Virus record (IMG/VR): IMGVR_UViG_3300028800_000057
Origin: a virus
Taxonomy: Duplodnaviria; Heunggongvirae; Uroviricota; Caudoviricetes
Length of the DNA stretch: 64,000 nt
Direction: 5' to 3' (one strand)
Shown here: one piece after another, positions 1 to 64,000 of the stretch
Position numbering within the stretch: position 1 is the stretch's first letter
How the letters are laid out: each line of letters opens with the position of its first letter
The notes under the pieces: model-generated
Told to the model about the DNA's origin: nothing
Database searches by the model: none
The model's input: the letters and a program-made list of their open reading frames with translations, nothing else
Translations under genes and position numbers: made by a program

Positions 1-54
1 CAGACTGTAAATCTGTTTCCTTCGGGAGGAGTGGTTCAAATCCACCAGCCACCA
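1..54 (+). tRNA. tRNA-Tyr(GTA), 5'-truncated by window edge
   Basis: Anticodon loop CTGTAAA, long variable arm, T-arm GGTTCAAATCC, 3' acceptor followed by CCA. Confidence 0.6.
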
Positions 55-129
55 CCAAGACACTAGAAAGGTACTCATCATGTTCATCAAACGCGAGCCC
101 GGGAGCGGGCAACTAAAAGCAGAAAGCGA

Positions 130-202
130 GGGTTCGTAGCTCAATTGGCAGAGCAAGCGGCCTTTAACCGCAAGGTTGGGAGATCATTGCTCCCCGAGCC
201 CA
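130..202 (+). tRNA. tRNA-like, possibly Lys(TTT); non-canonical
   Basis: Acceptor stem 7/7 (GGGTTCG/CGAGCCC), canonical D-arm GCTCAATTGGCAGAGC. The T-loop is ATCATTG (no TTC) and position 33 is C in loop CCTTTAA. Confidence 0.35.
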
Positions 203-248
203 CTGAGTTAAAACAATCGATTAATCTTCTTTGGTGTAGGTACCTTGT

Positions 249-935
249 ATGAAGCGAGAGCGCCAACTACACTCTGACTACACTACCCTGAAGTTAAGCA
301 AACGAAACCATGACTTGAAGCGAAGAGCTGTTGAATACAAAGGAGGTTGTTGCCAGGTTTGCGGTTACTCAAAATTCCTAGGTGCTTTGGAGTTCCACCA
401 CACTGATCCATCCCAGAAGGACTGGACAGTGGCTAGAAATCACAGGGCTTGGGAAGTGTTGAGGTTAGAGTTGGATAAATGTGTCTTGCTGTGTTCCAAC
501 TGTCATCGAGAAGAGCACGGTAAGATAATCAGTGAGCACCACGCTAAGTTAGAGCATTCTGTCAGATCGCAAATTCCAATTCGGCATACAAATCCAAAAG
601 TACCTCATACTTGTAAGACTTGTGGTGGGTTATTCTATGCTCGCCCAAGTACAGGTCAAGTTTACTGTAGTAAGAAGTGTCGTGAGACACTTGTGTGGCC
701 AAGTTCAGATGAGTTAGTAGAGATGCTTCATACTATGACCCCTAGTCAGATAGCTACTAAGTTGGGGTGCCACTCAAAGACAGTTAGAGAGAAGCTTCAT
801 AAGATAGGTATCACTTGGAATAGACACGGGCTTGTGGCGCAATTGGTAGCGCAGCGGACTCTTAATCCGAAGGTTGACGGGTTCAACTCCCTCCAGGCTC
901 ACTCAGTTTTTGATCCGACATCGTCCAACGGTTAG
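249..935 (+). CDS. HNH homing endonuclease with C-terminal HTH
   Basis: HNH motif (CQVCG...HH...N...CSNCH) and a C-terminal HTH-like segment shared with the other HNH ORFs here. The 3' end overlaps two tRNA genes (828-985). Confidence 0.6.
   Translation: MKRERQLHSDYTTLKLSKRNHDLKRRAVEYKGGCCQVCGYSKFLGALEFHHTDPSQKDWTVARNHRAWEVLRLELDKCVLLCSNCHREEHGKIISEHHAKLEHSVRSQIPIRHTNPKVPHTCKTCGGLFYARPSTGQVYCSKKCRETLVWPSSDELVEMLHTMTPSQIATKLGCHSKTVREKLHKIGITWNRHGLVAQLVAQRTLNPKVDGFNSLQAHSVFDPTSSNG
828..901 (+). tRNA. tRNA-Lys(CTT)-like
   Basis: Acceptor 828-834/894-900 fully paired, D-arm GCGCAATTGGTAGCGC, anticodon loop CTCTTAA. The T-stem is weak. Lies inside the 3' end of the HNH ORF. Confidence 0.4.
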
Positions 936-985
936 GGCGCGGGCCTTTGAAGCCCGTTATCCTGGTTCGAATCCAGGTGTCGGAA
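914..985 (+). tRNA. tRNA-Gln(TTG)
   Basis: Acceptor TCCGACA/TGTCGGA, anticodon loop CTTTGAA, T-arm CCTGGTTCGAATCCAGG, CCA follows. Confidence 0.7.
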
Positions 986-1254
986 CCAATCGAAGCAAGC
1001 AACCGCTAGCTTAGATCCTTGACAATCTAACAGTGAATGAGTGCTGACCTTACGAGTCTGTTGTGGGCTCGGGAAGCAGACGTGCCGTGATCGACCTCAA
1101 GTAAACCGAGGGCTGCAGCGACCGTGCCTGCCGGGTAGTTTTTCATTCCTGACCGTAATGAAGTAAGGCATTGGCGAGCCCCGTAGGGGCAAGCACAGTG
1201 CCTACGGCACGAGCACCAACTCGTGTCGGGGGAGGCTTGAAACAGCCTCCATAT

Positions 1255-1328
1255 TCCAGGGTTCATGTGTTGGTACATGGGCGTGACTGTTAATCACGAT
1301 TCCGCTAGTTCGATTCTAGCCTCTGGAG
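1255..1328 (+). tRNA. tRNA-Asn(GTT)
   Basis: Acceptor 7 bp, D-stem CATG/CATG, anticodon arm CGTGA-CTGTTAA-TCACG, T-arm GCTAGTTCGATTCTAGC. Confidence 0.65.
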
Positions 1329-1341
1329 CTTAGTGTTTCAT

Positions 1342-1414
1342 TCCAGCTTAGCTCAGTAGGTAGAGCGTTTGTCTGTTAAACAAAGGGTGCCTGGTTCGAG
1401 CCCAGGAGCTGGAG
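1342..1414 (+). tRNA. tRNA-Asn(GTT), second copy
   Basis: GCTCAGTAGGTAGAGC D-arm, anticodon arm TTTGT-CTGTTAA-ACAAA, T-arm CCTGGTTCGAGCCCAGG, CCA follows. Confidence 0.7.
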
Positions 1415-1499
1415 CCAACTCGTCAACCTCATCTCTACGGGAGACGAGTGGGGGAAGTAGAGATCCCCTGGGCGCCCGACAAGGTCGGGAGTGCCCTAT

Positions 1500-1572
1500 G
1501 CTGGCATAGCAATCGTGGGAACGCGCATCTTTCGTAAAGATGTTCAGGGTGGTTCGACTCCACTTGCCAGCT
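1500..1572 (+). tRNA. tRNA-Thr(CGT), weak D-arm
   Basis: Acceptor GCTGGCA/TGCCAGC, anticodon arm CATCT-TTCGTAA-AGATG, T-arm GGTGGTTCGACTCCACT. The D-stem pairs poorly. Confidence 0.5.
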
Positions 1573-1574
1573 CT

Positions 1575-1647
1575 GCGGGAGAGTAAAATGGTTCTACGCC
1601 GGGCTCATAACCCGGAAACAGTGGGGTTCAACTCCTCATTCCCGCTA
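1575..1647 (+). tRNA. tRNA-Met(CAT)-like
   Basis: Anticodon arm CCGGG-CTCATAA-CCCGG, T-arm TGGGGTTCAACTCCTCA. The acceptor has a 1:72 mismatch and the D-arm is imperfect. Confidence 0.45.
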
Positions 1648-1740
1648 CCACTTGAGTTCTCGTCGTCCATATTGCAGGATCTCGTTCTACCCGGGTAGGC
1701 GAAGAAGGGGGATCGTAAACTCCCGAGAACTCAGTTACTA

Positions 1741-1826
1741 CGGAAGGGCCTCCTATAGGTGAGGGAAATTGTCTTGAAAACAATCGAGCGTAACAGCTCT
1801 GCGAGTTCGAATCCCGCTCCTTCCGC
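1741..1826 (+). tRNA. tRNA-Ser(TGA), type II
   Basis: Acceptor CGGAAGG/CCTTCCG, anticodon arm ATTGT-CTTGAAA-ACAAT, long variable arm, T-loop TTCGAAT. Confidence 0.65.
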
Positions 1827-1901
1827 TGGTGAGAATACTGATCTGGAGTACAATCTTGTTAATTGAATCCCTCTAGCTCGTTCCTTGTCTCACCTATCAA
1901 T

Positions 1902-1975
1902 GTCCCTGTCGTCTACGCTGGCTAGGATAGTGCCCTCTCAAGGCGCTGAAAGGGGCTCGACACCCCTCAGGGACG
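1902..1975 (+). tRNA. tRNA-Glu(CTC); T-loop CTCGACA
   Basis: Acceptor GTCCCTG/CAGGGAC perfect, anticodon arm GTGCC-CTCTCAA-GGCGC, T-stem AGGGG/CCCCT. The T-loop begins with C. Confidence 0.5.
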
Positions 1976-1980
1976 CCAAC

Positions 1981-2054
1981 GGCCTTGTCTTCTAAAGGAT
2001 CAGGATAACAGCCTTTCAAGTTGTCAATGTCGGGTTCGAGTCCCACCAAGGTCA
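1981..2054 (+). tRNA. tRNA-Glu(TTC)-like
   Basis: Acceptor GGCCTTG/CAAGGTC, anticodon arm ACAGC-CTTTCAA-GTTGT, T-loop TTCGAGT, CCA follows. The D-stem and T-stem are weak. Confidence 0.4.
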
Positions 2055-2082
2055 CCAAACTCTTCTCGGTGTACTATCTCAC

Positions 2083-2538
2083 ATGACCACGCTTCATGAT
2101 GTTGCTGATACCTTGTCTAGGGTTGAATGTGAAGATCTGCGAGTAGCAGTACTTCTTGTTCACCCAGAAGATGTACCAGTTCTTTCTGCTCATGTTGATT
2201 ATGAGTTGCTTGGTAAGTCAGAACCTAGACCAGAGTGGGGTGGTAGCTTAGTAGGGCATCTTTGGGGAACCTCGGTGATTAGTACTACCAAGGTTGAAGT
2301 TGGGTACCCAGATGCAATACCGGATCCTGGTGGTGTTCAATGTCTGGTAGCATCTTTGAAGGATGCAAGAACTCATTGGCACAAGTATGAGCCCCCACCA
2401 CCCCCAGATCCAAACCGGCTTCAGAAGATGATCTCCAATACCAGGTGCAGGCTCATCAAACTTCTTGGTGGTAAGCCACTGCTCACCCGGGTCAACCATG
2501 AAGTCAACATTGGTCCAGGCCCCATGCCTCAAGGGTAA
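2083..2538 (+). CDS. hypothetical protein
   Basis: 151-aa ORF in a coding-dense region. No recognisable motif. Confidence 0.35.
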   Translation: MTTLHDVADTLSRVECEDLRVAVLLVHPEDVPVLSAHVDYELLGKSEPRPEWGGSLVGHLWGTSVISTTKVEVGYPDAIPDPGGVQCLVASLKDARTHWHKYEPPPPPDPNRLQKMISNTRCRLIKLLGGKPLLTRVNHEVNIGPGPMPQG

Positions 2539-2542
2539 TCAA

Positions 2543-2728
2543 GTGCCAACCTACGAGTACCAATGCAAAGCCTGTCAGCACCTCTGGGAGGCTGACCAGA
2601 AGATTACGGAACCGCCGTTGATGGATTGCCCTGAGTGCAAGAAGCCAGAAGCTAAGAGGCTCATAAGCGGCGGCACAGGCTTCCAACTTCAGGGTAGTGG
2701 TTGGGCTGATTCTGGTTATTCCAAATGA
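2543..2728 (+). CDS. FmdB-family zinc-ribbon protein (GTG start inferred)
   Basis: VPTYEYQCKACQH...CPECK matches the FmdB zinc-ribbon pattern. The ORF track extends upstream to 2465, but the family consensus starts at PTYEY. Confidence 0.45.
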   Translation: MPTYEYQCKACQHLWEADQKITEPPLMDCPECKKPEAKRLISGGTGFQLQGSGWADSGYSK

Positions 2729-3735
2729 CTTTATTGAGAGTTGAGCAAATTGACCACAAGATATCAGGTAAGAGTGGTCGTCCAATCAAACACCAATTGC
2801 TTCATTTGAAGTGTGATGGGATCAGATGTACTATTGAGTTTACTCGAAGGTATCAAACGAGTATCTTCCAGAATCCTTATCACTTTTGTTCAAGATCTTG
2901 TACAGGTAGAACAATCTTTGCTCGTCCTGATGTTCAAGCAAAGATCGAAGTTACAAGCTCACTACCTAATGTGCGAGCCAAGAGGTCACAAAGTCAGAAG
3001 CTTGCTCAGGCTCGTCCTGATGTGCGAGCCAAGATCTCAGAGTCGGTTAAGTTGGCTAAGTCTAAGCCGGGTAGTCGTGAGAGGATGTCAGCTATTCTCA
3101 AGGTGTCCCAGAGTAGGCCTGAAGTTAAAGAAAAACTAGCTTTAGCTATGCGAGAGGTTTTGAGTAGGCCTGAAGTAAAAGAGAAGATCTCAGCAGCTAC
3201 CAAAGAACGTTATAGAAACCCAGAGTTCGCGGCCCATATGTCAGCCGTGCATAGAGAGTGTAACAATAGACCAGAGGTTTTGGCAAAGATGTCAGCCTCT
3301 GTTTCAATCGGTGCCCGTAGGGCTTATGCAGAGGGTAGAGCTGCCCCTCTTGGTACATTCTGTAAGATCTATACCCTTGCTTTACCCTCGGGTCGTATTG
3401 CAAAAGTCCAAGGTACTTGGGAAGCCGTTTACGCAGAGCACTTAGACAAGATTGCTACCAAGTTCCTAACTCAATTTGAAGGTATCGGATCTTTTCAGTA
3501 CACTGATGAATCAGGGGTGTCTCACACATACTTTCCAGATTTCTATCTACCAGAATCGAATACTTATGTTGATGTTAAAGGTGACTCTAAAGTATGGTAC
3601 TCTACTAAGTTACCATCAATCCTAAAGTGTAATCCTGATCTTCATCTTGAAACTGTTGATCAGGAAAGATTTCAAGAACTAGGTATACGAATCATGAGAG
3701 AGTCACGGTTGTTTCGAAAACGACTTGATCTCTAA
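2725..3735 (+). CDS. homing-endonuclease-like protein with tandem NUMOD3 DNA-binding repeats and a PD-(D/E)XK-like C-terminus
   Basis: Repeats RP(D/E)V.AKISE..K (at least five copies), an N-terminal Cys/His cluster, and a C-terminal FPDFY...YVDVKG motif. Confidence 0.5.
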   Translation: MTLLRVEQIDHKISGKSGRPIKHQLLHLKCDGIRCTIEFTRRYQTSIFQNPYHFCSRSCTGRTIFARPDVQAKIEVTSSLPNVRAKRSQSQKLAQARPDVRAKISESVKLAKSKPGSRERMSAILKVSQSRPEVKEKLALAMREVLSRPEVKEKISAATKERYRNPEFAAHMSAVHRECNNRPEVLAKMSASVSIGARRAYAEGRAAPLGTFCKIYTLALPSGRIAKVQGTWEAVYAEHLDKIATKFLTQFEGIGSFQYTDESGVSHTYFPDFYLPESNTYVDVKGDSKVWYSTKLPSILKCNPDLHLETVDQERFQELGIRIMRESRLFRKRLDL

Positions 3736-3738
3736 CAC

Positions 3739-3822
3739 GGTCCCTTGGCGGAACTAGGCAGACGCGGTGGACTTAAAACCCACTACCCACGTGGTGTCCC
3801 GGTTCAAGTCCGGGAGGGACTA
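3739..3822 (+). tRNA. tRNA-Leu(TAA), type II
   Basis: Anticodon loop CTTAAAA, long variable arm, T-arm CCCGGTTCAAGTCCGGG, acceptor paired. Confidence 0.65.
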
Positions 3823-3831
3823 CTACTATAT

Positions 3832-3905
3832 TGGCCGGTAGCTCATCTGGTTAGAGCGCAGACCTGATAAGTCTGAGGTGCCCAGTTCAAGTCTGGGGCG
3901 GCCAA
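3832..3905 (+). tRNA. tRNA-Ile(GAT)
   Basis: GCTCATCTGGTTAGAGC D-arm, anticodon arm CAGAC-CTGATAA-GTCTG, T-arm CCCAGTTCAAGTCTGGG. Confidence 0.75.
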
Positions 3906-3916
3906 CTAAGCCATTG

Positions 3917-3940
3917 GAAAATGCAAGTGGGGACTACAAT
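3917..3940 (+). promoter_or_regulatory. conserved post-tRNA motif, copy A
   Basis: GGAAAATGCAAGTGGGGACTACAAT, 12 nt after the tRNA-Ile 3' end. Confidence 0.4.
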
Positions 3941-4078
3941 CGCAAAAACTGTACACGTCTCTACAACCTTCTTGTTTCCAGTGGTGGCTCTTCTCAGCTC
4001 GATGGTGGGTTGGACTAAATAGTAGGAGCATCAAGGGGTTGCCCCTACTATCTACCACCCTTGAGCGAAACTTTTCAT

Positions 4079-4163
4079 GCAATCGTGGTGGAACTAGGCA
4101 GACACGCGAGTTTCAGAAATTCGTGGGGTAATACCCGTGGAGGTTCGATTCCTCTCGATTGCA
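4079..4163 (+). tRNA. tRNA-Leu(CAG), type II
   Basis: Acceptor GCAATCG/CGATTGC, anticodon loop TTCAGAA, long variable arm, T-arm GGAGGTTCGATTCCTCT. Confidence 0.7.
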
Positions 4164-4169
4164 CTCCAT

Positions 4170-4252
4170 GCATCAGTGGCGGAACTGGCAGACGCGGTAG
4201 CCTCAAACACTACTGTCCTTGTGACGTGGGGGTTCGATTCCCTCCTGATGCA
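4170..4252 (+). tRNA. tRNA-Leu(CAA), type II
   Basis: Acceptor GCATCAG/CTGATGC, anticodon loop CTCAAAC, T-arm GGGGGTTCGATTCCCTC, CCA follows. Confidence 0.65.
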
Positions 4253-4262
4253 CCAAAGCACC

Positions 4263-4284
4263 AAATGCAGTTAGGACTACAAAC
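4263..4284 (+). promoter_or_regulatory. conserved post-tRNA motif, copy B
   Basis: CAAATGCAGTTAGGACTACAAA, 8 nt after the tRNA-Leu(CAA) CCA. Confidence 0.4.
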
Positions 4285-4405
4285 ATCCCCCGCCAAGAGC
4301 CCCGAAGTTTGCTTCGAGCCTCTTGGGGGGATTCGGATGTGTCCGCCCTCCAAAGGCGGTTTGCCTCCGGGTAATAATGTCTTGGCAATCACTTGTTGGT
4401 GCTTC

Positions 4406-5125
4406 CTAACTTGAGACTGTGCGAGGCTTGTACTTCTGTGGTGCAAAGCCGAGCCTTCGTTTGATGTACTTCTTGACTGCATTATCTGACACCCCTAGTC
4501 CAGCAGCTACTTTGGTGTAACTAGTCTGCACTACGGATCTGGCAAGATCTTCTACCGGTGGCCACTTGGTCTTGCTCTCTACATGCCTGCCTAAGCAGGA
4601 CTTACACCTGTCGGACTTTCTGTAGATCACTGCCCCACAAGAGCACCGTCTTGGGTCACTTCGATACCTACCTAGCTTAGATTTACCAGTGAATGTTTTG
4701 GTCTGACTGTGACAATTAGGACATAGGATATGAAGGTTCTCTATCCTGTTATCACTTGAATCCCCATTCTTGTGATCTAGCTGCAAGGTTAGTGGTTTTT
4801 CATTCCACTTTGGGCCTACTCCGCAGTCATCACATTGGTTAGGTAGCAGGCCCTCTTTGATCAACCTTTTTCGTAGTGGGTTACTACCATACTGACTATT
4901 CTCAACCAATATATCTACTAACGGGATCTTGGTTGTTCTTGGGGATGTACCATGCGCAAGGCCTTTGAAGTGTGTGGTGTCTACTCCAATCTTCTTTACA
5001 ACTAGGCCGACACTCTTGTAGTTTCCTGGGCTTGTGGTTAGGTGGAGTGCTCGTAGAACCCCAGCCATTGTGTTGTTGGTTTGAGTTGCCAACCGAAGGG
5101 CTTCATCTGACCAAGATCTTTTCAT
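4406..5125 (-). CDS. HNH homing endonuclease
   Basis: CDDCG...LDHKNG...NLHILCPNCH motif and a C-terminal HTH-like tail. Paralog of 24913..25686. Confidence 0.65.
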   Translation of the reverse strand: MKRSWSDEALRLATQTNNTMAGVLRALHLTTSPGNYKSVGLVVKKIGVDTTHFKGLAHGTSPRTTKIPLVDILVENSQYGSNPLRKRLIKEGLLPNQCDDCGVGPKWNEKPLTLQLDHKNGDSSDNRIENLHILCPNCHSQTKTFTGKSKLGRYRSDPRRCSCGAVIYRKSDRCKSCLGRHVESKTKWPPVEDLARSVVQTSYTKVAAGLGVSDNAVKKYIKRRLGFAPQKYKPRTVSS

Positions 5126-5171
5126 ATAGTAGCACCCTTATAGATAGAGTAGTTACACCAGTTCGATTCAT

Positions 5172-5246
5172 GGACTCTGAGCTAGTTTGGTAATTTAGCG
5201 TTCGGCTGAAGCCCGAAAGAACCTGGTTCGATCCCGGGAGAGTCCA
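5172..5246 (+). tRNA. tRNA-Phe(GAA)
   Basis: GCTAGTTTGGTAATTTAGC D-arm, anticodon arm TTCGG-CTGAAGC-CCGAA, T-arm CCTGGTTCGATCCCGGG. Confidence 0.75.
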
Positions 5247-5250
5247 CCGC

Positions 5251-5276
5251 GAAGAATGACTGCAGGGAGTACATTG
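5251..5276 (+). promoter_or_regulatory. conserved post-tRNA motif, copy C
   Basis: GAAGAATGACTGCAGGGAGTACATTG after tRNA-Phe. Confidence 0.4.
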
Positions 5277-5398
5277 CATTAGGAGCCGTGAACGTGAGTT
5301 CGAATCTCACTCCCCACACTAATCAAAGACCACGTGGGGATCGTCTAGTGGTCAGGACAGCGTACGTTTCTCTCTCAACTACTTGTCTTCGCGAATTA

Positions 5399-5472
5399 CA
5401 GGGTGTAGCTCAGTTTGGTAGAGCATCAGTCTGGGGGACTGAGGGTCGGACGTTCGAGTCGTCTCATCCTGA
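5399..5472 (+). tRNA. tRNA-Pro(GGG)
   Basis: GCTCAGTTTGGTAGAGC D-arm, anticodon arm TCAGT-CTGGGGG-ACTGA, T-arm GGACGTTCGAGTCGTCT. Confidence 0.7.
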
Positions 5473-5626
5473 CAACTTTGGTGTACTATTCAACATGTCA
5501 CTCAAACGAGGAACCCTCATTGGTGATACTCTGGCTCGGATGCCAGCCCCTGTGGTGAGGCACCTAATACCACTTGATGGGTAATGTGGTACCCTGCCCT
5601 CCAAGTGCTAGAAGAGTAATCGTTAC

Positions 5627-5698
5627 CGGGGTGTAGATCAGTGGTAGATCGCGTGCTTTGGGAGCATGAGGCCGTCAGTTCAAGTCTGACCACCCCGA
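5627..5698 (+). tRNA. tRNA-Pro(TGG)
   Basis: Acceptor CGGGGTG/CACCCCG, anticodon arm CGTGC-TTTGGGA-GCATG, T-arm GTCAGTTCAAGTCTGAC. Confidence 0.7.
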
Positions 5699-5726
5699 CT
5701 ATTCTTTTCGTATTCAGATCTACAAT

Positions 5727-6497
5727 ATGAGTTCTCTAGTTTCTCGGGTGGTTGCTAGGTATAAAGCTGCGGTTGATGTCCGAAGACTCAATCTAGCTTG
5801 GTATACATTCAAGGAGTGGAATCTATCGGGGCCTCTCTCTTTATTAGATACCATGAGTAAAGCGTTCGACTCGAAACCCTTGAGTGATAAGACCAGAAAA
5901 CTCCTGGACATTGATTCTAGGTTGAAGAAGTTAGACAAGGAATACACTCATCGATTCAAGTCTTTAATAGATGATCCCTCTGACTTACCCAACCTACAAA
6001 AAGAACTCAAGCGAGAACTTAAGCTAATCGGGCTTCTTCTTCAACGATATGACTTCAATGCTGACGATATCTACAGTGATATTGATGATTCTCCTATAGC
6101 CAAAGTACTTGTTGATTTTGATCGGAACGATCTGATAGATCGTATTGGGTCATTCCCTGAGGATGCTCCTACAGAGGAGGATCTAAGTTGGTTGAAGTCA
6201 TTAGACTTCTCTAAACAACAGAGGGCTCTGGATCAGGTTCATAGCTACATCCCAGACTTCTCACCTTCTGACCATGATTACGGTAGTTTCGCTTTCTTCA
6301 AGGAGTGGATACACAACCTTCCTACTAACTATGATGAGTGGGAGGATGCACTTCCATCTAACTTTGAAGAGATTAGCACTGATGTAGTAGAGACCAAGGT
6401 TGGTCAGGGTGTGACTAAGTACTTTGATGGCAACCAGTCGATCTTCGAGTACATCCAAGGTGACCTAGAGTCTCTTTTAGATGATCTCGAGATTTAG
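5727..6497 (+). CDS. hypothetical acidic protein with N-terminal RVAARY-type leader
   Basis: 256-aa ORF. The N-terminus MSSLVSRVVARYKAA matches a leader shared by at least five other ORFs. Confidence 0.5.
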   Translation: MSSLVSRVVARYKAAVDVRRLNLAWYTFKEWNLSGPLSLLDTMSKAFDSKPLSDKTRKLLDIDSRLKKLDKEYTHRFKSLIDDPSDLPNLQKELKRELKLIGLLLQRYDFNADDIYSDIDDSPIAKVLVDFDRNDLIDRIGSFPEDAPTEEDLSWLKSLDFSKQQRALDQVHSYIPDFSPSDHDYGSFAFFKEWIHNLPTNYDEWEDALPSNFEEISTDVVETKVGQGVTKYFDGNQSIFEYIQGDLESLLDDLEI

Positions 6498-6510
6498 ATC
6501 ACAATTTTAC

Positions 6511-6598
6511 GGAAGGTGCCAGCTAACCGGATGGCAACCAGCTTCGAAAACTGGTGGGTACCTCGTAAGGGGTAAGGGTTCGATTCCTACACTTTCCG
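6511..6598 (+). tRNA. tRNA-Ser(CGA)-like, type II
   Basis: Acceptor GGAAGGT/ACTTTCC, anticodon loop TTCGAAA, long variable arm, T-loop TTCGATT. Stems are imperfect. Confidence 0.45.
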
Positions 6599-6771
6599 CT
6601 AAGCCCGAATCATCAGGGATCATCTTACCTCTGTTACCTGACTTGGGCTGAAGCTGCTGAACTCTTGTAAGATGAGGGAAGCGGAAGCTGAATGGCAGTC
6701 GGTCTTGAGGGTCCGATCCAGCAAGATTTCTGAGGGTGCGCACCCAATAATGAGATCCTGCCAAACTTTAT

Positions 6772-6856
6772 GGAAGGTAAATCTGGATCTGGTCTGGAGC
6801 CCGCCTGCTGAGCGGTGCGTAGGTAACACTATGGCGTTCGAATCGTCTGCCTTCCG
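6772..6856 (+). tRNA. tRNA-Ser(GCT), type II
   Basis: Acceptor GGAAGGT/GCCTTCC, anticodon loop CTGCTGA, long variable arm, T-loop TTCGAAT. Confidence 0.55.
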
Positions 6857-6872
6857 CTGGTGTAACTTTAGT

Positions 6873-7433
6873 ATGCGAGTCTGCTCTTGTGGTAAAGAAG
6901 AAACCCCAGATGAGCCTTTTTACGATAAGAGTGCTGTCTGTAGGAAGTGCTACTACTTGAAGAAGGAGGGTACTGCTAAGATCTATCGAGATAACCAACG
7001 AATTAGGGATATGTATAATAGACTTGATCGGGATCGAAGAGCTAATCCTAGATTCAGATCCGGGTTCATACTCAAGGACTCTAAACAGTCAGATAGGAGG
7101 GCAGGGCGGTCAAATGACTTGACCAAAGAGATTATCGAGAAGTTAATCTCACAAGAGTGTCAGTATTGTGGTGAGACCTCACTTAAAATGACTTTGGATC
7201 GTAGAGGTAACTCACTTGGGCATCTTGAGTCCAATGTAATACCGTGTTGTATACGATGTAACTACATAAGAAGAGATATGCCTTATGAGGCTTGGATTCT
7301 ATTGAGTCCATTTCTTCGATTAGTTCGAGAGTCTGGTTTATTTGGTTCTTGGACTTGTGGTGTGGGTAATCGGACAAATGGAAGGGATGGGGTGAGTGGT
7401 CGCCCGCCAGCTTGGAAACCTGGATGCCCGTAA
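6873..7433 (+). CDS. HNH homing endonuclease
   Basis: CQYCGE...LDRRGNSLGHLESNVIPCCIRCN motif. The ORF track starts at 6672, but that part overlaps tRNA-Ser(GCT), so the start is taken at the ATG after the tRNA. The 3' end overlaps tRNA-Ser(GGA). Confidence 0.55.
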   Translation: MRVCSCGKEETPDEPFYDKSAVCRKCYYLKKEGTAKIYRDNQRIRDMYNRLDRDRRANPRFRSGFILKDSKQSDRRAGRSNDLTKEIIEKLISQECQYCGETSLKMTLDRRGNSLGHLESNVIPCCIRCNYIRRDMPYEAWILLSPFLRLVRESGLFGSWTCGVGNRTNGRDGVSGRPPAWKPGCP

Positions 7434-7462
7434 GGACCGCAGTTCGACTCTGCTCTCTTCCG
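7380..7462 (+). tRNA. tRNA-Ser(GGA), type II
   Basis: Acceptor GGAAGGG/CTCTTCC, anticodon loop TTGGAAA, long variable arm, T-arm CGCAGTTCGACTCTGCT. Confidence 0.55.
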
Positions 7463-7500
7463 CTACTTGATCAAGTTTCACTTATAGGGTACTTCTTGGT

Positions 7501-8370
7501 GTGGAAGATCCTATTGTCCAGAGAGTGGCCCGTCGTTTTCAAGCGGCTGCTCGTAAGAGACCTCTGGATCCAGAGAAGATGACAAAGCTCTTACTCTGGG
7601 TTCGAAAGAATCCAAAGCTAGGGAAAACACTCAAGGAGCTATGGCCAGTCTTCGACTATCTTGGTTGGACAATCGAGCCCCTCAGGGGAGGAACCAAGTT
7701 CACTGCCCCAAACGGAGCTGTATTCGAGACTGGAGTCTTCTTCGATTACATCGGGAGGGAGTACCTATTCATCATTCGAAACGCTGAGGGTGAGACCCTA
7801 GAGAAGTGGTTGACGAAGAATCACTTCCAGGATCAAGTACTCGAAGCTCTGCAGATGGAGTCCTACGAAGCTGAGACCGAGAGGAAGAAGCAAGAGCGTG
7901 AGGAGAGGGCTAGGGTTGGTAAGGCAACCTGCCCATGCTGCTTCAGGGCCTTCATGCTGCTGCCCAGGGCTAAGAAGGGTGACAGGTCGATGCCCGGGGT
8001 CGTCCTCCACGGGTACAAGCGTCCTGGCATAGGCTACCTCCAAGGAGAGTGCTTCGGCAACGGGTGGCCCCCCTTCGAGCTTAGCTCAGAGGGTACCAAG
8101 GAGTACCTCACGCACCTAGGTCCGATACTGAAGGGGCTGACTGAGTACTTGGGTCGACTCGAACGGGACGAAGAAGACACTCTGGTCATCGGTTTCATGA
8201 AGGCATATTACCGAAATGATACGCCTCCTTACGATTGGGATCGTTACCGAGAGATGGCAATCAGCCATCAGAAGGCTCAGGTTCGGGAAGTTACTCAGGT
8301 CATGGGGCTGGTTAGGAGCAAGTTGGGCTCTTGGGAGCCACACCCCGAGCGTTTAGAAATCAAGCTCTAA
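7501..8370 (+). CDS. hypothetical protein with RVAR(R)F leader
   Basis: 289-aa ORF with N-terminus MEDPIVQRVARRFQAA. Confidence 0.5.
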   Translation: MEDPIVQRVARRFQAAARKRPLDPEKMTKLLLWVRKNPKLGKTLKELWPVFDYLGWTIEPLRGGTKFTAPNGAVFETGVFFDYIGREYLFIIRNAEGETLEKWLTKNHFQDQVLEALQMESYEAETERKKQEREERARVGKATCPCCFRAFMLLPRAKKGDRSMPGVVLHGYKRPGIGYLQGECFGNGWPPFELSSEGTKEYLTHLGPILKGLTEYLGRLERDEEDTLVIGFMKAYYRNDTPPYDWDRYREMAISHQKAQVREVTQVMGLVRSKLGSWEPHPERLEIKL

Positions 8371-8690
8371 TAGTCGTCTTATGCTATTGTCCTGATGTGG
8401 AAGACCTGACTATCATCTCCAGAGTGTCCGCTCGTTTCGCTTCATCCACCCTTGCCAAAGGGGACCTTCTTAGGGTTTGGGTGAAGCGTGGTGACTGGTG
8501 GACAGAGATGCGTCGTGGAGTCCAGCTTGAAGTGAAAGCAGTCAATGGTGATGATATCACAGTCAACCACTACGGCTGGGCCACTTCCGGGTGGACAATG
8601 AAGTTACCCCCAGGCCAAGACTTGTCAGGAAAGTTCAAGTTAGAGGGTGATGCAAGGTTTCGTAGATCTCTTGTAGTTGATAAGGTCTGA
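8331..8690 (+). CDS. hypothetical protein
   Basis: 119-aa ORF. Confidence 0.35.
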   Translation: MGATPRAFRNQALIVVLCYCPDVEDLTIISRVSARFASSTLAKGDLLRVWVKRGDWWTEMRRGVQLEVKAVNGDDITVNHYGWATSGWTMKLPPGQDLSGKFKLEGDARFRRSLVVDKV

Positions 8691-8882
8691 GTGATGATAC
8701 CCTTGAGAGTTACTTGGTTCACGACCAAGCCGCTGACGGCGGCAAGGAGGAACCATGGCAAACTTCAAGAGACGGCATCGGCGCCGAGGTGGTATCAAGG
8801 GTTGTTGCGGAATGTGTATGCTCCGTAAGACTGATGGTCGACGGAACCACAGACGATTGACCCAACAAGAACTGGCAAGCAC

Positions 8883-9242
8883 TTGCTCCGAACGGGAGCA
8901 AGTGCAAGACCTTGGTGTAGCACGAGGATGGTGTACGAAGACATCCGCGAGTTGATGACCTCTATCATGGTGTACGTGAAAGAGAACCCGGGATGTGTCG
9001 TCGTCTCCGATGACACCCCCAAAGACTTACTCTTTGGGTTCACCTTGAGGGACATCAATCCATTCTTGCTAACTCGGCCCACCTGGAGAATCAGAACGAG
9101 GGACTTCAGGTCCTCAGTCGCTAAGATTCCGGACAAGCCTCGCGACATCCTGATCGATTACTTCTACTCTGGGTACAAGCGCCAGGTTCTGGCTAACCTA
9201 CTCACCAATAACGGGTCACCAGAGATGAGTATCTCGGTCTAA
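8883..9242 (+). CDS. hypothetical protein
   Basis: 119-aa ORF. Confidence 0.35.
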   Translation: MLRTGASARPWCSTRMVYEDIRELMTSIMVYVKENPGCVVVSDDTPKDLLFGFTLRDINPFLLTRPTWRIRTRDFRSSVAKIPDKPRDILIDYFYSGYKRQVLANLLTNNGSPEMSISV

Positions 9243-9277
9243 GGGTCGAAGTCCGGTAGCTTTAGCTTAGTTTTCAT

Positions 9278-9350
9278 GCCCCAGTAGCTCAGTGGATAGA
9301 GTGTCGGTTTCCTAAACCGAATGCCGCTGGTTCGAGTCCAGCCTGGGGCA
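9278..9350 (+). tRNA. tRNA-Arg(CCT)
   Basis: GCTCAGTGGATAGAG D-arm, anticodon arm TCGGT-TTCCTAA-ACCGA, T-arm GCTGGTTCGAGTCCAGC. Confidence 0.75.
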
Positions 9351-9351
9351 C

Positions 9352-9481
9352 CGCGGAGAATGCAGTAAGGACTACAATTAATCAGCGTGTCACGGGTTCG
9401 AGTCCCGTCGTCCGCTTCGGCGGATGTAGCTCAGTTGGCAGAGCAGCCGAACACAATGTCTTTGCGATTCTTGTCTCCGCA
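9352..9481 (+). ncRNA. tRNA-derived structured element: conserved motif, then T-arm plus 3' acceptor strand, then a 5' acceptor strand plus D-arm
   Basis: AGAATGCAGTAAGGACTACAAT motif, then T-arm ACGGGTTCGAGTCCCGT plus CGTCCGC, a 5-nt spacer, then GCGGATGTAGCTCAGTTGGCAGAGC, ending in TCTCCGC. That end is the exact complement of GCGGAGA at 9352-9358. Confidence 0.3.
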
Positions 9482-9487
9482 AACTAT

Positions 9488-9561
9488 TGCCCTCTGATGC
9501 TGCTTGGGTAGGCAGCCGGCTTGTCACGCCGGTGTTGACGGGTTCAAATCCCGTAGGGGGC
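9488..9561 (+). tRNA. tRNA-Asp(GTC)
   Basis: Acceptor GCCCTCT/AGGGGGC, anticodon arm CCGGC-TTGTCAC-GCCGG, T-arm ACGGGTTCAAATCCCGT, CCA follows. Confidence 0.7.
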
Positions 9562-9589
9562 GCCAATCTTTTAATGCTAGAACCATGGT

Positions 9590-10144
9590 ATGATCCTTCG
9601 TCTGCGTATTTTTGACTTCGATGGGACGCTCTTCAATAGTCCCCAACCACCGAATTGGTGGAAGGACCCCGCTGGGTGGTTCTACAGTATCGAGTCAATG
9701 ACCCCGCCGTGTCTCGCAGAGACACCCTCCGATGACTGGTGGATTGAATCAACCGTCAGTGACGTCAGAGACTCTCTGAGTGATAGGTCCAATTACGTGG
9801 TCCTACTGACAGGTCGCCAGTGGACGGTCTTCGCTGATAGGGTTCATGAGCTTCTGGAGCAGAAGAGTCTGAAGTTCGATGAGATTCACTTGTCGGACCG
9901 AGTTGATACTGTGGACTTCAAGGTCGAGTGTATCAAGAGGTTGCTTTCAGAGCACCCCACGGTTGAGGTCGTCGAGATGTGGGATGACATGTTAGATCGA
10001 ATCCCACCCTGTAGGGCTGCAGTCGATGGCGCCGGTGTCAAGTTCAAGCTCCACAAAGTGGACATGAAAGAGCGCAAGTCTCCTTGCACTGAAGATGAGT
10101 TTCTTACCAAGAAAGTAGTCTCACGCTACGCTTCCTTGGTGTAA
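9590..10144 (+). CDS. HAD-superfamily phosphatase
   Basis: Motif I FDFDGTLF, motif II LLTGR and a C-terminal DD motif (MWDDMLD). Confidence 0.55.
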   Translation: MILRLRIFDFDGTLFNSPQPPNWWKDPAGWFYSIESMTPPCLAETPSDDWWIESTVSDVRDSLSDRSNYVVLLTGRQWTVFADRVHELLEQKSLKFDEIHLSDRVDTVDFKVECIKRLLSEHPTVEVVEMWDDMLDRIPPCRAAVDGAGVKFKLHKVDMKERKSPCTEDEFLTKKVVSRYASLV

Positions 10145-10148
10145 ATAT

Positions 10149-10220
10149 AGGGGTATCTTTCAATTGGTAGGAAAGCGGTCTCCAAAACCGCCAATCGTGG
10201 TTCGAGTCCACGTGCCTCTG
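10149..10220 (+). tRNA. tRNA-Trp(CCA)
   Basis: Anticodon arm GCGGT-CTCCAAA-ACCGC, T-arm CGTGGTTCGAGTCCACG. The acceptor is paired using G-U pairs. Confidence 0.65.
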
Positions 10221-10230
10221 CAAAGTATCT

Positions 10231-10422
10231 ATGAAACATCCTTGTGCTTGGTGCGGACAACGACCTGTTGTCTATCGAGGTACTGAGTACTGTAGCTATC
10301 AGTGCTGGGTCGACTCCTTGCACGCGGTTCAAGGTGAGCCCGTTCGAGAAGACCCACCACCCCCTAAGCTGAATGGTGTAGTTCAACTTGACTTGTTTGA
10401 AAAGCTCATGCATACTCTATGA
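10231..10422 (+). CDS. small Cys-containing hypothetical protein
   Basis: 63-aa ORF with CAWCG...CSYQC. Confidence 0.3.
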   Translation: MKHPCAWCGQRPVVYRGTEYCSYQCWVDSLHAVQGEPVREDPPPPKLNGVVQLDLFEKLMHTL

Positions 10423-10428
10423 GCCTAT

Positions 10429-10499
10429 TGGGATATCGTCTAATGGTAGGGCAGCGGACTCTGAATCCGTCTATCCAGGTTCAAGTCCTGGTATCCCAA
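10429..10499 (+). tRNA. tRNA-Gln(CTG)
   Basis: Acceptor TGGGATA/TATCCCA, anticodon loop CTCTGAA, T-arm CCAGGTTCAAGTCCTGG. Confidence 0.7.
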
Positions 10500-10526
10500 C
10501 TAACTTACCTATGAGCTACTGACTAG

Positions 10527-11012
10527 GTGGACCGCCTAATCAGAAGAATTGTTGCTCGGTGGAACTTCAAGGTCGCTATGTCGGGGTACCGCCCCGATAT
10601 TCCACAGTGGGTCTTTGATCGGTACGCGACCAGAGTATCTTTTCAGGGTAACCCGCAGATTGATCGTGAGCTCCTCAACGAGGGTAGAGAATCAATTAGT
10701 GCTCTTCTTCCTAGCTTTCTTTCAGTACTTAGGAGGTCACTAGGGGACCGGTACTCGATGAACTCGAGTCAAACCTCGACTGACATGTTCTACTTCTTTG
10801 CTCCGCCCCAGCCAATTGACTCTATTGCGATGCACCTAGGGAGTCATGGGGGCAAGCTCAGGTTGGATTTGAGTTACTTGCCACGTGATCTTAAGGGTGG
10901 GATCAACCTATCCAAGATTGTGGAACTCATGGAGATCATCGAAGACCCTGAGTTGGTTGGGCTTCACATGATGCGCATGATTAAGAAGCTCATGGCTAAG
11001 ATTCGTAAGTAA
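10527..11012 (+). CDS. hypothetical protein with RIVARW leader
   Basis: 161-aa ORF with N-terminus MDRLIRRIVARW. Confidence 0.45.
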   Translation: MDRLIRRIVARWNFKVAMSGYRPDIPQWVFDRYATRVSFQGNPQIDRELLNEGRESISALLPSFLSVLRRSLGDRYSMNSSQTSTDMFYFFAPPQPIDSIAMHLGSHGGKLRLDLSYLPRDLKGGINLSKIVELMEIIEDPELVGLHMMRMIKKLMAKIRK

Positions 11013-11014
11013 AT

Positions 11015-11087
<73 letters not shown>

Positions 11088-11091
11088 CTAA

Positions 11092-11337
11092 GGGCGGGAT
11101 AGCCTAAACTGGATAGGCACCATAAAAAACGGAATGTGTATGGGCTGTGATGGCCCCAACGCAAGACAGGAGGGAGGGGAGCTAGGTAGGGCGTCGCTCG
11201 GACCTAGACAACTCCGGATGGTCTCGGGCAAGGTTGCGGATGCACCGAATGGCAGTGAGATCCACGGTCGCTAGGGAAGCGCGTTTCCTAAGAGCCCTTT
11301 GTGTTGAGTGCGGGTTCGATTCCCGTCCCGTCCACCA
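11092..11337 (+). ncRNA. tRNA-like element with a roughly 170-nt internal insertion (intron-containing tRNA or other structured RNA)
   Basis: 5' GGGCGGG plus a D-arm-like segment at 11092-11118. 3' T-arm GCGGGTTCGATTCCCGT plus CCCGTCC-A-CCA at 11305-11340. The two ends are fully complementary. Confidence 0.3.
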
Positions 11338-11515
11338 ATCTTCTTCTTGTGGTTTAGCTGAGGTTACTATGGAAGAGATCTTGAATCAGCCGAAGGCTGA
11401 ACCCAAGAAGGAACCAAACGTTCAAGTTTGTGGTTATTGCAATGGTTGGTGCCATCAAGGTGAGTATCTTCATCATGACCTTGATTGTCAGCGTCCGGAT
11501 CAGAACAATTGATAT

Positions 11516-11587
11516 GGGGCCATCGTCCAATCGGGAGGACACTAGCTTTGCAAGCTAGGAACGTCGGTTCGACTCCGTCTGGTTCCA
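11516..11587 (+). tRNA. tRNA-Ala(TGC)
   Basis: Anticodon arm CTAGC-TTTGCAA-GCTAG, T-loop TTCGACT, CCA follows. Confidence 0.7.
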
Positions 11588-11668
11588 CCACTAATCAAGT
11601 AGGTCGCCTCTCTTGTACGGAGAGCTGGTAAGAGTGAGGGTAGCATCGCCACACTTGATTAGCATTAT

Positions 11669-11741
11669 GGGGCTGTAGCTTAGTTGGGAAAGCGTTTCCC
11701 TCGCACGGGAAAGATTGAGAGTTCGAATCTCTTCAGCTCCA
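11669..11741 (+). tRNA. tRNA-Ala(CGC)
   Basis: Acceptor GGGGCTG/CAGCTCC, anticodon loop CTCGCAC, T-arm GAGAGTTCGAATCTCTT. Confidence 0.55.
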
Positions 11742-11747
11742 CAATAT

Positions 11748-11820
11748 GCTGGTGTAGCTCAATTGGTAGAGCTCCTGCCTTGTAAGCAGGGGGTTGCGGG
11801 TTCAAGTCCCATCACCAGCT
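11748..11820 (+). tRNA. tRNA-Thr(TGT)
   Basis: Acceptor GCTGGTG/CACCAGC perfect, GCTCAATTGGTAGAGC D-arm, anticodon arm CCTGC-CTTGTAA-GCAGG, CCA follows. Confidence 0.75.
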
Positions 11821-11829
11821 CCAATCAAT

Positions 11830-11902
11830 GCGGGAGTAGCTCAGTTGGTAGAGTATTTGCTTCCCAAGCAAAATGTCGAGGGTTCGATTCCCTTCTCCCG
11901 CT
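11830..11902 (+). tRNA. tRNA-Gly(CCC)
   Basis: Acceptor GCGGGAG/CTCCCGC, anticodon arm TTTGC-TTCCCAA-GCAAA, T-arm GAGGGTTCGATTCCCTT. Confidence 0.75.
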
Positions 11903-11927
11903 CTGTTTCATCACCCCTTGTCTCGTA

Positions 11928-11951
11928 TGAGAATGCCGGTGGAACTACATT
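11928..11951 (+). promoter_or_regulatory. conserved post-tRNA motif, copy E
   Basis: GAGAATGCCGGTGGAACTACATTT, 25 nt after tRNA-Gly(CCC) and about 50 nt upstream of ORF 12000. Confidence 0.4.
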
Positions 11952-11999
11952 TCCAGGGTCGTCCAATCGAACTAAGGACACTGGCCTGATTCGCCAGAA

Positions 12000-12398
12000 A
12001 TGCTGGTTAGAGCCCAGCCCCCGGAGCCTAACCCTCTCGGTGTACTGGTCAGTGTGGTATACCGAATGGACTTTCTAGAGCTACCAAACGATCGTAAGCT
12101 TTTTGCTGAGCACCTCGTCACCTTCCTCAACGAGTGCTTCAAGACTGACCCTGAGGCTATCAAGTCCCTGTTCGCTCATCGAGTACCGGTGAACGAGGCT
12201 ATGGCAGACCACCCAACGGTCCAAGTGTCCCCAGGGGACCCTCCGACAATGAGCATCCTCGGTCTCCTCAATGGCTTCGTGGGTGTTATTCCGGGTACAG
12301 ACTCAATCGGGTATGTCTGTGGGAACTACGACGATGAGGACCACGACAAACTACTTGGCTTTAGCGTTCACAAGAAGGCAATAGAAGCCAATGGCTGA
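12000..12398 (+). CDS. hypothetical protein
   Basis: 132-aa ORF. The start is uncertain. Confidence 0.4.
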   Translation: MLVRAQPPEPNPLGVLVSVVYRMDFLELPNDRKLFAEHLVTFLNECFKTDPEAIKSLFAHRVPVNEAMADHPTVQVSPGDPPTMSILGLLNGFVGVIPGTDSIGYVCGNYDDEDHDKLLGFSVHKKAIEANG

Positions 12399-12870
12399 TC
12401 AAGCGGCACTCTCCGACACTAAGTGGGTGTTCCCTCTCTCAGAGGGTTTCCACCAGAAACCTAATAATGATGAGGACTCACCTCTAGCAAAAGAGTTCAA
12501 GTCTTTCTTCCCTGATGGCTTCGTGCCTGATCAGAAAGCTGAGTACATTGTATTCAGGTTTGAGAACGAGGACGGGTCCTATTGGGGCGGTGAGGACATT
12601 GACTTGAAGGCTCGATTTGATGAGTTCTTCAAGTGGGGGTTCCGAAGTCCCAGGGATGGTTCAATTCTCCCTATGCTTTGGCAAAGGCCGGCTTGGCTTA
12701 CCCTCCGAGCTTGGCAGCTCCTCAGGTTGTCCGTATCCCATAGGAACTGGGATGACATACCGCCCAGTGAGTTGACTATAAAGATCCTGCAAGCTAGGAA
12801 AGACTACTTCGACAAAGGGATGTACAAAAAACATGGTTTCCCCGTTCGTTTGATCATCACTTTAGAGTAA
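12391..12870 (+). CDS. hypothetical protein
   Basis: 159-aa ORF overlapping the upstream stop codon. Confidence 0.45.
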   Translation: MADQAALSDTKWVFPLSEGFHQKPNNDEDSPLAKEFKSFFPDGFVPDQKAEYIVFRFENEDGSYWGGEDIDLKARFDEFFKWGFRSPRDGSILPMLWQRPAWLTLRAWQLLRLSVSHRNWDDIPPSELTIKILQARKDYFDKGMYKKHGFPVRLIITLE

Positions 12871-12874
12871 CTAT

Positions 12875-12947
12875 GCCCATGTAGCACAGTTGGTAGTGCG
12901 CATCCTTGGTAAGGATGAGGTCATCGGTTCGATTCCGATCCTGGGCT
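12875..12947 (+). tRNA. tRNA-Thr(GGT)
   Basis: GCACAGTTGGTAGTGC D-arm, anticodon arm CATCC-TTGGTAA-GGATG, T-arm ATCGGTTCGATTCCGAT, CCA follows. Confidence 0.7.
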
Positions 12948-13064
12948 CCACAATCCTTGTATTCCGAAAAACTTCATGCTAGGGTTGTCTCCTACTCAAC
13001 GGGCCATCGTTGAGTAGTGGTGGAGGGTAGCCGGGAACGGCCGCCCCTAGCGAAGCCCGATGCA

Positions 13065-13092
13065 AGTCGGGCTTTCGTCTTTCTATGCGGGT
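13065..13092 (+). terminator. rho-independent terminator-like hairpin plus T-run
   Basis: GCCCGA-TGCAAG-TCGGGC followed by TTTCGTCTTTCT. Confidence 0.4.
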
Positions 13093-13159
13093 AACTCCTC
13101 AATGGTGAGGTGCTTCGTTGCCAACGAAGACCCGGCGGGTTCGATCCCCGCTACCCGCT
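13087..13159 (+). tRNA. tRNA-Gly(GCC)
   Basis: Acceptor GCGGGTA/TACCCGC perfect, anticodon arm CTTCG-TTGCCAA-CGAAG, T-arm GCGGGTTCGATCCCCGC. Confidence 0.7.
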
Positions 13160-13187
13160 CTAAACCTCTTATGGTAGGTTCCAGAGT

Positions 13188-13823
13188 ATGACTCGCGAGC
13201 TGATCGCCTTCCAAGACGCCCTGATTGCCGATAGTGTTGCAACTCGCTTCGTCGAAGCGAGTATCAAGACTCACAAGACGGCAAGCGTCAGCAAGCCGTT
13301 GTATGGCCATGATTCGATGACCAATGCTTTCGTGGTTGACGACTACCCGTACGGCTACCGCCTTCGATGCAAGATTCGGTACTGGGTAGAGTTCAACCCA
13401 ACCAAGGGCTATCGGATGTTTAGTCAGACCACGAATCCCAAGATTACGGGAAAAGAGGTTTGGAACAAGCCAAAGGCTTCAACGTTTACTGAGTTGGCAG
13501 GTTGTCTCTACTTGGATTCGAGTGACAAGGTTCAGTTCGGAACCCTCGGGATATACTCAAGTGCTGAGCAGTGTCTTGAGTTCATGAAGGACTTCCCCAA
13601 GTTCGAGGGTACCAAGAGATTGGGTATTTGGGCCGTCAAGAAGCTAGAGTTCTGCTACAAGATGATGACGGGGAAGGCTCACTGGGTTGTCAATGAGGTG
13701 AAGCAAGAGACCAGTGACTCCGACAAAGGTCGGTATCGAGATGAGGCCAAGCAGTGGTCACAGCTTGCCAAGAAGCTTGGTCAGAACTATCCGGATTTCG
13801 TAGACGAGGAACTAGGCCTGTAG
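13188..13823 (+). CDS. hypothetical protein with VATRFVEA leader variant
   Basis: 211-aa ORF. Confidence 0.5.
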   Translation: MTRELIAFQDALIADSVATRFVEASIKTHKTASVSKPLYGHDSMTNAFVVDDYPYGYRLRCKIRYWVEFNPTKGYRMFSQTTNPKITGKEVWNKPKASTFTELAGCLYLDSSDKVQFGTLGIYSSAEQCLEFMKDFPKFEGTKRLGIWAVKKLEFCYKMMTGKAHWVVNEVKQETSDSDKGRYRDEAKQWSQLAKKLGQNYPDFVDEELGL

Positions 13824-13854
13824 CAGGGTATCGGGTTCCTCGTTTTAGTTACAT

Positions 13855-13927
13855 GTCGAGGTTCCCGAGTGGTAAGGGCGCGGTCTGCAAAACCGTAGTT
13901 TCGTCAGTTCGATCCTGACCCTCGACT
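13855..13927 (+). tRNA. tRNA-Cys(GCA)
   Basis: Acceptor GTCGAGG/CCTCGAC perfect, anticodon loop CTGCAAA, T-arm GTCAGTTCGATCCTGAC. Confidence 0.65.
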
Positions 13928-13931
13928 CTAT

Positions 13932-14004
13932 GCGGACATAGCTCAATTGGTAGAGTTTCTGCCTTCCAAGCAGATCGTTGAGGGTTCGAGTCCCTTTGTC
14001 CGCT
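13932..14004 (+). tRNA. tRNA-Gly(TCC)
   Basis: GCTCAATTGGTAGAG D-arm, anticodon arm TCTGC-CTTCCAA-GCAGA, T-arm GAGGGTTCGAGTCCCTT, CCA follows. Confidence 0.75.
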
Positions 14005-14008
14005 CCAG

Positions 14009-14034
14009 GGAGAATGCTTGCTCGGAAGTACATT
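14009..14034 (+). promoter_or_regulatory. conserved post-tRNA motif, copy F
   Basis: GGAGAATGCTTGCTCGGAAGTACATT after tRNA-Gly(TCC), upstream of ORF 14158. Confidence 0.4.
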
Positions 14035-14157
14035 TAGTTCAAACCTGAAATCCCCCCGCTACTTATGGGGGATCGCCTTATGGAGGCATCTTTCGGCTTC
14101 TCTTGTCTCCCTCAGTCTAATGAACTTATCCAGTGGGTAAGTGTGTTTGATGACCTA

Positions 14158-14982
14158 ATGACCCTTCGTGTTGCGGCTCGGTACGTTCGAGCACGAGCGA
14201 AGATATCACTTAGTACTGGGGAGGATGACGAGACCCAACGAAAGGGTAAGATCCCTCCCAGGTGGAAAGAGTGGTTGGACCTTACACAAGAAGGGGGTAA
14301 GCGTAAGGTTCCTAACCCAAGTGCAGATCCTCAGTCTCGTGAGAGAAACTCGGAGGTTTCCTTCAGTACAGCTCTAAAGAACCCTAGCTTTTATGGCAAG
14401 GCACTCAAGGAGTACTACAACTGGGTAGGGAAGCAGGACGATAAGGGTGGTACTTCACCAAAGAAGCCAACGCCTTCTGAAGAGTCCACTTCAGATGCTA
14501 AGCCCAAAGAAGAAGACTCAAAACCAAAGTCCAAGGGTGATGATTCGAAAGATACTGCTCCGTCCAATCCTTTAGAGTTGGACGACAAGCGACTAGACGC
14601 TATCATCGAGGAGAATAAAGAGCACTTTGACCAGATCACGAAAGAGATGACTGAGTCGGTTAAGGGGTTTAAGTCTAGTCACATGAAGAAGCGCTACCCC
14701 GGGGATCGGTACCCAAGCCTCTTCAAGAAGGCTTTTGATCGACTCACTCCTCAAGAGCAAGCACTCTGGGCTGGTGGGGATAAGCTAGGCAAGCACTTCC
14801 AAGACTACATGTCTAAGAAGGATGCTGAGGGTCAACGAGTAGGTCGAGGTGCTGTTGCTGGTTGGAGGATTGCAGGTGATTTCACTGAATCTGAATCAGC
14901 TCAGAACTTAATTGGTATGGTTGAAGCTTGGGGCATCAAGGGTTGCCAGCAGTTCAACCTGAACTTGACTAAAGTTACTTGA
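14158..14982 (+). CDS. hypothetical Lys/Asp-rich protein with RVAARY leader
   Basis: The ORF track starts at 14065. The leader consensus points to the internal start MTLRVAARYVRA. Confidence 0.45.
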   Translation: MTLRVAARYVRARAKISLSTGEDDETQRKGKIPPRWKEWLDLTQEGGKRKVPNPSADPQSRERNSEVSFSTALKNPSFYGKALKEYYNWVGKQDDKGGTSPKKPTPSEESTSDAKPKEEDSKPKSKGDDSKDTAPSNPLELDDKRLDAIIEENKEHFDQITKEMTESVKGFKSSHMKKRYPGDRYPSLFKKAFDRLTPQEQALWAGGDKLGKHFQDYMSKKDAEGQRVGRGAVAGWRIAGDFTESESAQNLIGMVEAWGIKGCQQFNLNLTKVT

Positions 14983-15177
14983 CTCCGCTCGTCTCATAGA
15001 TAATCATCCTATCAGATCGGATGTACATGAAGATGAAAGTGGTTCGAGTCTCGGCCACTGAGTTCGAATTGGAAGACGGTAGGGTATTTCCCCACGTCAC
15101 CCCACTCGAACCGGTTCCGACCCCCGAAGAGTTTCAAGTACATTACGACCTTTGGTCAGATCGGTTGAAGCGAAAGG

Positions 15178-15801
15178 ATGTCCCATGGACTTGTCTCGCT
15201 CAAAAAAGCGGCTGAAATCCTTGGTTGCGGAACCTCCACACTTCGAACTTGGGATAAGAACAAGAGCCTCGTAGCCGTTCGAACTCCTGGTGGTCAGCGC
15301 CGATACCGCACTGAAGACCTCGACCGCTTCCAGGGAATCATCAAGAAGACCTCCAAGAAGTCGGAGTCCGTGGCAGTCTACGCTCGTGTTTCTAGTCACG
15401 AGCAGAAGGCTAAAGGAGACCTCGACCGCCAGAAGGGAAGGCTTCTAGAGCATTGCGTCAAGCAGAGCTACTCGGTGACCCACGTCATGGAGGAGGTTGG
15501 ATCTGGGATGACGGACACTCGGCCGAAGATGCTACGGCTTCTTGAGCTGGCAACGAGGGGCGAGATTGGGCGAGTGGTTATCGAGCACAAAGATCGGTTA
15601 GCTCGGTTCAATTTCAACATATTCCAGAAGTTCTTCGAGAGTCACGGTGTACAGGTTGAATGGCTGGAAAACGTGCTTCCGAAGTCTTACGAGGCGGAAC
15701 TCGTTGAGGATATGGTCAGCCTTATGTCCAGCTTCTCAGCCAAAGTATATGGGAAACGCTCTGCTGAGAACCGCCGAAAGAAGAAGGCTGAAGCGGCATG
15801 A
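15178..15801 (+). CDS. tnpA: IS607-family TnpA (serine recombinase with N-terminal MerR-like HTH)
   Basis: An N-terminal HTH (AAEILGCGTSTLRTW) followed by a resolvase catalytic core (YARVSSHEQ...DRQ...R). Sits immediately upstream of, and overlapping, a TnpB gene. Confidence 0.7.
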   Translation: MSHGLVSLKKAAEILGCGTSTLRTWDKNKSLVAVRTPGGQRRYRTEDLDRFQGIIKKTSKKSESVAVYARVSSHEQKAKGDLDRQKGRLLEHCVKQSYSVTHVMEEVGSGMTDTRPKMLRLLELATRGEIGRVVIEHKDRLARFNFNIFQKFFESHGVQVEWLENVLPKSYEAELVEDMVSLMSSFSAKVYGKRSAENRRKKKAEAA

Positions 15802-17225
15802 AGAAGTGTAGGTTCTTCATGTTGCACTCCGAGTGCAATCCAGGGAAGGTTAAAGCTATCGAGGCCCTCCATGCTGAGTATGTGCTTTACGTTCGGATAT
15901 GCGTCCAGACGATGCTCTCCGCTCGCCGACTAAGCTTGCCCCGCTCGGAGAAGCAAGAGTTCTTTCCCCGAGCTGAGAACCTAACTTCACAGATTGAGAA
16001 GAACGCCCGTGATCATGCCATCCAGATCGTAAGTACCTGGGCCAAGGGGATCTATGCCAGGAAGCTCAAGACTTTCATCAGGTTATCCTTCAATGAAGGG
16101 ACTTTCGATGAGGACTTTCGGAAGCAACTCTGTACGGTCGGCAAGTATTTGGTTCACGATCCGAGTAAGACCGTGACCCAAGAGGCTATCAATCTGTATT
16201 GGGCTTGGCTCTCTGACCCAGAAGTAGTTGGAAACTTCCCAAGTGTGTCTAGTCGAATCCCAATGAGGATGTCTGAAAACACCTGCTCATTGGAAGATCC
16301 AGAAGAGGCTGTTCACGCTTATCTTTGGCTCAAGATCTCGACCTTAGTTTCTCGTAAGCTTGCCTGGCTCCCGCTGGTTGGAAACCCGTATGTCAAGAAG
16401 TCCTCTGATGTGGGTAAGGGGATTCATGCTAGAAAAGACCGAAAAGGCCGGTGGCGATTCGAAGCTGTTGACACCAAAGAATGGCTGATCTGTGAGGCGG
16501 AGCCAGACCTTCCAATGATCGGAGTAGATGTCGGGCTAAACGTAGTAGCGGCTACTTCGAGCGGACACACGTTTGGGGCAGACTTGAAACCCAAGTTTAA
16601 TCGGCTCTACAACAAGGTCAGGGCGGTTCGAGCGAACCGCCAAAGGCAGGGACTCAAAGAAAACAGCCCTAGACTCGACAGGCTTGAGTCCAAGCTCTCC
16701 GGCTTGACTAAGAGCATCACTGGACGGGTCTCCAATGAGCTTCTTCGAGCTTATCCAGAATCAGTCTTCGTCCTTGAGGACTTGGATCTTCGGGGTTGTC
16801 GTGGTCAAAAACGCTTTTGCTACAGAGCCTTAGCTCACGCTCTTGAGAGCAAAGCTCCGACCGATAAGGTGAATCCCGCTTATTCTAGTCAAACATGCCC
16901 TTCTTGTGGGCATGTCTCCAGGCTCAATCGGTCTGGAACCAGTTTCATCTGCCGCCAATGCGGCAGGATTTCACATGCTGATGTGGTAGGAGGGATCAAT
17001 CTGCTCAGACGTTCTGAGAGCAAACAGATTGGTCTCAATGATCACCCATCGGAAGTGAAGAGAATGCTTGTGAGGCTATACTGGTCTAGGAGGAATCCTA
17101 ACCAGGACTGTCCACAAGACTTCTTGAATAAATACGCGCCATTACCGTATGGCCGGAGGCTTACTACCAAGGGACGTTCTCGAAAGAGAAGCATTGGCAT
17201 AGCTTTTAATCAGGTAGTTGCTTGA
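15798..17225 (+). CDS. tnpB: TnpB (RuvC-like RNA-guided nuclease, IS605/IS607 family)
   Basis: RuvC-I (IGVDVGLN), RuvC-II (VFVLEDLD), zinc finger CPSCGH...CRQCG and RuvC-III (HADVVGGINL). Confidence 0.8.
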   Translation: MKKCRFFMLHSECNPGKVKAIEALHAEYVLYVRICVQTMLSARRLSLPRSEKQEFFPRAENLTSQIEKNARDHAIQIVSTWAKGIYARKLKTFIRLSFNEGTFDEDFRKQLCTVGKYLVHDPSKTVTQEAINLYWAWLSDPEVVGNFPSVSSRIPMRMSENTCSLEDPEEAVHAYLWLKISTLVSRKLAWLPLVGNPYVKKSSDVGKGIHARKDRKGRWRFEAVDTKEWLICEAEPDLPMIGVDVGLNVVAATSSGHTFGADLKPKFNRLYNKVRAVRANRQRQGLKENSPRLDRLESKLSGLTKSITGRVSNELLRAYPESVFVLEDLDLRGCRGQKRFCYRALAHALESKAPTDKVNPAYSSQTCPSCGHVSRLNRSGTSFICRQCGRISHADVVGGINLLRRSESKQIGLNDHPSEVKRMLVRLYWSRRNPNQDCPQDFLNKYAPLPYGRRLTTKGRSRKRSIGIAFNQVVA

Positions 17226-17379
17226 ACCCACGTAAGTTTAAGCAACTTCTTGAGTACGGTTGGACTGATCCAGGCTCAGGATTCTCAGGACAACCCTAAT
17301 ATTGTCAAGATTAAACTGGATGATATCAGTAGAATCATGTTCATCCCAGCTAACAAGTCTAGTAGTTTAGCTGATAGGG

Positions 17380-17964
17380 TTGCGACTCGTTGGTGTATTC
17401 AGCAGGGTGGCAATCGGTAAGGGTCCAATTAATCTCCCCGTAACTCCTGATATGCCCCTAAGTGAGCTTCAAGAGAAGTTGAAGGCTCATGTACGAGGCC
17501 CCGGCGCAGTCTGTCCAGTATGCCGTCAACTCGTGAGGATGGTTGAAAAAGAGCTGAGTGCCCCGATGGCGTACGTCCTCATTCTGATGTACCGTCACTT
17601 CCAGACGGCCTCTGACTGGCTCGACATGAACCAGTACATCTCAAACATGGTGGCGATTGGGTCCGAGGTGAAGGGTGGGGAGTGGTCGAAGATGAAGTAC
17701 TGGCAACTCATCGTCGAGCGCCCGCCGGAGAAGAAGTCAATCGTGAACCCCAAGCCTCCAGTCAAGACTCAGGGGATGTACAAGATGACAGAGCTTGGCG
17801 CAAGGTTCGTTCTCGGCAAGATCAAGATCCCTCGAAGTGTCTGGCTCTACAATGGCAAGGTCATCGAGGTACATAAGAAGTCCGTAAGCATTCAAGAATG
17901 CTTAGGAAAAGACTACAACTACGAAGCACTCATGGCTGGGAACCTAGGAAGCTTCGCAGTCTGA
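17380..17964 (+). CDS. hypothetical protein
   Basis: 194-aa ORF downstream of tnpB. Confidence 0.45.
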   Translation: MRLVGVFSRVAIGKGPINLPVTPDMPLSELQEKLKAHVRGPGAVCPVCRQLVRMVEKELSAPMAYVLILMYRHFQTASDWLDMNQYISNMVAIGSEVKGGEWSKMKYWQLIVERPPEKKSIVNPKPPVKTQGMYKMTELGARFVLGKIKIPRSVWLYNGKVIEVHKKSVSIQECLGKDYNYEALMAGNLGSFAV

Positions 17965-17969
17965 TTTAT

Positions 17970-18042
17970 GCCCCCATAGCTCAGTGGATAGAGCAAAGGT
18001 TTTCTAAACCTGAGGTCGAAAGTTCAAGTCTTTCTGGGGGTA
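17970..18042 (+). tRNA. tRNA-Arg(TCT)
   Basis: GCTCAGTGGATAGAGC D-arm, anticodon loop TTTCTAA, T-arm GAAAGTTCAAGTCTTTC, CCA follows. Confidence 0.7.
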
Positions 18043-18047
18043 CCAAT

Positions 18048-18120
18048 GTCCGCGCAGCTCGATTGGAGGAGCAACAGCTTGCGAAGCTGGAGGTTGGAGG
18101 TTCGACCCCTCTCGCGGACG
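18048..18120 (+). tRNA. tRNA-Arg(GCG)
   Basis: Acceptor GTCCGCG/CGCGGAC perfect, anticodon loop TTGCGAA, T-arm GGAGGTTCGACCCCTCT, CCA follows. Confidence 0.65.
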
Positions 18121-18125
18121 CCAAT

Positions 18126-18199
18126 GATCTCGTAGCATAACGGACTTGTGCAGCGGCCTCCGAAGCCGACGACTGTGGGTTCGAATCCCACCGGGATCA
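18126..18199 (+). tRNA. tRNA-Arg(CCG)
   Basis: Anticodon loop CTCCGAA, T-arm GTGGGTTCGAATCCCAC, CCA follows. The D-arm is weak. Confidence 0.5.
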
Positions 18200-18221
18200 C
18201 CAACTACGGTGTATTAGGGCC

Positions 18222-18557
18222 ATGGCTGTAATCACAATCAATGGCAAACGCATAGAGGTTGATGGCTCAGGTACTGTCTCAATCAACAATGGGGTTATCA
18301 AGGTTGATGGGGTGACCGTCGAGAATGGCCTTCATGGAGTCGTCGAAGTCAAGTGGGAAGGTCCTCTTGCTAACCTTCGATCTGATGCTTCAGTCACTTG
18401 TGGGGACGTCACTGGGAACGTGAGTGCGGGAGGTAGTGTCCATGCTGGTAACATTCAATCTACAGTGACCGCCGGTGGGAGTGTCCACGCTGATGACATC
18501 ATCGGGAACGTTAATGCTGGAGGAAGTGTCAACTGTAGAAGTCAAAGATCTCGTTAG
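18222..18557 (+). CDS. small repeat protein (three copies of G-N-V-x-A-G-G-S-V-H-A)
   Basis: 111-aa ORF with internal tandem repeats. Confidence 0.4.
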   Translation: MAVITINGKRIEVDGSGTVSINNGVIKVDGVTVENGLHGVVEVKWEGPLANLRSDASVTCGDVTGNVSAGGSVHAGNIQSTVTAGGSVHADDIIGNVNAGGSVNCRSQRSR

Positions 18558-18561
18558 TTAC

Positions 18562-18635
18562 ACCCCCATAGCTCAATTGGATAGAGCAGAGGTTTTCGAA
18601 GCCTAAGGTTGGAGATTCGAGTTCTCCTGGGGGTA
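18562..18635 (+). tRNA. tRNA-Arg(TCG)
   Basis: GCTCAATTGGATAGAGC D-arm, anticodon loop TTTCGAA, T-arm GGAGATTCGAGTTCTCC, CCA follows. Confidence 0.6.
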
Positions 18636-18640
18636 CCAAT

Positions 18641-18713
18641 GCTGATGTAGCTCAATCGGTAGAGCGGCGCTTTCATAAGGCGAAGGTTGCGGGTTCGAGT
18701 CCCGCTTTCAGCA
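18641..18713 (+). tRNA. tRNA-Met(CAT) (or Ile2)
   Basis: GCTCAATCGGTAGAGC D-arm, anticodon loop TTCATAA, T-arm GCGGGTTCGAGTCCCGC, CCA follows. Confidence 0.65.
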
Positions 18714-18743
18714 CCAAAGTTCTCACTGGGTGTAGTACCTAGG

Positions 18744-18923
18744 ATGGTGAGAATACTCCGAAGGTCGAAGGACGAAGTAGTGGTCATGGACAACGAAGAC
18801 ATAGTTGGTTCTGTAGTCAACCAAGTTGGATGTGTTCAGGTTGCAACTATTGACGGTTCTTTCGTGGTTGTCGACGATGTAGTCAGAGCGGCCAAGCTCC
18901 TCGATGAGCCTTGGCCTGAGTAA
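18744..18923 (+). CDS. small hypothetical protein
   Basis: The ORF track 18687..18923 begins inside a tRNA. The internal ATG at 18744 lies beyond the tRNA. Confidence 0.3.
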   Translation: MVRILRRSKDEVVVMDNEDIVGSVVNQVGCVQVATIDGSFVVVDDVVRAAKLLDEPWPE

Positions 18924-18930
18924 CTTTCAT

Positions 18931-19005
18931 GCCCCTGTAGCTCAATTGGTAGAGCGCTGGTCCTACAAACCAGAGGTTTTGTACGTTCAAGTCGTATCGG
19001 GGGTA
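18931..19005 (+). tRNA. tRNA-Val(TAC) with C32-C33 anticodon loop
   Basis: GCTCAATTGGTAGAGC D-arm, anticodon arm CTGGT-CCTACAA-ACCAG, T-loop TTCAAGT. Confidence 0.5.
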
Positions 19006-19010
19006 CTAAC

Positions 19011-19095
19011 GCACGAGTGGCGGAACTAGGCAGACGCTCCGGACTTAGAATCCGGCGGGGTAATTCCCATGGAGGTTCAATTCCTCTCTCGTGCA
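19011..19095 (+). tRNA. tRNA-Leu(TAG), type II
   Basis: Acceptor GCACGAG/CTCGTGC perfect, anticodon arm CCGGA-CTTAGAA-TCCGG, long variable arm, T-arm GGAGGTTCAATTCCTCT, CCA follows. Confidence 0.75.
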
Positions 19096-19354
19096 CCAAT
19101 CTCCAATGAAAGAAGGTTTTATGCTCAAGTTCAAGATACGATGGCTTAGTTCAAGACTCGTTATGGGTCGTGGCCTAAGCTGGGTGGTATAGCTGAATCC
19201 AATAGCTCAGTTCTGAGAGGCTCAGCTGCATTCATCGCCTCATTCAGGCAAATGCTAGCGATCTCTGCTCGGAATTGAGCCGGTTTTCTTGGGTTCACCA
19301 AAACTAAGGGCATAGAACTCTCACCTTCAATACGCCGTTTTGTCTTAGATCTTC

Positions 19355-19585
19355 CTACTCACCTGTTGGTAAATAGGTGACCTTCCTAGAAGGTTCATTC
19401 ACGATCGAGGCCTTCTCAATACAGTACCTTGTTCTGAGGTAGAAGTCACCGTCTCTAGCAATCGTCTCCGCAAGATCTGGGGTGGCTCCTCGAACAGTGC
19501 ACTTTCCAGTGTACGTTCGGTTGAACTCGCAATTTATCGAACAACACCTTGTATCAAACGGGATAATTACTCTTAGAGCTGGCAT
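19355..19585 (-). CDS. small Cys-rich hypothetical protein
   Basis: 76-aa ORF on the minus strand between the tRNA block and an AT-rich region. Confidence 0.3.
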   Translation of the reverse strand: MPALRVIIPFDTRCCSINCEFNRTYTGKCTVRGATPDLAETIARDGDFYLRTRYCIEKASIVNEPSRKVTYLPTGE

Positions 19586-19737
19586 GCCATTACTCTACTC
19601 AATAAGATGATAAAACTCAATGACATTTAAGCAACCTTCGATTAATCAAGTCTTCATTCATTGATACATGAGGCTTACAGACCTCAACGTAGGCATGGCT
19701 CGCTCTTAGTTATCTTCTTGTTGGGTTTTCTTCGTAG

Positions 19738-21015
19738 ATGCGCGAAGACGTCTTAACTCTCCGAGTAGCTGCTCGCTTCATTCAAGCAGACATCTTGACC
19801 AAGCAATGGCTCATGGGGGTCAAGAGGGGCTGGACTGCCGTCATCAAGTCCCCGCATGAGATGGATGACAAGCACAAGGCTCTCATTGAGTTCCTGAGGA
19901 ACCTAGGGGATCAGGTACTCTTCCAAAGGCATGGCATGAACATTGTGTTCACCGGTTCTAGGGAGCGGATCAAGTTCGAGAACCTTTTGGCAAAGACCAA
20001 AGGTCAGGTTTTCGAGGTGTACACAGAATACGAAAAAATAGCCAGTAATTACAGAGAGGTAAGTGAGAAGCGCGAGAAGTTCCTGGATGAGATCGAAGAG
20101 CGAACTGGGGACAACATCCGAAAGCTTCACGGATCTGATGAGTTCATTCGCAAATACCCTGAATACGAGCCATATCACGCAAAGTGGACTAAGGCCATGG
20201 ATGCTGTTGATCAGTATCGGTGGCATCCAGAAGTGGTGTGGGCTCCGGCTACCAGAGTCTTCGATGCTTTGATGAAGCACCTCTACGCTGATGCCAAGGC
20301 TACCGCTGAGTACAAGAAGGAACACGGGGAAGATCCAATCGATGACTTCTACTCTACGGTTCCTAAGGAATTTGATCTCAACAGCGCCAAGGTTGTTGTC
20401 ATTGATGACTCAGTGAGTCGGAATGACGTTCGTGATTACATCAAGTACATCAACCGAGCACAACAGATGTTGAAAAACAATGGTTTCGGAAAGTTGTGGT
20501 ACGGGGTGATGTTTGTTGAGGCCAAGAATCACAAGAAAACCCAAGAAGAGATTGAGCTTGCTCAGAAGTGGGGTTACAGTAGTTCTGGGGATGCTGGGGA
20601 GTATAACCACGATCTGGACCAAGTCTATATTAGGAATAAGCCAGAGGGTTTCGTTACCCGTATCGTGATCCATGAGCTTGGGCACCGATACTGGTTCAAG
20701 TTCATGACCCCAGCGAATCGAGCTCGATTCAATGCCTTAGTTCAAACCAAGACTACAGACAGATTCAGGGATTACCCGCAGGGACCTACTGATGAAGAGG
20801 GTAATCCTAAGCCGGTTGCACCATTGGGTGAGTACGCTAGCTCCAACATTGAAGAGGCTTTCGCGGAAGTGTTTGAGGGTTATGTGTCTGGAGGGGGTCT
20901 CACTCGAGACCAACTTGAGTCTTTCCGATCAGTTCTATCCTCTGAGCGGAACCAAGAATATCCTTTGGTTTCTAGTAGTGGACACTATCAGATCCGTCGG
21001 GTAGTAGATCTTTAG
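19738..21015 (+). CDS. putative zinc metallopeptidase (HExxH) with RVAARF leader
   Basis: VIHELGHRYW HExxH motif. N-terminus MREDVLTLRVAARFIQA. Confidence 0.5.
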   Translation: MREDVLTLRVAARFIQADILTKQWLMGVKRGWTAVIKSPHEMDDKHKALIEFLRNLGDQVLFQRHGMNIVFTGSRERIKFENLLAKTKGQVFEVYTEYEKIASNYREVSEKREKFLDEIEERTGDNIRKLHGSDEFIRKYPEYEPYHAKWTKAMDAVDQYRWHPEVVWAPATRVFDALMKHLYADAKATAEYKKEHGEDPIDDFYSTVPKEFDLNSAKVVVIDDSVSRNDVRDYIKYINRAQQMLKNNGFGKLWYGVMFVEAKNHKKTQEEIELAQKWGYSSSGDAGEYNHDLDQVYIRNKPEGFVTRIVIHELGHRYWFKFMTPANRARFNALVQTKTTDRFRDYPQGPTDEEGNPKPVAPLGEYASSNIEEAFAEVFEGYVSGGGLTRDQLESFRSVLSSERNQEYPLVSSSGHYQIRRVVDL

Positions 21016-21020
21016 TTCAG

Positions 21021-21169
21021 TCATGATCACCTTCATCTTGTTCGTTGACAAGCTCTTCTAGAGCCGCTATTGCTTCATCAATGCCTTCGAAAGGTCCTGG
21101 TGAATGTTTCTTTGCCATAGCAATGTACAGTTTGATTAGGTCTCTCTGGGCTGGTGTCATAAATTTCAT
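21021..21169 (-). CDS. small ORF translationally coupled (ATGA overlap) to the tail-fiber-like gene
   Basis: 49-aa minus-strand ORF MKFMTPAQRDLIKLYIAMAKK.... Its ATG overlaps the TGA stop of the 21166..23631 gene. Confidence 0.3.
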
Positions 21170-23631
21170 AGATCAGCGGTTACCCGCTTACAGTGGTTAG
21201 TCGAGTCTACCCTAACAATAGCTGTCTTGCCTCCGGCAATCGTAACTCCGGTATCACCTGCCGCCCTAGAGATAACGAACATCGGGTTTGTGTTGTTATT
21301 TACTACCGTGAACTGAAGTCCAGGTATCCCAGGTAGGCCAACACCACTCGCTGAGGCTGAGGCCGATATCTCTATGGTGGTATTGTAGCACTCACTTAGT
21401 AGTATGAATCGATTGCTGCCAGCATACGAGAGAACCCCACCGGTCTGCTGAAATGTAACCAAACCCGGGGCAATCACGAGAAATTGTTGATTCTCTGTTA
21501 TAGCACTAAAGTCACAGTTTGGCCCTATCTCAATAGTACCACTTGAGCAAGAGATCCCAACACCACCAGCAAAGGTTATGTTGGACAGTCTGATACGAGC
21601 TGCTGTCTGTACACGCAAACAATAACCTGTAGGTCCCGTCTCTATTCTCCCACCATCCAGTAGTAGAGTACCCGTAGTACCAACATCAACCGCGATTCCA
21701 CTTTTCATCTTCAGATCTATGTCGCGGATGATGTTAGTGCCGACTCCAGATACAAACACCCCTGTTGCACCAGGATCAGTTCGAGTGCTGTGGTGATGCC
21801 ACTGTGATATGGTAGCTGCCCCAGAAATAACAATTCCAGTAAGACACTCGTCAGTATTCAGCTGGGTGAATGAGGTTCCAGTTGCAGTAGCGTCGATATA
21901 AATACCAATAGGAGCCTTGGTATAGCTGCAATTTGTAAATGTTGCGGTCTCATTATTGCGATCAACTAGAAGCCCGTACTGGGGGTTCTTAGTGCTCGAT
22001 AACCCAAGGGTTTTTGTTCTTTTAGAACCCCAAAGCCACTGCCCTACTTCACTTCCAATGTCAGCACATGCAACGAATGCACAATCTAAACAACCAAAAG
22101 TACCATCCACAAATACTTGTGCAACTTGACCCCAAACACAGTCAGAGGTTATGTTCCCAATGGCGTTGCAGGCATAACAGTCCATGAAGGAGTACCCCTG
22201 CGCTCTGGCATTGCGGATTCGATTATTCCACAGCAAGGTTCCTTCATTTGACTGACCGTAAAAGCCATTGCTCCCTATGTAGTAGGGGTTATTCGGAAAT
22301 TCAATCGTTGAGTTCGATAGTGTGCATTCGCGACTTGCTACATCAAATGCAAGAGTAGCAGTCCCACCGAGGAACGGGATCTGGTCATTCGTTAGTTGAT
22401 AGTTGAGTCCATTGACTGTAGCCCTTTGGGCCTGCGTGAACTCAATAAGCTGGTTTGCGTACCCACTGACATTAGCTCCTGTGAAGTCAAGTAAGATGTC
22501 CTTCGGGTAGTCGGGGGCACTGGTAACTGAGTCGCCAATTGAATGCTCCCACACAATAGATCGGTCGAGCAGAACAGCAACATAGGTTGGAACACCAGCG
22601 GTGAGACCTAGAGCTGTGTTTGCGGTACCAGCTCCGATCACAATCGACTTCGAGGAGATGAGTAGGTTGTTCCCTGATGCACCACCAGTTCCCACTTGCA
22701 GCAAAGAAGGCCACTTAACAACTATCGCTGCAATGAGAGTGATAAGGGTTGTTGTATTCCCAGCTCCGGATAACGTAAGTGTCTGCTCTCCAGCCCCATC
22801 AATGTTGAGCTTGAGGGTCAGTCCGTTGAGAGTCCCGCCACCCCCATAGAGAGTGGTGGCCGTTACGTCAGTGATCCCTATGGTGGAAACACCAAGTTCC
22901 TTGATAGTATATGTACACCCGCTCACTTGCGGGGTAACTCCCATGTACTGCTCAACCCAGATAACGTACCCAACTGCAGGAGTTATACCCCAGGGGTTGA
23001 CTATAATTATGTTGTTGTTGGCAGCCCTGGTTGCAGGAGGAGAAGCAACGGTGCTCCCAGGGGACAGGTTAGCTCTCCCATACAACCCGAAGCGATAGGT
23101 CATGTCAAACCTGAGATTTGTACCTGGAGCACACGTCATGTACTCCCCACTACTCAGGTTTGGAGTAGAATTTGGTGGAGCATAAGTACCACTACCATCA
23201 GGGGGTGTCTTGAACTGAATTGTATTCCCGGCATTCAGTTGTACTCGATACCCAGTACTTGCTGCTGAAGCTAATTTAGCAGTAAATGCTGGCATGTCAT
23301 CTACACTACCATCGATGGCTACATAGTTGAGAGTCTTGTTCTCAGCTTCGATCTCCGTTCGCATCTCATCGAGTCCACCACCAGTGAGAACAGCTACAAC
23401 GGTCGAACCTGGTGCATGTGAAACCGCGGTAGTCCCTTCGATCCCACGGGTCACTGTCCAAGAGGTACCCGAGACTCCGGTTACCAACATGAGTTCTTGG
23501 CCAATTCGAATCCTGAACTCAGGTTGAGTCGGAAAATGGGTAGTACTCTGGACTGAGAAGGTTAGGTCACCAGCTCCAACCGATGAGGACAAAGCTGTAC
23601 TTGCTTGATTGACGAAGCGTTCAGTTGTCAC
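21166..23631 (-). CDS. tail-fibre / receptor-binding-like structural protein (beta-helix-like, Gly/Thr/Asn/Ser-rich)
   Basis: 821-aa minus-strand ORF. Its composition and repeats resemble a tail fibre or pectate-lyase fold. Confidence 0.5.
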   Translation of the reverse strand: MTTERFVNQASTALSSSVGAGDLTFSVQSTTHFPTQPEFRIRIGQELMLVTGVSGTSWTVTRGIEGTTAVSHAPGSTVVAVLTGGGLDEMRTEIEAENKTLNYVAIDGSVDDMPAFTAKLASAASTGYRVQLNAGNTIQFKTPPDGSGTYAPPNSTPNLSSGEYMTCAPGTNLRFDMTYRFGLYGRANLSPGSTVASPPATRAANNNIIIVNPWGITPAVGYVIWVEQYMGVTPQVSGCTYTIKELGVSTIGITDVTATTLYGGGGTLNGLTLKLNIDGAGEQTLTLSGAGNTTTLITLIAAIVVKWPSLLQVGTGGASGNNLLISSKSIVIGAGTANTALGLTAGVPTYVAVLLDRSIVWEHSIGDSVTSAPDYPKDILLDFTGANVSGYANQLIEFTQAQRATVNGLNYQLTNDQIPFLGGTATLAFDVASRECTLSNSTIEFPNNPYYIGSNGFYGQSNEGTLLWNNRIRNARAQGYSFMDCYACNAIGNITSDCVWGQVAQVFVDGTFGCLDCAFVACADIGSEVGQWLWGSKRTKTLGLSSTKNPQYGLLVDRNNETATFTNCSYTKAPIGIYIDATATGTSFTQLNTDECLTGIVISGAATISQWHHHSTRTDPGATGVFVSGVGTNIIRDIDLKMKSGIAVDVGTTGTLLLDGGRIETGPTGYCLRVQTAARIRLSNITFAGGVGISCSSGTIEIGPNCDFSAITENQQFLVIAPGLVTFQQTGGVLSYAGSNRFILLSECYNTTIEISASASASGVGLPGIPGLQFTVVNNNTNPMFVISRAAGDTGVTIAGGKTAIVRVDSTNHCKRVTADL

Positions 23632-24312
23632 ACCCGAAGCAGGCCCATAGAGACTCTATTGGCCAGTTTAGTTCCCAAGAACTTGATCGCGGTGACCCCC
23701 TCAGATCACCAGAAAATCTCGGATTCAATTCGATGCTTGGATCAACTAAATCAAAGAAGATGTAGCTCTTGACGAAAAACGTCAGAGATGTCAATAGGGA
23801 ACCACTCAGGATTCTTCAATCGACCAGTTGCTTCGTCTCTATGCTTGTGAGAAAGTCTTACTGTGAGTTGAGCTTGCAGAAGTTGGTTCGGTGGTGGAGT
23901 TCGAACTCACCATTGAACCTGAGATTCTCTGGAACCTCTCTGGCTGTGCAAGTACCACCCCTCTTGTTGGTGCAATTATCGGCACAGAGGTTATCACCTT
24001 TGGTTCGGATTATTGATAGGAGCTGGTGAGTTTCTGAGGGTGGGGCTGGCCTGGCTTTGCCTTTTAAATGGCAGCTGCCCAATAAATCCAACACTTGCCT
24101 AATAATTAACCGGCTAGACGAACCAACCATTTTTGAACTTCCAAATACCACAGCAATCACCCACAGCCCTACTACCTGCAAACTCATTCAGCTCGATACC
24201 CTAAGCTCAAAACGAATCAGCACAAATGCCAGACAAAAAAGCAAAGGCCACCTCAGAGGATAGCCTTTGGTCAGTGTCATTGTGGTTAGTTTAATTCATG
24301 TCTATCCGGTTG

Positions 24313-24639
24313 TTACCCATTTCTTACTGACCAATTTTGTAAAGGGCGTGCTGTTGCGAACGAATTCCGAAGCTCAGCCAATTCTACCTGTTCAGCCTTT
24401 CGGTTCCGCTGCGGGAGCCACGCAGTGACGGAAATGACTAACGACTTATCAAGGTGGCGCTCTTGAGCTTCAGCGTAAGCATGGTTTCGACAAAAGGCGT
24501 TTTCTCTACTCCACCGCGAGCCTTCGCGAATGGCGTGCGTGATGGGACGGTACTGCCTATTTTCTATAAGGCAACGTTGGCAGTCAAAGTGGCGAGGCAT
24601 TGAACGTTCAACCGTACCACAGCGTGCACTGTCGGCCAA
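24313..24639 (-). CDS. hypothetical Cys/His-rich protein inside an inverted-repeat-flanked element
   Basis: 108-aa ORF, locally higher GC, flanked by 16-bp perfect inverted repeats at 24053-24068 and 24689-24704. Confidence 0.3.
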   Translation of the reverse strand: MADSARCGTVERSMPRHFDCQRCLIENRQYRPITHAIREGSRWSRENAFCRNHAYAEAQERHLDKSLVISVTAWLPQRNRKAEQVELAELRNSFATARPLQNWSVRNG

Positions 24640-24701
24640 GGTTTGGCCGACAGTGGGATGTTGCCTTTTAAGTCCCCTTGGTGAGGTATTTAAAAGGCAA
24701 A

Positions 24702-24767
24702 GCCGGGTGGTATACCGGCGCCCGTCCTATTAACGGGTGGCGTAGGGGTTCGATTCCTCCATGACCT
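24702..24767 (+). pseudogene. tRNA-like pseudogene (Ile-TAT-like anticodon arm) lacking a pairing acceptor stem
   Basis: D-arm GCCG...CGGC, anticodon arm CCCGT-CCTATTA-ACGGG, T-arm AGGGGTTCGATTCCTCC. The flanks do not pair. Its 5' end coincides with the right inverted repeat. Confidence 0.35.
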
Positions 24768-24772
24768 ACTGA

Positions 24773-24845
24773 GGGAGACTTCTTGACGGGTGTTGAGCAC
24801 GCTGTGACACGGCGTTGATGATGGGTTCGAGTCCCATGTCTCCTA
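24773..24845 (+). tRNA. tRNA-Val(GAC)
   Basis: Acceptor GGGAGAC/GTCTCCT, anticodon arm ACGCT-GTGACAC-GGCGT, T-arm ATGGGTTCGAGTCCCAT. Confidence 0.55.
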
Positions 24846-24912
24846 CTATCTAAAGGTGAGTTAGCTAGGTGGTGTAGTTGATGTCTAAACGTCTTGTACA
24901 TTATCCATACCT

Positions 24913-25686
24913 ATGACCTACTCTCGGGATGTTTTGGCTTCGGCGGTTTCCAAGAGCACATCGATCTTGGGTGTGGTCCATAACCTTGGATTGCAGTACA
25001 GGAGTGGCTCCGCTTGGGTAGCTGTTAAACGGGCCATACTTGAGCAAGGGCTGTCCACATCCCATTTCTGTGGAAGAGCCCATAATAAGGGTAAACCTAG
25101 CGATAAGAAGCTATCTCCTAGTCAGGTTCTGGTTGTTACTGATGGTAGGAACAGAACTAAACCAAAATTGCTTCGTCGCGCTATGACCGAAAGCGGGGTA
25201 CTCTACCAATGCTCATCTTGTGGGGTTGGCCCTGAATGGAATGGCAAGAAGTTGGTGTTAGAGGTGGATCACAAGAATGGCTTGTGGTGTGATTGCAGGT
25301 TAGGTAACCTTAGGTTTTTATGCCCTAACTGCCACTCTCAGGAGCCCACGTCTGTACGTAAGAAGACTCTGGTGCACGCTAAGTGCTCTGGTTGCGGGGT
25401 TGATATCGTATCTAGGGTTGATTCGAATGGGGTTCAAATGATTTCATTTTGTAGTCCGTCCTGCGGGTCAAAGTTCAGCCCCAGGGCAATCCAAGAGAAA
25501 GGTTCTTGGCCAACTAATTCAATCCTAAGTACTATGGTCTGGTCTATGCCAGTAGATAGATTGGCTAAAGAGATCGGAGTTTCTGGGTCTGCTGTCAAAA
25601 AGAGGTGTAGGCGTTTGGGGATCAACACCCCACCACGAGGGTACTGGTCGAAAAAGGTTGACCCTAGTGTATCTTCTGGGGTATGA
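24913..25686 (+). CDS. HNH homing endonuclease
   Basis: CSSCGVGPEWNGKKLVLEVDHKNG...NLRFLCPNCH motif and a C-terminal HTH-like tail. Paralog of 4406..5125 (minus strand). Confidence 0.65.
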   Translation: MTYSRDVLASAVSKSTSILGVVHNLGLQYRSGSAWVAVKRAILEQGLSTSHFCGRAHNKGKPSDKKLSPSQVLVVTDGRNRTKPKLLRRAMTESGVLYQCSSCGVGPEWNGKKLVLEVDHKNGLWCDCRLGNLRFLCPNCHSQEPTSVRKKTLVHAKCSGCGVDIVSRVDSNGVQMISFCSPSCGSKFSPRAIQEKGSWPTNSILSTMVWSMPVDRLAKEIGVSGSAVKKRCRRLGINTPPRGYWSKKVDPSVSSGV

Positions 25687-25747
25687 TTATCCTAATCGAT
25701 GGTTGTGATTACCATTAACTGGGATGTGTAGCAATCATCGTCTTTAT

Positions 25748-26094
25748 GGGAATGATCGGTTTCGACGTTGGGTGAAAGGATCTCTTGCGTGTAAGCGGCT
25801 CTCGAACCGCTCATCAATCGAGAAACGTTAATTGCGAACGACAATGCAATCGCCGCTGCGGCCTAAGAAACCGCGCGACCAGTTCCTAGAGAGATAGTCT
25901 TGGTATCGAAGGAGCTGCCAATCACAAGGCTGGCTTACCTCACGGGCTCCCGGTGAGGTGGCGAGATAAACAGGGTGATAGGTCGTAGGCCGAATCCACG
26001 AACTCAGTCGAGGGGGATACTTCGACTACGCACGTGAATGAGAGAGATACCAGACAACTGACGGACCGGGGTTCGATTCCCCGCATTTCCACCA
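25748..26094 (+). ncRNA. ssrA: tmRNA (ssrA), tag peptide ANDNAIAAAA
   Basis: 5' GGGAATGATCGGTTTCGACG and 3' ACGGACCGGGGTTCGATTCCCCGCATTTCC-A-CCA. The acceptor halves are complementary. Internal reading frame GCG AAC GAC AAT GCA ATC GCC GCT GCG GCC TAA at 25834-25866. Confidence 0.8.
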
Positions 26095-26096
26095 AC

Positions 26097-26127
26097 GAAG
26101 CCTCCTAACGGGGGCTTCGGTGTTTAA
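26097..26127 (+). terminator. rho-independent terminator after tmRNA
   Basis: GAAGCC-TCCTAACGGG-GGCTTC followed by GTGTTT. Confidence 0.5.
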
Positions 26128-26191
26128 TGGTTCTGTGAAAACACATTGGAGAAACATCATGAAAAGGCGAAGGCGAAGGTAAAGGTGCACC

Positions 26192-26755
26192 ATGGAAACT
26201 CGAACACTGCTTCTGAATTCTTGGGCAATGCCCCACGCGATCCTTACGTGGGATGATGCCATCTGCCTGGTTTACCAGGAGAAGGTAACCGTTCTGGAAG
26301 AGTATGACGAGATAGTTAGCTCACCCTCAATCTCATACTTTATCCCGGCGGTCATCCAGCTCCGACAGCCAGTTGCTGCAATGAAGAAGGGTGTTAAGTT
26401 TTCCAGGATTAACGTCTTCACTCGTGATGGCTTCAAGTGCCAGTACTGCGGTGAGCGCAAGACCATGCGCGAATTGAACTACGATCACGTCATCCCTCGC
26501 AAGCAAGGTGGAAAGACCAACTGGGAAAACATCGTGACTTGCTGCTATCCGTGCAACGAGCTCAAGACAAGTCGTACTCCAGAGCAGGCTGGGATGAGGT
26601 TGCTTCGAAAGCCCACCAAGCCGCACGCACTCCCACTTCATGCGGTCTATCTTGATTCAGGGAAGGTGCCTCTCGTTTGGGAGCCCTACTTGGATTGGTC
26701 TCGTGCTCAACAGCATGGGAACGGGTACTACTTAGTAGCACCTTCAGCTGCATAG
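26192..26755 (+). CDS. HNH endonuclease (McrA-like)
   Basis: CQYCGERKTMRELNYDHVIPRKQGGKTNWENIVTCCYPCN motif. Confidence 0.65.
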   Translation: METRTLLLNSWAMPHAILTWDDAICLVYQEKVTVLEEYDEIVSSPSISYFIPAVIQLRQPVAAMKKGVKFSRINVFTRDGFKCQYCGERKTMRELNYDHVIPRKQGGKTNWENIVTCCYPCNELKTSRTPEQAGMRLLRKPTKPHALPLHAVYLDSGKVPLVWEPYLDWSRAQQHGNGYYLVAPSAA

Positions 26756-26914
26756 TTGCTCTTTGCCTCAAAAGTATGAGACCCTCCTAACCGGAGGCTT
26801 TAGCGAGTGGTCGTAACCCTCGCTTTTGGTCGAAGGAATGAGACCTGATTCCAGCGTAATAGAACTTATTCAAAAGTCAACCCTTTTGAGGCAAAGCCGC
26901 ATAGTTGGAGTAGA

Positions 26915-26953
26915 GGAGGTCCCCTGGGGTTGGGGGCCTCCTTTCCTTTTTTG
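26915..26953 (+). terminator. strong rho-independent terminator
   Basis: GGAGGTCCCC-TGGGGTT-GGGGGCCTCC followed by TTTCCTTTTTTG. Confidence 0.6.
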
Positions 26954-26955
26954 AG

Positions 26956-27192
26956 GTGGCTTTAGTAAAGGCCACCTTGCTTACTAGACGTGCAACCATT
27001 GAAGTTGTGAGCCGAGAGCTGACTTGTTGTCAGTGCGGGGAGCATCTCATTCATGGTCGTAGGGTAGCTATGCTTCAATTCTCCGACCACGAGATAGAGC
27101 CATGCTGTATTCGGTGCTTGGTTCAAATTATTTTGGACTCAACCGAGATAATTTTGGTACTCCCCGACCCACTATCGGTGTATAAGGGGTGA
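26956..27192 (+). CDS. small zinc-ribbon-like hypothetical protein
   Basis: 78-aa ORF with CCQCG...CCIRC. Confidence 0.3.
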   Translation: MALVKATLLTRRATIEVVSRELTCCQCGEHLIHGRRVAMLQFSDHEIEPCCIRCLVQIILDSTEIILVLPDPLSVYKG

Positions 27193-27393
27193 CCGAGACC
27201 GCGCTAACGCTTGTCACCCCTTGGAAGTAACCCTTCAAGGTTACAGGCACCCTGCTTGGGTCTCTTTTTCAAAGACGTAGCCGCGCTTTAGTAGCTTGGG
27301 CAAAGTCTCGGACTTAACGGAAACTGTTTGGATTTGGGAGAGTGTCCAATCTCCGCATCCCAACGTCACTCACGTTCAGCGAGAGTATGTATC

Positions 27394-28854
27394 ATGCTAT
27401 TAAATCCGCAATTTACGTTTGAAAAAGTTCGTTTTGACCAGTCCACCGACCTGCACTTGGTGGTATCCGTCACTGCACCCAAGAGCGATTGGCAAACCCA
27501 TCGCCCTCCGTTGTGCATCATCCCAGCTGTTGATCGATCGGGTTCAATGCGCGGGGAGAAGATGGCCTACACGAAGAGGTCATTGCTCAAGCTGATTGAA
27601 CACCTAACGGCGGACGATACCTTTGGTTTGGTGAGCTTCGCTACCGACTCTACGGTTGACTTTCCTGCTGAGAAGATGACCCCGGATGCCAAGGCGCGAG
27701 CCAAGAAGGTTGTCGACGGGTACCGAGACTACGGCAACACCTTCCTCTCCGGAGGCCTCATGAAGGCACTAGAGATGGTGAGTGGACTAGACCTTGGTGA
27801 TACTACGATCACCCGTATCATCCTATTCACTGACGGGCAGCCAAACATTGGTGTGACCCAATTGGATGGGTTGGCTGGTTTAGTTGAAACTAGTCGTGGT
27901 CGCGCGAGTGTTTCAGCTTTTGGGTATGGCTCTGATGCTAACCAAGAGTTGTTGAACGCCATGGCTACAAAAGGTGCTGGCAACTATGCCTTCATCCAGG
28001 ACCCTGACTCGGCTCTTGCGGCTTTCGGCAAGGAACTTGGTGGTCTACTAAGCACCTATGCTCAGGACCTGATCATCGAGCTGACCCCGCACGAAGGTAA
28101 CCAAGTACTTGATATCGTTTCAGACTTTGACGTTGAGGAGATCATCACCGGTGAAGCTCGGATCAAGATCCCCCACATCCTGTCCGAGGAGACGATTGAC
28201 ATTGTCATCAAGGCCAAACTTGCTGCTCAGAAGCATCCAGGTCCACGTCAAGTCAATGCTGTTAGCGCCAAATTGTCTTGTCAGGTACTCGGGGCTGATG
28301 GAAAGATGCAAATTGAAACGGCTGAGGGTAACGCCAAGGTTCAGTTCGTCAAAGTTGGTGAGGAGCAGACTACTCCGACCAAGGAAGTCGATGAGTTGGT
28401 AGCACGGGCTCAGCTTCTTCAGGTGCAGAATCAAGCTGAGGCGGCCGCTCAACGTGGTGACTATGCCACTGCTGGACTCTGCTTCGATAGTATGAGTGCC
28501 AACTTCTCAGCACGTGGCCTAGGTGGAGTAGCTGCAGCTTCACATAGTCTTCGTTCAAAGTATACAGATCAGCACGTCTATGCCAAGAGCGCTGGTAGTC
28601 GTATGGGTTTGAATCGAGGGTTGAATAGGGCTCGGGCCGCTTCAGCCATGGGAGATAAGGATCTTGAGCTGCTCTGTAGCCTTGGGATTAGCGACACTAC
28701 AAGTGCTCAGGATGGTATGATGAGGAGCTTTCAAGAGCCCACCGTCGAGCCTGCAGTCATCAATAACCCGCTTGGTGCAATCGGTATCGAACCCCCAAAG
28801 GAAGAGCCAGTAGTTCGGTCCCCATTGACCAAACGACGTACTACTCAATGGTAA
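27394..28854 (+). CDS. von Willebrand factor A (vWA) domain protein
   Basis: MIDAS motif DRSGSM...T...TDGQPN. An ATG with the upstream RBS-like GAGAG is chosen. The ORF track starts at 27328. Confidence 0.6.
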   Translation: MLLNPQFTFEKVRFDQSTDLHLVVSVTAPKSDWQTHRPPLCIIPAVDRSGSMRGEKMAYTKRSLLKLIEHLTADDTFGLVSFATDSTVDFPAEKMTPDAKARAKKVVDGYRDYGNTFLSGGLMKALEMVSGLDLGDTTITRIILFTDGQPNIGVTQLDGLAGLVETSRGRASVSAFGYGSDANQELLNAMATKGAGNYAFIQDPDSALAAFGKELGGLLSTYAQDLIIELTPHEGNQVLDIVSDFDVEEIITGEARIKIPHILSEETIDIVIKAKLAAQKHPGPRQVNAVSAKLSCQVLGADGKMQIETAEGNAKVQFVKVGEEQTTPTKEVDELVARAQLLQVQNQAEAAAQRGDYATAGLCFDSMSANFSARGLGGVAAASHSLRSKYTDQHVYAKSAGSRMGLNRGLNRARAASAMGDKDLELLCSLGISDTTSAQDGMMRSFQEPTVEPAVINNPLGAIGIEPPKEEPVVRSPLTKRRTTQW

Positions 28855-28904
28855 GCACTTTGGGTGATTGACAGAAAGGGCTCGGTAACTCCGGGCCCTT
28901 TTCA

Positions 28905-29489
28905 TTGGTGTACTTCGTACCCATGATTAATGACGAAGTATACATATCAACCGACATTGAGTCGGATGGACCAATCCCGGGCCCTAATTCAATGCTCAGT
29001 CTTGGATCTGCTGCTTACTTACCAGATGGTAAGCGAGTTGGTACCTTCTCAGTCAACTTGGAGACTCTTCCGGGCGCGCAAGGCGACCCAGATACTATGA
29101 AGTAGTGGTCCGAGAGACCAAAGCAATGGGAGGAGTGTCGTAAGAACCAACAGCCACCTAAAGAGGCTCTCATCTCTTTAGGTGGCTGTTGGGTTGGTAA
29201 GATGCCAGGACGTCCTGTGTTCGTCGGGTATCCAGCTACATACGACTTTGCATTTGTTCATTGGTACTTGATCAAGTTCATCGGGTCTAGTGTGTTTAGC
29301 TTCTCGGCGCTTGACATGAAGTCATTTGCTATGGCGATCCTAGGGGCTAACTTCAGAGGTACCACTAAGAAAAATATGCCTAAAGAGTGGCTCACCGGTC
29401 TACCTAAGCACACGCATGTAGCGGTTGATGACGCCATTGAGCAAGGGGTTTTGTTCATTCGTATGCTTAAAGCTTCTAGGGTAAGCTAA
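28905..29489 (+). pseudogene. DEDDh (DnaQ-like) 3'-5' exonuclease interrupted by one in-frame TAG (29103-29105)
   Basis: Exo I ([10 protein letters not shown]) lies in ORF 28905..29105. Exo II (YDFAFV) and Exo III (HVAVDDA) lie in ORF 29202..29489. Both ORFs are in the same frame and the intervening 32 codons are open apart from the single TAG. Confidence 0.5.
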
Positions 29490-30052
29490 TGACTTGCGAG
29501 TGCTACAAGATACATGTTATTCAGAAAAACCCTCTAGGAGGAGTTTACGCTATACACAACACGATTAACCACCATTGCTATATTGGGAGTACCACTGATT
29601 TTAGAAAGAGATTCGACCTCCACCGTCATCTCTTGAGGGGTGGTAAGCACCACTCACCTCACCTTCAGGCAGCTTGGAATAAATATGGTGAGGATTCATT
29701 CGTATTCTTTAGGCTTGCATTCATAGATGACAAGCAACAGAGATTGTTAATAGAGCAGACCCTACTGGATACTCTGTCCCCGAAATACAACGTGTCCCGC
29801 TCGGCAGTGTCTAGTGAGGGCTGTACTCGAAGCCCTGAAACGAGAGCTAAGTTACGTAAAGCAATGCAGGATCCTAGTAGGTTGAAGTTTATTCGTGAGT
29901 TAGGGCTTAAGCCTAAATCGGAAGAACAACGATCTTTGATGGCAGAAGCTCAACGTGGGAGACATCACTCGGATGAGGCTCGTGCAAAGATGAGAGCCTC
30001 CAGTGCTATTCGTTGGGCTAGGGTTGAATCTAAGGGTAAACCTGCAAGGTAA
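29489..30052 (+). CDS. GIY-YIG homing endonuclease with NUMOD3-like C-terminal repeats
   Basis: GVYAIHN...YIGSTTDFRKRF...H...N GIY-YIG core and C-terminal S/RPE.RAK repeats. Confidence 0.7.
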   Translation: MTCECYKIHVIQKNPLGGVYAIHNTINHHCYIGSTTDFRKRFDLHRHLLRGGKHHSPHLQAAWNKYGEDSFVFFRLAFIDDKQQRLLIEQTLLDTLSPKYNVSRSAVSSEGCTRSPETRAKLRKAMQDPSRLKFIRELGLKPKSEEQRSLMAEAQRGRHHSDEARAKMRASSAIRWARVESKGKPAR

Positions 30053-30120
30053 AGCCTGTACTCCCATAAAACAGCGGTCACAAAAGAGAATCTGAACCGC
30101 TAACCGGTGTAATTACTGAG

Positions 30121-31524
30121 ATGTCCTTCAAGTATCAGGCTCAAAAAGTCGGTGACGCCCATTACGTCCTTCCGCGTTGCGGAACGATGAAAGTGGAGGC
30201 GCATGCTTTTATATCAGAACCTCTCTTCGAGGCTTCTGAGGAGCAGCTTTGGAGGCAACTTGCCAGTGGAGCATCCTATGATGGAGTGACTGGTGCTTAT
30301 TTGATGCCTGATTGCCACCCTGGGTTTGGCATTCCGACTGGGTGTGTCCTAATCACGGACAAAACTCTCATCCAAGCTGGGTCAGGGTACGACATCTCTT
30401 GTGGGGTTCTGTACTTGAAAGTCAATCTCTCTGCTAATTCGGTCAGGAGCTGGGATAAGCGGGAGCGGTGGGTTCAGGAGGTCGAGAAGCGGATCTCTAC
30501 GGGGAAGAACTCTTTTGTCCCTAATATGCGTCCATCCTTCAATAGCCGTCAGGTGCAGGACATTCTTCGATACGGTGCCAAGGCTATTGGGGTGCCACGG
30601 GAGCTCTGCGAGCGGCATTACATACCGATTCCGGATGACACTAAGCTTACAAAGATTGATCGTGCCTACTCAAGGGTGCTTCCCCATATAGCTTCTGTTG
30701 GCGGGGGTAACCACTTTGTGGAGATGCAGGTCGACAGGGATACTGGAGAAGTATTCGTCATGATCCATTGCGGATCCCGCGGGTATGGGTGGCATACGGC
30801 AAACCATTACTTTTACGAAGGGGCTAAGCTACGGAACCTCCACCCAGATGCTCGAGAGGATTCCTGGCTTTACATTGACGAACCTCTTGGGCGAGAGTAC
30901 TGGGCATACCATAATTCGGCCGCTAACTTCGCTATCGCCAATAGGCATCTGATTGTACGTGGGATTCAAGAGTCAATTCAGGAGGTCTTCAACACAGACT
31001 CTGAAGTTTACTACGAGATCTCTCACAACTTGGTCCAAGAGGAAACCCTGGTACTTCCGGATGGTACTACGAAGAAGGGGTTCGTTCACCGGAAGGGTGC
31101 AACCCGAGCATTCCCAGCTGGTCACCCGGAACTGATCGGGACCCGCTGGGAGAAGACCGGCCACCCATGTCTAATACCGGGATCAATGATGGATGGAGCT
31201 GCTATCCTGTTTGCTGAACCAGGGGCCTACCAAACTGCTTGCTCAGTGAATCATGGATCTGGTAGAAAGATGGCTCGTGGTGAAGCCAAGAGGAAGTTGG
31301 AGCCCGAGCAGCTCCGGATTGACGATGAGATGAGGACCGTCAAGCGCGAGTTTGCTGGAGTGTCCATTGAGGGTATTGTTGGAAACCACCAGCACACGCC
31401 ATTGGATGAATGCGAGCACGTGTACAAGGACCTCGATGAGGTCTTGGATGTTCTTGAGGCAAACAAGATCGCGAAGGTTGCCCATCGATTGTATCCTGTA
31501 GCTAATATTAAGGGAAGCGACTGA
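30121..31524 (+). CDS. rtcB: RtcB RNA ligase (3'-phosphate/5'-OH)
   Basis: Conserved RtcB blocks, including HCGSRGYGWHTANHY and NHGSGR, with Cys/His metal ligands. 467 aa. Confidence 0.85.
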   Translation: MSFKYQAQKVGDAHYVLPRCGTMKVEAHAFISEPLFEASEEQLWRQLASGASYDGVTGAYLMPDCHPGFGIPTGCVLITDKTLIQAGSGYDISCGVLYLKVNLSANSVRSWDKRERWVQEVEKRISTGKNSFVPNMRPSFNSRQVQDILRYGAKAIGVPRELCERHYIPIPDDTKLTKIDRAYSRVLPHIASVGGGNHFVEMQVDRDTGEVFVMIHCGSRGYGWHTANHYFYEGAKLRNLHPDAREDSWLYIDEPLGREYWAYHNSAANFAIANRHLIVRGIQESIQEVFNTDSEVYYEISHNLVQEETLVLPDGTTKKGFVHRKGATRAFPAGHPELIGTRWEKTGHPCLIPGSMMDGAAILFAEPGAYQTACSVNHGSGRKMARGEAKRKLEPEQLRIDDEMRTVKREFAGVSIEGIVGNHQHTPLDECEHVYKDLDEVLDVLEANKIAKVAHRLYPVANIKGSD

Positions 31525-31525
31525 A

Positions 31526-32062
31526 ATGGACGAGAAGACCTTAGTCAAGAAGAGCAGGCACCTGAGTAAGGTTCTCCGTCATGAACCGGATTCAGTAGGT
31601 ATTACGCTCACTGAAGCCGGTTGGGCTCCAATATCGTCTATTCTTTCGGCCTTGAACCTCAAGCGAGAAGAACTCAACCAAGTCGTAGCAGAGAACAACA
31701 AGAATCGATTCGAGTTCTCCGAGAACGGGATGTTCATCCGAGCTCGTCAAGGGCACTCAGTAGAAGTGGATCTGGGGTACCCAGAGGCTACCCCACCGGA
31801 TACTCTCTACCATGGTACTTCACGTCAAACAGTATCGGTGGTTCTTCGAGATGGCATCAAGAAGATGCTTCGACACCATGTGCACATGTCACCGGATCTC
31901 GAGACAGCTAAGGTTGTGGCCTCGCGCCGGTCCGACCCAAAAATCCTTAAGGTTGATTCTAAGTCCATGTCAGCTGCAGGGATCAAGTTCTACCTAACAG
32001 GTAATGGTGTATGGTTGACTGATTATGTCGACCCAAAGTACGTCAGCGAGTACCACTCCTGA
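31526..32062 (+). CDS. kptA: Tpt1/KptA RNA 2'-phosphotransferase
   Basis: LSKVLRHEP...GWAPI...RARQGHS...HGTS pattern typical of KptA. 178 aa. Confidence 0.75.
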   Translation: MDEKTLVKKSRHLSKVLRHEPDSVGITLTEAGWAPISSILSALNLKREELNQVVAENNKNRFEFSENGMFIRARQGHSVEVDLGYPEATPPDTLYHGTSRQTVSVVLRDGIKKMLRHHVHMSPDLETAKVVASRRSDPKILKVDSKSMSAAGIKFYLTGNGVWLTDYVDPKYVSEYHS

Positions 32063-32624
32063 GATTTATGGTAAGAACTCGAAGCCACAAGGGGTGACCC
32101 CTTCTGTTGTACTGATCAATCCTAAGTTTCCGCATAATGTTGGAGCCGCCTTACGGGCGGCTTCTTGTTATGGAGCCAAGCAAGTTTGGTTCACAGGGGA
32201 TCGAGTGGAGCTTGGTCTCAAAGGGTCGAAGCGTCTTCCTCGTGAAGAGCGTATGAAGGGGTACAGGGACGTCGAGCTTCGACATTATGACCGGGTATTT
32301 GATCAGTTCGAGGATGTAGTACCGGTAGCGGTAGAGCTACGACCGAACTCCGAGAGCCTTCCTCAGTTTGATCACCCGAAGAACGCCATCTACTTATTTG
32401 GTCCTGAGGATGGCTCTATCCCGCAGATGTACCTGCAGCATTGCCATAGATTCGTGGTCATACCCACACGACATTGCGTGAATCTAGCGGCTGCTGTCTA
32501 CACTGTCCTCTATGATCGTCAATGCAAATTGTGTCCTGATATCACTATCCAAGACAGCCTAGCTGAACAACGATTCGACTTTCCGGAGAACGTTGAGTTA
32601 GCTACCTACCTCGGATTGGGTTGA
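32025..32624 (+). CDS. SpoU/TrmH-family RNA 2'-O-ribose methyltransferase
   Basis: SpoU motifs HNVGAALRAA, LFGPEDGSIP and IPTRHCVNLAAAVYTVLY. Confidence 0.6.
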   Translation: MSTQSTSASTTPEIYGKNSKPQGVTPSVVLINPKFPHNVGAALRAASCYGAKQVWFTGDRVELGLKGSKRLPREERMKGYRDVELRHYDRVFDQFEDVVPVAVELRPNSESLPQFDHPKNAIYLFGPEDGSIPQMYLQHCHRFVVIPTRHCVNLAAAVYTVLYDRQCKLCPDITIQDSLAEQRFDFPENVELATYLGLG

Positions 32625-33016
32625 CTATGAGCCTCGACATTGAAGTTTACACTTGGGATGAAGAGCGAATCAAAGATGAGGTAACGCTCCGTCTCGACCC
32701 TGAATGGGTCTTCAAGATTGGGTCTTCAGAAGACCAAACCTCTTGGGTAGCTTCAATTCTAAATCCGGATGGAGTAGAGGTTTGGGACGGCTCAGCGTTG
32801 ACAGCACAGCTCGTACTTCTTGATGCTCTAGGTTGGTTAGAGAGTCGACAGCACAAGGTAGCAGATACAAGCCCATGGGTTCGTCGGCGCGGGGATCTCA
32901 ACCCTCAACGAGTTCATGAGATTGCGTACTCGAAGTCGTTTGGGCCTCCAGACCCTCCACATCTGGACCTAAATGAGATTGATTCGGTTGTTAGGTCCGT
33001 TAGGAAAGGTAAATGA
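32621..33016 (+). CDS. hypothetical protein
   Basis: 131-aa ORF overlapping the upstream stop. Confidence 0.4.
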   Translation: MTMSLDIEVYTWDEERIKDEVTLRLDPEWVFKIGSSEDQTSWVASILNPDGVEVWDGSALTAQLVLLDALGWLESRQHKVADTSPWVRRRGDLNPQRVHEIAYSKSFGPPDPPHLDLNEIDSVVRSVRKGK

Positions 33017-35349
<2,333 letters not shown>

Positions 35350-35367
35350 TTATCCCTGGTCCTAGTT

Positions 35368-35754
35368 GTGGACCAGAGACTGTTCAAGATAGCGGGACGG
35401 CGCCCAGAGCGGCTCACTAGGGCTGACACTCCAGAAGTAGCCCGAGCGATGGCTGCCTACTATCGTCATCAGGCTCAAGTGACCAAAGGTGTACTCAACG
35501 AGGTCGCCTATGTTCGCTTGTACAACCCTGGTATCATCGATGTCGTCATTAGGTGGGACGATTGGGTCAAGATTCTTCCGTATGTCACGGATGGGTCGTT
35601 TGATACAACCATCATTCCGGAGCCAACCCTGTTCGTGGCTCATATTGCAGTCCTAGCTAGTGCCTCGACGATTGATCAGACTGATGAGTTGTACCAGAGA
35701 ATTCTCGACGTACTCAATCAACTGTTCACTGTAGCGTTCCCTCAATCCTCATAG
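35368..35754 (+). CDS. hypothetical protein
   Basis: 128-aa ORF. Confidence 0.35.
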   Translation: MDQRLFKIAGRRPERLTRADTPEVARAMAAYYRHQAQVTKGVLNEVAYVRLYNPGIIDVVIRWDDWVKILPYVTDGSFDTTIIPEPTLFVAHIAVLASASTIDQTDELYQRILDVLNQLFTVAFPQSS

Positions 35755-35762
35755 GTATTCAA

Positions 35763-35999
35763 ATGCCAGATAGATTCGATGCACAAGGCGTAAACCCAGG
35801 TCTTGCAAACCAAAAAGCACCTCAACCTGAGATCATCCACCTGAAGTGCCCAAACCAGAGGTGCAAGTCGGTTAGAGCTACTGAGTTGAACAAGCAGGTT
35901 ACGAATGAGGTCCAGGGGGCCCCTCACAATCGTATGTATCAATGCGTTGAGTGCATGCATATTTGGGGCGTACCAACTGGCGGCTATGTGGCTTTCTAG
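35763..35999 (+). CDS. small zinc-ribbon protein
   Basis: CPNQRC...CVEC pattern. 78 aa. Confidence 0.35.
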   Translation: MPDRFDAQGVNPGLANQKAPQPEIIHLKCPNQRCKSVRATELNKQVTNEVQGAPHNRMYQCVECMHIWGVPTGGYVAF

Positions 36000-36006
36000 G
36001 TAGATC

Positions 36007-36690
36007 ATGGAACTAAGCACCCTTAAGGAATTTGAGGCTAACACTAGGTCGTATATCCCAACCTTCTCAGTGAAGTGGAAGGACAAGAGCCTAGTTCAGA
36101 AGTTACTAGGGGTGCTTTTGTTCTTTAACCCACTGTACTTGAGTGGGTATATCACCACGTTCTACCCGGTAGTTTGGTTTCCATCTCAGGCTGAGTACGA
36201 GAAGAAACCAGTTGATTCATTGATCGTGCTAGCGCATGAGAGAGTTCACTTACTTGATGCTGTCCAACACGGGTGGTGGTTTAGGTTCTCATACCTCTTA
36301 CCCCAAGTTCTATTCATTCCGCTATTATTTGGCTCTATCGCTTGCGTGATAGGAGGCCATACCTTGTACTCATTGGTTTACTTGGGGTTAGGTCTTGTAG
36401 TCCTAGCGCCTTGGCCAAGTCCGTGGAGAGTCCAGTGGGAGAAGCGAGGGTACGCGATGACCTTTGCAGCTAACTACTGGTTGTTCGGAGTTATCTCGAG
36501 CCAGCTGAAGCAGAAGATTAGGACTCACTTTCTTGATTGGTCCTACTACAAGATGTCTAGAAATCCGAAGGATATCGATAGTTGGATAGCAGGTGTCGTG
36601 GCTGACATTGAAGGGGACACTATTCGTTCAGATGTGGCTTACTACAATGTTCATAGCTTTTTGCTGAGTAAAGGGTTGTTACCAAAATGA
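36007..36690 (+). CDS. predicted membrane protein
   Basis: Several hydrophobic segments, and an HExxH-like HERVH. Confidence 0.4.
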   Translation: MELSTLKEFEANTRSYIPTFSVKWKDKSLVQKLLGVLLFFNPLYLSGYITTFYPVVWFPSQAEYEKKPVDSLIVLAHERVHLLDAVQHGWWFRFSYLLPQVLFIPLLFGSIACVIGGHTLYSLVYLGLGLVVLAPWPSPWRVQWEKRGYAMTFAANYWLFGVISSQLKQKIRTHFLDWSYYKMSRNPKDIDSWIAGVVADIEGDTIRSDVAYYNVHSFLLSKGLLPK

Positions 36691-36884
36691 GTGACCCAGT
36701 ACTCGGCGTGATGCGGTGTACCCAAGAAGGCTGTGGAGGCCATCTCGGATCAAGCGGCCAGGAAGTCACACGGTTACTTTGTGTGAAGTGTGGTCAGAAC
36801 TACAGAGTTTGTGTGTTCCTGGAACCAATTGATCCGAAGAAGTACGAACTATCCCTCCCGCCTTCGGTGGAAAGTGTTAGATGA
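36687..36884 (+). CDS. small zinc-ribbon protein
   Basis: CTQEGCGG...CVKCG. 65 aa. Confidence 0.3.
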   Translation: MSDPVLGVMRCTQEGCGGHLGSSGQEVTRLLCVKCGQNYRVCVFLEPIDPKKYELSLPPSVESVR

Positions 36885-37824
36885 CATAGTCGGCCAAGAA
36901 GAAGCTGTTAAATACCTTCGTCGATTTGTAGCCGGTTTTGTAGATAAGCCGTTGCTACTGGTTGGTGATGAGGGCACAGGGCGGCGATCCTCGGTAATGA
37001 AGGTTGTGCTGGAGATGGTTGTAGCCAAGAGGGGCGCCACCAGTCCAGAGGCTATTCAAGTGAGGAACGGAACTCACCCTGATGTAGTCACTGTATCGGC
37101 TCCAGAGGGTAAGGAGATTGGAGTCGAACCGATACGTGAGATGCTAGACCGCTCGGTAATGCACCCGATCTCAGCACCACATAGATTTTTCATTATCGAT
37201 GGGGTGGATCGGATGACTCCAGCGGCGGCGAACGCTATTCTGAAGAAGATTGAGGAACCACCTGCGTTGTCTAGGTTCTTTCTCCTAGCAGAATCGTACG
37301 ACCAGGTGATACCTACCATTCGCTCAAGGTGTGGTCGGGTGAACTTTCGTCGTTTGCCTGAATCCTTCATATTTCAGAGGTTATCTGAGTTCGAGCTCGA
37401 CCCTAATAAAGCACTTGTCTATGCTCGCCTAGGTGAAGGTTCGGTAGGCCGAGCCATAAAGTATTGGGGCGCTAATCGCCTCACATTAAGAGACTGTGCG
37501 CTTACCATGTTGGAATCCAGCGCGATAGGAGATGTGTCGTCTGCATTCTCAGTAATTGATGAGGTGAGTAAGGAACTGAACCTCACCCTCAAGTTCTTGA
37601 TCTTCTTGGTGCATGATGTCCTTGTTGGCGGTGTCGACCAGTCTAGAGTCATTAATCAGGACCTTGAGGAAGAACTATCTTCTATGAGATCTCGTGTAAA
37701 GTCCTCTACTTGGAGCAAATTGTGGGAGGGCCTACATACTGTTAGTGACAGGAATGAGTCGTCATACGTTAACCTAGGGTTTCAATTGAAGTCGGCGTTT
37801 GCCACGACCTTCTGTGGTGGGTGA
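36874..37824 (+). CDS. clamp-loader delta'-like AAA+ subunit (HolB-like)
   Basis: VLDDIVGQEEA, GDEGTGRRS, FFIIDGVDRMTPAAANAILKKIEEPP, SRC motif. A GTG start is chosen. The ORF track starts at 36790. Confidence 0.55.
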   Translation: MLDDIVGQEEAVKYLRRFVAGFVDKPLLLVGDEGTGRRSSVMKVVLEMVVAKRGATSPEAIQVRNGTHPDVVTVSAPEGKEIGVEPIREMLDRSVMHPISAPHRFFIIDGVDRMTPAAANAILKKIEEPPALSRFFLLAESYDQVIPTIRSRCGRVNFRRLPESFIFQRLSEFELDPNKALVYARLGEGSVGRAIKYWGANRLTLRDCALTMLESSAIGDVSSAFSVIDEVSKELNLTLKFLIFLVHDVLVGGVDQSRVINQDLEEELSSMRSRVKSSTWSKLWEGLHTVSDRNESSYVNLGFQLKSAFATTFCGG

Positions 37825-37827
37825 GTC

Positions 37828-38805
37828 ATGGGATTTCGATTCACAACACCAGTAGTCGTGTCTTTTGGCGAGGAACCATTCTTCCTAGATCAGGATATCA
37901 AGATGTTTGGTAGTACCAAGGGGTACGCGATTACCTATCTTGATGGTTCTGAGGTTAGTGGCTCTAAGGTAGTGTCCACATGCGTCTCTAATCAGATCAA
38001 CTTCGACGACTTAGACAACTCCCCAACTAACTTAGTGATTGTTGATAATGCACACAAGGTAAAGGTTGATAAGGCTCTCAAATCGTACCTGGATGGTCTG
38101 GAAGCCAAGGATCTGTCTGCAATTCTAGTTGGTATTTTTAGGTCTGCTTCGGTTACGGGAGCTTGGTCCAAGTTGGGGCCCAAGGCTGTTATCCGAGAGT
38201 ACAAGAAGCTCAAGACCTGGGAGGACAACAATGATGTTGTGAAGTGGGTTCAGGATGAAGCTGCACGTCTTGGTCTGAAGATCGACAGTGCTATCGGTAC
38301 CTTCATGTTCAAGGTGGCAGGCGATGACCTGTACCGACTTTCAAGTGAGGTCCACAAGCTCAAGTTACTACTCGGCAAGGGTATTGTAACTAAAGAGCAC
38401 TTGGATCTCGTCATGGCCCCCACTAGTAACTTAGCTTCGTGGGATGTAGCCGACTCAGTATTCTTGAAGAATTGGAAGAAAGCTCTAGTTCAAGTATCCC
38501 AGGTTTTCAAGTATGCTCCTGAGGATCCATCACTCATGATCTTGGGAGCTTTGATCAAAGGTGTAGAGCGACTGTTCGTCACTCGTTCACTGTTAGATAA
38601 AGGGGTGTCCCCGGACGATATAGCTGGTCGTTTGGGTATGCACCCGTATCGCTTCAAAAAGGCTGTACTACCTCAAGCTGAGAGGCAAACGGTAGCGAAG
38701 CTTGTCAGCAATATGCAGATGTTATCCAGATTAGATGTAGATCTGAAACGTACCAGCCACCGAAGAACCCTCGTTGAATTGGCTGTGTATGAACTTGCGT
38801 CCTAA
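37828..38805 (+). CDS. putative clamp-loader delta-like subunit
   Basis: Its position between delta' and the downstream replication genes, and its 325-aa size. Weak sequence evidence. Confidence 0.35.
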   Translation: MGFRFTTPVVVSFGEEPFFLDQDIKMFGSTKGYAITYLDGSEVSGSKVVSTCVSNQINFDDLDNSPTNLVIVDNAHKVKVDKALKSYLDGLEAKDLSAILVGIFRSASVTGAWSKLGPKAVIREYKKLKTWEDNNDVVKWVQDEAARLGLKIDSAIGTFMFKVAGDDLYRLSSEVHKLKLLLGKGIVTKEHLDLVMAPTSNLASWDVADSVFLKNWKKALVQVSQVFKYAPEDPSLMILGALIKGVERLFVTRSLLDKGVSPDDIAGRLGMHPYRFKKAVLPQAERQTVAKLVSNMQMLSRLDVDLKRTSHRRTLVELAVYELAS

Positions 38806-38820
38806 AGGAGTTGGCCTCAA

Positions 38821-40767
38821 ATGTTGATCATAAATGCTACTCTGAAACCGAAGAGATTTCGTTTTTCCGAGGACTTCTTATCGCCCTACTATAAAGAGGG
38901 TGATCCGTTTCAGAGCTTGCTGGCGAGGTCTACTTACCTCAACAAGTACTGCAGGGGTAAGGAAACGTGGACTGACACGATACGTCGTGTTGTGGAAGCC
39001 AACCTATCTATGGCTGCAGCGATTAATGAGCAGGAAGCAAAGATCCTGTTCCACCTGTTCTGGACGGGTCAAGCCCTTCCTCCAGGTCGTGGTCTCTGGA
39101 CAGGTGGGGTTGAAGGGATCCCAGCGGATGCTCGTTACAATTGCTGGTACACGACCCTCTATGGGATCGACGACTGGTGCTGGACTGCCAATCAACTTAT
39201 GCTCGGTGGTGGCGTAGGCGTTGGCCTAGGGGAGATCGATACTCTTCCAGTGGTTCAACGAGAGCCTCAGGCTAGGTTCTCTGTGCTCTGCTCGGATATC
39301 CACCCCGACGTCAATGATGTCAATCCGAATGCAAAGAGCTACCTCAACGGTCAGACCCCAATATTCCGAGTACCTGACTCGCGCGAGGGTTGGGTTGAGG
39401 CGCTTCGTACCGTACTCACCTCTGCCTTCTATGCCAAGGACTTGATTGTCGATGTCTCAGAGGTTCGTGCCCGGGGTATGCCGATTCGAACTTTTGGTGG
39501 TATCGCTTGCGGTCCCGGACCGCTCACCAATCTTCTGCGCAACTCATGGCTGATAGTTCGTGGAGCTGCTGGTCGACGTCTCAACTCGGTTGAGGCCTTG
39601 GATATTACCAATTACATCGGTCTTTGCATCAAGGCGGGTAACGTTCGTCGTTCAGCTCTGATTGCTATCGGCGATGCCTATGACCAGGCTTTCCGAGATG
39701 CGAAGAAGGACATGGACAAGGTGATCTCTCACCGACACACGTCCAACAATACGATCGCCTTCCGTTCTTGGGAGCAACTCCAGAACTTCGACTGGGATTC
39801 CCTCGTACAGGACATGGCCGAGAATGGTAGTGGGGAGCCTGGGATCCTCAACTTACCGCTCGTATGGAAGACTGATGCCGGAGCTAAAGGGGTCAATCCT
39901 TGTGGTGAAGTACCTCTTCATGACCGTGAAGCATGCAACCTAGCTGAGGTCTTCCCGGCTAAGTTCGAGGCTAACACTGATTCTGACCTGGTATTCAAGC
40001 TCATCACTCGCTACTGCTTGCGCCAGAGGTTGACTCCACTCCTAGATGAGCGGGCTGACAGCGTTCAGAAGCAGAACATGCGAGTTGGAGTAGGACTCGG
40101 AGGTCTCTGTGACTTCGATTGGACTCAACCCCAATTGAGCCGATGGTATCAGTTGTGTCGTGATGAAGCTACCTCGTACTCCAAAGAACTTGGAGTGGCT
40201 GATCCAATTGCTGTTACAACAGTCAAACCCTCAGGGACTATCTCCTTACTCAATGGGTCAAGCCCAGGCATTCACGCCCCCTACGCTGCTTACTACCTTC
40301 GACGCACCAGGATCGCCAAGAACGACCCTATGGCGTTGGCAATGGCAGAAGCTGGGGTACCCTTCGAAGATGATGTCTACGACACGAGTGGGCATACTTG
40401 GGTGTTCGCTTTCCCAATGAAGTCCTTGAATGATCATGTTACTGTTCAGAATGAGACCATTCGTGATCAGTTCGATCGACAGAAGGCCGTTCAGGGTTCG
40501 TGGGCAGATAATGCTGTCTCTGCTACCTTATCATTTGCCGAGAGTGAGCGCGCTGAGTTGGCTGATTGCTTGAAGGAGTATGTACCGTACCTCAAGAGTA
40601 CCTCTACCCTTCCGAAGGTACATGGGTATGCTCAGGCTCCTCTAGAGGCTTGCTCAAAGGATGAGTATGAACGTCTATACTCCATGATTGACCACAAGCA
40701 TCCTTTGGTGCGTGGTGGCGACTTCGAGGTTGAAGAGTGTTCCAGCGGTGTGTGCCCAGTTCGCTGA
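38821..40767 (+). CDS. nrdJ: class II (adenosylcobalamin-dependent) ribonucleotide reductase NrdJ
   Basis: Active-site motif VNPCGEVPLHDREACNLAEV, an N-terminal ARSTYL...ETW block and a C-terminal CSSGVCPV redox pair. Confidence 0.75.
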   Translation: MLIINATLKPKRFRFSEDFLSPYYKEGDPFQSLLARSTYLNKYCRGKETWTDTIRRVVEANLSMAAAINEQEAKILFHLFWTGQALPPGRGLWTGGVEGIPADARYNCWYTTLYGIDDWCWTANQLMLGGGVGVGLGEIDTLPVVQREPQARFSVLCSDIHPDVNDVNPNAKSYLNGQTPIFRVPDSREGWVEALRTVLTSAFYAKDLIVDVSEVRARGMPIRTFGGIACGPGPLTNLLRNSWLIVRGAAGRRLNSVEALDITNYIGLCIKAGNVRRSALIAIGDAYDQAFRDAKKDMDKVISHRHTSNNTIAFRSWEQLQNFDWDSLVQDMAENGSGEPGILNLPLVWKTDAGAKGVNPCGEVPLHDREACNLAEVFPAKFEANTDSDLVFKLITRYCLRQRLTPLLDERADSVQKQNMRVGVGLGGLCDFDWTQPQLSRWYQLCRDEATSYSKELGVADPIAVTTVKPSGTISLLNGSSPGIHAPYAAYYLRRTRIAKNDPMALAMAEAGVPFEDDVYDTSGHTWVFAFPMKSLNDHVTVQNETIRDQFDRQKAVQGSWADNAVSATLSFAESERAELADCLKEYVPYLKSTSTLPKVHGYAQAPLEACSKDEYERLYSMIDHKHPLVRGGDFEVEECSSGVCPVR

Positions 40768-40856
40768 CGTGATTTAATCTATCCAACAAGGCTCTCTTTC
40801 GGTGTCACTGAAGGGGAGCCTTGGCAATTTAAGGCTTCAACTCGAACGAGGTTCAT

Positions 40857-41135
40857 GTGGCTGATATTGATATCAAGAGCTTGGGGATCTACATTGTCGA
40901 AGGGACTGTCGAGGTTGACCCAGTAACTGGGAGTGTAACCATCCGCACCGTAAACCCCAAGACTGGTGACCCTTTATCCTTTGACCCTATCCCAGCTATT
41001 GCAATGCTGAATGGGAAAGAGGTTAGGTTCGTTCTGACCCCGATGGCCTCAGTCTCGATTCTTGAGGAGTTACACAAGAAGTCCCTTGTTGATCAGTCCG
41101 ACCCTGCAGAAAAACCAGGTTCAAATCAGGGGTAA
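40857..41135 (+). CDS. hypothetical protein
   Basis: 92-aa ORF. Confidence 0.4.
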   Translation: MADIDIKSLGIYIVEGTVEVDPVTGSVTIRTVNPKTGDPLSFDPIPAIAMLNGKEVRFVLTPMASVSILEELHKKSLVDQSDPAEKPGSNQG

Positions 41136-41138
41136 CTC

Positions 41139-43031
41139 ATGACTGACTTCGTAGAAGAAGATCGGATTAAGGAACTTGAGGGTCTGATTGCTAAGGCTCG
41201 GGACGATTACTACAACAAGACGCCGATCGTCTCGGATGAGATATACGACGCTTGGGTCGATGAGCTATCAGATCTGAATGATATCAGCCCATACTTGAAG
41301 GCAGTTGGGGCTCCCCCAGTCTCTGAGTGGTCCAAGGTCAAGCACCTTGTACAGATGGGATCTCTTGACAAGGTAAACACCCTGGAGGAAATGACTGAGT
41401 GGGTTACTACTTATGCTCCGGATGAAGACTTGTTGTACTCAGAGAAGTTGGACGGGATCTCAATCTCTGTACGCTATGTTAATGGTAAGCTCACTCAAGC
41501 GTTGACTCGAGGTGACGGGAAGGTTGGTGAGGACATCACCGCCAATGTAGCAAAGATGCAGGGGGTTCCTAATCGAATCCCAAGGAAGACTACCTGCATA
41601 GTGCGCGGGGAGATCATCATCCGGAAGACGGACTTCGATAACTACTTCAAGGCTAACTACTCCAATACTAGAAATGCTGCTAGTGGAATAGCCAAGCGCT
41701 ACGATGGTCAGAGTTGTGAGCACTTGACAGTCTTGTTCTACAAGGTATTGGGTGGCCCTAAGCTTGATACTGAAGCTGATCAGTTCAAATTCCTTGATTC
41801 AATGGGGTTCAAATCACCTGGGTGGGGCTTGTCGAAGATGAAACCCGGGTCGAGGACTCCGCTCGATGTCTGGGTTGAGTATCATCAGTCCAAGCGTGAT
41901 CAACTGAACTATGACATTGATGGTTTGGTATTTGTCATTAACAACCTAGGTAAGCAAGAAGGTCTTGGCGAGAGGGACATGCGTCCTTTGGGGGCGATAG
42001 CTTTCAAGTTTGCTCCGGCTACCCGAGAGACAGTTCTTCGCTCTATCACTTGGCAAACCGGTAGTACCGGGCGTATCACTCCAGTAGCCAACTTTGATCA
42101 AGTCAACCTTCTAGGGGCTCAGATCGTGAATGCCAGCCTCTATAATTGGAGATACATTAACACCCTGAAGCTCGACGTAGGGTCTAAGATCCTAGTTGCT
42201 CGGGCTAACGATGTCATCCCGCGCGTAGTCTCAGTGATCACCGGGGTGGGGACTATCGCTTCGGCTCCGGCAGTCTGCCCCTCTTGTGGGGCTGAGGTTG
42301 TCTCGGAGGGCGAGTTCCACACTTGCCCTAATAGAGATGGCTGCCCGGCTCAGGTTGTCGGTAGGTTATCTCAGTGGCTTACCAACCTCGGTATTCTAGA
42401 GTGGGGGGACGTCCTGTTGGAGAAGTTGACTTCAACAGGGTTGGTCAAGTCAGTTCCTGACTTGTATCGACTCACCGAGGATCAGATAGCTGGTCTCGAG
42501 CGCATGGGTGCAACTTCAGCGGCCAAGGCTCTTGGTTTGCTTCATGAGAAGAAGATCCTCCCCCTCGACTTGCTGCTCGGGTCCTTGTGTATCCCGGGAA
42601 TCGCTCAGTCCACTATCAGGCTTCTGATGGACTCCGGATACGACGACATCTACAAGTTGCGAGAGCTTAATACTGTAACCCTGAGCAAGATCAAGGGGAT
42701 AGGTCCTGTTAAGGCTTCAGTACTATCCAAGTGGGTCAAAGATAACAGTCAGATCGTAGACGAACTGGACAAGGTAGGGGTTTGGGTACAGGAACCAATC
42801 CGAGGTAAGTTCTCAGGAATGTACTTCTGCTTTACCGGTGAGATGGGACACCCGCGCGGGGACCTTGAGCAGATGGTCAAGGTCAATGGTGGCGAGGTCA
42901 AGGGCTCTGTCACTAAGAAGCTAACCTACCTCGTTCTGGCGGATACTAGTACAACAAAGGCGGCGACGGCGCGCAAGTACGGTACCAAGTGCATCACCGA
43001 GGAGGAGTTCCTCTCCCTTGTAAGTTCATGA
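41139..43031 (+). CDS. ligA: NAD-dependent DNA ligase LigA
   Basis: KxDG adenylation motif (EKLDGISISVRY), Zn finger CPSCG...CPNRDGCPAQ, HhH region and C-terminal BRCT. Confidence 0.85.
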   Translation: MTDFVEEDRIKELEGLIAKARDDYYNKTPIVSDEIYDAWVDELSDLNDISPYLKAVGAPPVSEWSKVKHLVQMGSLDKVNTLEEMTEWVTTYAPDEDLLYSEKLDGISISVRYVNGKLTQALTRGDGKVGEDITANVAKMQGVPNRIPRKTTCIVRGEIIIRKTDFDNYFKANYSNTRNAASGIAKRYDGQSCEHLTVLFYKVLGGPKLDTEADQFKFLDSMGFKSPGWGLSKMKPGSRTPLDVWVEYHQSKRDQLNYDIDGLVFVINNLGKQEGLGERDMRPLGAIAFKFAPATRETVLRSITWQTGSTGRITPVANFDQVNLLGAQIVNASLYNWRYINTLKLDVGSKILVARANDVIPRVVSVITGVGTIASAPAVCPSCGAEVVSEGEFHTCPNRDGCPAQVVGRLSQWLTNLGILEWGDVLLEKLTSTGLVKSVPDLYRLTEDQIAGLERMGATSAAKALGLLHEKKILPLDLLLGSLCIPGIAQSTIRLLMDSGYDDIYKLRELNTVTLSKIKGIGPVKASVLSKWVKDNSQIVDELDKVGVWVQEPIRGKFSGMYFCFTGEMGHPRGDLEQMVKVNGGEVKGSVTKKLTYLVLADTSTTKAATARKYGTKCITEEEFLSLVSS

Positions 43032-45214
43032 CTTCACTAAAGGTTTTGGTTACAGGGATCATCCACAAGGCTGAGGACTTCTACATCATCACTGTAGAGC
43101 CTTTGAATCCTGACCCACGCTCGCGCGACTCTAAAATCATTTGTAAGGGTAGGTTCTTTGGGATTCAGGGTGTTGTCCCCGGGGTCCCCCTTGAACTCTT
43201 CGGTAAGTGGGTACTTCACCCTAAATTTGGGCGACAGTTCGCATTTAATGGTTGGGGGCCCTGGGCTAGTTCAGACGTGGGGGTCGAGAACTTCTTGCGC
43301 TACTGTTTGGGGATCTTGGATGAGAGCAAGATCTTTGATCTGATTGATAAGTTCGGTAAGGACTCATTCCGGATTCTGTCCGAGGAGCCAGCACGTTTAA
43401 TGGAGGTCCCCGGATTCGATGCAGATACAGCCTCATCACTGCTCAGTGCTTGGACTGAGGCTATAACTAGCTCTGAGTTATCGGCTCTTCTTGCTGACCA
43501 TGAGGTGACCTCCGAGCAAATGAAGGCCTTGTTCAATGCCTTCGGATCTGAGGCTCGTAAGACCATCTCAGAAAACCCTTACAGTTTACTGGAGGTTGAC
43601 GGGTTCGAATTTGATAAAGTTGACGAGGTAGCCGAGTCTCGTGGGATCAGCAAGAGTGATCCTCGCCGATTCGAAGGGGCTGTACTGTGGTTACTGCGAG
43701 AGGCATCTCAGTCAGGACACTTGTGTCTTCGCCGGGGCGACCTTTCAATGAATCTCAGGGAGTCTATGAAGGCTGAGGTTGAGTCATTTGAGAGCACAGA
43801 CCTCTCCAAGGACTTGATTGAAGCTACGGCTAGGTTGCAGGAAAAGGGAAAGGTATTCATCGATCCAGACGTCGGAGTCTATCTCCCCTCCTTGTTCAAT
43901 TTCGAGCGTCGGTCAGCAGAGTACCTGGCTAAGTTCATGACCCCACTTGCGCTCGATGTGGACATCAAGGAATTCCTAACTAATTATGAGAATATCCACC
44001 AGATCAGTCTCTCTGAAGCCCAGCAAGATGCAGTACACAAGCTACTTAGCAATCGAGTTCTCGTTCTTACTGGGGGGCCAGGAACTGGAAAGACCACGGT
44101 TATCAAGACCTTTGTCGAGTTATTTGACAGGGCTGGCGTAGGGTTCAAGCTGATGGCTCCCACAGGGATCGCTGCAAAGAGGGTGGCCATGGTAACCGGT
44201 CGCGAGGCAGCCACTATCCACAGGACATTCAGGTTCAATGGTGAGGAGTGGGGTTACAGCGAGTGGAACAAGTACCCTATCGGGGCTGTGATCATTGACG
44301 AAATGTCAATGGTGGATCAGGAGCTATTCTTTAGGGTGGTGAGTTCTCTCGAGGAGGGGACTATCCTTGTTCTCGTCGGCGATGATGCTCAGTTGCCGTC
44401 GGTTGGCCCTGGTAGTGTTCTTCGAGACTTAGTACGTTGCCCAGCGATACCCACAGTACGATTGACTCAGATCTTCAGGCAAGCTCAGAAGAGTGAGATT
44501 GTCGTGAACTCCCATCGAATCAATCGAGGTGATGGCATCTTGACTGGGGATGACAACTCGGACTTTAGGTTTCTGTCCTTGGATGACTCAAGAATTCCAG
44601 ACCTGATCGTGAAGATGGCGGCCAAGCTCAAGGAGCGTGACGCTAACTTCCAAGTACTATCCCCGAAGTATGATGGTATTGTTGGGGTTACAAACCTGAA
44701 TGAGCGTTTACGCGAAGTCCTAAATCCACCAGAGATGGGTAAGATGGAGGTGTCTTTCGGGAAGATGCTCTTCAGGGTTGGCGACCGCCTCATGGTCATT
44801 AAGAATGACTACAAACTTGGGGTTTACAACGGAGATATGGGCAAACTTGTGGACATCCGCTCTGACTTCTTACGTGTCAGGATCCATGGTCTGGGTGAGG
44901 ATGGTCTTGACGCCAACGTTGAAATACAGAAGAGCGATGTACTTCAGAAGCTCCGGCTGGCTTACGCAATCACAGTCCATAAGTGCCAAGGCAGTGAGTT
45001 CGACACTATTATACTGCCAATGGTTCGAGAGCATGGGCGTATGCTTCAACGGAACTTGTTCTATACGGCGGTTACCCGTGCAAAGAAGAAGGTTTGGGTT
45101 CTTGGTGACCGCGGGGCTGTCCAACGTGCAATCGACAATGATAAGGTTATAGCTAGAAACACTGGATTTGGGAAAGCTATCTTGGAAGCGGTTGGTTCTG
45201 GTGTAGTTGAGTGA
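42989..45214 (+). CDS. RecD-like SF1 DNA helicase with long N-terminal extension
   Basis: Walker A VLTGGPGTGKTT, Walker B AVIIDEMSM, and a C-terminal RecD/Dda-type motif YAITVHKCQGSEF. Confidence 0.75.
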   Translation: MHHRGGVPLPCKFMTSLKVLVTGIIHKAEDFYIITVEPLNPDPRSRDSKIICKGRFFGIQGVVPGVPLELFGKWVLHPKFGRQFAFNGWGPWASSDVGVENFLRYCLGILDESKIFDLIDKFGKDSFRILSEEPARLMEVPGFDADTASSLLSAWTEAITSSELSALLADHEVTSEQMKALFNAFGSEARKTISENPYSLLEVDGFEFDKVDEVAESRGISKSDPRRFEGAVLWLLREASQSGHLCLRRGDLSMNLRESMKAEVESFESTDLSKDLIEATARLQEKGKVFIDPDVGVYLPSLFNFERRSAEYLAKFMTPLALDVDIKEFLTNYENIHQISLSEAQQDAVHKLLSNRVLVLTGGPGTGKTTVIKTFVELFDRAGVGFKLMAPTGIAAKRVAMVTGREAATIHRTFRFNGEEWGYSEWNKYPIGAVIIDEMSMVDQELFFRVVSSLEEGTILVLVGDDAQLPSVGPGSVLRDLVRCPAIPTVRLTQIFRQAQKSEIVVNSHRINRGDGILTGDDNSDFRFLSLDDSRIPDLIVKMAAKLKERDANFQVLSPKYDGIVGVTNLNERLREVLNPPEMGKMEVSFGKMLFRVGDRLMVIKNDYKLGVYNGDMGKLVDIRSDFLRVRIHGLGEDGLDANVEIQKSDVLQKLRLAYAITVHKCQGSEFDTIILPMVREHGRMLQRNLFYTAVTRAKKKVWVLGDRGAVQRAIDNDKVIARNTGFGKAILEAVGSGVVE

Positions 45215-46129
45215 GTGGACCAGAAGTACGTTGATGATTTATATCGCGAGATTGGTACGTTCCGAGTTGAGTTGGAGCCGGATCCAACAGTGCTGGGGGC
45301 TAGATACATCCAATCGGTAACTTCAAAGTGTCGCAACTACCTGAACAAGGTGTCCCAGCGTCGAGTTGATCTGAGTCTGAAGCGACGTAACTTGATGGTT
45401 CAGATCGCCGGTGAAGAGACTGCCCTCTCGATAGAGAAGGACCACTTGCTGGCTGAGAATGAGACAGTACAGCGCCAGCCTAACATCCGTGACCGTGAGG
45501 CCGTCGTCAACACGATGCTTCGTCAGCAGGTCCAGAGCATAGCTTCAAAGAAGAGAGACCTGCTCGATGTGGAGACCGTGGATAAGGCAGTCAAGCTGGT
45601 TCACGATGAGTTGATTCGAACCTCCACTGAGATTAAAGTACAGCGGAGCCTTTTATTCTCTGACCGCATGTCTGGGTCCGGTTATGGGGATGAGTCTCCA
45701 GTTGGTAGCAACCCCCCACCCTCTGGAGCCCCTGCTGATATCAACGAGAATGAACTAGAGAACTTGATGAAGGGTACTATACCACTTGTCCCTAGTACTA
45801 CGTCGGAAGACGAAGACAGTGATCTTGCAGCGGCTCTAGCTGGTATTCAAGATGAAGAGCCATCTTCTGAGGTTGTTGTAGCAGAACTAGAGAAGCCTGC
45901 TGAGAAACAAGCTAGTGCACCTGAAGTTTCGAGCGGGGTACCTTCAGTGGTAGAGGTTAGTGATCCAACTTCAACCTCTGATGAAGATGATCTAGCAAGT
46001 TTCTTAGAGGAAAAACCAGCGCCAGCTAAGGCAACTTCAAAGAAACCCAAGGCTGCAGAAGAGTCACCTGCAAAAGTAAAGTTAGATGACATAGACTTCA
46101 ACTTTGAAGACGTTTTAAGTAACGTGTAA
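45215..46129 (+). CDS. coiled-coil acidic protein with conserved C-terminal tail
   Basis: 304 aa with an Asp/Glu-rich C-terminus ending DDIDFNFEDVLSNV. Confidence 0.45.
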   Translation: MDQKYVDDLYREIGTFRVELEPDPTVLGARYIQSVTSKCRNYLNKVSQRRVDLSLKRRNLMVQIAGEETALSIEKDHLLAENETVQRQPNIRDREAVVNTMLRQQVQSIASKKRDLLDVETVDKAVKLVHDELIRTSTEIKVQRSLLFSDRMSGSGYGDESPVGSNPPPSGAPADINENELENLMKGTIPLVPSTTSEDEDSDLAAALAGIQDEEPSSEVVVAELEKPAEKQASAPEVSSGVPSVVEVSDPTSTSDEDDLASFLEEKPAPAKATSKKPKAAEESPAKVKLDDIDFNFEDVLSNV

Positions 46130-46309
46130 GTCGTCTCGCACCGACTGTTGGTGTAACAGATCACTGGTACGTCACTGACATGATCCGTCCGTGGTGACAC
46201 TATCCAGTCCTATGGCGTACTACATTGAAGCACAGACCAGGTTACCCAGCTCTACCTACCAAATTGTAACTGGGGCCACGTCATTGCAAATAAAGGAAAA
46301 CACACAATC

Positions 46310-47179
46310 ATGGCTGAAGAAGATCTAGACATCGAGCTACCCGACGTTAACGAAGACATTGGCCTTGGGGATGAGGACAAGGGGCGAGTCCAGTCCAACA
46401 AGCTTGAGTGGTACAAGGGTGAGAAGGGTCGTACCGACCGCATTGCTCTTGTGTACTTCAACAACTACGAGACTATTCAACTCCGTAACCAGCTCAAGGC
46501 CAAGCCGGATCTGAGTCAGGAGCAACAGAAGGCCATCATCAAGAAGGTCCGCGCAAGCATCGCTGCCAAGCTCAACAAGTCGGTTGACGCTCTTGAACCT
46601 GTCGACCTGTTGGACCTGAGGGAAGCTCGGTTCAAGCCGGCTTCGGCGGTCTACAAGGAAGGTCTTGGATTCCTCTCATGGCCGACGGGGCTTAGCCCAG
46701 CTGACGAGAAGGTTTGGGCCAAGGTTGGTGACCGTAAGGACTACGTGATCACAGTGGTTCTGTGGTACCCAACTGACCGTGAAGGTGAGATCGACAAGGA
46801 GCGTCTCTCCAAGCATTGGAGAGTTCTCCCCTGGCGCACTACTCCCGAGATGTACGGAAACTTCCGCAGGATGAATAAGGGTCTCGTTGGGGATGGTTCT
46901 TCCATCTCACAGATCGACTTGAACCTCACCTGCAGTGACACCAACTTCCAGAAGAATACCATCACACAGGCGGGCAGCGCCATCTACTTGAAGAACGAGA
47001 ACTTCAAGAAGATGGTACTCGAGAAGGCATTCGCCTTGTACGCTAAGTTGAGCCCATTCCGTACGCTGACGACGGATGAGCTTCGAGAGAAGCTTGGTAT
47101 GCCGGCAGCCGGTGGTGGGGGTTCCTCCAGCGTGGATATCAGCGACGAGGACTTCTCCGGAGTCCTCGGTAACGTCTAA
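46310..47179 (+). CDS. putative ssDNA-binding / recombination mediator protein with acidic C-terminal tail
   Basis: 289 aa, ends DISDEDFSGVLGNV. Sits upstream of the RuvC-like and RecA-like genes. Confidence 0.4.
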   Translation: MAEEDLDIELPDVNEDIGLGDEDKGRVQSNKLEWYKGEKGRTDRIALVYFNNYETIQLRNQLKAKPDLSQEQQKAIIKKVRASIAAKLNKSVDALEPVDLLDLREARFKPASAVYKEGLGFLSWPTGLSPADEKVWAKVGDRKDYVITVVLWYPTDREGEIDKERLSKHWRVLPWRTTPEMYGNFRRMNKGLVGDGSSISQIDLNLTCSDTNFQKNTITQAGSAIYLKNENFKKMVLEKAFALYAKLSPFRTLTTDELREKLGMPAAGGGGSSSVDISDEDFSGVLGNV

Positions 47180-47275
47180 CCCGTGGTAACTGTGAGTAGG
47201 GGCGTTAGTGCGTCCCTACTCAGGCACTTTTTCGTCCAGTAGTCAACAACGACTTGTTGACTACTAGCGGTACAG

Positions 47276-47926
47276 GTGTGCTTAATGTATTCCCTCGGGC
47301 TAGATCCATCATTCTCTGATATGGGTTGGTGTGTACACGACCCATGGGCAGTAGGTAAGGCGCGCGTCATAGATAAGGGCCGTTTTTCAAGCCCTGCTGA
47401 TATGGTGTTCGTAGCTCGATACATGGGTTTGCGATCGTGCATTAACAACTTACTTGATGATTACCCTGAGGTTAGCATCGTTGGAGTAGAGTCACCCCCT
47501 TTTGGTGAAGGTTGGTCTGAAGGACTCTACGCCCTGTTCACATATGTAAATGAAGCGATTTATACCCATCGACGAGATGTGGTGTACTTCGATCCTCTAA
47601 CAGTGAAGTCCCTTGCCAAGGAGGATCCCTCCATACGCAAAGGGAAAATGTTCAAGTCTGACATGGTTGCGATGGCCAAAGCGGATACAGGCATCACTCG
47701 TTGGAACAACGACGAAGCTGATGCCTATAACGTGGCGAGATTCGCAGCTCGGTTCTGGCTGCTGTTAGAGGGTGAGATAGATGAAGATGTACTGATCCCG
47801 TCCGAGCGACACACCTTTATTGGGGAGCACACTTTCTCAAAGGGTGTTCGCTCGGGCGAGATCGACAAGTACGGAACGCTATTCAGGGAAAACGATAGGT
47901 TCTTCAGGTTCTCAAAATTGGAGTGA
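47276..47926 (+). CDS. RuvC-like Holliday junction resolvase
   Basis: N-terminal SLGLDPSFSDMGWCV resembles the RuvC IGIDPG.R.GYAV motif. Acidic residues are spaced as in RuvC. Confidence 0.55.
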   Translation: MCLMYSLGLDPSFSDMGWCVHDPWAVGKARVIDKGRFSSPADMVFVARYMGLRSCINNLLDDYPEVSIVGVESPPFGEGWSEGLYALFTYVNEAIYTHRRDVVYFDPLTVKSLAKEDPSIRKGKMFKSDMVAMAKADTGITRWNNDEADAYNVARFAARFWLLLEGEIDEDVLIPSERHTFIGEHTFSKGVRSGEIDKYGTLFRENDRFFRFSKLE

Positions 47927-49152
47927 TTATGGCTGCCTCTAAGAAAAATGCTCAACCCCCTATGGATGAAGTCGACGCCAAGCGAAGAGAGATGATGGCG
48001 CAGACACGAGCCTTCATTAAGAAGGCGACGGACCAAGACCCAATTGGTACCCGGAATGGTTCCTGGCCTCACTTGCAATCAGGAGCTATCGCGGTTGATA
48101 GCTTGATTGGTGGGACTCCAATCCTTGACGGGTCAGGGCTGGTATGTCCTGGGTACCCCCGAGGACGTATCACAGAGATCTACGGAGCTGAGTCAAGTGG
48201 TAAGACTACCCTTGCTTTAGCTGCTGCAGTTCAGGCTCAGCGAGCCAAGCAAGGGGTTCTGTACTTCGACTATGAAAACGCTATCCACCACGGATACGCG
48301 CGGTCGATTGGAGTCAACTTCGATGAGTCCTACCTGAGCTTGTTCGCACCAACCACCTTGGAAGAGGGCATGAAAATGCTCTACATCGCCATCAAACAAG
48401 GGGTTGGACTGGTTGTCATTGACTCGGTAGCCGCGATGGTACCCAAGGCTGAGTTGGAGAAGAAGCTCGATGACGCGGCTGCCATTGGAGTTCTAGCTCG
48501 GTCGATGAGTTCGGTCCTTCCGAAGATGACTCAGTGGCTCAAGGGCAGCCCGACAGTGGTTATCTTCATCAACCAGGTTCGAGCTAACATATCAAAAACT
48601 AGCTATGGTCCTGGTGACGACAACACGGCTGGTGGTAAAGCCGTGAAGTTCTATGCAAGCCTACGCTTGAAGCTGACTCGAATCAAGTCAGAGTTCATCG
48701 AAAAGGTGGACCCAATCACCCTTCAAAAGAAGAAGATCCCCTTCGGTAACGTGGTTCAGGTCAAGGCCGTCAAGAACAAGATGGATGGGAAGCAAGGACA
48801 TGCCTGCGAGATCTTCATTCGGTATGGTACTGGAGTTGATGAGTACCTGTCCTTGGTTGAGGCGGCGGTACCTCGCAAGATCATACTCAAAAGAGCGTCA
48901 GCCTACGACTTCGAGGGTGAGTCCTTCAAGGGTCGAGACAAGCTACGTAGTTATCTAGTGAGTAACCCAAAGGCTTTCGAGAAGCTTCGGGATAGTGTGA
49001 TGCAGAGCCTTCTTTCTGAGGCCCCAACCGCGGTTACCGAGGTTGATGACGATGACATCGTATCTGACATGAGGAAAGAACTCGATGACGATACCCTGTT
49101 TGACGAGGCAGTTGATACCACTCCTGAAGAGGTAGTTTCCGAGGGGTCATGA
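47923..49152 (+). CDS. RecA-family recombinase (UvsX/Sak4-like)
   Basis: Walker A GAESSGKTTLAL, Walker B LVVIDSVAAM, and a RecA-like L-loop region. Confidence 0.8.
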   Translation: MIMAASKKNAQPPMDEVDAKRREMMAQTRAFIKKATDQDPIGTRNGSWPHLQSGAIAVDSLIGGTPILDGSGLVCPGYPRGRITEIYGAESSGKTTLALAAAVQAQRAKQGVLYFDYENAIHHGYARSIGVNFDESYLSLFAPTTLEEGMKMLYIAIKQGVGLVVIDSVAAMVPKAELEKKLDDAAAIGVLARSMSSVLPKMTQWLKGSPTVVIFINQVRANISKTSYGPGDDNTAGGKAVKFYASLRLKLTRIKSEFIEKVDPITLQKKKIPFGNVVQVKAVKNKMDGKQGHACEIFIRYGTGVDEYLSLVEAAVPRKIILKRASAYDFEGESFKGRDKLRSYLVSNPKAFEKLRDSVMQSLLSEAPTAVTEVDDDDIVSDMRKELDDDTLFDEAVDTTPEEVVSEGS

Positions 49153-50495
49153 TCAATATTGAGGTCAAAGGCTTTCAGTCTGTCGAGGACCTCAAGATCT
49201 CCCTCGACGGGTTCACTGCCATCGTTGGCCGAAGCAACATTGGTAAGAGTGCATTGGTGAGAGCGCTCAAGTGCGCTCTCACCAATGCAGAGGGGGTGAA
49301 CTTCGTCAGGCACGGGCTTGATTGTGCTCGCGTTCTTCGAGGTGTTAAGACCTGCAAGTGTGCCTCCTCGGTACACATTGTGATGGATGGGTTCGACTTA
49401 TTTTGGGAGAAAGGGGATGCAGTAAATCGATACTTCTTCAACGGAGAGAAGTACGACAAGCCTGGTAAGGGTATCCCTGAGTTCCTCCTCAAGGACGGTC
49501 TTGCACCGGTCAAGGTCGGCGATGCCTCCAAGAGTATTCAGATTGCTGACCAGTTCTACCCTCTTTTCCTTCTGGACCAATCTGGTGGGGTAGTAGCCGA
49601 GACTATATCCGATGTTTCTAGGTTGGATCGGGTAAGCAAGGCTACCAAGCTGGTCGAGAAAGACCGTCGGGACCTGCAGGGGGTCAAGAAGATTCGAGAG
49701 GCGGATGCTGATAAGCTCAAGATTCGTCTGTGTGCCTATGAGGGGCTGGATAACGCCCTTCAGAAGGTGGTTGACGTAGAGGGTCAGTACAAGGTCATCG
49801 AGGCCAAGGAAGTCAAGCTAGGGGTCATCAAAGAGTTCCTTTCCAAGCTCAAGGACCTAGCGCTCCGGATCAGGTCCTTGGCGAGTGTTGAGTCTGTCCA
49901 GGTACCTGCTATCGACGCTATTGACCAACTAGGTCAGAAGGTTGACCAGCTCACCAAGTTTTCTGAGGACTACGACCGCCGAGAGGCGATTGTGTCTGGC
50001 TTGAGTTGGGTTGAGGACCTGGAGGGCCGTGTTCCGAATATAGCTTCAGTCTCCACCATGAACTCTAAGGTGGTTCAGCTCACCAAGTTTTCTACTGAGC
50101 ACGCGCGCCGGCAATCTCGGGTTGATGGGCTCACATGGGTCGAATCTTTGGTAGTACCAGAGATCTCCGGTCTAGATGCATTGTCTTCCAAGTTCTCACT
50201 CCTGGATTCTTGGATTGGCAAGCTCAGAGCGCTCAAGGCAAAGTTCGAGACCGTAAGTAAGGCGGTCAAGGCTCCTGTTCCAGATATAGAACTAATTCAA
50301 CAGTTGCAGAACAAGCTAAGTACTCTGAATCAATACCACGCCAAGCTTCAGTCCCTGCAGGGGCTGGTTGGGACCCTCGAAAGCGAATTGACTACGGTTG
50401 AAGTCGAGGAGGCTGGTCTTGAGCAAGAGGTCAGCGCGCTCGGTGTCTGTCCAACCTGTGTGCGACCAATGACCCTGGACCACTCACATGCCTAA
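49149..50495 (+). CDS. Rad50/SbcC-like ATPase, N-terminal half (Walker A + coiled coil + CPTC zinc hook)
   Basis: N-terminal IVGRSNIGKSALV, a long coiled coil with an internal tandem repeat, and a C-terminal CPTCVRPMT. No signature or Walker B motifs. Confidence 0.55.
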   Translation: MINIEVKGFQSVEDLKISLDGFTAIVGRSNIGKSALVRALKCALTNAEGVNFVRHGLDCARVLRGVKTCKCASSVHIVMDGFDLFWEKGDAVNRYFFNGEKYDKPGKGIPEFLLKDGLAPVKVGDASKSIQIADQFYPLFLLDQSGGVVAETISDVSRLDRVSKATKLVEKDRRDLQGVKKIREADADKLKIRLCAYEGLDNALQKVVDVEGQYKVIEAKEVKLGVIKEFLSKLKDLALRIRSLASVESVQVPAIDAIDQLGQKVDQLTKFSEDYDRREAIVSGLSWVEDLEGRVPNIASVSTMNSKVVQLTKFSTEHARRQSRVDGLTWVESLVVPEISGLDALSSKFSLLDSWIGKLRALKAKFETVSKAVKAPVPDIELIQQLQNKLSTLNQYHAKLQSLQGLVGTLESELTTVEVEEAGLEQEVSALGVCPTCVRPMTLDHSHA

Positions 50496-51462
50496 ACTAT
50501 CATTCCTTTTCAGGACTGACACTCACTTGTCCGACAATAGTCCAGCCTCTTGGAAGGCGGACTACACGGAAGAAATCTGGGATAGCTTAACTCAGGTAGG
50601 GGAGCTAGCCAAGAACTTTGAGGTTAATGCAGTGCTCGATGGGGGCGACTACTTCCACAACAAGGCCCCTACCCGTAACTCGCATTACTTGGTTCAGAAG
50701 ACAGCCTTGATTCATGCTGGTTACCCATGTCCTATTCTGATGGTGCCAGGAAACCACGATATCCGCTACAACAACCTGGAGACCCTTGATAGGCAGCCTC
50801 TAGGCACCCTCTATGCTAGTAAGGTCTTCGAGCAACTTGACGAGAGAGTTTTTGAGGATGGGGATCTTCGAGTGCGTGTGGTTGGCGTCCCCTACAACCC
50901 CAACCTGACTCTCAATGAGTTGATGAGTATTCAAAAGAAGAAGGGTGATACTCACTTAATAGCAGTTGTTCACACTTTAGCTTCATTGAGTCCGCCGGCT
51001 TCTGTTGAGGATTTCTGGAACGAACCCGTGTTCTCCTATGAATCACTTGTGAGTCGTAATGGCCCTGATGTTTTCATGTTTGGGCATTGGCATAAGGATC
51101 AAGGTGTTGAGGTTGTAGGTGGTAAGTACTTTGTCAATCAAGGTGCACTATCTCGCGGGTCACTGGTGAGGGAGAACCTTGAACGTACTCCGAAGGTTGC
51201 ACTCGTTGAGTTTGATGGTAGTGGGTTGCGAGTCGAAACCTACAAGCTAGCGGTTGCTCCCGCTGAGGATGTCTTCGACTTGGAGAAGAAGGCGGTCCAA
51301 GAACGTGAGCGCCAAGACATTGACCAGTTCGTTCAGCGTTTGGTGTCTGAGGGAGAAGTTGACCCAGATCAGACTATCGAGGACAACATCAAGTCTCTCG
51401 ACTTCGCTGATGACGTTCGATCTGAGGCACTCAAGTATCTAGAAATGGCTGAAGTAGGATGA
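50488..51462 (+). CDS. Mre11/SbcD-like nuclease (calcineurin-like phosphoesterase)
   Basis: Phosphoesterase motifs DTHLSD, GGDYFHN, VPGNHD and GHWH. Confidence 0.75.
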   Translation: MPKLSFLFRTDTHLSDNSPASWKADYTEEIWDSLTQVGELAKNFEVNAVLDGGDYFHNKAPTRNSHYLVQKTALIHAGYPCPILMVPGNHDIRYNNLETLDRQPLGTLYASKVFEQLDERVFEDGDLRVRVVGVPYNPNLTLNELMSIQKKKGDTHLIAVVHTLASLSPPASVEDFWNEPVFSYESLVSRNGPDVFMFGHWHKDQGVEVVGGKYFVNQGALSRGSLVRENLERTPKVALVEFDGSGLRVETYKLAVAPAEDVFDLEKKAVQERERQDIDQFVQRLVSEGEVDPDQTIEDNIKSLDFADDVRSEALKYLEMAEVG

Positions 51463-52424
51463 GCGTCAACTACATCTCATACTCTGGGTACAAGGAATAC
51501 GAGAAGTGTCCGTATGCCTATTGGTTCAAGTATGTGGTCAAGTACAAGCTCAAGGTACAGGAAAACAGTGTAAATTCACTGTACGGTACCACCATTGGTA
51601 CCGTTTTCGAGGCCTTCTACAAGCAAAAGATTTGGAAGGACAAGGACCTTCTGCGGCGCTTGTTGGAGATCGCCCCCGTGCACCTTGATGCAGCCATCAA
51701 CGAGTCTATGGAGAAGGGGCGAGACGTAGATTGGTTTGATGAGAAAGCCAACTATCATAGTAAGGAGGAGATCATTGCAGATCTCGAAGCGACGATCCCT
51801 ATTGGAGTTCAGACCATCCGAGAGAACCGTTTCGTCGGTCCTCGCATGGATACTGAGTTCAAACTCGACTTCAAGTTCGGCAAGTACATCATTGGGGGCC
51901 GCGCCGACTTCATCATTCAACGGGTGAAGCCATTCAATGACCTTGTGATTCTTGATGGCAAGGGCTCCAAGCACCGTGAGACCTATGTCGATGGTCACAG
52001 GTTAGCCAAAGGACAGAAGATCGAAGGGACCCAATTGAAGTGGTACGCCCTGCTATACAAGGCTAAGTTCAGCAGTATACCTGGTGGTATCGGCTACATT
52101 TTCTGGAGATTCGAGGGCGATAAGGCTATTGAGTGGGTAGAATTCTCCGAACAAGACTTGTATCAACTGAGGGTTGAGGTTCTGTCTGTACTAACTCGCA
52201 TTGACGTTGCAACTGATCGTTTAGACAAGGCTGGAAAAGGGTCTCAAGCATATAATGACCTAAGACAGGAGCTTTTCCCATCACAACCCAGTTATGGTTG
52301 TAACTTGTGTGCATTTGCATCGGTGTGTGAGGACGGTAAGAAACAAGTACAGAAATCTCGCCCACGCCCCAGACTAAACCTGCCAGAAGGTGTAACAGAA
52401 CTTGCCCTCGGTATTGACGACTGA
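51459..52424 (+). CDS. PD-(D/E)XK nuclease, Cas4/RecB-like with C-terminal Fe-S cysteines
   Basis: N-terminal YKEYEKCPYAYWFKY, central D...E.K, and C-terminal CNLCAFASVCEDG. Confidence 0.55.
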   Translation: MSVNYISYSGYKEYEKCPYAYWFKYVVKYKLKVQENSVNSLYGTTIGTVFEAFYKQKIWKDKDLLRRLLEIAPVHLDAAINESMEKGRDVDWFDEKANYHSKEEIIADLEATIPIGVQTIRENRFVGPRMDTEFKLDFKFGKYIIGGRADFIIQRVKPFNDLVILDGKGSKHRETYVDGHRLAKGQKIEGTQLKWYALLYKAKFSSIPGGIGYIFWRFEGDKAIEWVEFSEQDLYQLRVEVLSVLTRIDVATDRLDKAGKGSQAYNDLRQELFPSQPSYGCNLCAFASVCEDGKKQVQKSRPRPRLNLPEGVTELALGIDD

Positions 52425-52731
52425 AGCTTCATGGAGAGGTGGTTTGATGTCTCAGCTTTTGACACCAGATAAACTACAAGAGAAGGTGGCCGGTATCCTT
52501 CAGCGCCACACTAGAATACTACGTCGCAAGTCAGAATTATCTGGGGAGTTAAAGTCGAAGAAGGAAGAACTTGCCTCCCTAGTACGAGAGATTGATGCGG
52601 CTGGGTATAACCCCAAGACTCTTGTTGAGGAGCGGAACAAGACCCAAAAGGATCTTGAGGATATGCTCGAAGATTACGACAGACAACTGACTGAGGTAGA
52701 AGGTACTTTCGCAGAGTATGACAGGAAATGA
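52402..52731 (+). CDS. small coiled-coil protein
   Basis: 109-aa charged ORF. Confidence 0.35.
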   Translation: MPSVLTTEASWRGGLMSQLLTPDKLQEKVAGILQRHTRILRRKSELSGELKSKKEELASLVREIDAAGYNPKTLVEERNKTQKDLEDMLEDYDRQLTEVEGTFAEYDRK

Positions 52732-52739
52732 GGAGCTAA

Positions 52740-54002
52740 ATGAAGATTCAAATCAATTTCAACTTGGCCGATATCATTGAGGCCCTTGACATAGTGTCGG
52801 CTGTAGTTCCGCACCAGACTACTAACGAAGCCGCAGGGTACCTTTTCGTTGTGAGCGGCAAGGAGTGCTACTTGTACTCCAGTGGAGATAATTGTGTTGC
52901 TAGGGCCAAGTTCGACTTGATTGATTCGAGTGGTGACGGGGCTTTTGTATTCCCAGCAGTTAATCTGAGTAACTCATTGCGTCCACTAGCCAAGGAGGAA
53001 GAGACTTGTATCATCGAAGCCTCTTCAGATGAGGATGGTCGCCACCTGGTCAAGTATATGACAAGCCCGGATGGGGCTGAGGCTGAGTTCGGTAGCTACG
53101 CCCCTGATAGCATCTCCCGGTACGATGATGACCTAGCGGCTGCTACTGAGACCTATGAGTACAACCCGTCGATCTTGAAGGAGGCAATCAGCCTTGCTCG
53201 GGTTTTCATGGCCGATAAGATTGACCAGAGTGTGTCCGAAGCGTTCCGAGGTGTCGAGGTTATCGACAAGACTCGGCTTGAGAAAGGGGACGGCTACCTG
53301 TACGCTACTGATCGGTACATAGCCTACTACTTCAAGAGCGACCACTTTGTTGGTAAGAGATTGGCTATTCATGCTACGCACATACCAGCATTCTTGAGTT
53401 TCCTTAGTAAGTGCGACAGTGGTAGTGTGGTTGCCATCAAGATCAATGGTAACCTTACCTTTGCAGTCAGTTCCAAAGGGGACGTCTTTGGTTGGAGCAA
53501 GATTGGGGACCTGCACGACAAGTTCATCCACCACAACCTCAAGATGGACTCATTGGTGGTTCGGGTTAACAAGGCCCGTTTCCTACATGCTTTGGAGTCA
53601 TCCAAAGGAGCCTTGAAGGAAAAGGATGACAGCATCGTATTCAACTACGACGCGAAGACCAGCAAGATTTGGTTCAATGTCACCACCTCGAAGTCCAAGT
53701 CAATCAAGATTGAGGCTACTCCTGTTGTCGATACTGAAGAGGGTACTACGGCTTCCACGGCTGACTCTTTCTCCGCCTCTGTGAGTATTAGGCAGCTCAC
53801 CGAGCTAATTCAGAATATGAAGGGCTATGATGTCACCTTTCGCGGGTACATCGGGAAGCCCAAGGCGGGGACGAAAGCGCTCAATCTGTTCAGGACCATT
53901 GACGAATTCTTCCTGAGTTCTGCAGATGGCAAGGTCACTACATCCCAAGAGGACTCTATTCCGTGTCGAATAACGAGGTTCATGTCCTCTCTGACGAAGT
54001 AG
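52740..54002 (+). CDS. putative sliding clamp (DnaN-like)
   Basis: N-terminal MKIQINFNLADIIEALDIVSAVVP resembles beta-clamp N-termini. 420 aa. It sits beside clamp-loader genes. Weak. Confidence 0.35.
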   Translation: MKIQINFNLADIIEALDIVSAVVPHQTTNEAAGYLFVVSGKECYLYSSGDNCVARAKFDLIDSSGDGAFVFPAVNLSNSLRPLAKEEETCIIEASSDEDGRHLVKYMTSPDGAEAEFGSYAPDSISRYDDDLAAATETYEYNPSILKEAISLARVFMADKIDQSVSEAFRGVEVIDKTRLEKGDGYLYATDRYIAYYFKSDHFVGKRLAIHATHIPAFLSFLSKCDSGSVVAIKINGNLTFAVSSKGDVFGWSKIGDLHDKFIHHNLKMDSLVVRVNKARFLHALESSKGALKEKDDSIVFNYDAKTSKIWFNVTTSKSKSIKIEATPVVDTEEGTTASTADSFSASVSIRQLTELIQNMKGYDVTFRGYIGKPKAGTKALNLFRTIDEFFLSSADGKVTTSQEDSIPCRITRFMSSLTK

Positions 54003-54670
54003 GGAGGAAGCAGCGAGTAAATACCCTCCGGCTTCAGGCGACGAGGGTCAAGACTCTGAGAGACCAGTTGAACTTGGAGCTAGGTGAGAAGGAGAGGGAG
54101 CTAGAGACCCTCTCCTCTCGCTTAGCTATCCTTGCAAAGGTCTCAGAGTTATACCTGATTCTATTGGATCGTATGGTGAAGGGCCAGGTCAAGACCATTG
54201 ACGAGGTAATCACCCACGGATTTCAGACTATATTCTACGACCAGGATCTTCGGTTCGAGACCGAGCTATCCACGAAGTACAATCGGGTTAGTGCAGAGTT
54301 CTTCATTCGTGACGGTGACCCAGACAATGGTGGGACTCGAGGCAGTCCGCTGGAGTCCTATGGTGGAGGCCCTGCAACTATCGCAAGCCTAGTTCTGAGG
54401 ATACTGACAATCCTTCGATTGAAGCGCCGAAAGTTCCTTCTGCTTGATGAGACTCTCTCCGCGGTGTCAGACCTCTACGTGGAGAACACCAGCTTATTCC
54501 TCAAGGGCCTAGCTGAGACTATGGGTCTGGACATATTTTTGGTTACTCAACATCAATCCTATGTCGATTACGCTCCTACATCTTACCATGCTGATATCAA
54601 AATCGATGGGGGTAGGAAGCACTTGACACTACGGCGCGCTAAGGGTTCCAAACATGAAAACCAAGTCTGA
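53963..54670 (+). CDS. Rad50/SbcC-like ATPase, C-terminal half (coiled coil + signature-like + Walker B + H-loop)
   Basis: SYGGGPATIASLVL (signature-like), KFLLLDETLSAVSD (Walker B / D-loop) and FLVTQHQ (H-loop). Confidence 0.55.
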   Translation: MSNNEVHVLSDEVGRKQRVNTLRLQATRVKTLRDQLNLELGEKERELETLSSRLAILAKVSELYLILLDRMVKGQVKTIDEVITHGFQTIFYDQDLRFETELSTKYNRVSAEFFIRDGDPDNGGTRGSPLESYGGGPATIASLVLRILTILRLKRRKFLLLDETLSAVSDLYVENTSLFLKGLAETMGLDIFLVTQHQSYVDYAPTSYHADIKIDGGRKHLTLRRAKGSKHENQV

Positions 54671-55196
54671 GGTAGAGACGAGAGTCAGGGAGTTGGTTTG
54701 TGCAGAACTTGACCGTAGGGTGGCCATGGCCTCAGAAAGGCTACCAACCAGATGTGTCAACAACTACCGGCATCCTCTCGATACTCGGAAGAAGCTTGAG
54801 GGGGAATCCAACCCTGAGTATAACCGAATTACTGACAAGCTCGGGTTGCCGGTGATCCAGACTATTGGTTTCTGCATGCTAGGTTGCAGTGACCCCGAGA
54901 ATTGGGAGGGGACAATCTGCGAGGAGCCCATTGATGCCAAGAAGTGCAAGGACTTCAAGGCGGCTCGGGGCAAGGCAGACATCCTTCCTGAACTGTCCCA
55001 GGACTTGAAGAGCACCTCTTGGGTTGAGGAGAACCTCCCGGAGCTGTTCTCACTGTTATGGGTTCTCGGGGCGGTTCAAGAGATCAAGTTCCCGTGGTGG
55101 AAGTTGGTTTGGTTCTGGTTCTGCAGGGTTCGGTTGGAACCGGTAATCCCAAAGATCGATACCTCGAAGCTGCTACCGCCCCCGATTGACTCATGA
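54654..55196 (+). CDS. hypothetical protein
   Basis: 180-aa ORF. Confidence 0.4.
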   Translation: MKTKSEVETRVRELVCAELDRRVAMASERLPTRCVNNYRHPLDTRKKLEGESNPEYNRITDKLGLPVIQTIGFCMLGCSDPENWEGTICEEPIDAKKCKDFKAARGKADILPELSQDLKSTSWVEENLPELFSLLWVLGAVQEIKFPWWKLVWFWFCRVRLEPVIPKIDTSKLLPPPIDS

Positions 55197-55774
55197 GCTT
55201 TTCGATCTTCTCCTACATACTCGTAGCCGAACGTCTTCGCCCGCGAGCTGACTCTGGAGCTGGGTTCTCGGTACCAGCCCTCTCTGAGAGGGGTGTGGCT
55301 GATGGTCTGGACCCGATCCTTGTGACTAATGCCCGTAGGGAGTTCAAGGTTACGCGCAAGAACAGAGAGGGTATGGCTCGCTTCGGATTCTCCTTTTGCA
55401 CCTTGGAGGAGGAGCCAGCGCTCCTGGGAGACCTAATTCGACAGGTTGTGAGTCTGTCTATCCAAAGTAGTTGGGCAAATCGCTTTGGATCAGTCGGGGA
55501 GGCTGTTGAATCCATGCAGGCATCTCGATTCAAGCCGAAGAACCTAGTTCTACCTAAGGGCGTGGTCAGTCGTTTCACCGATGAAAACGGTGTGCAACAC
55601 GGCAATGTTGAGGGGATTCAACTCTTGTCAACTGACCTGCCAGCTAAATGTGCAATTCTTGTGGCCGATGCACCAGCCTTAGGTGTCTATACAAGGGTGG
55701 GAGACTACATCGGTCTTCAACTATACAATGTAGACAAGACTTTGGCGGTAATCGAGTCTCATGAATTGGGCTGA
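55193..55774 (+). CDS. hypothetical protein
   Basis: 193-aa ORF. Confidence 0.4.
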   Translation: MSFSIFSYILVAERLRPRADSGAGFSVPALSERGVADGLDPILVTNARREFKVTRKNREGMARFGFSFCTLEEEPALLGDLIRQVVSLSIQSSWANRFGSVGEAVESMQASRFKPKNLVLPKGVVSRFTDENGVQHGNVEGIQLLSTDLPAKCAILVADAPALGVYTRVGDYIGLQLYNVDKTLAVIESHELG

Positions 55775-56459
55775 TGATCTAGTTGAGTGCGCGCAAGGTA
55801 ACTTGGACGACAGGGTCAAGGATGCCTTGTATGGGCGTGGGGTGTCTCCAGAGCAGATAGTGGGGTTCAAGCTTGGGTATCTGAATGGGGTACTGCCCGC
55901 TGGAGTCGATCCTGAGTTCAGTCAGTGGGCGCACCGGGGAGAGAAGCTGAAGGACTCCTATGTCCTTCCGTTGACCAACGCTCTCGGGACGGTGACTGGG
56001 TTCCAATTCAGATCTGTTGATCAGTCGAACAAGGGGTATCTAGACTACTTCTTGGTACGTGATGAGTTGGTACTCTTTGGGTTGGGTCAGGCTATCCCTC
56101 ATATCTGGACTACTGGATCTATATGCATTGTGGAAGGTGCTTTCGATTTATTTCCTACCCAGAGGGTACTTCCATACACGGTTAGCACAATCACAGCTAA
56201 GGTTACTGAACAACTACTGAGGTGGTTGTTTCGGCTTGTGCATAAGGTGTACATGTTCTACGATGCAGACTCAACTGGAAGATCTGCTTGCAGAGAATTC
56301 AACAATGAGTATCGCTCGGACTTCAGTCACCTTCAGATTCTAGACTACCCGCGCGGTGTCACCCTAAGTGGTAAGCCAGTAAAGGATCCGGCAAACCTTT
56401 GGGAAGCTTGGGGTGACGACCCATTCAAGTCCTACATCATGAATCAGATTAGGGAGTAG
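55761..56459 (+). CDS. TOPRIM-domain protein (primase-like)
   Basis: CIVEGAFD (Toprim Glu) and FYDADSTG (DxD). No zinc-binding domain. Confidence 0.45.
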   Translation: MNWADDLVECAQGNLDDRVKDALYGRGVSPEQIVGFKLGYLNGVLPAGVDPEFSQWAHRGEKLKDSYVLPLTNALGTVTGFQFRSVDQSNKGYLDYFLVRDELVLFGLGQAIPHIWTTGSICIVEGAFDLFPTQRVLPYTVSTITAKVTEQLLRWLFRLVHKVYMFYDADSTGRSACREFNNEYRSDFSHLQILDYPRGVTLSGKPVKDPANLWEAWGDDPFKSYIMNQIRE

Positions 56460-56461
56460 CT

Positions 56462-56956
56462 ATGCCTCAAACCTACGAAGAAGCTCAGGCGGTTCAAACT
56501 ATCGCTGAGAGCTTAATTGGTACACATCATCCAGAGTTAGCCGAAGCCAGCTTCAGGTACATATTCAAGGAGAAGTGCAGCAAGAAGGGTGGAAAGCCCG
56601 TTCTTGGTACGGTTAAGAAGATGAGCGACCTGCAGAAGTTCCTCGTCGCTGGTGAACCAGATTTTTTGATGGAGATACCCCTCGATGTTTGGAATGAGTT
56701 GGATGCAGCTCGCCGAACCGCGCTAGTCGATCACTTACTCGAGTGTTGCACCGGTGAAGAGGATGAGCAGACGGCTGCAATGAAGTGGAAGACACGGGAG
56801 CCCGATGTCTACGAGTTCAGTTCTATCCTTCGACGGCATGGCGCTTGGACCGAGGACTTATCCAACTTTGCAATTGTAGCTCAATCGCTTGACCTCAGTT
56901 TCATGACTGCCGAGAGTGAAGAGGATAACGAGCTTCAAACGGCTGCCAACGAATAA
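56462..56956 (+). CDS. hypothetical protein
   Basis: 164-aa ORF. Confidence 0.4.
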   Translation: MPQTYEEAQAVQTIAESLIGTHHPELAEASFRYIFKEKCSKKGGKPVLGTVKKMSDLQKFLVAGEPDFLMEIPLDVWNELDAARRTALVDHLLECCTGEEDEQTAAMKWKTREPDVYEFSSILRRHGAWTEDLSNFAIVAQSLDLSFMTAESEEDNELQTAANE

Positions 56957-56968
56957 AGGTCATAAAAA

Positions 56969-58405
56969 GTGTGGGATACCACGTATAGGCCTTTGACCTT
57001 TGCAGATGTGCTAGGTCAAGAGGGAACCGTTCAACTACTCAAAGCTCGTCTCAGGAATGGGACCGCGCTGGACACTAGTTACATCTTCAGTGGTGGTAGT
57101 GGTCAGGGAAAGACGACTCTGGCTCGCATCTACGCTAGGGCGATGCTCTGTGAGAACGTAGGTAAGAACAACCCTGAGCCATGCAATCAATGCGAGAGTT
57201 GCAGGTCTATCCTGAACGACTCCTCAATGGCTTTTTCTGAGCAAGACGCAGCTAGCCAGGGTGGAATTGATCAGATTCGAAGGATAGTAGATAGCCTCCC
57301 CTTCTCGGTAGTGGGGGCTTCAAAGAGAATCTACCTCTTTGACGAGTGCCATCGGATGTCTAAGGATGCTCAGGACGTCCTACTCAAGCCGCTGGAAGAG
57401 CGCAAGATGATTGGGATGTTTTGCACCACGGAACCTGAAAAGGTTCGTGGTGCTATCCGATCTCGATGTGAAGAGTATGGGATTAGAAAGGTTACGCGCG
57501 AAGACATCCTAGTTCGGATGAGGCGTATCCTAGAAGCAGAGAAGGTAGAGTTCGATGACGATGGTATCCTAACGGTTATTGACTACGCCGGTGGTCATGT
57601 CCGTGACGTGGTGAGTCGTCTTGAGATGATCGCTCAGGTTGGGCCGGTCACTCTGGACAACGTTCGAGAGCACCTCAATCTGTCTGTGATCTCCACTTAT
57701 TACCACATACTACTCAACTTAACCTCTGACACCAAGAAGGCGCTCCAGCTTGTTGACCAAGCTTGTGAGAGAATGACCGCTGAGGAGGTAGTATCGGGTC
57801 TCTCGGAGGCCGCTATGAACTCTTTCCGGTTAGCAAACGGGATGGGAGCGGACTTCTCTTTCACAGATAAGTTACTGGCTGTAGAGGTCTATAAGCTCTA
57901 CGGTGTTGAGCTGATCAAGATCGCAAGCCACTTCTTGAGGTCCAGGTACGTAACTCAAGTTGGACTGATTTGTGATCTAACTGCACTGGCGTTCTCTGGG
58001 GTGAAGGGATCTTTCATCTCAGCTCAGCCTGTGTCGCAAGGTTCAGTCCTACAAGTATCTGCCCCCGTGGCTACTCAAGCTCCGGTGAGTACACTAGCTC
58101 CAACACCAAAGCCCGCTGAGACGTCGAGCCCACCACCAGTGGTAGAGGCTCAGCAGTCACCTGAGGAGCCCCCAAGTAGCAAGCAAATGCCTAGTGGCGA
58201 TATGCCTATCGGTAATTTGGGCTCTGATGATCCTCGGGCAATGACCATCTACGACACACAGGTCATCCCAGAAGCAAACCCTGGTAAGAGAAAGAAACTG
58301 AATCTAACGCCTAACGAAACCAGTACAAGCGATAGGGACTTAATTAGTCACGAAGCTTGGCGCCGAGGGTTCGCTGAACTCTGGAGTAGAGGGGGAAATG
58401 CCTGA
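56969..58405 (+). CDS. dnaX: DnaX-like clamp-loader ATPase (tau/gamma)
   Basis: GGSGQGKTTLARIYA, Zn module CNQCESCRS, LFDECHRM and SRCEEY (SRC), and a Pro/Ser-rich C-terminal linker. Confidence 0.75.
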   Translation: MWDTTYRPLTFADVLGQEGTVQLLKARLRNGTALDTSYIFSGGSGQGKTTLARIYARAMLCENVGKNNPEPCNQCESCRSILNDSSMAFSEQDAASQGGIDQIRRIVDSLPFSVVGASKRIYLFDECHRMSKDAQDVLLKPLEERKMIGMFCTTEPEKVRGAIRSRCEEYGIRKVTREDILVRMRRILEAEKVEFDDDGILTVIDYAGGHVRDVVSRLEMIAQVGPVTLDNVREHLNLSVISTYYHILLNLTSDTKKALQLVDQACERMTAEEVVSGLSEAAMNSFRLANGMGADFSFTDKLLAVEVYKLYGVELIKIASHFLRSRYVTQVGLICDLTALAFSGVKGSFISAQPVSQGSVLQVSAPVATQAPVSTLAPTPKPAETSSPPPVVEAQQSPEEPPSSKQMPSGDMPIGNLGSDDPRAMTIYDTQVIPEANPGKRKKLNLTPNETSTSDRDLISHEAWRRGFAELWSRGGNA

Positions 58406-60248
58406 GTGGGTTGTCCTAGAGTTAAGCCCTCAAGGTGAGGATGAGGACCCAGAGGTCCTCAGAAAAGCTGTTGGAAAATCTATCAAGAGCTTGAAGGATG
58501 TATTTGTACCAGCCTCAACCATCACACGCGGGCATTCTAGGTCAGTTTACAAGTTAATTGAGAACTACATCTTCGTTAGACGTACACAACCTGACCCCGT
58601 ATACTTCAAGTTGGAGGGTTCCAAGTATATTACCTCAATCCTGACAGTGTATGATCATCGGATTCGTAGGATATCGGCGGTGCCTGATAGCTCCATCGAA
58701 CAGATGCGCCTTCAGCTTCACATTGAGACTGAACAAGGGATTGAGGTAGGCGACGAAGTCTTGGTCATGAGTGGGGCCTACAGCGGGATTGTTGGCAAGG
58801 TAATTGAGAACATCCCTGAGAATAACTCCGTTCAAGTATTCGTTAAGCTCAGGTCGAAGCAGGCGCTGATCACACTACCTCGGAGCTTTTTGAAGTATGT
58901 CTCTAATACCGAAGACCAGCAGTACAACTCCCCGTTCCTAACTAAGTTGTTCAGGATTAAGCAGTGGATTGATCGTGCCAAGGCTCCGAATAAGTATTTG
59001 GTTAGTTCCGAAAAACCCTTACAAGCTAAGTATGACAGGTACCTAAGAATCACCTCGTGGCTTGATACTTTTAGAAGAGCCAGGAAGTTACTAGTAGACC
59101 CAGTGGCACCTGAGATGTTCACGGGATCCGATAGCGAGCCTCTGCTGAAAAAGTTTCATCAAGTTCAGCAAATGAACTCATTCATATCAAGGTCAGGGTT
59201 TTTCTTCTACTTACCTCTGATTCAATTGCCAGAGGTCTCACAACTAGCCAACTCTTCAGCTGCACTAGACCTACTCGACAGCTTCATAGCTAGATACTCA
59301 CAGATTCACAGTGATTGTGACCAACTTGAGAGGTCACTACCAGATTGGAACCCAGATATGGCTAACAACATCGTGTTCGACGGGCATAATCTAGCTTATA
59401 GGGTTGTCAATGCTCTAAGGAACATCCCTGATCAGCTAACCGATAGTGAGGGCAGATCAACTGCACTAGTATTTGGGTTCTTGCGTAGCTTAGCTGCACT
59501 CAAGAAGCGTTTTGAGAGAGCTAATATGTATGTTGTATGGGATGGCTCTAAGCAGCGTAGGGTTGACATGTATCCAGACTACAAGGCAGGCAGGCCAGAG
59601 CATAGTCAGGGTACACACGATGAGATGTCACGACTTCAGTCTATGCTTCCAATGTTTGGCATCTCACAAGTCCATAATCCAGACGAGGAAACAGACGATA
59701 TTATCGCTTGTTTACTGAAGAACAAGCTAAAAGGTAAACACAACATAATCATCTCTACAGACCGTGACTTCCTACAGTTGGTTACATACACTGACTTACT
59801 TTTAGTACCAAAGCAAGGAAGTCGACCTGAGACCCTTTACGACCCCGATAGAGTTGTGTCAGAGTATGGGGTCCCGCCCCGGTTGATGGTTCACCTCAGA
59901 GCACTCTCAGGTGACACATCGGACAATCTGCCCGGGGTCCCAAGAGTACCTCGTAAGATCCTGGCGTCCCTTCTAACAACGCACGGATCGATCGATGGGG
60001 TCTACGCTTCAAGCTTAGCCGGGGTCACCAAGACTCAGTACGACAAGATCCGAGGCTTTGAGAAACAAGCCCGATTAAATGTGGAACTTATGGCTCTTAG
60101 AACGGACCTAGACTACCAGATTACGGAGGCAGCTCCGAACTTTGATAGCGCTTTCGACGCTCTAAAGCAGTGTTCCATTCAACCTGAGATCTTGATTTCA
60201 ACCTTCTTCCAGACCCCTGTTGGGGCTGGGTTCACCAAGAATAGCTGA
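58398..60248 (+). CDS. fusion protein: NusG-like NGN/KOW N-terminus + FEN / 5'-3' exonuclease C-terminus
   Basis: N-terminal WVVLELS...GDEVLVMSGAYSGIVGKVIE...VQVFVKL (KOW). C-terminal VVWDGSKQRRVDMYPDYKAGR, ISTDRDFLQLV and LSGDTSDNLPGVPRV (5' nuclease motifs). Confidence 0.65.
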   Translation: MPEWVVLELSPQGEDEDPEVLRKAVGKSIKSLKDVFVPASTITRGHSRSVYKLIENYIFVRRTQPDPVYFKLEGSKYITSILTVYDHRIRRISAVPDSSIEQMRLQLHIETEQGIEVGDEVLVMSGAYSGIVGKVIENIPENNSVQVFVKLRSKQALITLPRSFLKYVSNTEDQQYNSPFLTKLFRIKQWIDRAKAPNKYLVSSEKPLQAKYDRYLRITSWLDTFRRARKLLVDPVAPEMFTGSDSEPLLKKFHQVQQMNSFISRSGFFFYLPLIQLPEVSQLANSSAALDLLDSFIARYSQIHSDCDQLERSLPDWNPDMANNIVFDGHNLAYRVVNALRNIPDQLTDSEGRSTALVFGFLRSLAALKKRFERANMYVVWDGSKQRRVDMYPDYKAGRPEHSQGTHDEMSRLQSMLPMFGISQVHNPDEETDDIIACLLKNKLKGKHNIIISTDRDFLQLVTYTDLLLVPKQGSRPETLYDPDRVVSEYGVPPRLMVHLRALSGDTSDNLPGVPRVPRKILASLLTTHGSIDGVYASSLAGVTKTQYDKIRGFEKQARLNVELMALRTDLDYQITEAAPNFDSAFDALKQCSIQPEILISTFFQTPVGAGFTKNS

Positions 60249-60254
60249 GGTATT

Positions 60255-60896
60255 ATGGGTAGCGCTGGCTTTACGATCTCGGTTGACCCTGCAGAGTTGG
60301 CAAACCGTTTTGCATCGCCAGAGCCGCTATTCGACGAACCAATTGAGGAAGTGGATGAGGAGCAGGTTGTCTCTATCCTATCCTCGTTGCACTTCGAAAC
60401 GCAGGTCAAACCTCTCCTCGACAGGATACCAGACAGGGAAGCTGACCTGATTGAGTTGTACTACATACAGAAGAAACGTCAGGCAGACATAGCCGAGATC
60501 TTCGATGTAACTCAGGCGGCAATCAGCTATCGATTGGATCGGGGCCTTCAAAGGATCAAGTTCTTGCTATCAATACCTCAGATCACCGAGAGCGAGATGC
60601 GGTATAACCTACCATTTGTACCTCTCAAGCCAATTGATGTTGATATATTGGTTGGCATGTGGAAGACCACTTGCCAGAGTGAAGTAGCAATGCAGCTAGA
60701 GCTTACTCAGGGTCGAGTGAGACATCGTTTCTTTGGGGCGGTGAAGCTACTTGAGCGAAAGGCCACTGAGGACACAACATTTGAGCCTCTATTCAAGGTG
60801 TTCTCATCCATTGCTAGTAAGAACTTCAACATACTTAGAGCAGTGAAACTCCCTCAATGGGAAAATCGTGGCGGCGACGAGTTGTCCGGGTTGTGA
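60255..60896 (+). CDS. sigma-70-family-like transcription factor (region 4 HTH)
   Basis: RQADIAEIFDVTQAAISYRLDRGLQRIKFL resembles a sigma region 4.2 HTH. Confidence 0.5.
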   Translation: MGSAGFTISVDPAELANRFASPEPLFDEPIEEVDEEQVVSILSSLHFETQVKPLLDRIPDREADLIELYYIQKKRQADIAEIFDVTQAAISYRLDRGLQRIKFLLSIPQITESEMRYNLPFVPLKPIDVDILVGMWKTTCQSEVAMQLELTQGRVRHRFFGAVKLLERKATEDTTFEPLFKVFSSIASKNFNILRAVKLPQWENRGGDELSGL

Positions 60897-60942
60897 CTCG
60901 ATTGAGCATTTACTTGTACGCTTGGCAGTTTAGAGGACTGCC

Positions 60943-61848
60943 TTGCCACCTGTACAGAACCTCCGATTCCAAGACTACCAGTTCGAGTATGCGGTACCAG
61001 CCGGTAAGTGGTATTGGACAACTCGAGTTGATGTATCTCAGTCAGTCCCCGCCTATCAGGTTAGGGACATCAAGTCTCCCTATGGGTTGCTAAGGGATTC
61101 AATCCCAATCCTAGGTGAGGTCATCCAAGCGATGGCAGATAGCATCGTTGAGTTGAAGTCCAACTTCGCTCCGAGCATCCTCATCGGACCCCCCGCGTCG
61201 CTCGTGTTCGAGGTTGACGAAGGTCGAGGCTACTCTGATCCTCAGTCGGCTCTCATTACCAACCAAGGAGTGTTCGGTTCAATCCTAGGTGCTAGCCTTA
61301 CAGTATCAGCACCATTCGTTCGAGTGAGCCCCTCCATGGTTGGTGGGTTGGCTATCAACGAGAGTGGTAGCTTCACGGTTGAAGTAGATTCAACTGGGTT
61401 ATTGGCCGCCAATAGTCCGTACCCAGAGTCAATCATAGTTCAAGACCCAACGGCTACCAACAACCCGCAGACGGTCCCTGTGCTAATCAACGTTCGCCCT
61501 AGAGCGCTGATAACCTCGAGCGACACCGTAGTCATCTTCAATGTAGTTCGTCCCCTCAACGGTCAGTATCCGCTGGTCCCGCAGCAGACTTTCAGTATTG
61601 GGAACATGGGACCCCCAGGCTCAGTTCTTGAATATGACATTCGGGCTATCACCGGCCTATGCGGGAACTGGTTGCGGAGTTGGCTACCCTCTGAGGGGAC
61701 ACTTCAGGCCACCGAAGGTGAGTTGATCACGGTTACAGTCCAACCACCTACTGGGATGTTGCAGGGGACTTACTCAGAAAAGCTGCGCATTATTGGTTAT
61801 AGCTCCAACAACTACATAGACGTTGAGATTCGTCTTGTAATTACGTGA
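60943..61848 (+). CDS. hypothetical protein
   Basis: 301-aa ORF. Confidence 0.45.
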   Translation: MPPVQNLRFQDYQFEYAVPAGKWYWTTRVDVSQSVPAYQVRDIKSPYGLLRDSIPILGEVIQAMADSIVELKSNFAPSILIGPPASLVFEVDEGRGYSDPQSALITNQGVFGSILGASLTVSAPFVRVSPSMVGGLAINESGSFTVEVDSTGLLAANSPYPESIIVQDPTATNNPQTVPVLINVRPRALITSSDTVVIFNVVRPLNGQYPLVPQQTFSIGNMGPPGSVLEYDIRAITGLCGNWLRSWLPSEGTLQATEGELITVTVQPPTGMLQGTYSEKLRIIGYSSNNYIDVEIRLVIT

Positions 61849-61855
61849 GGGTAGA

Positions 61856-62122
61856 ATGGCAGACCAAGATTTTGACTTGAGCAGGTTTGAGGTACAACCC
61901 TCCACGGGGCTGGATGCCTTCTTGGCGAGGAACGCCAATATGGTGACTCCCCTTCGACAGAAGGTAGCTTCAATCAAAGATCTTAGCTCATTTGTTCGTC
62001 TATCTGCTGATGAATTGGTCCACAAGTCCACACGGGACCTGTGGACGATTCGTAGGCAGGGCGACGGCGGCATGTTCGTCGAGAGGACCTTTGACGACAA
62101 CGGTGCGCCTCTTAAGGCCTAA
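61856..62122 (+). CDS. hypothetical protein
   Basis: 88-aa ORF. Confidence 0.35.
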   Translation: MADQDFDLSRFEVQPSTGLDAFLARNANMVTPLRQKVASIKDLSSFVRLSADELVHKSTRDLWTIRRQGDGGMFVERTFDDNGAPLKA

Positions 62123-62133
62123 TCGGAGGAACC

Positions 62134-63633
62134 TTGGACAACCGTGAAAAGGTCAGGGTACTAATTGCTAGGGAAGAGGGCTTGCCCTTACCACCACCAG
62201 CTCAAAAACCAGATGGTTTGGAGGGTGACAGTGGCATTGGCGTTGGTAAGCGTGCAATTCCTCAAGGGCATCAGTTTGATCCTAATGCCCTGAAGCCTCT
62301 AGCTCGAACTCTGTTCGCAGCTTCGGTTGCTCTTGGACACTCCCTAACAGCTTATCGAGAGTTTGCACGCATCAAGTCCGCGAGTATCTCCCCTGATGGC
62401 ATGCTTGGAGGCAAAGGGTATGTTCTAAAGGTCAAAGAAGTCAGATCCCAGCTGCAGCAAGCCTGTGAACTACTGTCTTCAATCACGGATACCTTGCATG
62501 ATGAGGTACACGCCCCTCATTGGCAACCCGATGTCACCATACTCGATGAGACCGAGGCTAATGAAATTGAAGGTTTAATTGAAGAGTCTGATGATGTACT
62601 TCAAGACCCCGAGCAGTATGGGGGTAAAGAAGTTGATGAGGCCGAAAAGGCTCCGAAGACTAAGAAGCTAACTGACCGCATCAAGGATGAGGAGAACAAG
62701 GAGTCCGGTGCTTCTAGGGTCCCAGGTGGTGGTGCTCAGGAGACGAGCGAACCTACCCCTGCTGGTGATGTCTTCAAGGTCAAGCAGGCAAGGGATTGGA
62801 AGGCCCCCTTCATCCAGAGAGTAGCCAACTCCTCGCTACCAGTCAACACTCTTCCAGGTCCTCGTGTCGATCACCTCGAACGAGGTGAGCAGACAGGATC
62901 AGAGGGATCCTATAACAAGGACGAACCTACTGTAAATGACGAGTGGGGAAAGTCTGAGGGTGTGGGAGACGAGTATATTTACACTACTCCTTGGGAGAAT
63001 GACACTAGTCGATCTGCTGGTGCAGTTATTATCTGGGGTAAATCAAACCTACCCTCTGATGATGATACCCATGGTGAGGCTAATGACTTTGGTCTAGGGT
63101 ACGGAGCAAAGGGTCAAGGGTCCGAGGGCTACGGTACAACTAGTCCGGATGGGCGCGGAGTCTACGGTCCTCAGAGTGGGTTACCCAATGACCCAGGCGG
63201 GCTCACGCATGACCCTGAGGGAGGTGCAACCCCCTTTGATGACAAGTTGTCCCCGAATAATGTATGGGCCGCGATAGCTGAGTCAGAACTCCCTTTTGAT
63301 GGCCCAGATCCCGTCGCTCGAAGTGACTACTTTGAGGGCGATAAGGGTAATCAATTCAACGTTCAACATCACGGTACCTCAGGGCTACCGGAGATGAACA
63401 TCCACTCTCCAGAAGCTCCTCTAACTCCTCGACCATCGCATAATCTAGAGCACATGTTCGCCGAGTCTCAGATGCCAGGTGATGGTGGAGTCAACTACGA
63501 TCACTACAGGGACACCACCCCTAACGTGGGTGAGAATACAGAACAACAAGATGTCCCCTACATCAAATGGAAGTCGGATGCTCACGACTACCGTAACGAC
63601 CAACAAGACCTGTACCGAGAAGACTACCACTGA
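62134..63633 (+). CDS. acidic Gly/Pro/Asp-rich, probably disordered protein
   Basis: 499 aa with low complexity and strong acidity. Confidence 0.45.
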   Translation: MDNREKVRVLIAREEGLPLPPPAQKPDGLEGDSGIGVGKRAIPQGHQFDPNALKPLARTLFAASVALGHSLTAYREFARIKSASISPDGMLGGKGYVLKVKEVRSQLQQACELLSSITDTLHDEVHAPHWQPDVTILDETEANEIEGLIEESDDVLQDPEQYGGKEVDEAEKAPKTKKLTDRIKDEENKESGASRVPGGGAQETSEPTPAGDVFKVKQARDWKAPFIQRVANSSLPVNTLPGPRVDHLERGEQTGSEGSYNKDEPTVNDEWGKSEGVGDEYIYTTPWENDTSRSAGAVIIWGKSNLPSDDDTHGEANDFGLGYGAKGQGSEGYGTTSPDGRGVYGPQSGLPNDPGGLTHDPEGGATPFDDKLSPNNVWAAIAESELPFDGPDPVARSDYFEGDKGNQFNVQHHGTSGLPEMNIHSPEAPLTPRPSHNLEHMFAESQMPGDGGVNYDHYRDTTPNVGENTEQQDVPYIKWKSDAHDYRNDQQDLYREDYH

Positions 63634-63645
63634 AGGATATTGAAA

Positions 63646-64000
63646 TGGCTGATTTGGGTGACATCTCTGGTTTTCTCAAGGAAGGCGCAGTCAACAATCT
63701 TGATTGGCTTGACGTTAATGATAAAGACTATCGGGAGCTCTCGGACCTTCCGAAGCAAAACCTGGACTTCGCTCCGGACTTGGAGGCTGCTTGGAGTCAC
63801 ACAGGTCAGGCTCCGTCCACTTACTTGGTCCCTAACAAAGACGTTCATCGAACCATGGGCGACTTGAGTGAGGCTCATGGCAAGTTGGCCTCCATGGAGA
63901 CCTTGGCTCAGGTCGAAAAGGTTGCTCGGTTGGCAATCATGCAATCTACTGATCCGGCCAAGATTAGTAGCACCCTGAAGACTAGGTTCGATCCTTGGAC
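63646..64000 (+). CDS. hypothetical protein, 3'-truncated by window edge
   Basis: Open frame from ATG 63646 (MADLGDISGFLKEG...) to the window end, with gene-like codon usage. It is preferred over the listed 63640..63867 ORF in another frame. Confidence 0.4.

What the first reader, a model, noticed from the sequence alone, without database searches (positions are those of the whole stretch)
5290..5375. tRNA halves in inverted order: T-arm plus 3' acceptor strand, a 16-nt spacer, then a perfectly complementary 5' acceptor strand plus D-arm (tRNA-Glu-like)
Positions 5294-5318 are GTGAGTTCGAATCTCAC-TCCCCAC-A, a T-arm followed by a 3' acceptor strand. Positions 5334-5358 are GTGGGGA-TC-GTCTAGTGGTCAGGAC, the exact complementary 5' acceptor strand followed by a Glu/Asp-type D-arm. 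The 3' half comes first. The same layout recurs at 9395-9445 (T-arm + CGTCCGC, spacer TTCG, then GCGGATG + D-arm). Both follow the conserved motif described above. This resembles permuted tRNA gene architecture or a novel tRNA-derived structured RNA. Recombination scars seem less likely because the pattern occurs twice with different sequences.
Basis: seen in the sequence. Interest (0 to 1): 0.6.

Follow-up and report, generated by a model that had tools for sequence, protein, structure and literature searches.

The report
Y RNA genes that mimic tRNA
The "inverted tRNA halves" are two genes for YrlA-type Y RNAs, a known class of bacterial and phage non-coding RNA whose tip folds like a circularly permuted tRNA; here they are two of six related genes in a large phage's tRNA array, with no Ro60 partner gene nearby.

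Summary
At 5294-5358 and 9392-9444 (+), a T-arm and 3' acceptor strand come before the complementary 5' acceptor strand and a D-arm.

These are not permuted tRNA genes or recombination scars. Each is the tip of a 131-147 nt RNA (5249-5395, 9353-9483) whose ends pair into a long conserved stem. Both align end to end with Rfam YrlA (RF02553; 59.3 and 22.3 bits, below the 69-bit cut-off).

A model built only from the second locus and two orthologues finds:
- the first locus (52.7 bits);
- Y RNAs beside Ro60 genes in dozens of phage contigs;
- a bacterial rtcR/rsr-YrlA-tRNA-YrlA-tRNA operon with the same stem motif.

Across 29 relatives, 98% of pair positions are paired, 26 of 33 pairs show double changes, and all 7 acceptor pairs covary.

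The window holds six such genes. Each starts within 7 nt of a tRNA 3' end, and four lack the tRNA-like tip. No Ro60 gene lies within about 81 kb, but RtcB, Tpt1 and a tmRNA do.

Most likely they are Ro60-binding Y RNAs cut out of the tRNA array by tRNA-processing enzymes. Verdict: a new member of a known kind, of moderate interest.

The parts
5249..5395 (+). Y RNA gene of YrlA type, 'type 1' (147 nt). This is the whole gene that contains the first finding.
   Evidence: Matches Rfam YrlA end to end (22.3 bits, E 0.008 in a local search). Own model R1 gives 52.7 bits over positions 1-131. The MFE fold gives the same architecture. An independent MAFFT + RNAalifold run on 8 orthologues predicts the same six helices plus two short extra pairings, with 7 compensated pairs.
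5249..5255 (+). 5' strand of the closing stem (GCGAAGA). It pairs with 5386-5392 (TCTTCGC). The conserved internal loop is AUGAC (5256-5260) opposite ACUACUUG (5378-5385). Stem 2 is 5261-5269 with 5370-5377.
   Evidence: Sequence. 7/7 pairs. Pairs G-C and A-U alternate among orthologues. Aligns to the Rsr-binding module of the Rfam YrlA consensus.
5294..5310 (+). T-arm mimic: GTGAG / TTCGAAT / CTCAC.
   Evidence: The stem covaries: G-C becomes A-U and C-G becomes U-A among orthologues.
5311..5340 (+). Acceptor-stem mimic: 3' strand TCCCCAC (5311-5317), 16-nt loop starting A-C-U-A-A (5318-5333), 5' strand GTGGGGA (5334-5340).
   Evidence: Perfect 7 bp. Orthologues carry CCTCCGC/GCGGGGG and TCCCCGC/GCGGGGA. 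In 5 of 8 orthologues the 3' strand is followed by N-CCA. A-C-U-A is the form found after the phage's own CCA-less tRNA genes.
5343..5358 (+). D-arm mimic: GTCT / AGTGGTCA / GGAC. It is preceded by T8-like T5341.
   Evidence: ARAGORN accepts it as a D-arm in the re-permuted construct.
9353..9483 (+). Y RNA gene of YrlA type, 'type 2' (131 nt). This is the whole gene that contains the second locus named in the finding.
   Evidence: Rfam YrlA 59.3 bits, E 2.8e-11, end to end. MFE fold has z = -2.1 and the same architecture. Orthologues are at L001:10060-10193 and L007:9622-9753, with 7 more from metagenomes.
9392..9444 (+). tRNA-like tip of type 2: T-arm 9392-9408; acceptor mimic CGTCCGC-TTCG-GCGGATG at 9409-9426; D-arm 9429-9444.
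   Evidence: Acceptor helices in orthologues are CGTTCGC/GCGAACG, CACCCAC/GTGGGTG, CCTTGGC/GCCAAGG and CCGTCTC/GGGACGG. All 7 acceptor pairs covary.
4258..4405 (+). Paralogous Y-like RNA with the same basal stem and loops (GCACCAA-AUGCA-GUUAGGAC...GUCUUGGC-AAUCACUUG-UUGGUGC). Its tip is not tRNA-like; it has three hairpins.
   Evidence: R1 32.9 bits, E 1e-7, model 1-131. MFE -63 kcal/mol, z = -4.5. Orthologues at L308:296-442, L249 and L351. No Rfam match.
1828..1897 (+). Mini Y-like RNA (about 70 nt): basal stem, conserved loops and a small apical loop.
   Evidence: R1 25.2 bits. 7/7 closing pairs. Fold z = -2.5. Orthologue at L001:643-712.
3914..3984 (+). Second mini Y-like RNA (about 70 nt).
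   Evidence: R1 27.7 bits, E 4e-6, found only with filters off. 7/7 closing pairs. Fold.
14007..14115 (+). Sixth Y-like RNA: same basal module (AGGGAGA-AUGCU...CUCUUG-UCUCCCU) with three small apical hairpins.
   Evidence: R1 18.6 bits. 7/7 closing pairs. Fold. Same-type loci at L007:5206-5309, L270:6700-6802 and L280:1904-2008. This is the weakest of the six.
5172..5248 (+). tRNA-Phe(gaa). Its 3' end abuts the first base of the type-1 Y RNA.
   Evidence: ARAGORN. The order tRNA-Phe, Y RNA, tRNA-Pro(ggg) is the same in the related 512-kb phage contig.
5399..5473 (+). tRNA-Pro(ggg), starting 3 nt after the type-1 Y RNA.
9278..9352 (+). tRNA-Arg(cct). Its 3' end abuts the first base of the type-2 Y RNA.
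   Evidence: The same order is seen in L001.
9489..9565 (+). tRNA-Asp(gtc), starting 5 nt after the type-2 Y RNA.
30121..32062 (+). Context, not part of the RNA: RtcB RNA ligase (30121-31524) and Tpt1/KptA RNA 2'-phosphotransferase (31526-32062). In bacteria rtcB is the usual operon partner of rsr and yrlA.
   Evidence: Pfam RtcB 283 bits. Pfam PTS_2-RNA 149 bits.

Best explanation
Both loci are genes for YrlA-type Y RNAs, and the window holds six Y RNA-like genes in all.

Architecture:
- Each RNA's 5' and 3' ends pair into a long stem carrying conserved internal loops: 5' ..GA-AUGC..GACUACA.. opposite ..CUUG-UC.. 3'. This corresponds to the Ro60 (Rsr) binding module of known YrlA RNAs.
- The tip of the two loci in the finding is a tRNA look-alike made of a variable loop, T-arm, closed acceptor stem and D-arm. 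It is a circular permutation of the top half of a tRNA with no anticodon loop.

Inferred mechanism:
- The RNAs are transcribed with the + strand tRNA array. RNase P and the tRNA 3'-end enzymes act on the abutting tRNAs and so release the Y RNAs.
- The stem recruits a Ro60/Rsr ring protein. That protein would be host-encoded, or phage-encoded outside the 81 kb examined.
- The tRNA-like tip engages a tRNA-recognising factor. The complex would then act in RNA decay or repair alongside the phage's RtcB, Tpt1 and tmRNA.
- Type 1 has a 7-bp acceptor stem and an A-C-U-A (A-CCA in orthologues) start to its loop. It is probably opened by RNase P and given a CCA end, as shown experimentally for M. smegmatis YrlA.

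What is shown and what is inferred:
- Shown here: family resemblance, structure, covariation, conserved gene order, and linkage of the same stem motif to rsr in a bacterium.
- Inferred: expression, processing, Ro60 binding and function.
- My confidence that these are YrlA-family RNAs is about 0.9. My confidence that they act through Ro60 is about 0.6.
For: 1. Both loci match Rfam RF02553 YrlA end to end.

2. Model R1 was built only from locus 2 and two orthologues. It finds:
- locus 1, full length, at 52.7 bits;
- full-length hits next to Ro60 genes, mostly upstream of them, in many of 60 Ro60-encoding viral contigs, for example L052 at 70 bits and L029 at 67.6 bits.

3. Covariation in 29 clade members: 98% of pair cells are paired against 78% in shuffles and 41-56% in slid controls. 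26 of 33 pairs have double changes. All 7 acceptor pairs covary. An alignment not fitted to the model gives the same fold.

4. A Phycisphaeraceae MAG contig (L254 = L437) carries rtcR divergently transcribed from rsr (TROVE + vWA_Ro60), followed by a mini-Y-like hairpin, YrlA, tRNA-Pro, YrlA and tRNA-Arg.
- Its first YrlA has the same basal variant as the window: UCGGAGAAUGC..GGGACUACA..CUUGUCUCCGA.
- That YrlA scores 64 bits in Rfam, also below the cut-off.
- Its second YrlA has the canonical GCGAAUG form.

5. The nucleotides needed for tRNA tertiary contacts are present: T8, A14, G15 with C48, GG in the D loop, and TTCGA in the T loop. ARAGORN accepts the re-ordered halves as tRNAs.

6. Gene order is conserved in a related 512-kb phage contig: tRNA-Phe, Y RNA, tRNA-Pro, and tRNA-Arg(cct) followed directly by a Y RNA.

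7. RNA-repair genes lie in the same window: RtcB, Tpt1, a HAD_SAK_1 protein right after locus 2 and tRNA-Asp, a SpoU methylase and a tmRNA.

8. Literature:
- YrlA architecture, and 22 phages with YrlA (PMC4201824).
Against: - Both loci score below Rfam's gathering cut-off (59.3 and 22.3 against 69).
- The published GNCGAAN0-1G motif is not met literally. The C is A in the two loci and its partner is U.
- No TROVE/Ro60 gene was found in the 64-kb window, in 7 kb upstream or in 10 kb downstream. Chen et al. found nearly all YrlA genes within 4 kb of Ro60.
- The two related phage contigs never appeared in four Ro60 scans of IMG/VR, although those lists were capped.
- There is no expression, processing or binding data of any kind.
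- MFE z-scores of the single sequences are modest (-1.0 and -2.1).
Confidence: 0.8

Rival explanations
1. Ro60-independent tRNA mimics. The phage makes these RNAs as decoys or competitive inhibitors of host enzymes that recognise the tRNA elbow and acceptor, for example defence nucleases that cut tRNAs, or as sponges for tRNA-processing factors. On this view the conserved stem binds some other protein, or only stabilises the RNA.
For: - No Ro60 gene lies within about 81 kb.
- The RNAs sit in a 37-gene tRNA array next to RNA-repair genes, a setting typical of counter-defence against tRNA cleavage.
- Hughes et al. 2020 (PMC7790460) themselves suggest that the YrlA tRNA-like domain may competitively inhibit an anticodon nuclease.
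Against: - Four of the six paralogues have no tRNA-like part but keep the stem and its unpaired conserved bases. The stem, not the mimic, is therefore the common functional unit.
- The same stem variant sits directly downstream of rsr in a bacterial operon.
- Without an anticodon loop the RNA cannot be a substrate-type decoy for anticodon nucleases.
Confidence: 0.14
2. Circularly permuted tRNA genes. The transcript would be circularised or re-ligated and then opened in the acceptor loop to give a working, decoding tRNA, as in the red alga Cyanidioschyzon merolae.
For: - The order of the halves is the order in permuted tRNA genes.
- The acceptor stem is 7 bp and is followed by A-C(C)A in orthologues.
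- The phage encodes RtcB and Tpt1, which could seal RNA ends.
- Wang et al. 2018 raise this possibility for YrlA in general.
Against: - Neither locus nor any orthologue has an anticodon stem-loop. The position is filled by a 15-bp interrupted stem with conserved loops that is shared with non-tRNA paralogues.
- Type 2 closes its acceptor stem with a UUCG tetraloop and has no CCA.
- No bulge-helix-bulge motif is evident, and (from the literature) no bacterial splicing endonuclease is known.
- ARAGORN needs a borrowed anticodon arm to call the halves a tRNA.
Confidence: 0.03
3. Debris of the tRNA array: the 3' end of one degraded tRNA gene followed by the 5' end of another. These would be recombination or deletion scars, or the known 'dimeric tRNA' false positive of YrlA searches.
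For: - The loci lie in a dense tRNA array.
- Chen et al. warn that adjacent tRNAs can mimic a YrlA hit.
- My own model does give such hits, for example at 11783-11867.
Against: - True dimeric-tRNA hits are local (model positions 27-105), overlap two called tRNAs and have non-complementary 'acceptor' strands.
- The two loci are full-length hits, overlap no tRNA and have 7-bp complementary strands.
- They are conserved with compensatory changes in at least 17 other sequences.
Confidence: 0.01
4. A two-piece, aminoacylatable tRNA-like RNA, analogous to permuted two-piece tmRNA. RNase P would open the acceptor loop of type 1, a CCA end would be made, and the RNA would be charged and act on ribosomes.
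For: - 7-bp acceptor stem.
- A-CCA or U-CCA is encoded right after the 3' strand in 5 of 8 type-1 orthologues, and A-C-U-A in the window.
- M. smegmatis YrlA is cleaved and receives CCA in vivo.
Against: - There is no anticodon or SmpB-type substitute and no reading frame.
- Type 2 and the other four paralogues cannot do this.
- Rfam's tmRNA_permuted model gave no hit at either locus. Standard tmRNA matched only the T-arm and acceptor at 9.9 bits.
- Charging has never been shown for any YrlA.
Confidence: 0.02

Closest known systems
YrlA (Y RNA-like A), Rfam RF02553: S. Typhimurium and M. smegmatis YrlA, and the YrlA RNAs of Ro60-encoding mycobacteriophages (Chen et al. 2014, PMC4201824; Wang et al. 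2018, bioRxiv 10.1101/312249)
   Same: - A long stem formed by the RNA's two ends, with an AUGC / CUUG internal loop.
- A tip made of variable loop, T-arm, closed acceptor stem and D-arm, with the tRNA tertiary-contact nucleotides.
- Similar length: 131-147 nt here, about 147 nt in M. smegmatis.
- A 7-bp acceptor stem, as in M. smegmatis.
- More than one Y RNA per genome.
- RtcB nearby.
   Different: - Scores are below the Rfam cut-off.
- The C of the GNCGAA motif is A, with a compensating U.
- The genes are not next to a Ro60 gene; none lies within about 81 kb.
- The genes are wedged between tRNA genes of a 37-gene phage array.
- There are six paralogues, four of them without the tRNA-like tip.
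The rtcR / rsr-Y RNA-tRNA operon of an uncultured Phycisphaeraceae MAG (CALCCF010000013.1; loci L254 and L437).
   Same: - The same basal-stem variant (GGAGAAUGC..GACUACA..CUUGUCUCC).
- Y RNAs alternate with tRNA genes at gaps of about 4-5 nt.
- A mini Y-like hairpin lies alongside the tRNA-like Y RNAs.
- Its YrlA is the best bacterial match to the window's type 2 (70 bits with model R1).
   Different: It is bacterial, has high G+C, and carries rsr and rtcR immediately adjacent. The phage window has neither.
YrlB and other small Y RNAs without a tRNA-like domain (S. Typhimurium YrlB, D. radiodurans Yrn2)
   Same: The window's mini (about 70 nt) and non-tRNA paralogues keep only the protein-binding stem. 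This is like a second, smaller Y RNA encoded beside YrlA.
   Different: No sequence similarity was tested and no Rfam model matched. The analogy rests on architecture only.
Circularly permuted tRNA genes of Cyanidioschyzon merolae and some green algae (Soma et al. 2007; cited)
   Same: The 3' half lies upstream of the 5' half. The acceptor stem is first closed by a loop, and the ends pair in a stem.
   Different: Those transcripts carry a complete anticodon arm after processing and become decoding tRNAs. They need a eukaryotic or archaeal splicing endonuclease. Here there is no anticodon loop.
Two-piece (permuted) tmRNA, Rfam RF04321
   Same: The gene order is permuted, with the T-arm and 3' acceptor strand first. 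There is a tRNA-like domain.
   Different: There is no tag reading frame, no pseudoknots and no model match at the loci. The window has a normal one-piece tmRNA at 25748-26094.

Membership tests
YrlA / bacterial Y RNA (RF02553) | The 5' and 3' ends pair into a long stem interrupted by internal loops. | tested here: met
   MFE folds. Alignments to Rfam and to R1. 100% and 96% pairing in helices 1 and 2, with 10 pairs showing double changes.
YrlA / bacterial Y RNA (RF02553) | The apical domain is ordered variable loop, T-arm, closed acceptor-like stem, D-arm, and carries the tRNA tertiary-contact nucleotides. | tested here: met
   Sequence. RNAalifold. ARAGORN on re-ordered halves. Met for 5249-5395 and 9353-9483 only; not met by the other four paralogues.
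YrlA / bacterial Y RNA (RF02553) | Conserved GNCGAAN0-1G motif in the 5' strand (the proposed Rsr binding site). | tested here: inconclusive
   The window has G-N-A-G-A-A-U-G. The C is replaced by A and its pairing partner G by U. The same variant occurs in a YrlA directly downstream of rsr in a bacterium, next to a second YrlA with the canonical GCGAAUG.
YrlA / bacterial Y RNA (RF02553) | Score at or above the Rfam gathering cut-off (69 bits). | tested here: not met
   59.3 and 22.3 bits. For comparison, the rsr-linked bacterial YrlA in L254 scores 64 bits and phage GMA2's scores 43 bits, so the cut-off also misses genuine Ro60-linked members.
YrlA / bacterial Y RNA (RF02553) | Encoded within about 4 kb of a Ro60/Rsr (TROVE) gene on the same strand. 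| tested here: not met
   Pfam on all ORFs of 100 aa or more. tblastn with 25 Ro60 proteins. Flanks of -7 kb and +10 kb. The rest of the genome could not be read.
YrlA / bacterial Y RNA (RF02553) | Physically bound by Ro60/Rsr. | not testable with these tools
   Needs immunoprecipitation or a gel-shift assay.
YrlA / bacterial Y RNA (RF02553) | Homology to Y RNAs that do lie beside Ro60. | tested here: met
   Model R1, built from the window's type 2 and two orthologues, gives full-length hits next to Ro60 genes, mostly upstream of them, in many IMG/VR contigs, and partial hits covering the tRNA-like core in the annotated phages A3Wally and GMA2.
Circularly permuted tRNA gene | After re-joining, the transcript has a complete anticodon stem and a 7-nt loop. 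| tested here: not met
   No such element exists in either locus or any orthologue. The position is taken by the conserved basal stem. ARAGORN needs a foreign anticodon arm.
Circularly permuted tRNA gene | 3' half upstream of 5' half, with complementary acceptor strands. | tested here: met
Permuted two-piece tmRNA | A tag-peptide reading frame and pseudoknots downstream of the 5' acceptor strand; a match to RF04321. | tested here: not met
   No RF04321 hit at either locus. The only hit overlaps the standard tmRNA at 25667-25866.

The most novel reading that the evidence does not exclude
A clade of very large phages carries an expanded, modular family of Y RNA genes: six per 20 kb here, and up to five in 2 kb in relatives. 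Its proposed features are:
- One conserved protein-binding stem is fused to interchangeable tips: a tRNA-Glu-like tip, a second tRNA-like tip, non-tRNA hairpins, or almost nothing.
- The genes are embedded in the tRNA array, so the tRNA-processing enzymes release them.
- The phage has no Ro60 of its own. The RNAs would therefore capture the host's Ro60/PNPase machinery, or work without Ro60 as tRNA-mimic decoys during the contest over tRNA cleavage and repair.
- Type 1 would be opened by RNase P and carry a CCA end.
Probability: 0.25. Interest if true: 0.65.

Novelty: new member of a known kind. Interest (0 to 1): 0.38.

Why it matters
- **Annotation.** Y RNAs with a tRNA-like tip are known from about 250 bacteria and 22 phages, almost always beside Ro60. 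These copies fall below the Rfam cut-off, so standard annotation misses them. They are unannotated even in the deposited phages A3Wally and GMA2.
- **A test case for function.** Six paralogues sit inside a huge-phage tRNA array, next to RtcB, Tpt1 and a tmRNA, with no Ro60 gene in 81 kb. This gives a natural way to ask what the tRNA-like tip is for, whether phages use the host's Ro60, and whether Y RNAs take part in the phage-host conflict over tRNA cleavage.
- **A search handle.** The shared stem with swappable tips can be used to find further Y RNAs that lack any tRNA resemblance.
- **What it is not.** It is not a new kind of RNA and not a permuted tRNA gene.

Tried and rejected
- **Permuted tRNA or tmRNA.** ARAGORN and the Rfam tRNA and tmRNA_permuted models give nothing at the loci. 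Rejected for lack of an anticodon arm.
- **Scar or dimeric-tRNA artefact.** Rejected by covariation, and by contrast with real dimeric-tRNA hits.
- **Close relatives through neighbouring proteins.** The HAD_SAK protein found nothing in IMG/VR. The 256-aa ORF found one related 512-kb contig, not the window itself.
- **MAFFT alignment of type 1 with type 2.** It misaligned the D-arm, so I built the model from type 2 alone and let it align the rest.
- **Search for Ro60.**
  - Pfam on all ORFs, including concatenated small ORFs.
  - tblastn with actinophage-type and bacterial-type Ro60.
  - Window flanks.
  - Four IMG/VR scans.
  - All were negative for this clade. The IMG/VR lists are capped at 80 rows and use actinophage-derived motifs, so absence from the whole genome is not shown.
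- **The VWA protein at 27328-28854 as a disguised Ro60.** Its VWA domain is N-terminal and there is no TROVE domain. Not Ro60.
- **PHROGs on unknown ORFs between the Y genes.** Nothing RNA-related.
- **The review PMC10870794.** Not held in the library.
- **Rfam on the four non-tRNA paralogues.** No match.
Full report
**Observation.**
- Locus 1: a T-arm (GTGAG/TTCGAAT/CTCAC, 5294-5310) is followed by TCCCCAC (5311-5317), a 16-nt loop, the exact complement GTGGGGA (5334-5340), TC, and a D-arm (5343-5358).
- Locus 2: a T-arm (9392-9408) is followed by CGTCCGC, a TTCG loop, GCGGATG (7 bp with one G.U), TA, and a D-arm (9429-9444).
- ARAGORN finds 37 tRNA genes and a tmRNA in the window, all on the + strand, but nothing at these two places.

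**What they are.**
- An all-family Rfam search of the first 27 kb matched 9353-9483 end to end to RF02553 (YrlA, 'Y RNA-like') at 59.3 bits, E = 2.8e-11.
- A local search matched 5249-5395 end to end to the same family at 22.3 bits. Both scores are below the 69-bit gathering cut-off.
  - The 5' end (GCGAAGA / GCGGAGA) pairs with the 3' end (TCTTCGC / TCTCCGC).
  - A conserved internal loop follows (AUGC on one side, CUUG on the other).
  - A second stem comes next, ending in GA(C/G)UACA.
  - The tRNA-like domain sits on top.
- Single-sequence folding gives this architecture for both loci.
- This is the published YrlA design: a stem that carries the Ro60 (Rsr) binding site and an effector domain that mimics the acceptor, T and D arms of tRNA (Chen et al. 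2014, PMC4201824). Wang et al. (bioRxiv 10.1101/312249) describe YrlA RNAs as resembling circularly permuted tRNAs with closed acceptor stems.
- When I put the two halves back in tRNA order around a borrowed anticodon arm, ARAGORN called both as tRNAs. In native order it calls none. Everything a tRNA needs is present except the anticodon arm.

**Relatives and covariation.**
- The window itself is not in IMG/VR. A 512-kb contig (IMGVR_UViG_3300028654_000001, locus L001) is 88-97% identical in patches.
- L001 keeps the same order: tRNA-Phe, Y RNA, tRNA-Pro(ggg), and tRNA-Arg(cct) followed directly by a Y RNA.
- Pattern scans of IMG/VR and of metagenomes brought in more relatives.
- I built a covariance model (R1) from locus 2 and two orthologues only. 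It finds locus 1 at 52.7 bits over its full length. It also finds full-length matches next to Ro60 genes, mostly upstream of them, in many of 60 Ro60-encoding viral contigs, and partial matches covering the tRNA-like core in the deposited phages A3Wally and GMA2, where the RNA is unannotated.
- On 29 clade members, 98% of pair cells are standard pairs, against 78% in shuffles and 41-56% when partners are slid. 26 of 33 pairs change on both sides, and all seven acceptor pairs covary.
- Acceptor helices include TCCCCAC/GTGGGGA, CCTCCGC/GCGGGGG, CGTTCGC/GCGAACG, CACCCAC/GTGGGTG and CCTTGGC/GCCAAGG.
- That alignment is fitted to the model. As a check, I ran MAFFT plus RNAalifold on the eight type-1 orthologues. 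It predicts the same six helices, plus two short extra pairings, with seven compensated pairs.
- Scars and chance are excluded. The known 'dimeric tRNA' false positive does occur with my model (for example 11783-11867). Those hits are local, overlap two called tRNAs and have non-complementary strands.

- A filters-off search and an independent motif-plus-complementarity scan agree on six loci: 1828-1897, 3914-3984, 4258-4405, 5249-5395, 9353-9483 and 14007-14115.
- All six are on the + strand and all have 7/7 closing pairs. Shuffles give 0.11 on average.
- All six share the basal stem and its unpaired conserved bases.
- Four have no tRNA-like tip. Two are about 70-nt 'mini' forms and two carry other hairpins. 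Rfam recognises none of these four.
- The stem is therefore the common functional unit, and the tRNA-like tip is one of several modules.
- Each gene begins no more than 7 nt after a tRNA 3' end. Three are followed within 3-5 nt by the next tRNA.

**Link to Ro60.**
- I found no TROVE/Ro60 gene in the window, in 7 kb upstream or in 10 kb downstream.
- The two related contigs never appeared in Ro60 scans of IMG/VR. Those lists are capped and motif-limited, so this is inconclusive.
- The same stem variant is tied to Ro60 elsewhere. A Phycisphaeraceae MAG contig (L254 = L437) has rtcR transcribed divergently from rsr (TROVE + vWA_Ro60). Downstream of rsr lie a mini Y-like hairpin, a YrlA with UCGGAGAAUGC..GGGACUACA..CUUGUCUCCGA, tRNA-Pro, a second YrlA with the canonical GCGAAUG, and tRNA-Arg.
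- That Ro60-linked YrlA scores 64 bits in Rfam, also under the cut-off.
- So the A-for-C change in the GNCGAA motif (with a compensating U) and the interleaving with tRNAs both occur in a Ro60 operon (TROVE + vWA_Ro60 rsr beside rtcR).

**Mechanism (inferred).**
- The RNAs are probably co-transcribed with the array and released by RNase P and the tRNA 3'-end enzymes acting on the flanking tRNAs.
- The stem would bind Ro60/Rsr, supplied by the host or encoded elsewhere in the genome. That genome is at least about 230 kb, judging by the contig.
- The tip would engage a tRNA-recognising factor. In D. radiodurans a Y RNA tethers Rsr to PNPase.
- The window also encodes RtcB, Tpt1/KptA, a SpoU methylase, a HAD_SAK_1 RNA-repair-type protein and a tmRNA. 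This echoes the bacterial rsr-yrlA-rtcB grouping.
- Type 1 has a 7-bp acceptor stem. Its loop starts A-C-U-A-A, the same form that follows 16 of the phage's 37 tRNA genes (N73-C-U). Five of eight orthologues encode N-CCA there.
- M. smegmatis YrlA also has a 7-bp stem. It is cut by RNase P and gains CA to complete a CCA end in vivo. I predict the same for type 1.
- The UUCG-capped type 2 probably stays closed.

**Rivals.**
- A Ro60-independent decoy role is the main alternative. It fits the missing Ro60 gene and the suggestion of Hughes et al.. It does not explain why the stem is the conserved part.
- A true permuted tRNA, a two-piece chargeable RNA and array debris are each contradicted by the sequence or by covariation.

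**Verdict.** These are divergent members of the known YrlA/Y RNA family, not a new kind of RNA. Three things are new:
- they are embedded in a huge-phage tRNA array;
- they form a six-member modular paralogue set;
- they are apparently separated from Ro60.

Interest is moderate.

Noticed in passing
window 1828-1897, 3914-3984, 4258-4405, 14007-14115 (+): Four further Y RNA-like genes share the basal stem and loops of the two reported loci but have no tRNA-like tip. No Rfam family matches them. They would be missed by any tRNA-based or YrlA-based search.
   Followed up: partly
window 27328-28854 (+): A 508-aa protein has an N-terminal von Willebrand A domain and an unknown C-terminal half. It lies between the tmRNA and RtcB. 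Its only homologue among the loci I held (38.5% identity over 449 aa) lies 2.6 kb downstream of a Ro60 gene in a 194-kb viral contig (L094:8186-9514). This may be a functional link to Ro60/RNA repair, or coincidence.
   Followed up: partly
window 15178-17225 (+): An IS607-like pair sits inside the tRNA array: a serine recombinase with a MerR-type HTH (15178-15801), followed by a TnpB/Cas12f-like protein (15798-17225).
   Followed up: no
window 249-935, 4406-5125 (-), 6672-7433, 26192-26755, 29489-30052: Several homing-type endonuclease genes (HNH, endonuclease VII-like, GIY-YIG) are scattered through the tRNA and RNA-repair region. The HNH gene at 4406-5125 separates a Y RNA from tRNA-Phe; these are only about 78 nt apart in relative L308. 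The GIY-YIG gene follows two short ORFs (28905-29105, 29202-29489) that look like pieces of one gene.
   Followed up: no
window 1742-1825 and 1981-2054 (+): Rfam calls two tRNA genes here (38 and 39.8 bits) that ARAGORN does not. The array therefore holds at least 39 tRNA genes.
   Followed up: no
window 25748-26094 (+): A phage-encoded one-piece tmRNA (111.8 bits) has the tag ANDNAIAAAA. An RtcB-Tpt1-SpoU methylase cluster lies at 30121-32624.
   Followed up: no
L003 (Gordonia phage GMA2, KR063281) 5552-5963, 5988-6097, 6273-6329: The deposited record lacks three RNA features just downstream of its unnamed Ro60 gene (Orf59). These are a tmRNA (94.6 bits, overlapping the annotated CDS Orf58), a YrlA (43 bits) and a Pistol ribozyme (56.8 bits, above its cut-off) inside the tRNA array.
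   Followed up: no
L437 (Phycisphaeraceae MAG CALCCF010000013.1) 3775-6099 (-), rtcR on the other strand: A bacterial Ro60 operon in which Y RNAs alternate with tRNA genes: rsr, mini-Y-like hairpin, YrlA, tRNA-Pro, YrlA, tRNA-Arg. Its first YrlA is the closest bacterial match to the phage's type 2, which may hint at the phage's host lineage or at gene transfer.
   Followed up: partly
L330:723-2577, L322, L333, L347 (metagenome contigs): Relatives pack up to five Y RNA-like genes into 2 kb. They include types absent from the window: a form with an extra hairpin before the T-arm and a GNRA-capped 8-bp acceptor stem, and a form with only a T-arm.
   Followed up: no
window tRNA 3' ends (e.g. 3823, 3906, 10500, 11088, 19006): About 16 of 37 tRNA genes end N73-C followed by T (often CTAA) rather than an encoded CCA, and 15 encode CCA. 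The phage therefore depends on 3' trimming and a CCA-adding enzyme for roughly half of its tRNAs.
   Followed up: partly

Follow-up and report, generated by a model that had tools for sequence, protein, structure and literature searches.

In phage T4, a short N-terminal peptide, the CTS, sends the internal proteins IPI-III and Alt into the prohead for injection. This capsid-targeting peptide, which Alt bears at its N-terminus, occurs at no other position, and the prohead protease cuts it off at an (L/I)-x-E site. The cargo-loading peptides of encapsulins are mostly found at the C-terminus, in some cases at the N-terminus, and attach to the interior of an HK97-fold shell; in form they are extended and rich in Gly (…GSL…), and the gene for the cargo adjoins that for the shell. 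Bacterial microcompartment encapsulation peptides are N- or C-terminal helices of ~18 residues that are joined by a linker to diverse enzymes and function independently of position. Peroxisomal PTS2 and mitochondrial presequences, which belong to eukaryotic organelle systems, are near-terminal helical signals defined by sequence and served by a soluble receptor. T4 Alt is an ADP-ribosyltransferase that enters the host with the viral DNA (PMC5512222). The polyvalent proteins of phages and conjugative elements, whose architecture has a zincin peptidase hub, are predicted to be packaged and injected and to act in early counter-defence and host take-over (Iyer et al. 2017, PMC5512222). In nucleus-forming jumbo phages, import proceeds without terminal signals, according to a 2026 review (PMC13282480).

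Here we describe a helical peptide of ~16 residues that is common to the ends of dozens of otherwise unrelated enzymes in a clade of huge uncultured phages (contigs up to ~530 kb). The motif core is …L-x-x-R-V-A-x-R-F/Y/W-x-x-A… and the consensus is [D/E]-x-[L/I]-[small]-x-R-V-[A/V]-x-R-[F/Y/W]-x-x-A. This peptide, hereafter the tag, looks like a sequence-defined address or docking label. It has no counterpart in the databases and literature searched, it matches neither solved-structure sequences nor Pfam families, and a term search of PMC5512222 did not find a shared linear tag.

Nine copies of the tag in the window

The window, the whole 64-kb stretch of DNA that was analyzed, contains nine copies of the tag: seven are N-terminal, one is C-terminal (in a HAD phosphatase), and the ninth lies in an orphan ORF of 27 codons. 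The original prediction listed six sites, all present as described, and overlooked three (8421, 10112, and 17376); its observation is confirmed, and is larger in extent.

5727..5771, + strand: N-terminal tag MSSLVSRVVARYKAA of gene 5727-6497 (256 aa, without known domain); core RVVARY at 5745-5762, 28.1 bits
7501..7548, + strand: N-terminal tag MEDPIVQRVARRFQAA of gene 7501-8370 (GTG start, 289 aa); core at 7522-7539, 24.8 bits
8397..8447, + strand: N-terminal tag (M)EDLTIISRVSARFASS of small gene 8397-8690 (GTG start, 97 aa); motif copy MEDLTIISRVSARFASS at 8421, core at 8421-8438, 23.1 bits; newly listed
10091..10144, + strand: C-terminal tag ...EDEFLTKKVVSRYASLV, followed by the stop, of HAD phosphatase gene 9590-10144 (end of protein ...KKVVSRYASLV); core at 10112-10129, 21.7 bits; newly listed
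10527..10571, + strand: N-terminal tag (M)DRLIRRIVARWNFKV of gene 10527-11012 (GTG start, 161 aa, without known domain); copy MDRLIRRIVARWNF, core at 10545-10562, 23.3 bits
13188..13262, + strand: N-terminal tag region MTRELIAFQDALIADSVATRFVEAS of gene 13188-13823 (211 aa); core SVATRF, within ...ADSVATRFVEAS, at 13233-13250, 20.0 bits; motif starts at residue 16
14143..14193, + strand: N-terminal tag (V)FDDLMTLRVAARYVRA of gene 14143/14158-14982; core at 14167-14184, 21.6 bits; originally given as MTLRVAARYVRA from 14158
17337..17420, + strand: orphan 27-codon ORF MFIPANKSSSLADRVATRWCIQQGGNR, followed by the stop, with a tag; core at 17376-17393, 19.3 bits
19738..19791, + strand: N-terminal tag MREDVLTLRVAARFIQAD of zincin gene 19738-21015 (425 aa, HELGH...EAFAEVF); copy MREDVLTLRVAARFIQA, core at 19762-19779, 26.2 bits

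The regular expression [RKQS][VI][VALS].R[YFW], drawn up after inspecting the data, matches the + strand between 5.7 and 19.8 kb nine times, versus ~1.0 match in shuffles (n = 300, maximum of four). A position matrix derived from regex-selected terminal matches, the window's own sites among them, scores these nine sites at 19.3-28.1 bits, and all other positions of the 64 kb, in all six frames, stay below 12 bits. The replication and recombination genes at 27-64 kb of the window all lack the tag, an observation that bears on its destination.

Several of these copies recur in related loci. The tag of gene 5727-6497 is kept in its orthologs in L016 and L017, that of the HAD phosphatase in L015:13176 and L017:5231, and that of the zincin at 19738 in orthologs down to ~30% identity. 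Gene 8397-8690 has an ortholog (L017:3141), as does gene 10527-11012 (in L015 and L017). The Pfam domain HAD_SAK_1 covers residues 21-135 of the phosphatase, and P0034 has this HAD-then-tag unit in a fusion, upstream of a zincin. Gene 7501-8370 belongs to a Zn-ribbon family (phrog_28271) in which 31 of 150 representatives have an N-terminal tag of at least 15 bits, and several of the 29 members inspected below this threshold have degenerate copies. The N-terminus of gene 13188-13823 is similar to that of an unrelated J-domain protein, L015:14115-15320 (RAFQDALLTFKVAARF). The gene placed at 14158 more likely starts at the GTG at 14143 (VFDDLMTLRVAARY), because the ortholog alignment begins there; it is related, in truncated form, to a protein of 396 aa that has a DRAT-like ADP-ribosyltransferase domain. 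The orphan ORF overlaps, in a different frame, the untagged gene 17407-17964, whose orthologs in L015, L016, and L017 are also untagged, and is probably a remnant. Finally, the listed genes were said to lie mostly just downstream of a tRNA, which is true for five of the six. Most related loci with tagged genes lack any tRNA, so this adjacency is mainly a trait of the window's sub-lineage and the association between tag and tRNA is incidental.

Conservation in related huge-phage loci

We surveyed 42 related huge-phage loci (~0.9 Mb) together with the window's own ORFs. The motif has 59 N-terminal, 18 C-terminal, and 35 internal matches, compared with 2, 2, and 13, respectively, for a reversed-motif control in the same survey. 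The N-terminal excess over this control is ~30-fold, and nearly all of it comes from outside the window. Across this set, the first Arg of N-terminal copies is mostly at residue 5-9, and the aromatic residue of C-terminal copies is 3-5 residues ahead of the stop. Positions outside the regex used for selection are conserved as well, with an i/i+4 spacing: L/I at -3 (58% of copies) and Ala at +8. A small residue is also conserved at -2. The tag is retained in orthologs at 26-57% identity.

Outside the motif, the best E-value in an all-against-all BLASTP of the tagged proteins is 0.014, in a low-identity stretch, and the tagged window proteins have different Pfam domains or none assigned. The claim that the sequences diverge past the motif is thus borne out, and the BLASTP result rules out diverged paralogs, the alternative that the original prediction had named as refuting it. 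Conservation at the protein level, also claimed, is supported by the identities among copies at the first, second, and third codon positions (0.69, 0.72, and 0.36, respectively), and by the longest nucleotide run common to copies, which is 8. A short motif and a regex defined post hoc would suit a peptide with no common function that arose by chance, from diverged paralogs, as a DNA-level repeat, or as a recombination linker at gene boundaries. This is virtually eliminated by the nine matches where ~1 is expected, the reversed control, the conservation beyond the regex, the dissimilar carriers, and the near-random third codon position; the matrix scores, shuffle and reversed controls, BLASTP, and codon-position identities refute this reading.

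The tag was originally viewed as an N-terminal leader, a description that is too narrow: copies are also found at the C-terminus, at both ends, in tandem, and between fusion domains. Within the zincin family (n = 104), the tag is N-terminal in 56 proteins, C-terminal in 26, at both ends in 9, and internal in 12. Two full-length orthologs (31% identity, E 1e-66) have it at opposite ends, N-terminal in L027:10925 and C-terminal in L053:4993. Tandem tags occur in L020, P0160, and P0167, three genes in a row have end tags in L059, and in fusion proteins the tag is found at domain junctions.

A helix predicted to be detached from its carrier

In AlphaFold2 (AF2) models of two proteins, the tag is helical with a pLDDT of <50-58, beside domains that are mostly >90. 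For the zincin at 19738, the helix spans residues 3-15 (pLDDT <50) and the remainder is mostly >90 (mean 86.4). A low-pLDDT helix beside confident domains suggests that the tag is not packed on its own domain, and these models depict it as a short helix detached from the carrier's folded domain. In a zincin tagged at both ends (N-terminal tag pLDDT 44-54), AF2 shows no pairing between the two tags, nor with the zincin domain. The tag helix has a hydrophobic moment no higher than that of shuffles, so the term "amphipathic" refers here solely to the conservation pattern and the AF2 secondary structure.

A short N-terminal helix that is basic and hydrophobic, with adjacent Arg-Arg in some copies, could be a membrane-binding or secretion signal (Sec, Tat, or a generic amphipathic membrane helix). 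We consider this extremely unlikely, given that a hydrophobic core is absent (12-residue Kyte-Doolittle mean ≤1.28 in the first 40 residues of 7/7 N-tagged window proteins), the hydrophobic moment is unremarkable, C-terminal and internal copies exist, the carriers are nucleic-acid- and protein-modifying enzymes, and fixed residues are conserved, unlike in membrane helices.

The original prediction proposed a targeting or processing signal, with the leader removed by the prohead protease. The first part holds, as this is a shared, selected peptide on unrelated proteins that acts like a targeting or interaction tag. Processing is without sequence support, because no conserved cleavage motif was found after the tag, the only extra conserved positions being -3, -2, and +8. 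A different kind of removal would be expected of a degron, a terminal peptide that delivers early proteins to a protease or adaptor at a given time. The location at either terminus is compatible with this, and several carriers resemble early host-takeover functions (ADP-ribosyltransferases and SAM lyases), their timing being our inference. However, the motif also occurs in tandem and between the domains of long fusions, ~12 residues are strictly conserved over most of the helix surface, beyond known short degrons, and no protease or adaptor is linked; a degron is therefore very unlikely.

Carrier enzymes and their fusions

The carriers comprise zincin peptidases, Topo IB, CCA/poly(A) nucleotidyltransferase, HAD/PNK-type phosphatase, an ADP-ribosyltransferase relative, J-domain proteins, and a ParB-like domain recognized by sequence motif only; LF-like zincin peptidases, ART, Pol-beta-type NTase, and GNAT are among the carriers and fusion partners. 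Zincins are the most conserved tagged family and the hub of the fusions, and some have weak matches to anthrax lethal factor. Each such domain is encoded as a separate small gene in the window itself. L022 encodes a single 3,098-aa protein made of tag plus NTase, two zincins, and tag plus Topo IB, with two strong and two weak tags, three kinds of Pfam domain, and two HExxH sites; its architecture is that for which Iyer et al. 2017 predict packaging and injection (PMC5512222). Other fusions combine HAD with zincin (P0034), zincin with NTase (P0062 and P0073), and zincin with the 7501-family domain (P0057, P0064, and P0160). The carriers, fusion partners, and neighbours examined include no recognizable virion protein, scaffold, portal, or MuF domain. 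The conserved untagged neighbours with a Pfam name are a DNA methylase, a dCTP deaminase, and a CxxCxxCC protein, and several others have no Pfam match.

The prominence of zincins raises the possibility that the tag is a recognition or exosite motif for phage zincin peptidases, which would cut nearby, releasing polyprotein domains and trimming or activating stand-alone proteins. Tags do lie at domain junctions of fusions with one to three zincin domains, the lethal factor matches point the same way, and the processing of polyvalent proteins is a role that Iyer et al. propose for such peptidases (PMC5512222). We regard this as quite unlikely. Single-domain proteins would gain nothing obvious from cleavage 5-9 residues after their start or 3-5 before their stop, yet such terminal tags are kept at ~30% ortholog identity. 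The i/i+4 conservation and the predicted helix do not resemble an extended P4-P4' pattern, some junctions in big fusions are untagged (e.g., in L022), and AF2 does not model the N-terminal tag as occupying the zincin's cleft.

Alternatively, the helix may dock enzymes on a common hub in the cytoplasm of the infected cell, without virion packaging. The hub could be a phage protein, a host protein, or another tag, and the "polyvalent" complex would be rebuilt non-covalently. The same domains are fused in some genomes (the P0034, P0062, P0073, P0057, P0064, P0160, and L022 fusions are examples) and separate and tagged in others, fusions still retain tags, proteins tagged at both ends could bridge partners, and no virion link emerges from the carriers and neighbours examined. 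Against this, no hub candidate emerged, and the Pfam-named conserved untagged neighbours are ordinary enzymes; AF2 gives no sign of tag-tag or tag-zincin pairing within one zincin; and there is no evident need for Topo IB, J-domain, ART, and CCA enzyme, whose substrates are unrelated, in one complex. We consider cytoplasmic docking possible but unlikely.

A probable docking helix with a candidate destination in the capsid

Very probably, the helix stands clear of the carrier's fold and is recognized in trans by a single shared receptor. On this view, the phages attach a modular docking helix of ~16 residues to the N-terminus, the C-terminus, both, or inter-domain linkers. By analogy, capsid targeting followed by injection is the most attractive destination, because the carriers have the same domain repertoire as "polyvalent" injected effectors (PMC5512222). 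The receptor would be part of the head during its assembly (scaffold, portal, or inner capsid surface), given that the carrier domains are those of polyvalent proteins for which injection is predicted in other phages, and the tag would be a per-polypeptide ticket that loads effectors into the capsid for co-injection with DNA, with one or two tags per protein providing avidity. We propose the capsid as the destination of co-packaged, co-injected effectors with slightly less than even confidence, and the explanation as a whole, a modular docking helix for co-packaging into the capsid, is likewise tentative. Against the capsid stand the lack of any virion protein, scaffold, portal, or MuF domain among the carriers, fusion partners, and neighbours examined and the lack of a cleavage motif beside the tag. 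Internal tags in big fusions need no terminal-label model, and J-domain, CCA-adding enzyme, and HAD phosphatase would be equally sensible as cytoplasmic early proteins.

Comparison with known systems

The resemblance to PTS2 and mitochondrial presequences is a functional analogy that implies no homology. Like encapsulin cargo-loading peptides, the tag is a short terminal peptide on unrelated enzymes; unlike them, it is a helix with an R-V-A-x-R-aromatic core, its carriers are spread over many genes, and its link to a shell is putative. The likeness to microcompartment encapsulation peptides lies in the terminal helix on diverse enzymes. In those peptides only the amphipathic pattern is conserved, whereas the tag fixes Arg, Val, Arg, and an aromatic and has an unremarkable hydrophobic moment, and no microcompartment shell gene is annotated in the window.

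As with the T4 CTS, a short peptide is found on unrelated proteins, an ADP-ribosyltransferase relative among them. The tag, known here from sequence, differs in being also C-terminal, at both ends, in tandem, and between domains, in being followed by no cleavage motif, and in its lack of sequence resemblance. Compared with polyvalent proteins, the domains in the window are separate small genes, and no MuF or portal fusion or virion-gene neighbourhood was seen. The two systems share a zincin metallopeptidase hub as well as ART, Pol-beta NTase, GNAT, and ParB-like domains (PMC5512222), and relatives of the window proteins form two- to multi-domain fusions of up to 3,098 aa.

Nine copies of a peptide tag in the tRNA island

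All six N-termini that the original prediction had quoted as sharing a leader (5727-19800) are present in the window, and the core regular expression [RKQS][VI][VALS].R[YFW] adds three copies in the same 14 kb, giving nine in total. The tag is a peptide of about 16 residues, for example MREDVLTLRVAARFIQAD, and its positions are numbered from the first Arg (position 0). The added copies are:

8421: small gene, likely start GTG 8397
10112: final ten residues of the HAD phosphatase gene 9590-10144 (Pfam HAD_SAK_1)
17376: 27-codon ORF (17337-17420) overlapping the untagged gene 17407-17964 in another frame

For the gene originally placed at 14158, the ortholog alignment starts at GTG 14143. Shuffled versions of the island contain about one match to the regular expression, compared with the nine observed. 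With a position matrix trained on regex-selected terminal matches from related loci and the window itself, the nine sites score 19.3-28.1 bits, and no other window position reaches 12 bits in any of the six frames.

The carriers were described as otherwise unrelated, and this is borne out: all-against-all BLASTP shows no similarity outside the tag, which rules out diverged paralogs, and their Pfam and PHROG assignments are different or none. The DNA also differs between copies, as had been claimed. Across the nine copies, identity is 69% and 72% at codon positions 1 and 2 and 36% at position 3, and the longest nucleotide run common to tag copies is at most 8 nt. What is conserved is therefore the peptide and not the DNA, and the near-random third positions and short common runs rule out a DNA repeat or recombination linker.

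The ORF at 17337-17420 carries a full tag and is found in this strain only. It probably represents what is left of the 5' end of a tagged gene that has been lost. A programmed frameshift joining it to 17407-17964 was considered and rejected: the orthologs of that gene in three related huge-phage loci (L015, L016, and L017) are untagged, which makes a remnant the more likely reading. Gene 14143-14982 matches a 396-aa ortholog (L016:19510-20697) over residues 1-270 only; the C-terminal, catalytic DRAT-like ADP-ribosyltransferase domain of that ortholog has been lost from the window copy. The truncated gene ends just upstream of an IS607-like unit.

The tag is widespread in related huge phages

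We collected 44 huge-phage loci around homologs of the tagged HExxH peptidase gene of the window (zincin, 19738-21015), plus loci around other tagged genes. Counts refer to the 42 loci (about 0.9 Mb) left after removing redundant ones, with the ORFs of the window added. Among ORFs of 100 aa or more, 59 motif copies lie in the first 40 residues, 18 in the last 12 and 35 in other places; reversing the motif, as a control of the same composition, gives 2, 2, and 13 in those zones. The N-terminal leader of the original prediction thus stands as far as N-terminal copies are concerned, and its restriction to the N-terminus does not, given the 18 C-terminal and many inter-domain copies. The first Arg is mostly residue 5-9, and in C-terminal copies the aromatic precedes the stop by 3-5 residues.

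Positions outside the regular expression are conserved too: L/I at -3 (58% of copies), a small residue at -2 and Ala at +8, with Asp or Glu near -6/-5. The conserved positions show a helix-like i/i+4 spacing (-3, 1, 5 and 0, 4, 8). The proposed cleavage by a prohead protease is not supported, as no cleavage site is found and outside the core only the -3, -2, and +8 residues are conserved.

Zincin orthologs with 26-57% identity retain the tag as KVVQRY, RVLDRY, RVAHRF or RVARRF. Homologs of an independent second family, that of the tagged Zn-ribbon-family gene 7501-8370, were sought among 1.84 billion representatives, and 31 of the 150 best matches have an N-terminal tag of at least 15 bits. 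Among 29 members below this threshold that were inspected, several have degenerate copies and several apparently start downstream of the tag site. A bacterial origin was rejected, as just two contigs from metagenome-assembled genomes bear the zincin.

The tag changes ends and lies between domains

Full-length orthologs can be tagged at opposite ends: L027:10925 has an N-terminal copy and L053:4993 a C-terminal one (31% identity, E 1e-66), and the same is seen in other families. Among 104 zincin homologs, the tag is N-terminal in 56, C-terminal in 26, at both ends in 9 and internal in 12. Tandem tags occur in locus L020 and in the related proteins P0160 and P0167. Locus L059 has three consecutive tagged genes, encoding Topo IB (both ends), a zincin (both ends) and a 107-aa protein (N-terminus). 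Topo IB followed by a zincin is a conserved overlapping gene pair (L009:9187-11455 and L059:9174-12319), adjoined by Ku in L059. A second recurrent peptide, YL(K/S)EHP(Q/K)AD(P/K)S(N/K)H(T/K)V, was seen in two tagged proteins (L009:1084-2433 and L015:3532-4044), one tagged N-terminally and the other C-terminally.

In fusion proteins the tag marks domain junctions, as in HAD-tag-zincin (P0034), zincin-tag-zincin (P0029 and P0038), zincin-tag-NTase (P0062) and peptidase-tag-tag-7501-like domain (P0160). Another case is a 3,098-aa ORF on a 381-kb phage contig (L022:8237-17530), comprising a tag, a CCA/poly(A) NTase, an LF-like zincin, a second HExxH zincin, a tag, and Topo IB, as well as unassigned regions. 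Its tags sit immediately before the CCA/poly(A) polymerase domain and immediately before the Topo IB domain. It is a model case of a polyvalent protein, assembled from modules that are encoded separately in the window.

Carriers of the tag

Tagged proteins comprise several HExxH zincin families, Topo IB, CCA/poly(A) nucleotidyltransferase, HAD (PNK-type) phosphatase, J-domain proteins, a DUF3293/SAM-lyase-like protein, the family of 14143-14982, whose full-length members end in the DRAT-like domain, and several small proteins without a match. The zincin is found fused to HAD_SAK, PolyA_pol NTase, further zincins, DUF5662, and Topo IB. Fusion partners add GNAT (locus L011 has GNAT, HAD, and peptidase together), DUF5662, a pyrophosphatase-like domain and a ParB-like region, the last by sequence motif only. 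No recognisable virion protein is among the carriers or their fusion partners.

None of the replication and recombination genes of the window is tagged. Sliding-clamp binding peptides are found on clamp-using enzymes of replication and repair (ligase, flap nuclease, and polymerase). In the 27-64 kb region, the NAD ligase, 5'-3' exonuclease, RecD2, UvsX-like, SbcCD-like, and clamp-loader genes all lack a site of at least 12 bits, and a clamp-binding role was rejected on this basis. Conserved untagged neighbours were also considered as candidate receptors and set aside; those named by Pfam are ordinary enzymes, and several have no Pfam match.

Genomic setting

The window is from a very large phage. 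It encodes 37 tRNA genes (130-19098), a tmRNA (25748-26094) with the tag peptide ANDNAIAAAA, RtcB, a GroEL-type chaperonin, class II ribonucleotide reductase, NAD-dependent ligase, RecD2, a clamp loader and clamp, and UvsX-like and SbcCD-like proteins. Metagenomic contigs of 450-530 kb hold genes identical or related to those of the window. No cultured relative was found by tblastn against GenBank phages, which returned two records, both uncultured; in one of them (LR745208.1) the tag is nearly absent from the 50 kb scanned.

Dense tRNA clusters beside tagged genes are confined to the sub-lineage of the window (L003-L006 and L015-L019). Elsewhere, three other loci have 3-6 tRNAs and all remaining loci have none. 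Since most related loci with tagged genes lack tRNAs, the tRNA-island setting is mainly a trait of this sub-lineage, and a functional link between tag and tRNA was rejected.

Several further elements were noted:

249-935: HNH-type endonuclease gene
4406-5125 (-): HNH-type endonuclease gene
6672-7433: HNH-type endonuclease gene
15178-15801: serine recombinase (MerR/HTH and Resolvase) of the IS607-like unit
15798-17225: TnpB/Cas12f-like protein of the IS607-like unit
21166-23631 (-): beta-helix protein of 821 aa adjoining the zincin; may be a fibre or spike
26192-26755: HNH-type endonuclease gene

The four HNH-type genes, dispersed within the tRNA island and beside it, suggest homing-endonuclease traffic. 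The IS607-like unit (15178-17225) lies within the tRNA island and is found in contigs identical to that stretch of the window (L003-L005). The 512-kb relatives L001 and L007 lack it in the 10 kb that precede the zincin, a flank that is wholly different there. The stretch 19190-24052, with the zincin and the beta-helix gene, is the only one that is 99.8% identical between the window and these two relatives; all sequence around it differs, indicating strong mosaicism.

Predicted structure of the tag

An AlphaFold2 model of the window zincin, built from a 50-sequence alignment, has mostly pLDDT >90 (mean 86.4), with tag residues 3-15 modelled as a helix at pLDDT <50. In P0017, a homolog tagged at both ends, the N-terminal tag has pLDDT 44-54 and the C-terminal helix is moderately confident (67-80). 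The tag is thus predicted to be helical and not to pack against the domain that it is attached to. Pairing of N- and C-terminal tags within one protein is not predicted, given the low-confidence N-terminal tag of P0017. The hydrophobic moment of the tag is not above that of shuffles, and the matches from a fold search with the zincin were all weak and to gluzincins (IRAP, PPEP-1, and anthrax lethal factor).

Sec and Tat signals have a hydrophobic h-region after a basic n-region, with S-R-R-x-F-L-K in Tat. The tag has no such h-region (maximum 12-residue Kyte-Doolittle mean at most 1.28) and occurs C-terminally, so a Sec/Tat signal peptide was rejected. No curated family or solved structure is recognised as containing the tag. 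A profile of 60 tags (20-column alignment) found nothing significant among solved-structure sequences (best E 0.33, an internal CasPi segment), and four tag peptides searched against Pfam at E<=10 gave a single match, AflR (E 0.2), below its cut-off. A likeness to 'ALRRF' of ribosomal protein S21 was rejected, the register being off by one residue and no Pfam match being found.

A possible sorting code

Because the peptide is selected at the ends of unrelated proteins, switches ends, is sometimes doubled and appears structurally detached, the best explanation is a docking helix that a single partner recognises in trans. Two readings rival the capsid destination discussed below: the tag could gather the enzymes on a cytoplasmic hub, or it could be where the zincin peptidases dock to process the fusions. 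A plain cleavage site is disfavoured by the helical conservation pattern and by the fact that single-domain proteins keep the tag at their very ends.

For a docking helix, capsid loading is the leading destination that we infer, in line with the original prediction and with the T4 peptide. The carrier domains match the polyvalent repertoire, here either fused or encoded as separate tagged genes. Were such effectors packaged, each separate polypeptide would need its own ticket, which fits the tag on nearly every separate gene. Together, the polyvalent-like carriers and this reasoning favour the capsid. We consider it possible, if somewhat short of probable, that the tag is a linear sorting code of this clade, by which any polypeptide with the R-V-A-x-R-F/Y/W helix at one end enters the capsid, or a different assembly that the phage builds, and is delivered along with the others. 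In that case the sequence alone would reveal which effectors are injected, perhaps dozens of enzymes in each genome.

No role has been assigned to most genes of huge phages, which are uncultured; the tag groups many accessory enzymes into one functional set, ties them to the idea of polyvalent injected effectors and offers a direct experimental handle. To our knowledge, no general packaging code is known outside T4-like phages. If the capsid is the destination, this would be the first, and it might be used to load large capsids with foreign proteins.

Comparison with known systems

Terminal targeting peptides are a known device, as in the T4 capsid-targeting sequence (carried by Alt and internal proteins), encapsulin and microcompartment peptides, and PTS2; the motif described here has no match in Pfam, solved structures or the literature searched, where we found no description of it. 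The T4-type sequence, borne by proteins that lie inside the virion, is confined to the extreme N-terminus and is followed by a conserved prohead-protease site, whereas the tag is also C-terminal (18 copies), inter-domain and opposite-ended in orthologs, and has no Glu-type site. Encapsulin cargo-loading peptides are, like the tag, short and present at either terminus of unrelated enzymes. However, they are Gly-rich and extended, with the shell gene adjacent, whereas the tag is a helical R-V-A-x-R-aromatic peptide with no capsid-like gene among its annotated neighbours.

According to a 2026 jumbo-phage review (PMC13282480), the one protein-sorting system that it describes, nuclear import in nucleus-forming jumbo phages, uses no terminal signals; term searches of the review found no terminal tag. 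Against this account, a terminal signal in another huge-phage clade would be notable.

A further parallel is with polyvalent proteins. Iyer et al. 2017 (PMC5512222) describe multi-domain effectors with a zincin peptidase hub, predicted to be packed in the capsid, co-injected with DNA and perhaps processed by the peptidase; term searches of that paper found no shared tag. Polyvalent proteins are also characterized by MuF or portal fusions or a neighbourhood of virion genes, whereas no Pfam or PHROG match to a head protein, scaffold, portal or MuF was found among the carriers, fusions, and neighbours examined. The tagged families share with them the association of a zincin hub with disparate enzyme domains. 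Polyvalent proteins have two to fifteen domains, and the relatives L022 (3,098 aa), P0038, and P0160 are likewise multi-domain, whereas the tagged genes of the window are single-domain. If the tag is a sorting code, it would be a non-covalent equivalent of the polyvalent proteins.

Follow-up and report, generated by a model that had tools for sequence, protein, structure and literature searches.

The 64-kb stretch of phage DNA analysed here (the window) carries an element of the IS607 family at positions 14943..17259 of the plus strand. It is 2,317 bp long, and its limits emerge when it is compared with diverged copies, more than 25 in number, from contigs of other huge phages. Its three genes specify a 62-aa protein, the serine transposase TnpA and a TnpB protein whose catalytic residues are all present. 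A first-pass annotation had assigned the locus to the IS607 family by its tnpA and tnpB genes, and this assignment is supported by the present results.

tnpA (15178..15801, + strand) codes for an IS607-type serine transposase of 207 aa, recognized by Pfam, NCBIfam and PDB matches. IS607 serine recombinases combine an N-terminal MerR-like helix-turn-helix (HTH) with a C-terminal catalytic domain, and the same architecture is found here: Pfam places MerR_1/HTH_17 at residues 6-56 and Resolvase at residues 65-205. Together with the score of 191.8 bits against the NCBIfam "IS607 family transposase" model (transpos_IS607, cut-off 110), these matches agree with the initial description of the protein as a MerR-like HTH joined to a resolvase core. 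The top PDB match is the catalytic domain of ISC1926 TnpA (6dgc, E 1.2e-24), with the YARVSS..Q motif aligned; the protein also aligns with the structure of IS1535 TnpA.

tnpB (15798..17225, + strand) overlaps tnpA by 4 nt and codes for an RNA-guided-nuclease homolog of 475 aa. Its Cas12f1-like TNB domain reaches 50.2 bits in Pfam (cut-off 26.3), and its scores against the NCBIfam models guided_TnpB (83.8, cut-off 100) and IS607_TnpB (32, cut-off 350) are both below threshold. The defining TnpB/OMEGA residues, a RuvC D-E-D triad (D244/E327/D395) and a CxxC...CxxC zinc finger (C367/C370/C385/C388), are present and invariant in 19 homologs of 56-88% identity. The catalytic residues align to the RuvC motifs of AsCas12f (GIDLG / MEDL / NADY) and CasPhi, and in Foldseek comparisons an AF2 model (pLDDT 70) resembles Cas12f, ISFba1 TnpB and ISDra2 TnpB along its entire length (E values down to 1e-13). 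A complete triad and zinc finger had been read from this gene at the outset, with mutated catalytic residues named as an observation that would speak against the reading; the triad is intact on alignment.

The third gene, a conserved 62-aa ORF (15027..15215, + strand), lies inside the left end and overlaps the start of tnpA by 38 nt. Its product has no match among curated families. The broad IS607 subfamily carrying it as a conserved third gene extends over huge phages, filamentous cyanobacteria, Anaerolineae, CPR bacteria and archaea; the ORF is the one unusual feature of the element. A programmed frameshift joining the ORF to TnpA was considered but set aside: the overlap contains an A6 run, yet the C-termini of diverged copies differ.

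Element ends and insertion site

In the copies L010/L011 and L044, DNA homology begins near 14937-14940 and stops at 17260; outside these limits the flanks all differ. The right end, which reads ...GAGTACGG, is sharp in 24 copies, similarity between copies ceasing at 17259/17260. All 24 right ends have the form (A/T)(C/T)GG, followed by T in 22 of them. On the left, all 15 independent junctions show [A/G]GGG directly 5' of the first T of the element. Comparison of the left end with the right end revealed no terminal inverted match, and GG is present at both junctions (14941-14942 and 17258-17259); the IS607 signature of GG at both junctions with neither terminal inverted repeats nor target-site duplication is found here. 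The GG at 14941-14942 is presumed to be the core dinucleotide for the serine recombinase. The motif 5'-AGGG-3' at 14939..14942 (+ strand) is the predicted TAM, based on the 15 left junctions and on the published TGGG analogue; because its bases are invariant, it was assigned to the flank by analogy and by the Lys-Gly codons of the host gene. The invariant Gs at both ends are not assignable by comparison alone, and the boundary is therefore uncertain by about 1-3 nt.

The left-end non-coding region (14943..15026, + strand) starts TTGCCAGCAG and follows the consensus T(T/A)nnn(A/G)ACAG in 15 copies. It contains a direct repeat, ACTTGACT, at 14963 and 14977, whose two units are presumed TnpA-binding subsites by analogy with IS607 biochemistry (PMC6188088). 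A promoter scan gave one sigma-70-like site in the left end (14979-15007), a count not above chance. The first-pass annotation had set the element at 15178-17380. tnpA and tnpB do lie inside that interval, but as the extent of the element it has to be replaced, since homology runs from about 14940 to 17259/17260; the true left end is 235 nt upstream of tnpA, with one more gene inside. The definition of the ends by comparison with relatives, which the same annotation had proposed, succeeded by way of independent insertions.

The element is preceded by the N-terminal ~292 codons of an interrupted phage gene (14065..14942, + strand), a homolog of DRAT-type ADP-ribosyltransferases. Homologs of its product (P0122-P0127 and a protein of locus L013) have 383-428 aa and mostly contain a C-terminal PF07357 DRAT domain. 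Identity to P0123 extends up to ...AWGIKG and gives way to the element-derived CQQFNLNLTKVT*, the ORF remaining open as far as a stop codon within the element, at 14982. The element truncates the gene at about codon 292. The insertion is accompanied by loss of the gene's catalytic half, for which an adjacent deletion or a rearrangement may account, and no DRAT domain is found anywhere in the window. In relatives, the sequences flanking the insertion on the left and on the right do not adjoin one another; here the DRAT domain and further sequence between them are missing, so that the present arrangement is not the product of a simple cut-and-paste insertion. The right flank (17260-17406) has no significant similarity to L013 or L009, and its "KIKL" likeness to a small ORF following the DRAT gene in L013 was discarded as not significant.

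The element had also been described as splitting a tRNA array. As had been stated, tRNA genes do occur on both sides of it; they lie at 13855-14007 and 17970-18202. The element itself, however, lies within a protein-coding gene, and the gap in the array exists in relatives as well: in both L009 and L013, the 185-aa gene that lies downstream of the element here already stands between tRNA-Gly(tcc) and tRNA-Arg(tct).

Omega-RNA and predicted guide

A conserved RNA structure with covariation occupies the last ~195 nt of the element, and its limit coincides precisely with the right end. The omega-RNA scaffold (17067..17259, + strand; 5' end approximate) overlaps the last ~160 nt of tnpB and ends, with ...GAGUACGG, 34 nt past the tnpB stop codon. 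OMEGA systems characteristically have a structured RNA that extends over the end of tnpB and terminates at the right end of the transposon, as is seen here. RNAalifold analysis of 24 copies gave 42 pairs, and compensatory changes occur in 32 of these. The proportion of paired cells was 91.9% versus 72.3% in shuffles, none of 500 shuffles reached the observed pairing, and register-shift controls gave 31-52%; the single-sequence fold has z = -4.74. A nucleotide motif, GGCAYAGCTTC, is retained even in copies with a differing reading frame. No match to RAGATH-18 or to any other Rfam family was obtained at E<=1, and identity with the RAGATH-18 reRNA was rejected on this covariance-model result. An omega-RNA had been anticipated in the 3' end of tnpB and the ~150 nt downstream (17226-17380), with folding of the 3' region suggested as a check. 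Folding did reveal a conserved RNA at the 3' end; its scaffold, however, lies at about 17067-17259, mostly within tnpB, and 17261-17380 is unrelated flank.

From TnpB biology we infer that the sequence from 17260 onward would play the role of guide. The predicted guide template and cognate target, TTGGACTGATCCAGGCTCAG (17260..17279, + strand, with an assumed length of 20 nt), starts TTGGACTGATCC... and is located directly 3' of the right end, in phage flank and not in the element. It has no second occurrence in the window.

Mobility and proposed mode of action

IMG/VR contains 31 loci of this element family; several contigs of 126-497 kb hold 2-3 copies each, and homologs number more than 460, many of them on contigs of 200-600 kb. 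Mobility of IS607 elements is recognized by the same unit standing in unrelated flanking contexts, and this is what is found: flanks differ in L010/L011, L012, L016, L018, L024, L025 and L044 and in about 15 tnpB-only copies. Searches of the window with tblastn, with the left-end motif and with an nhmmer profile of the RNA alignment revealed no second copy.

We consider it very probable that 14943-17259 is an intact, autonomous IS607-family insertion sequence (IS) residing in a huge-phage genome of ~443 kb and working in the manner of characterized IS607/IStron elements. By analogy with these, TnpA would excise the element as a circle and insert it at GG in RGGG sites, leaving neither terminal inverted repeats nor target duplications; the predicted joints are CATCAAGGG followed by TTGGACTGATCC after excision and GAGTACGG followed by TTGCCAGCAG in the circle. 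The tnpB transcript would be processed to omega-RNA, with a 3' guide copied from the flank (17260 onward). TnpB and omega-RNA would then cut DNA containing RGGG and the flank sequence, be it the donor site after excision or the unoccupied allele of a co-infecting phage, and recombinational repair of the cut would copy the element back in. The occupied site would be spared because the right end is ACGG, with C at position -3, and not GGG. TGGG has been published as both the IS607 TnpA target and the TnpB TAM, with UCGG as the scaffold end and discrimination at position -3 (bioRxiv 10.1101/2023.11.20.567912); the RGGG flank and ACGG right end seen here mirror this TGGG/TCGG self/non-self logic of TnpA/TnpB. 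RNA-guided, TAM-dependent cleavage by TnpB is likewise suggested by analogy, and the conserved RGGG left-flank motif is the feature observed here that corresponds to it.

An unoccupied allele of the site was sought in several ways. In six of six contigs with the truncated gene, the sequence continues into the element's left end, and all contigs with the downstream 185-aa gene carry its right end. An exact right-flank 30-mer had 0 matches in metagenome contigs, a collection evidently without this phage, the left flanks of two other copies, L031 and L026, retrieved only occupied contigs from IMG/VR, and no empty site was present among ~170 loci. L009 and L013 are without the element, but they are too diverged or rearranged to serve as empty sites. 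A lack of element ends or of empty sites had been named beforehand as evidence against the element; the empty site was indeed not found, while the ends could be defined from independent insertions. The occupancy of all site-spanning contigs in all samples would suit a copy that is fixed and immobile in this phage lineage, a structurally intact passenger after insertion plus deletion. So would the flanks that are non-contiguous in relatives, with the original donor joint consequently gone, and the related copy L012, in which tnpB is already frameshifted. We regard such a passenger as unlikely, since none of the three ORFs is disrupted, the catalytic residues are preserved, the ends and omega-RNA fit the family consensus, close variants (82-90% nt) sit at other sites and a related variant with a different right flank is present in the same sample series.

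Domestication of TnpB and omega-RNA by the phage for cutting competing phages or mobile elements, no longer in the service of the transposon, is very improbable. Such co-option had been mentioned as a possibility at first, and it could draw on the literature, which reports frequent TnpB-like and miniature Cas12 genes in huge phages; cutting of a competitor's unoccupied allele during co-infection would also be interference in effect. Nevertheless, TnpB is still linked to its transposase within canonical ends, the guide is the adjacent flank with no other match in the window, there is no CRISPR-like array in the vicinity, cyanobacterial and other cellular genomes contain elements with this architecture, and the family behaves as a multi-copy IS. 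Mis-joining of a bacterial IS into a phage contig, hinted at by contig ends clustering inside the element at 15014-15260 and 17140 in several assemblies and by the change of L044 from 100% to ~84% identity at ~15200, as in a repeat-induced graph tangle, can be practically dismissed, as both junctions were recovered in independent assemblies from several samples (the left spanned in 6 contigs, the right in at least 6, with different samples and assemblers) and relatives of the element lie deep inside phage contigs of 200-600 kb.

For the autonomous IS, two further suggestions are put forward tentatively, as a speculation more likely to fail than to hold. The 62-aa protein may be a functionally required third component of this IS607 subfamily, for example regulating or directing the serine transposase; separately, homing of huge-phage TnpB on unoccupied alleles in co-infection may propel these elements through phage populations, together with neighbouring deletions of which the lost ADP-ribosyltransferase domain is an example.

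The present results provide the element ends, an RGGG TAM prediction, an omega-RNA structure and the guide position, and they link a conserved small gene tightly to one IS607 transposase branch in an otherwise textbook "two-gene" family. They also delineate a sizeable clade of ~475-aa TnpB proteins whose omega-RNA class has no counterpart in Rfam and which are mostly found on very long contigs, including those of huge phages; as natural variants with known guide boundaries, its members are usable as a compact-nuclease test set. The mechanistic understanding of IS607/TnpB systems is unchanged by these findings.

Comparison with known systems

The best PDB sequence match of TnpB is Cas12j/CasPhi, likewise found in huge phages (CasPhi-3, E 3.4e-9 with the single sequence and 6.4e-13 with a profile), over the zinc-finger/RuvC-III residues 357-404 only. 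CasPhi ancestry was dropped because this match covers only ~50 residues and Cas12f and TnpB head the list of fold matches, in which CasPhi ranks about 30th. The present gene, in contrast, is transposon-borne with its own transposase, and assignment to type V-J CRISPR was rejected on the fold rank and on the lack of an adjacent array, no CRISPR repeat array being found in 12000-20000.

ISFba1-type IS607 TnpB (PDB 8iaz) shares the overall TnpB fold (Foldseek E 4e-12) and a guide RNA derived from the right end. Its reRNA is RAGATH-18-derived, whereas the RNA described here is not RAGATH-18, and the present protein is ~90 aa longer. With ISDra2 TnpB/omega-RNA of the IS200/IS605 family, the element has in common the RuvC triad, the zinc finger, an omega-RNA over the 3' end of the gene and presumed homing; sequence similarity of the TnpB proteins is weak (E ~1e-3). 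The partner enzymes differ, being a serine recombinase here and a Y1 HUH enzyme in ISDra2, as do the substrates, a double-stranded circle at GG versus single-stranded DNA at TTGAT-like sites.

Insertion sequences of the IS607 family (IS607, IS1535, ISC1926), among them the CboIStron TnpA_S/TnpB system, are likewise close counterparts; their serine transposase is built in the same way, from a MerR-like HTH at the N-terminus and a catalytic domain at the C-terminus. Also shared with the IS607 family are the GG at both junctions without terminal inverted repeats, the position of tnpB 3' of tnpA, an omega-RNA that overlaps the tnpB 3' end and ends ...CGG, and the pairing of an NGGG flank motif with an NCGG right end. 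CboIStron differs by its group I intron; Rfam gave no intron match at E<=1 in 13500-19500, the space in the left end is occupied by a protein-coding ORF, and IStron identity was rejected. Contrary to the T of the known family members, the preferred base at position -4 is A or G. TnpB, at 475 aa, is larger and does not reach the NCBIfam thresholds of IS607_TnpB and guided_TnpB. The element resides in a huge phage, and its left end contains a conserved 62-aa gene, whereas IS607 is described with two genes (PMC6188088).

Ends and genes of the element

The IS607-family insertion sequence occupies positions 14943-17259 of the window (2,317 bp), as defined from independent copies; the interval 15178-17380, proposed in the first-pass annotation, is not the element. 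A protein-alignment search yielded 31 loci, several contigs carrying 2-3 copies, and the relatives range from 1.5 kb (tnpB only) to 3.1 kb. TnpB is found at 84-87% identity on three IMG/VR contigs. DNA homology to two related loci, L010 and L011, covers 14937-15786 and 15798-17260, and their flanks are unrelated, with no tRNAs close by. When 24 non-redundant copies were aligned over their 3' regions, similarity stopped abruptly after [A/T][C/T]GG (ACGG in 22, ATGG in two), the next base being T in 22 of the 24 and the sequence beyond unrelated; in the window this right end lies at 17259. Left ends of six copies with tnpA and nine tnpB-only copies all converge on [A/G]GGG / T(T/A)nnn(A/G)ACAG, with the junction at the slash, and in the window AGGG takes up 14939-14942. 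Anatomy, conservation and mobility of the element family are directly apparent from these comparisons.

Comparison alone cannot divide the invariant G's between flank and element, and the convention of CboIStron was followed. In that system TnpA integrates at GG within TGGG, TnpB requires a TGGG TAM, the scaffold ends with UCGG and its C at -3 shields the occupied site (bioRxiv 10.1101/2023.11.20.567912). Assignment of the left-end G's to the flank is supported by Lys-Gly codons (AAG GG) of the host gene.

Both large ORFs annotated initially are real: tnpA (15178-15801, 207 aa) and tnpB (15798-17225, 475 aa), with a 4-nt overlap. TnpA contains MerR-type HTH and Resolvase domains, scores 191.8 bits with the NCBIfam IS607-transposase model (cut-off 110), and aligns, YARVSS..Q motif included, with the catalytic-domain crystal structures of ISC1926 and IS1535 TnpA. 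TnpB possesses a Cas12f1-like TNB domain; its NCBIfam guided_TnpB score, 83.8 bits, is under the cut-off of 100 and the match is limited to residues ~200-410. An alignment of 19 homologs (56-88% identity) shows no variation at D244, E327, D395 or C367/C370/C385/C388, and profile alignment places the invariant residues on the GIDLG, MEDL and NADY motifs of AsCas12f. An AF2 model (pLDDT 70) gave full-length Foldseek matches to Cas12f, ISFba1 TnpB and ISDra2 TnpB (E 1e-13 to 1e-10). More than 460 TnpB homologs were found, many of them from contigs 200-620 kb long. The contig with the exact protein measures 443 kb, and the closest deposited TnpB (45% identical) comes from a 485-kb uncultured phage. 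On the 485-kb phage contig, one copy is followed immediately by another, weak TnpB-like match (L034 5488-6096; 25% identity to residues 214-402).

The gap between tnpA and tnpB in relatives looks like a variable cargo slot. It holds unannotated passenger ORFs of 111 and 144 aa (L015 3256-4004), 171 and ~85 aa (L016 3277-4004) or 83 aa (L018 3753-4004); the window copy has none. At L012 (3018-4444), tnpB (79% nucleotide identity) is broken by a frameshift into 136 and 311 aa, and a sigma-70 region-4 HTH protein replaces tnpA upstream, which indicates a decaying tnpB-only copy.

The omega-RNA and its predicted guide

RNAalifold analysis of the 24 copies predicted four helical elements over ~17067-17252, with 42 pairs, 32 of them showing compensatory double changes. 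Paired cells amount to 91.9% versus 72.3% in column shuffles, and in 500 shuffles neither the pairing nor the covariation of the real alignment was reached; a shift of the partner by 1-3 columns lowered pairing to 31-52%. The single-sequence fold of the window RNA has z = -4.74. The nucleotide motif GGCAYAGCTTC is kept although the C-terminal protein tails vary in reading frame among copies, suggesting that the RNA itself is constrained. No match to the element RNA was found among Rfam families, RAGATH-18 and group I introns included. The scaffold had been expected at 17226-17380, of which only 17226-17259 belongs to the element; the flank starting at 17260 (TTGGACTGATCCAGGCTCAG), unique within the window, is the predicted guide template.

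The insertion site and its occupancy

An ORF at 14065-14982 starts in phage DNA and ends inside the element. Homologs of this ORF are 383-428 aa long, and the majority, the L013 protein (L013 5001-6197) among them, bear a C-terminal DRAT-type ADP-ribosyltransferase domain (PF07357) of the R/STS/ExE type. The window protein tracks one homolog, P0123, to ...AWGIKG and continues with the element-encoded CQQFNLNLTKVT*. The upstream gene is a truncated DRAT-type homolog which stops at the left end and has lost its catalytic domain; this domain is absent across the whole 64-kb window. Protein order in a 71%-identical relative (208 aa, DRAT 385 aa, 62 aa, 182 aa; no DNA is available) implies that the truncated gene sits at its native place and that at least roughly 370 nt are missing beside the element. 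Nothing corresponding to the right flank, 17260-17406, was detected in the related contigs L009 or L013. The loss may stem from an adjacent deletion mediated by TnpA, from recombination of two copies or from an unrelated deletion.

The window contains 37 tRNA genes, interspersed with small ORFs, and also a tmRNA (1-19100 and 25748-26094). The proposal that the element splits two tRNA blocks was not borne out, since a 185-aa gene already separates tRNA-Gly(tcc) from tRNA-Arg(tct) in L009 and L013. These two contigs share tRNA order with the window, but their intervening genes differ; the tmRNA tag is ANDNAIAAAA in the window and VADLPRDSLGSG in L013. No near match to the window was found among deposited phages.

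Both junctions are crossed by contigs from several samples in ENA, JGI and Logan; for the left junction this is true of all six contigs with the truncated gene. An artefact of assembly is very unlikely. In many assemblies, contig ends pile up at 15014-15260. L044, a contig from another sample (5860-8260 versus window 14940-17260), is 100% identical to the window across the left flank and the element's first ~260 nt. Past ~15200 it continues at ~84% identity with a 476-aa-TnpB variant and another right flank (ACAGCAGGTACC...). This pattern reflects either another related element, in the same genome or community, that has the first ~260 nt in common, or an assembly switch through the shared stretch.

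A canonical selfish IS607 element is the best-supported reading. TnpA would move it via GG sites; TnpB with omega-RNA would cut RGGG-flanked copies of the right flank, whereupon recombination could restore the element, and ACGG at the right end would spare the occupied locus. All these enzymatic steps are deduced from homology. No unoccupied allele was seen among contigs of the sampled ENA, JGI and Logan assemblies. A fixed, immobile copy is rather unlikely. Co-option as a phage weapon, for which we found no specific support, is highly improbable. The element is, with corrected coordinates, an ordinary kind of IS607/TnpB family member. Beyond that, the analysis contributes a well-supported class of omega-RNA missing from Rfam, a predicted TAM, a disrupted ADP-ribosyltransferase gene and a conserved, undescribed small gene.

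The third gene

The 235 nt separating the left end from tnpA are not a spacer and hold a 62-aa ORF (15027-15215). Its conserved core differs between the window and L011 by synonymous changes only, and the ORF is kept upstream of tnpA in diverged copies (37-92% identity). Profile search with this family gave at least 164 cluster representatives, nearly all of 45-100 aa. Of 73 IMG/VR loci, 67 have a detected IS607 tnpA downstream, its start usually 10-50 nt beyond the small gene, and so do 39 of 49 GTDB-genome loci (chiefly filamentous cyanobacteria and one Anaerolineae MAG, plus single cases from CPR, Thermotogota, Myxococcota and archaea); contig ends truncate most of the exceptions. In all three loci where the region is visible (L022, L026, L089), a TnpA with ~32-35% identity to that of the window lacks the small gene. 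The small gene forms with one IS607 tnpA branch a conserved gene pair in phages, cyanobacteria, Anaerolineae, CPR bacteria and archaea (L050-L171). Most cyanobacterial copies have no tnpB detectable with the window query.

The overlap with tnpA (15178-15215) holds the run CAAAAAAG (A6), where a +1 slip would join both frames; C-termini of the small ORFs differ among diverged copies. The 62-aa protein has neither a curated family nor a structural neighbour in our searches, and that it controls TnpA is only a guess from position. The portion of the IS607 literature covered by our search describes two genes (PMC6188088); the element in the window has a third.
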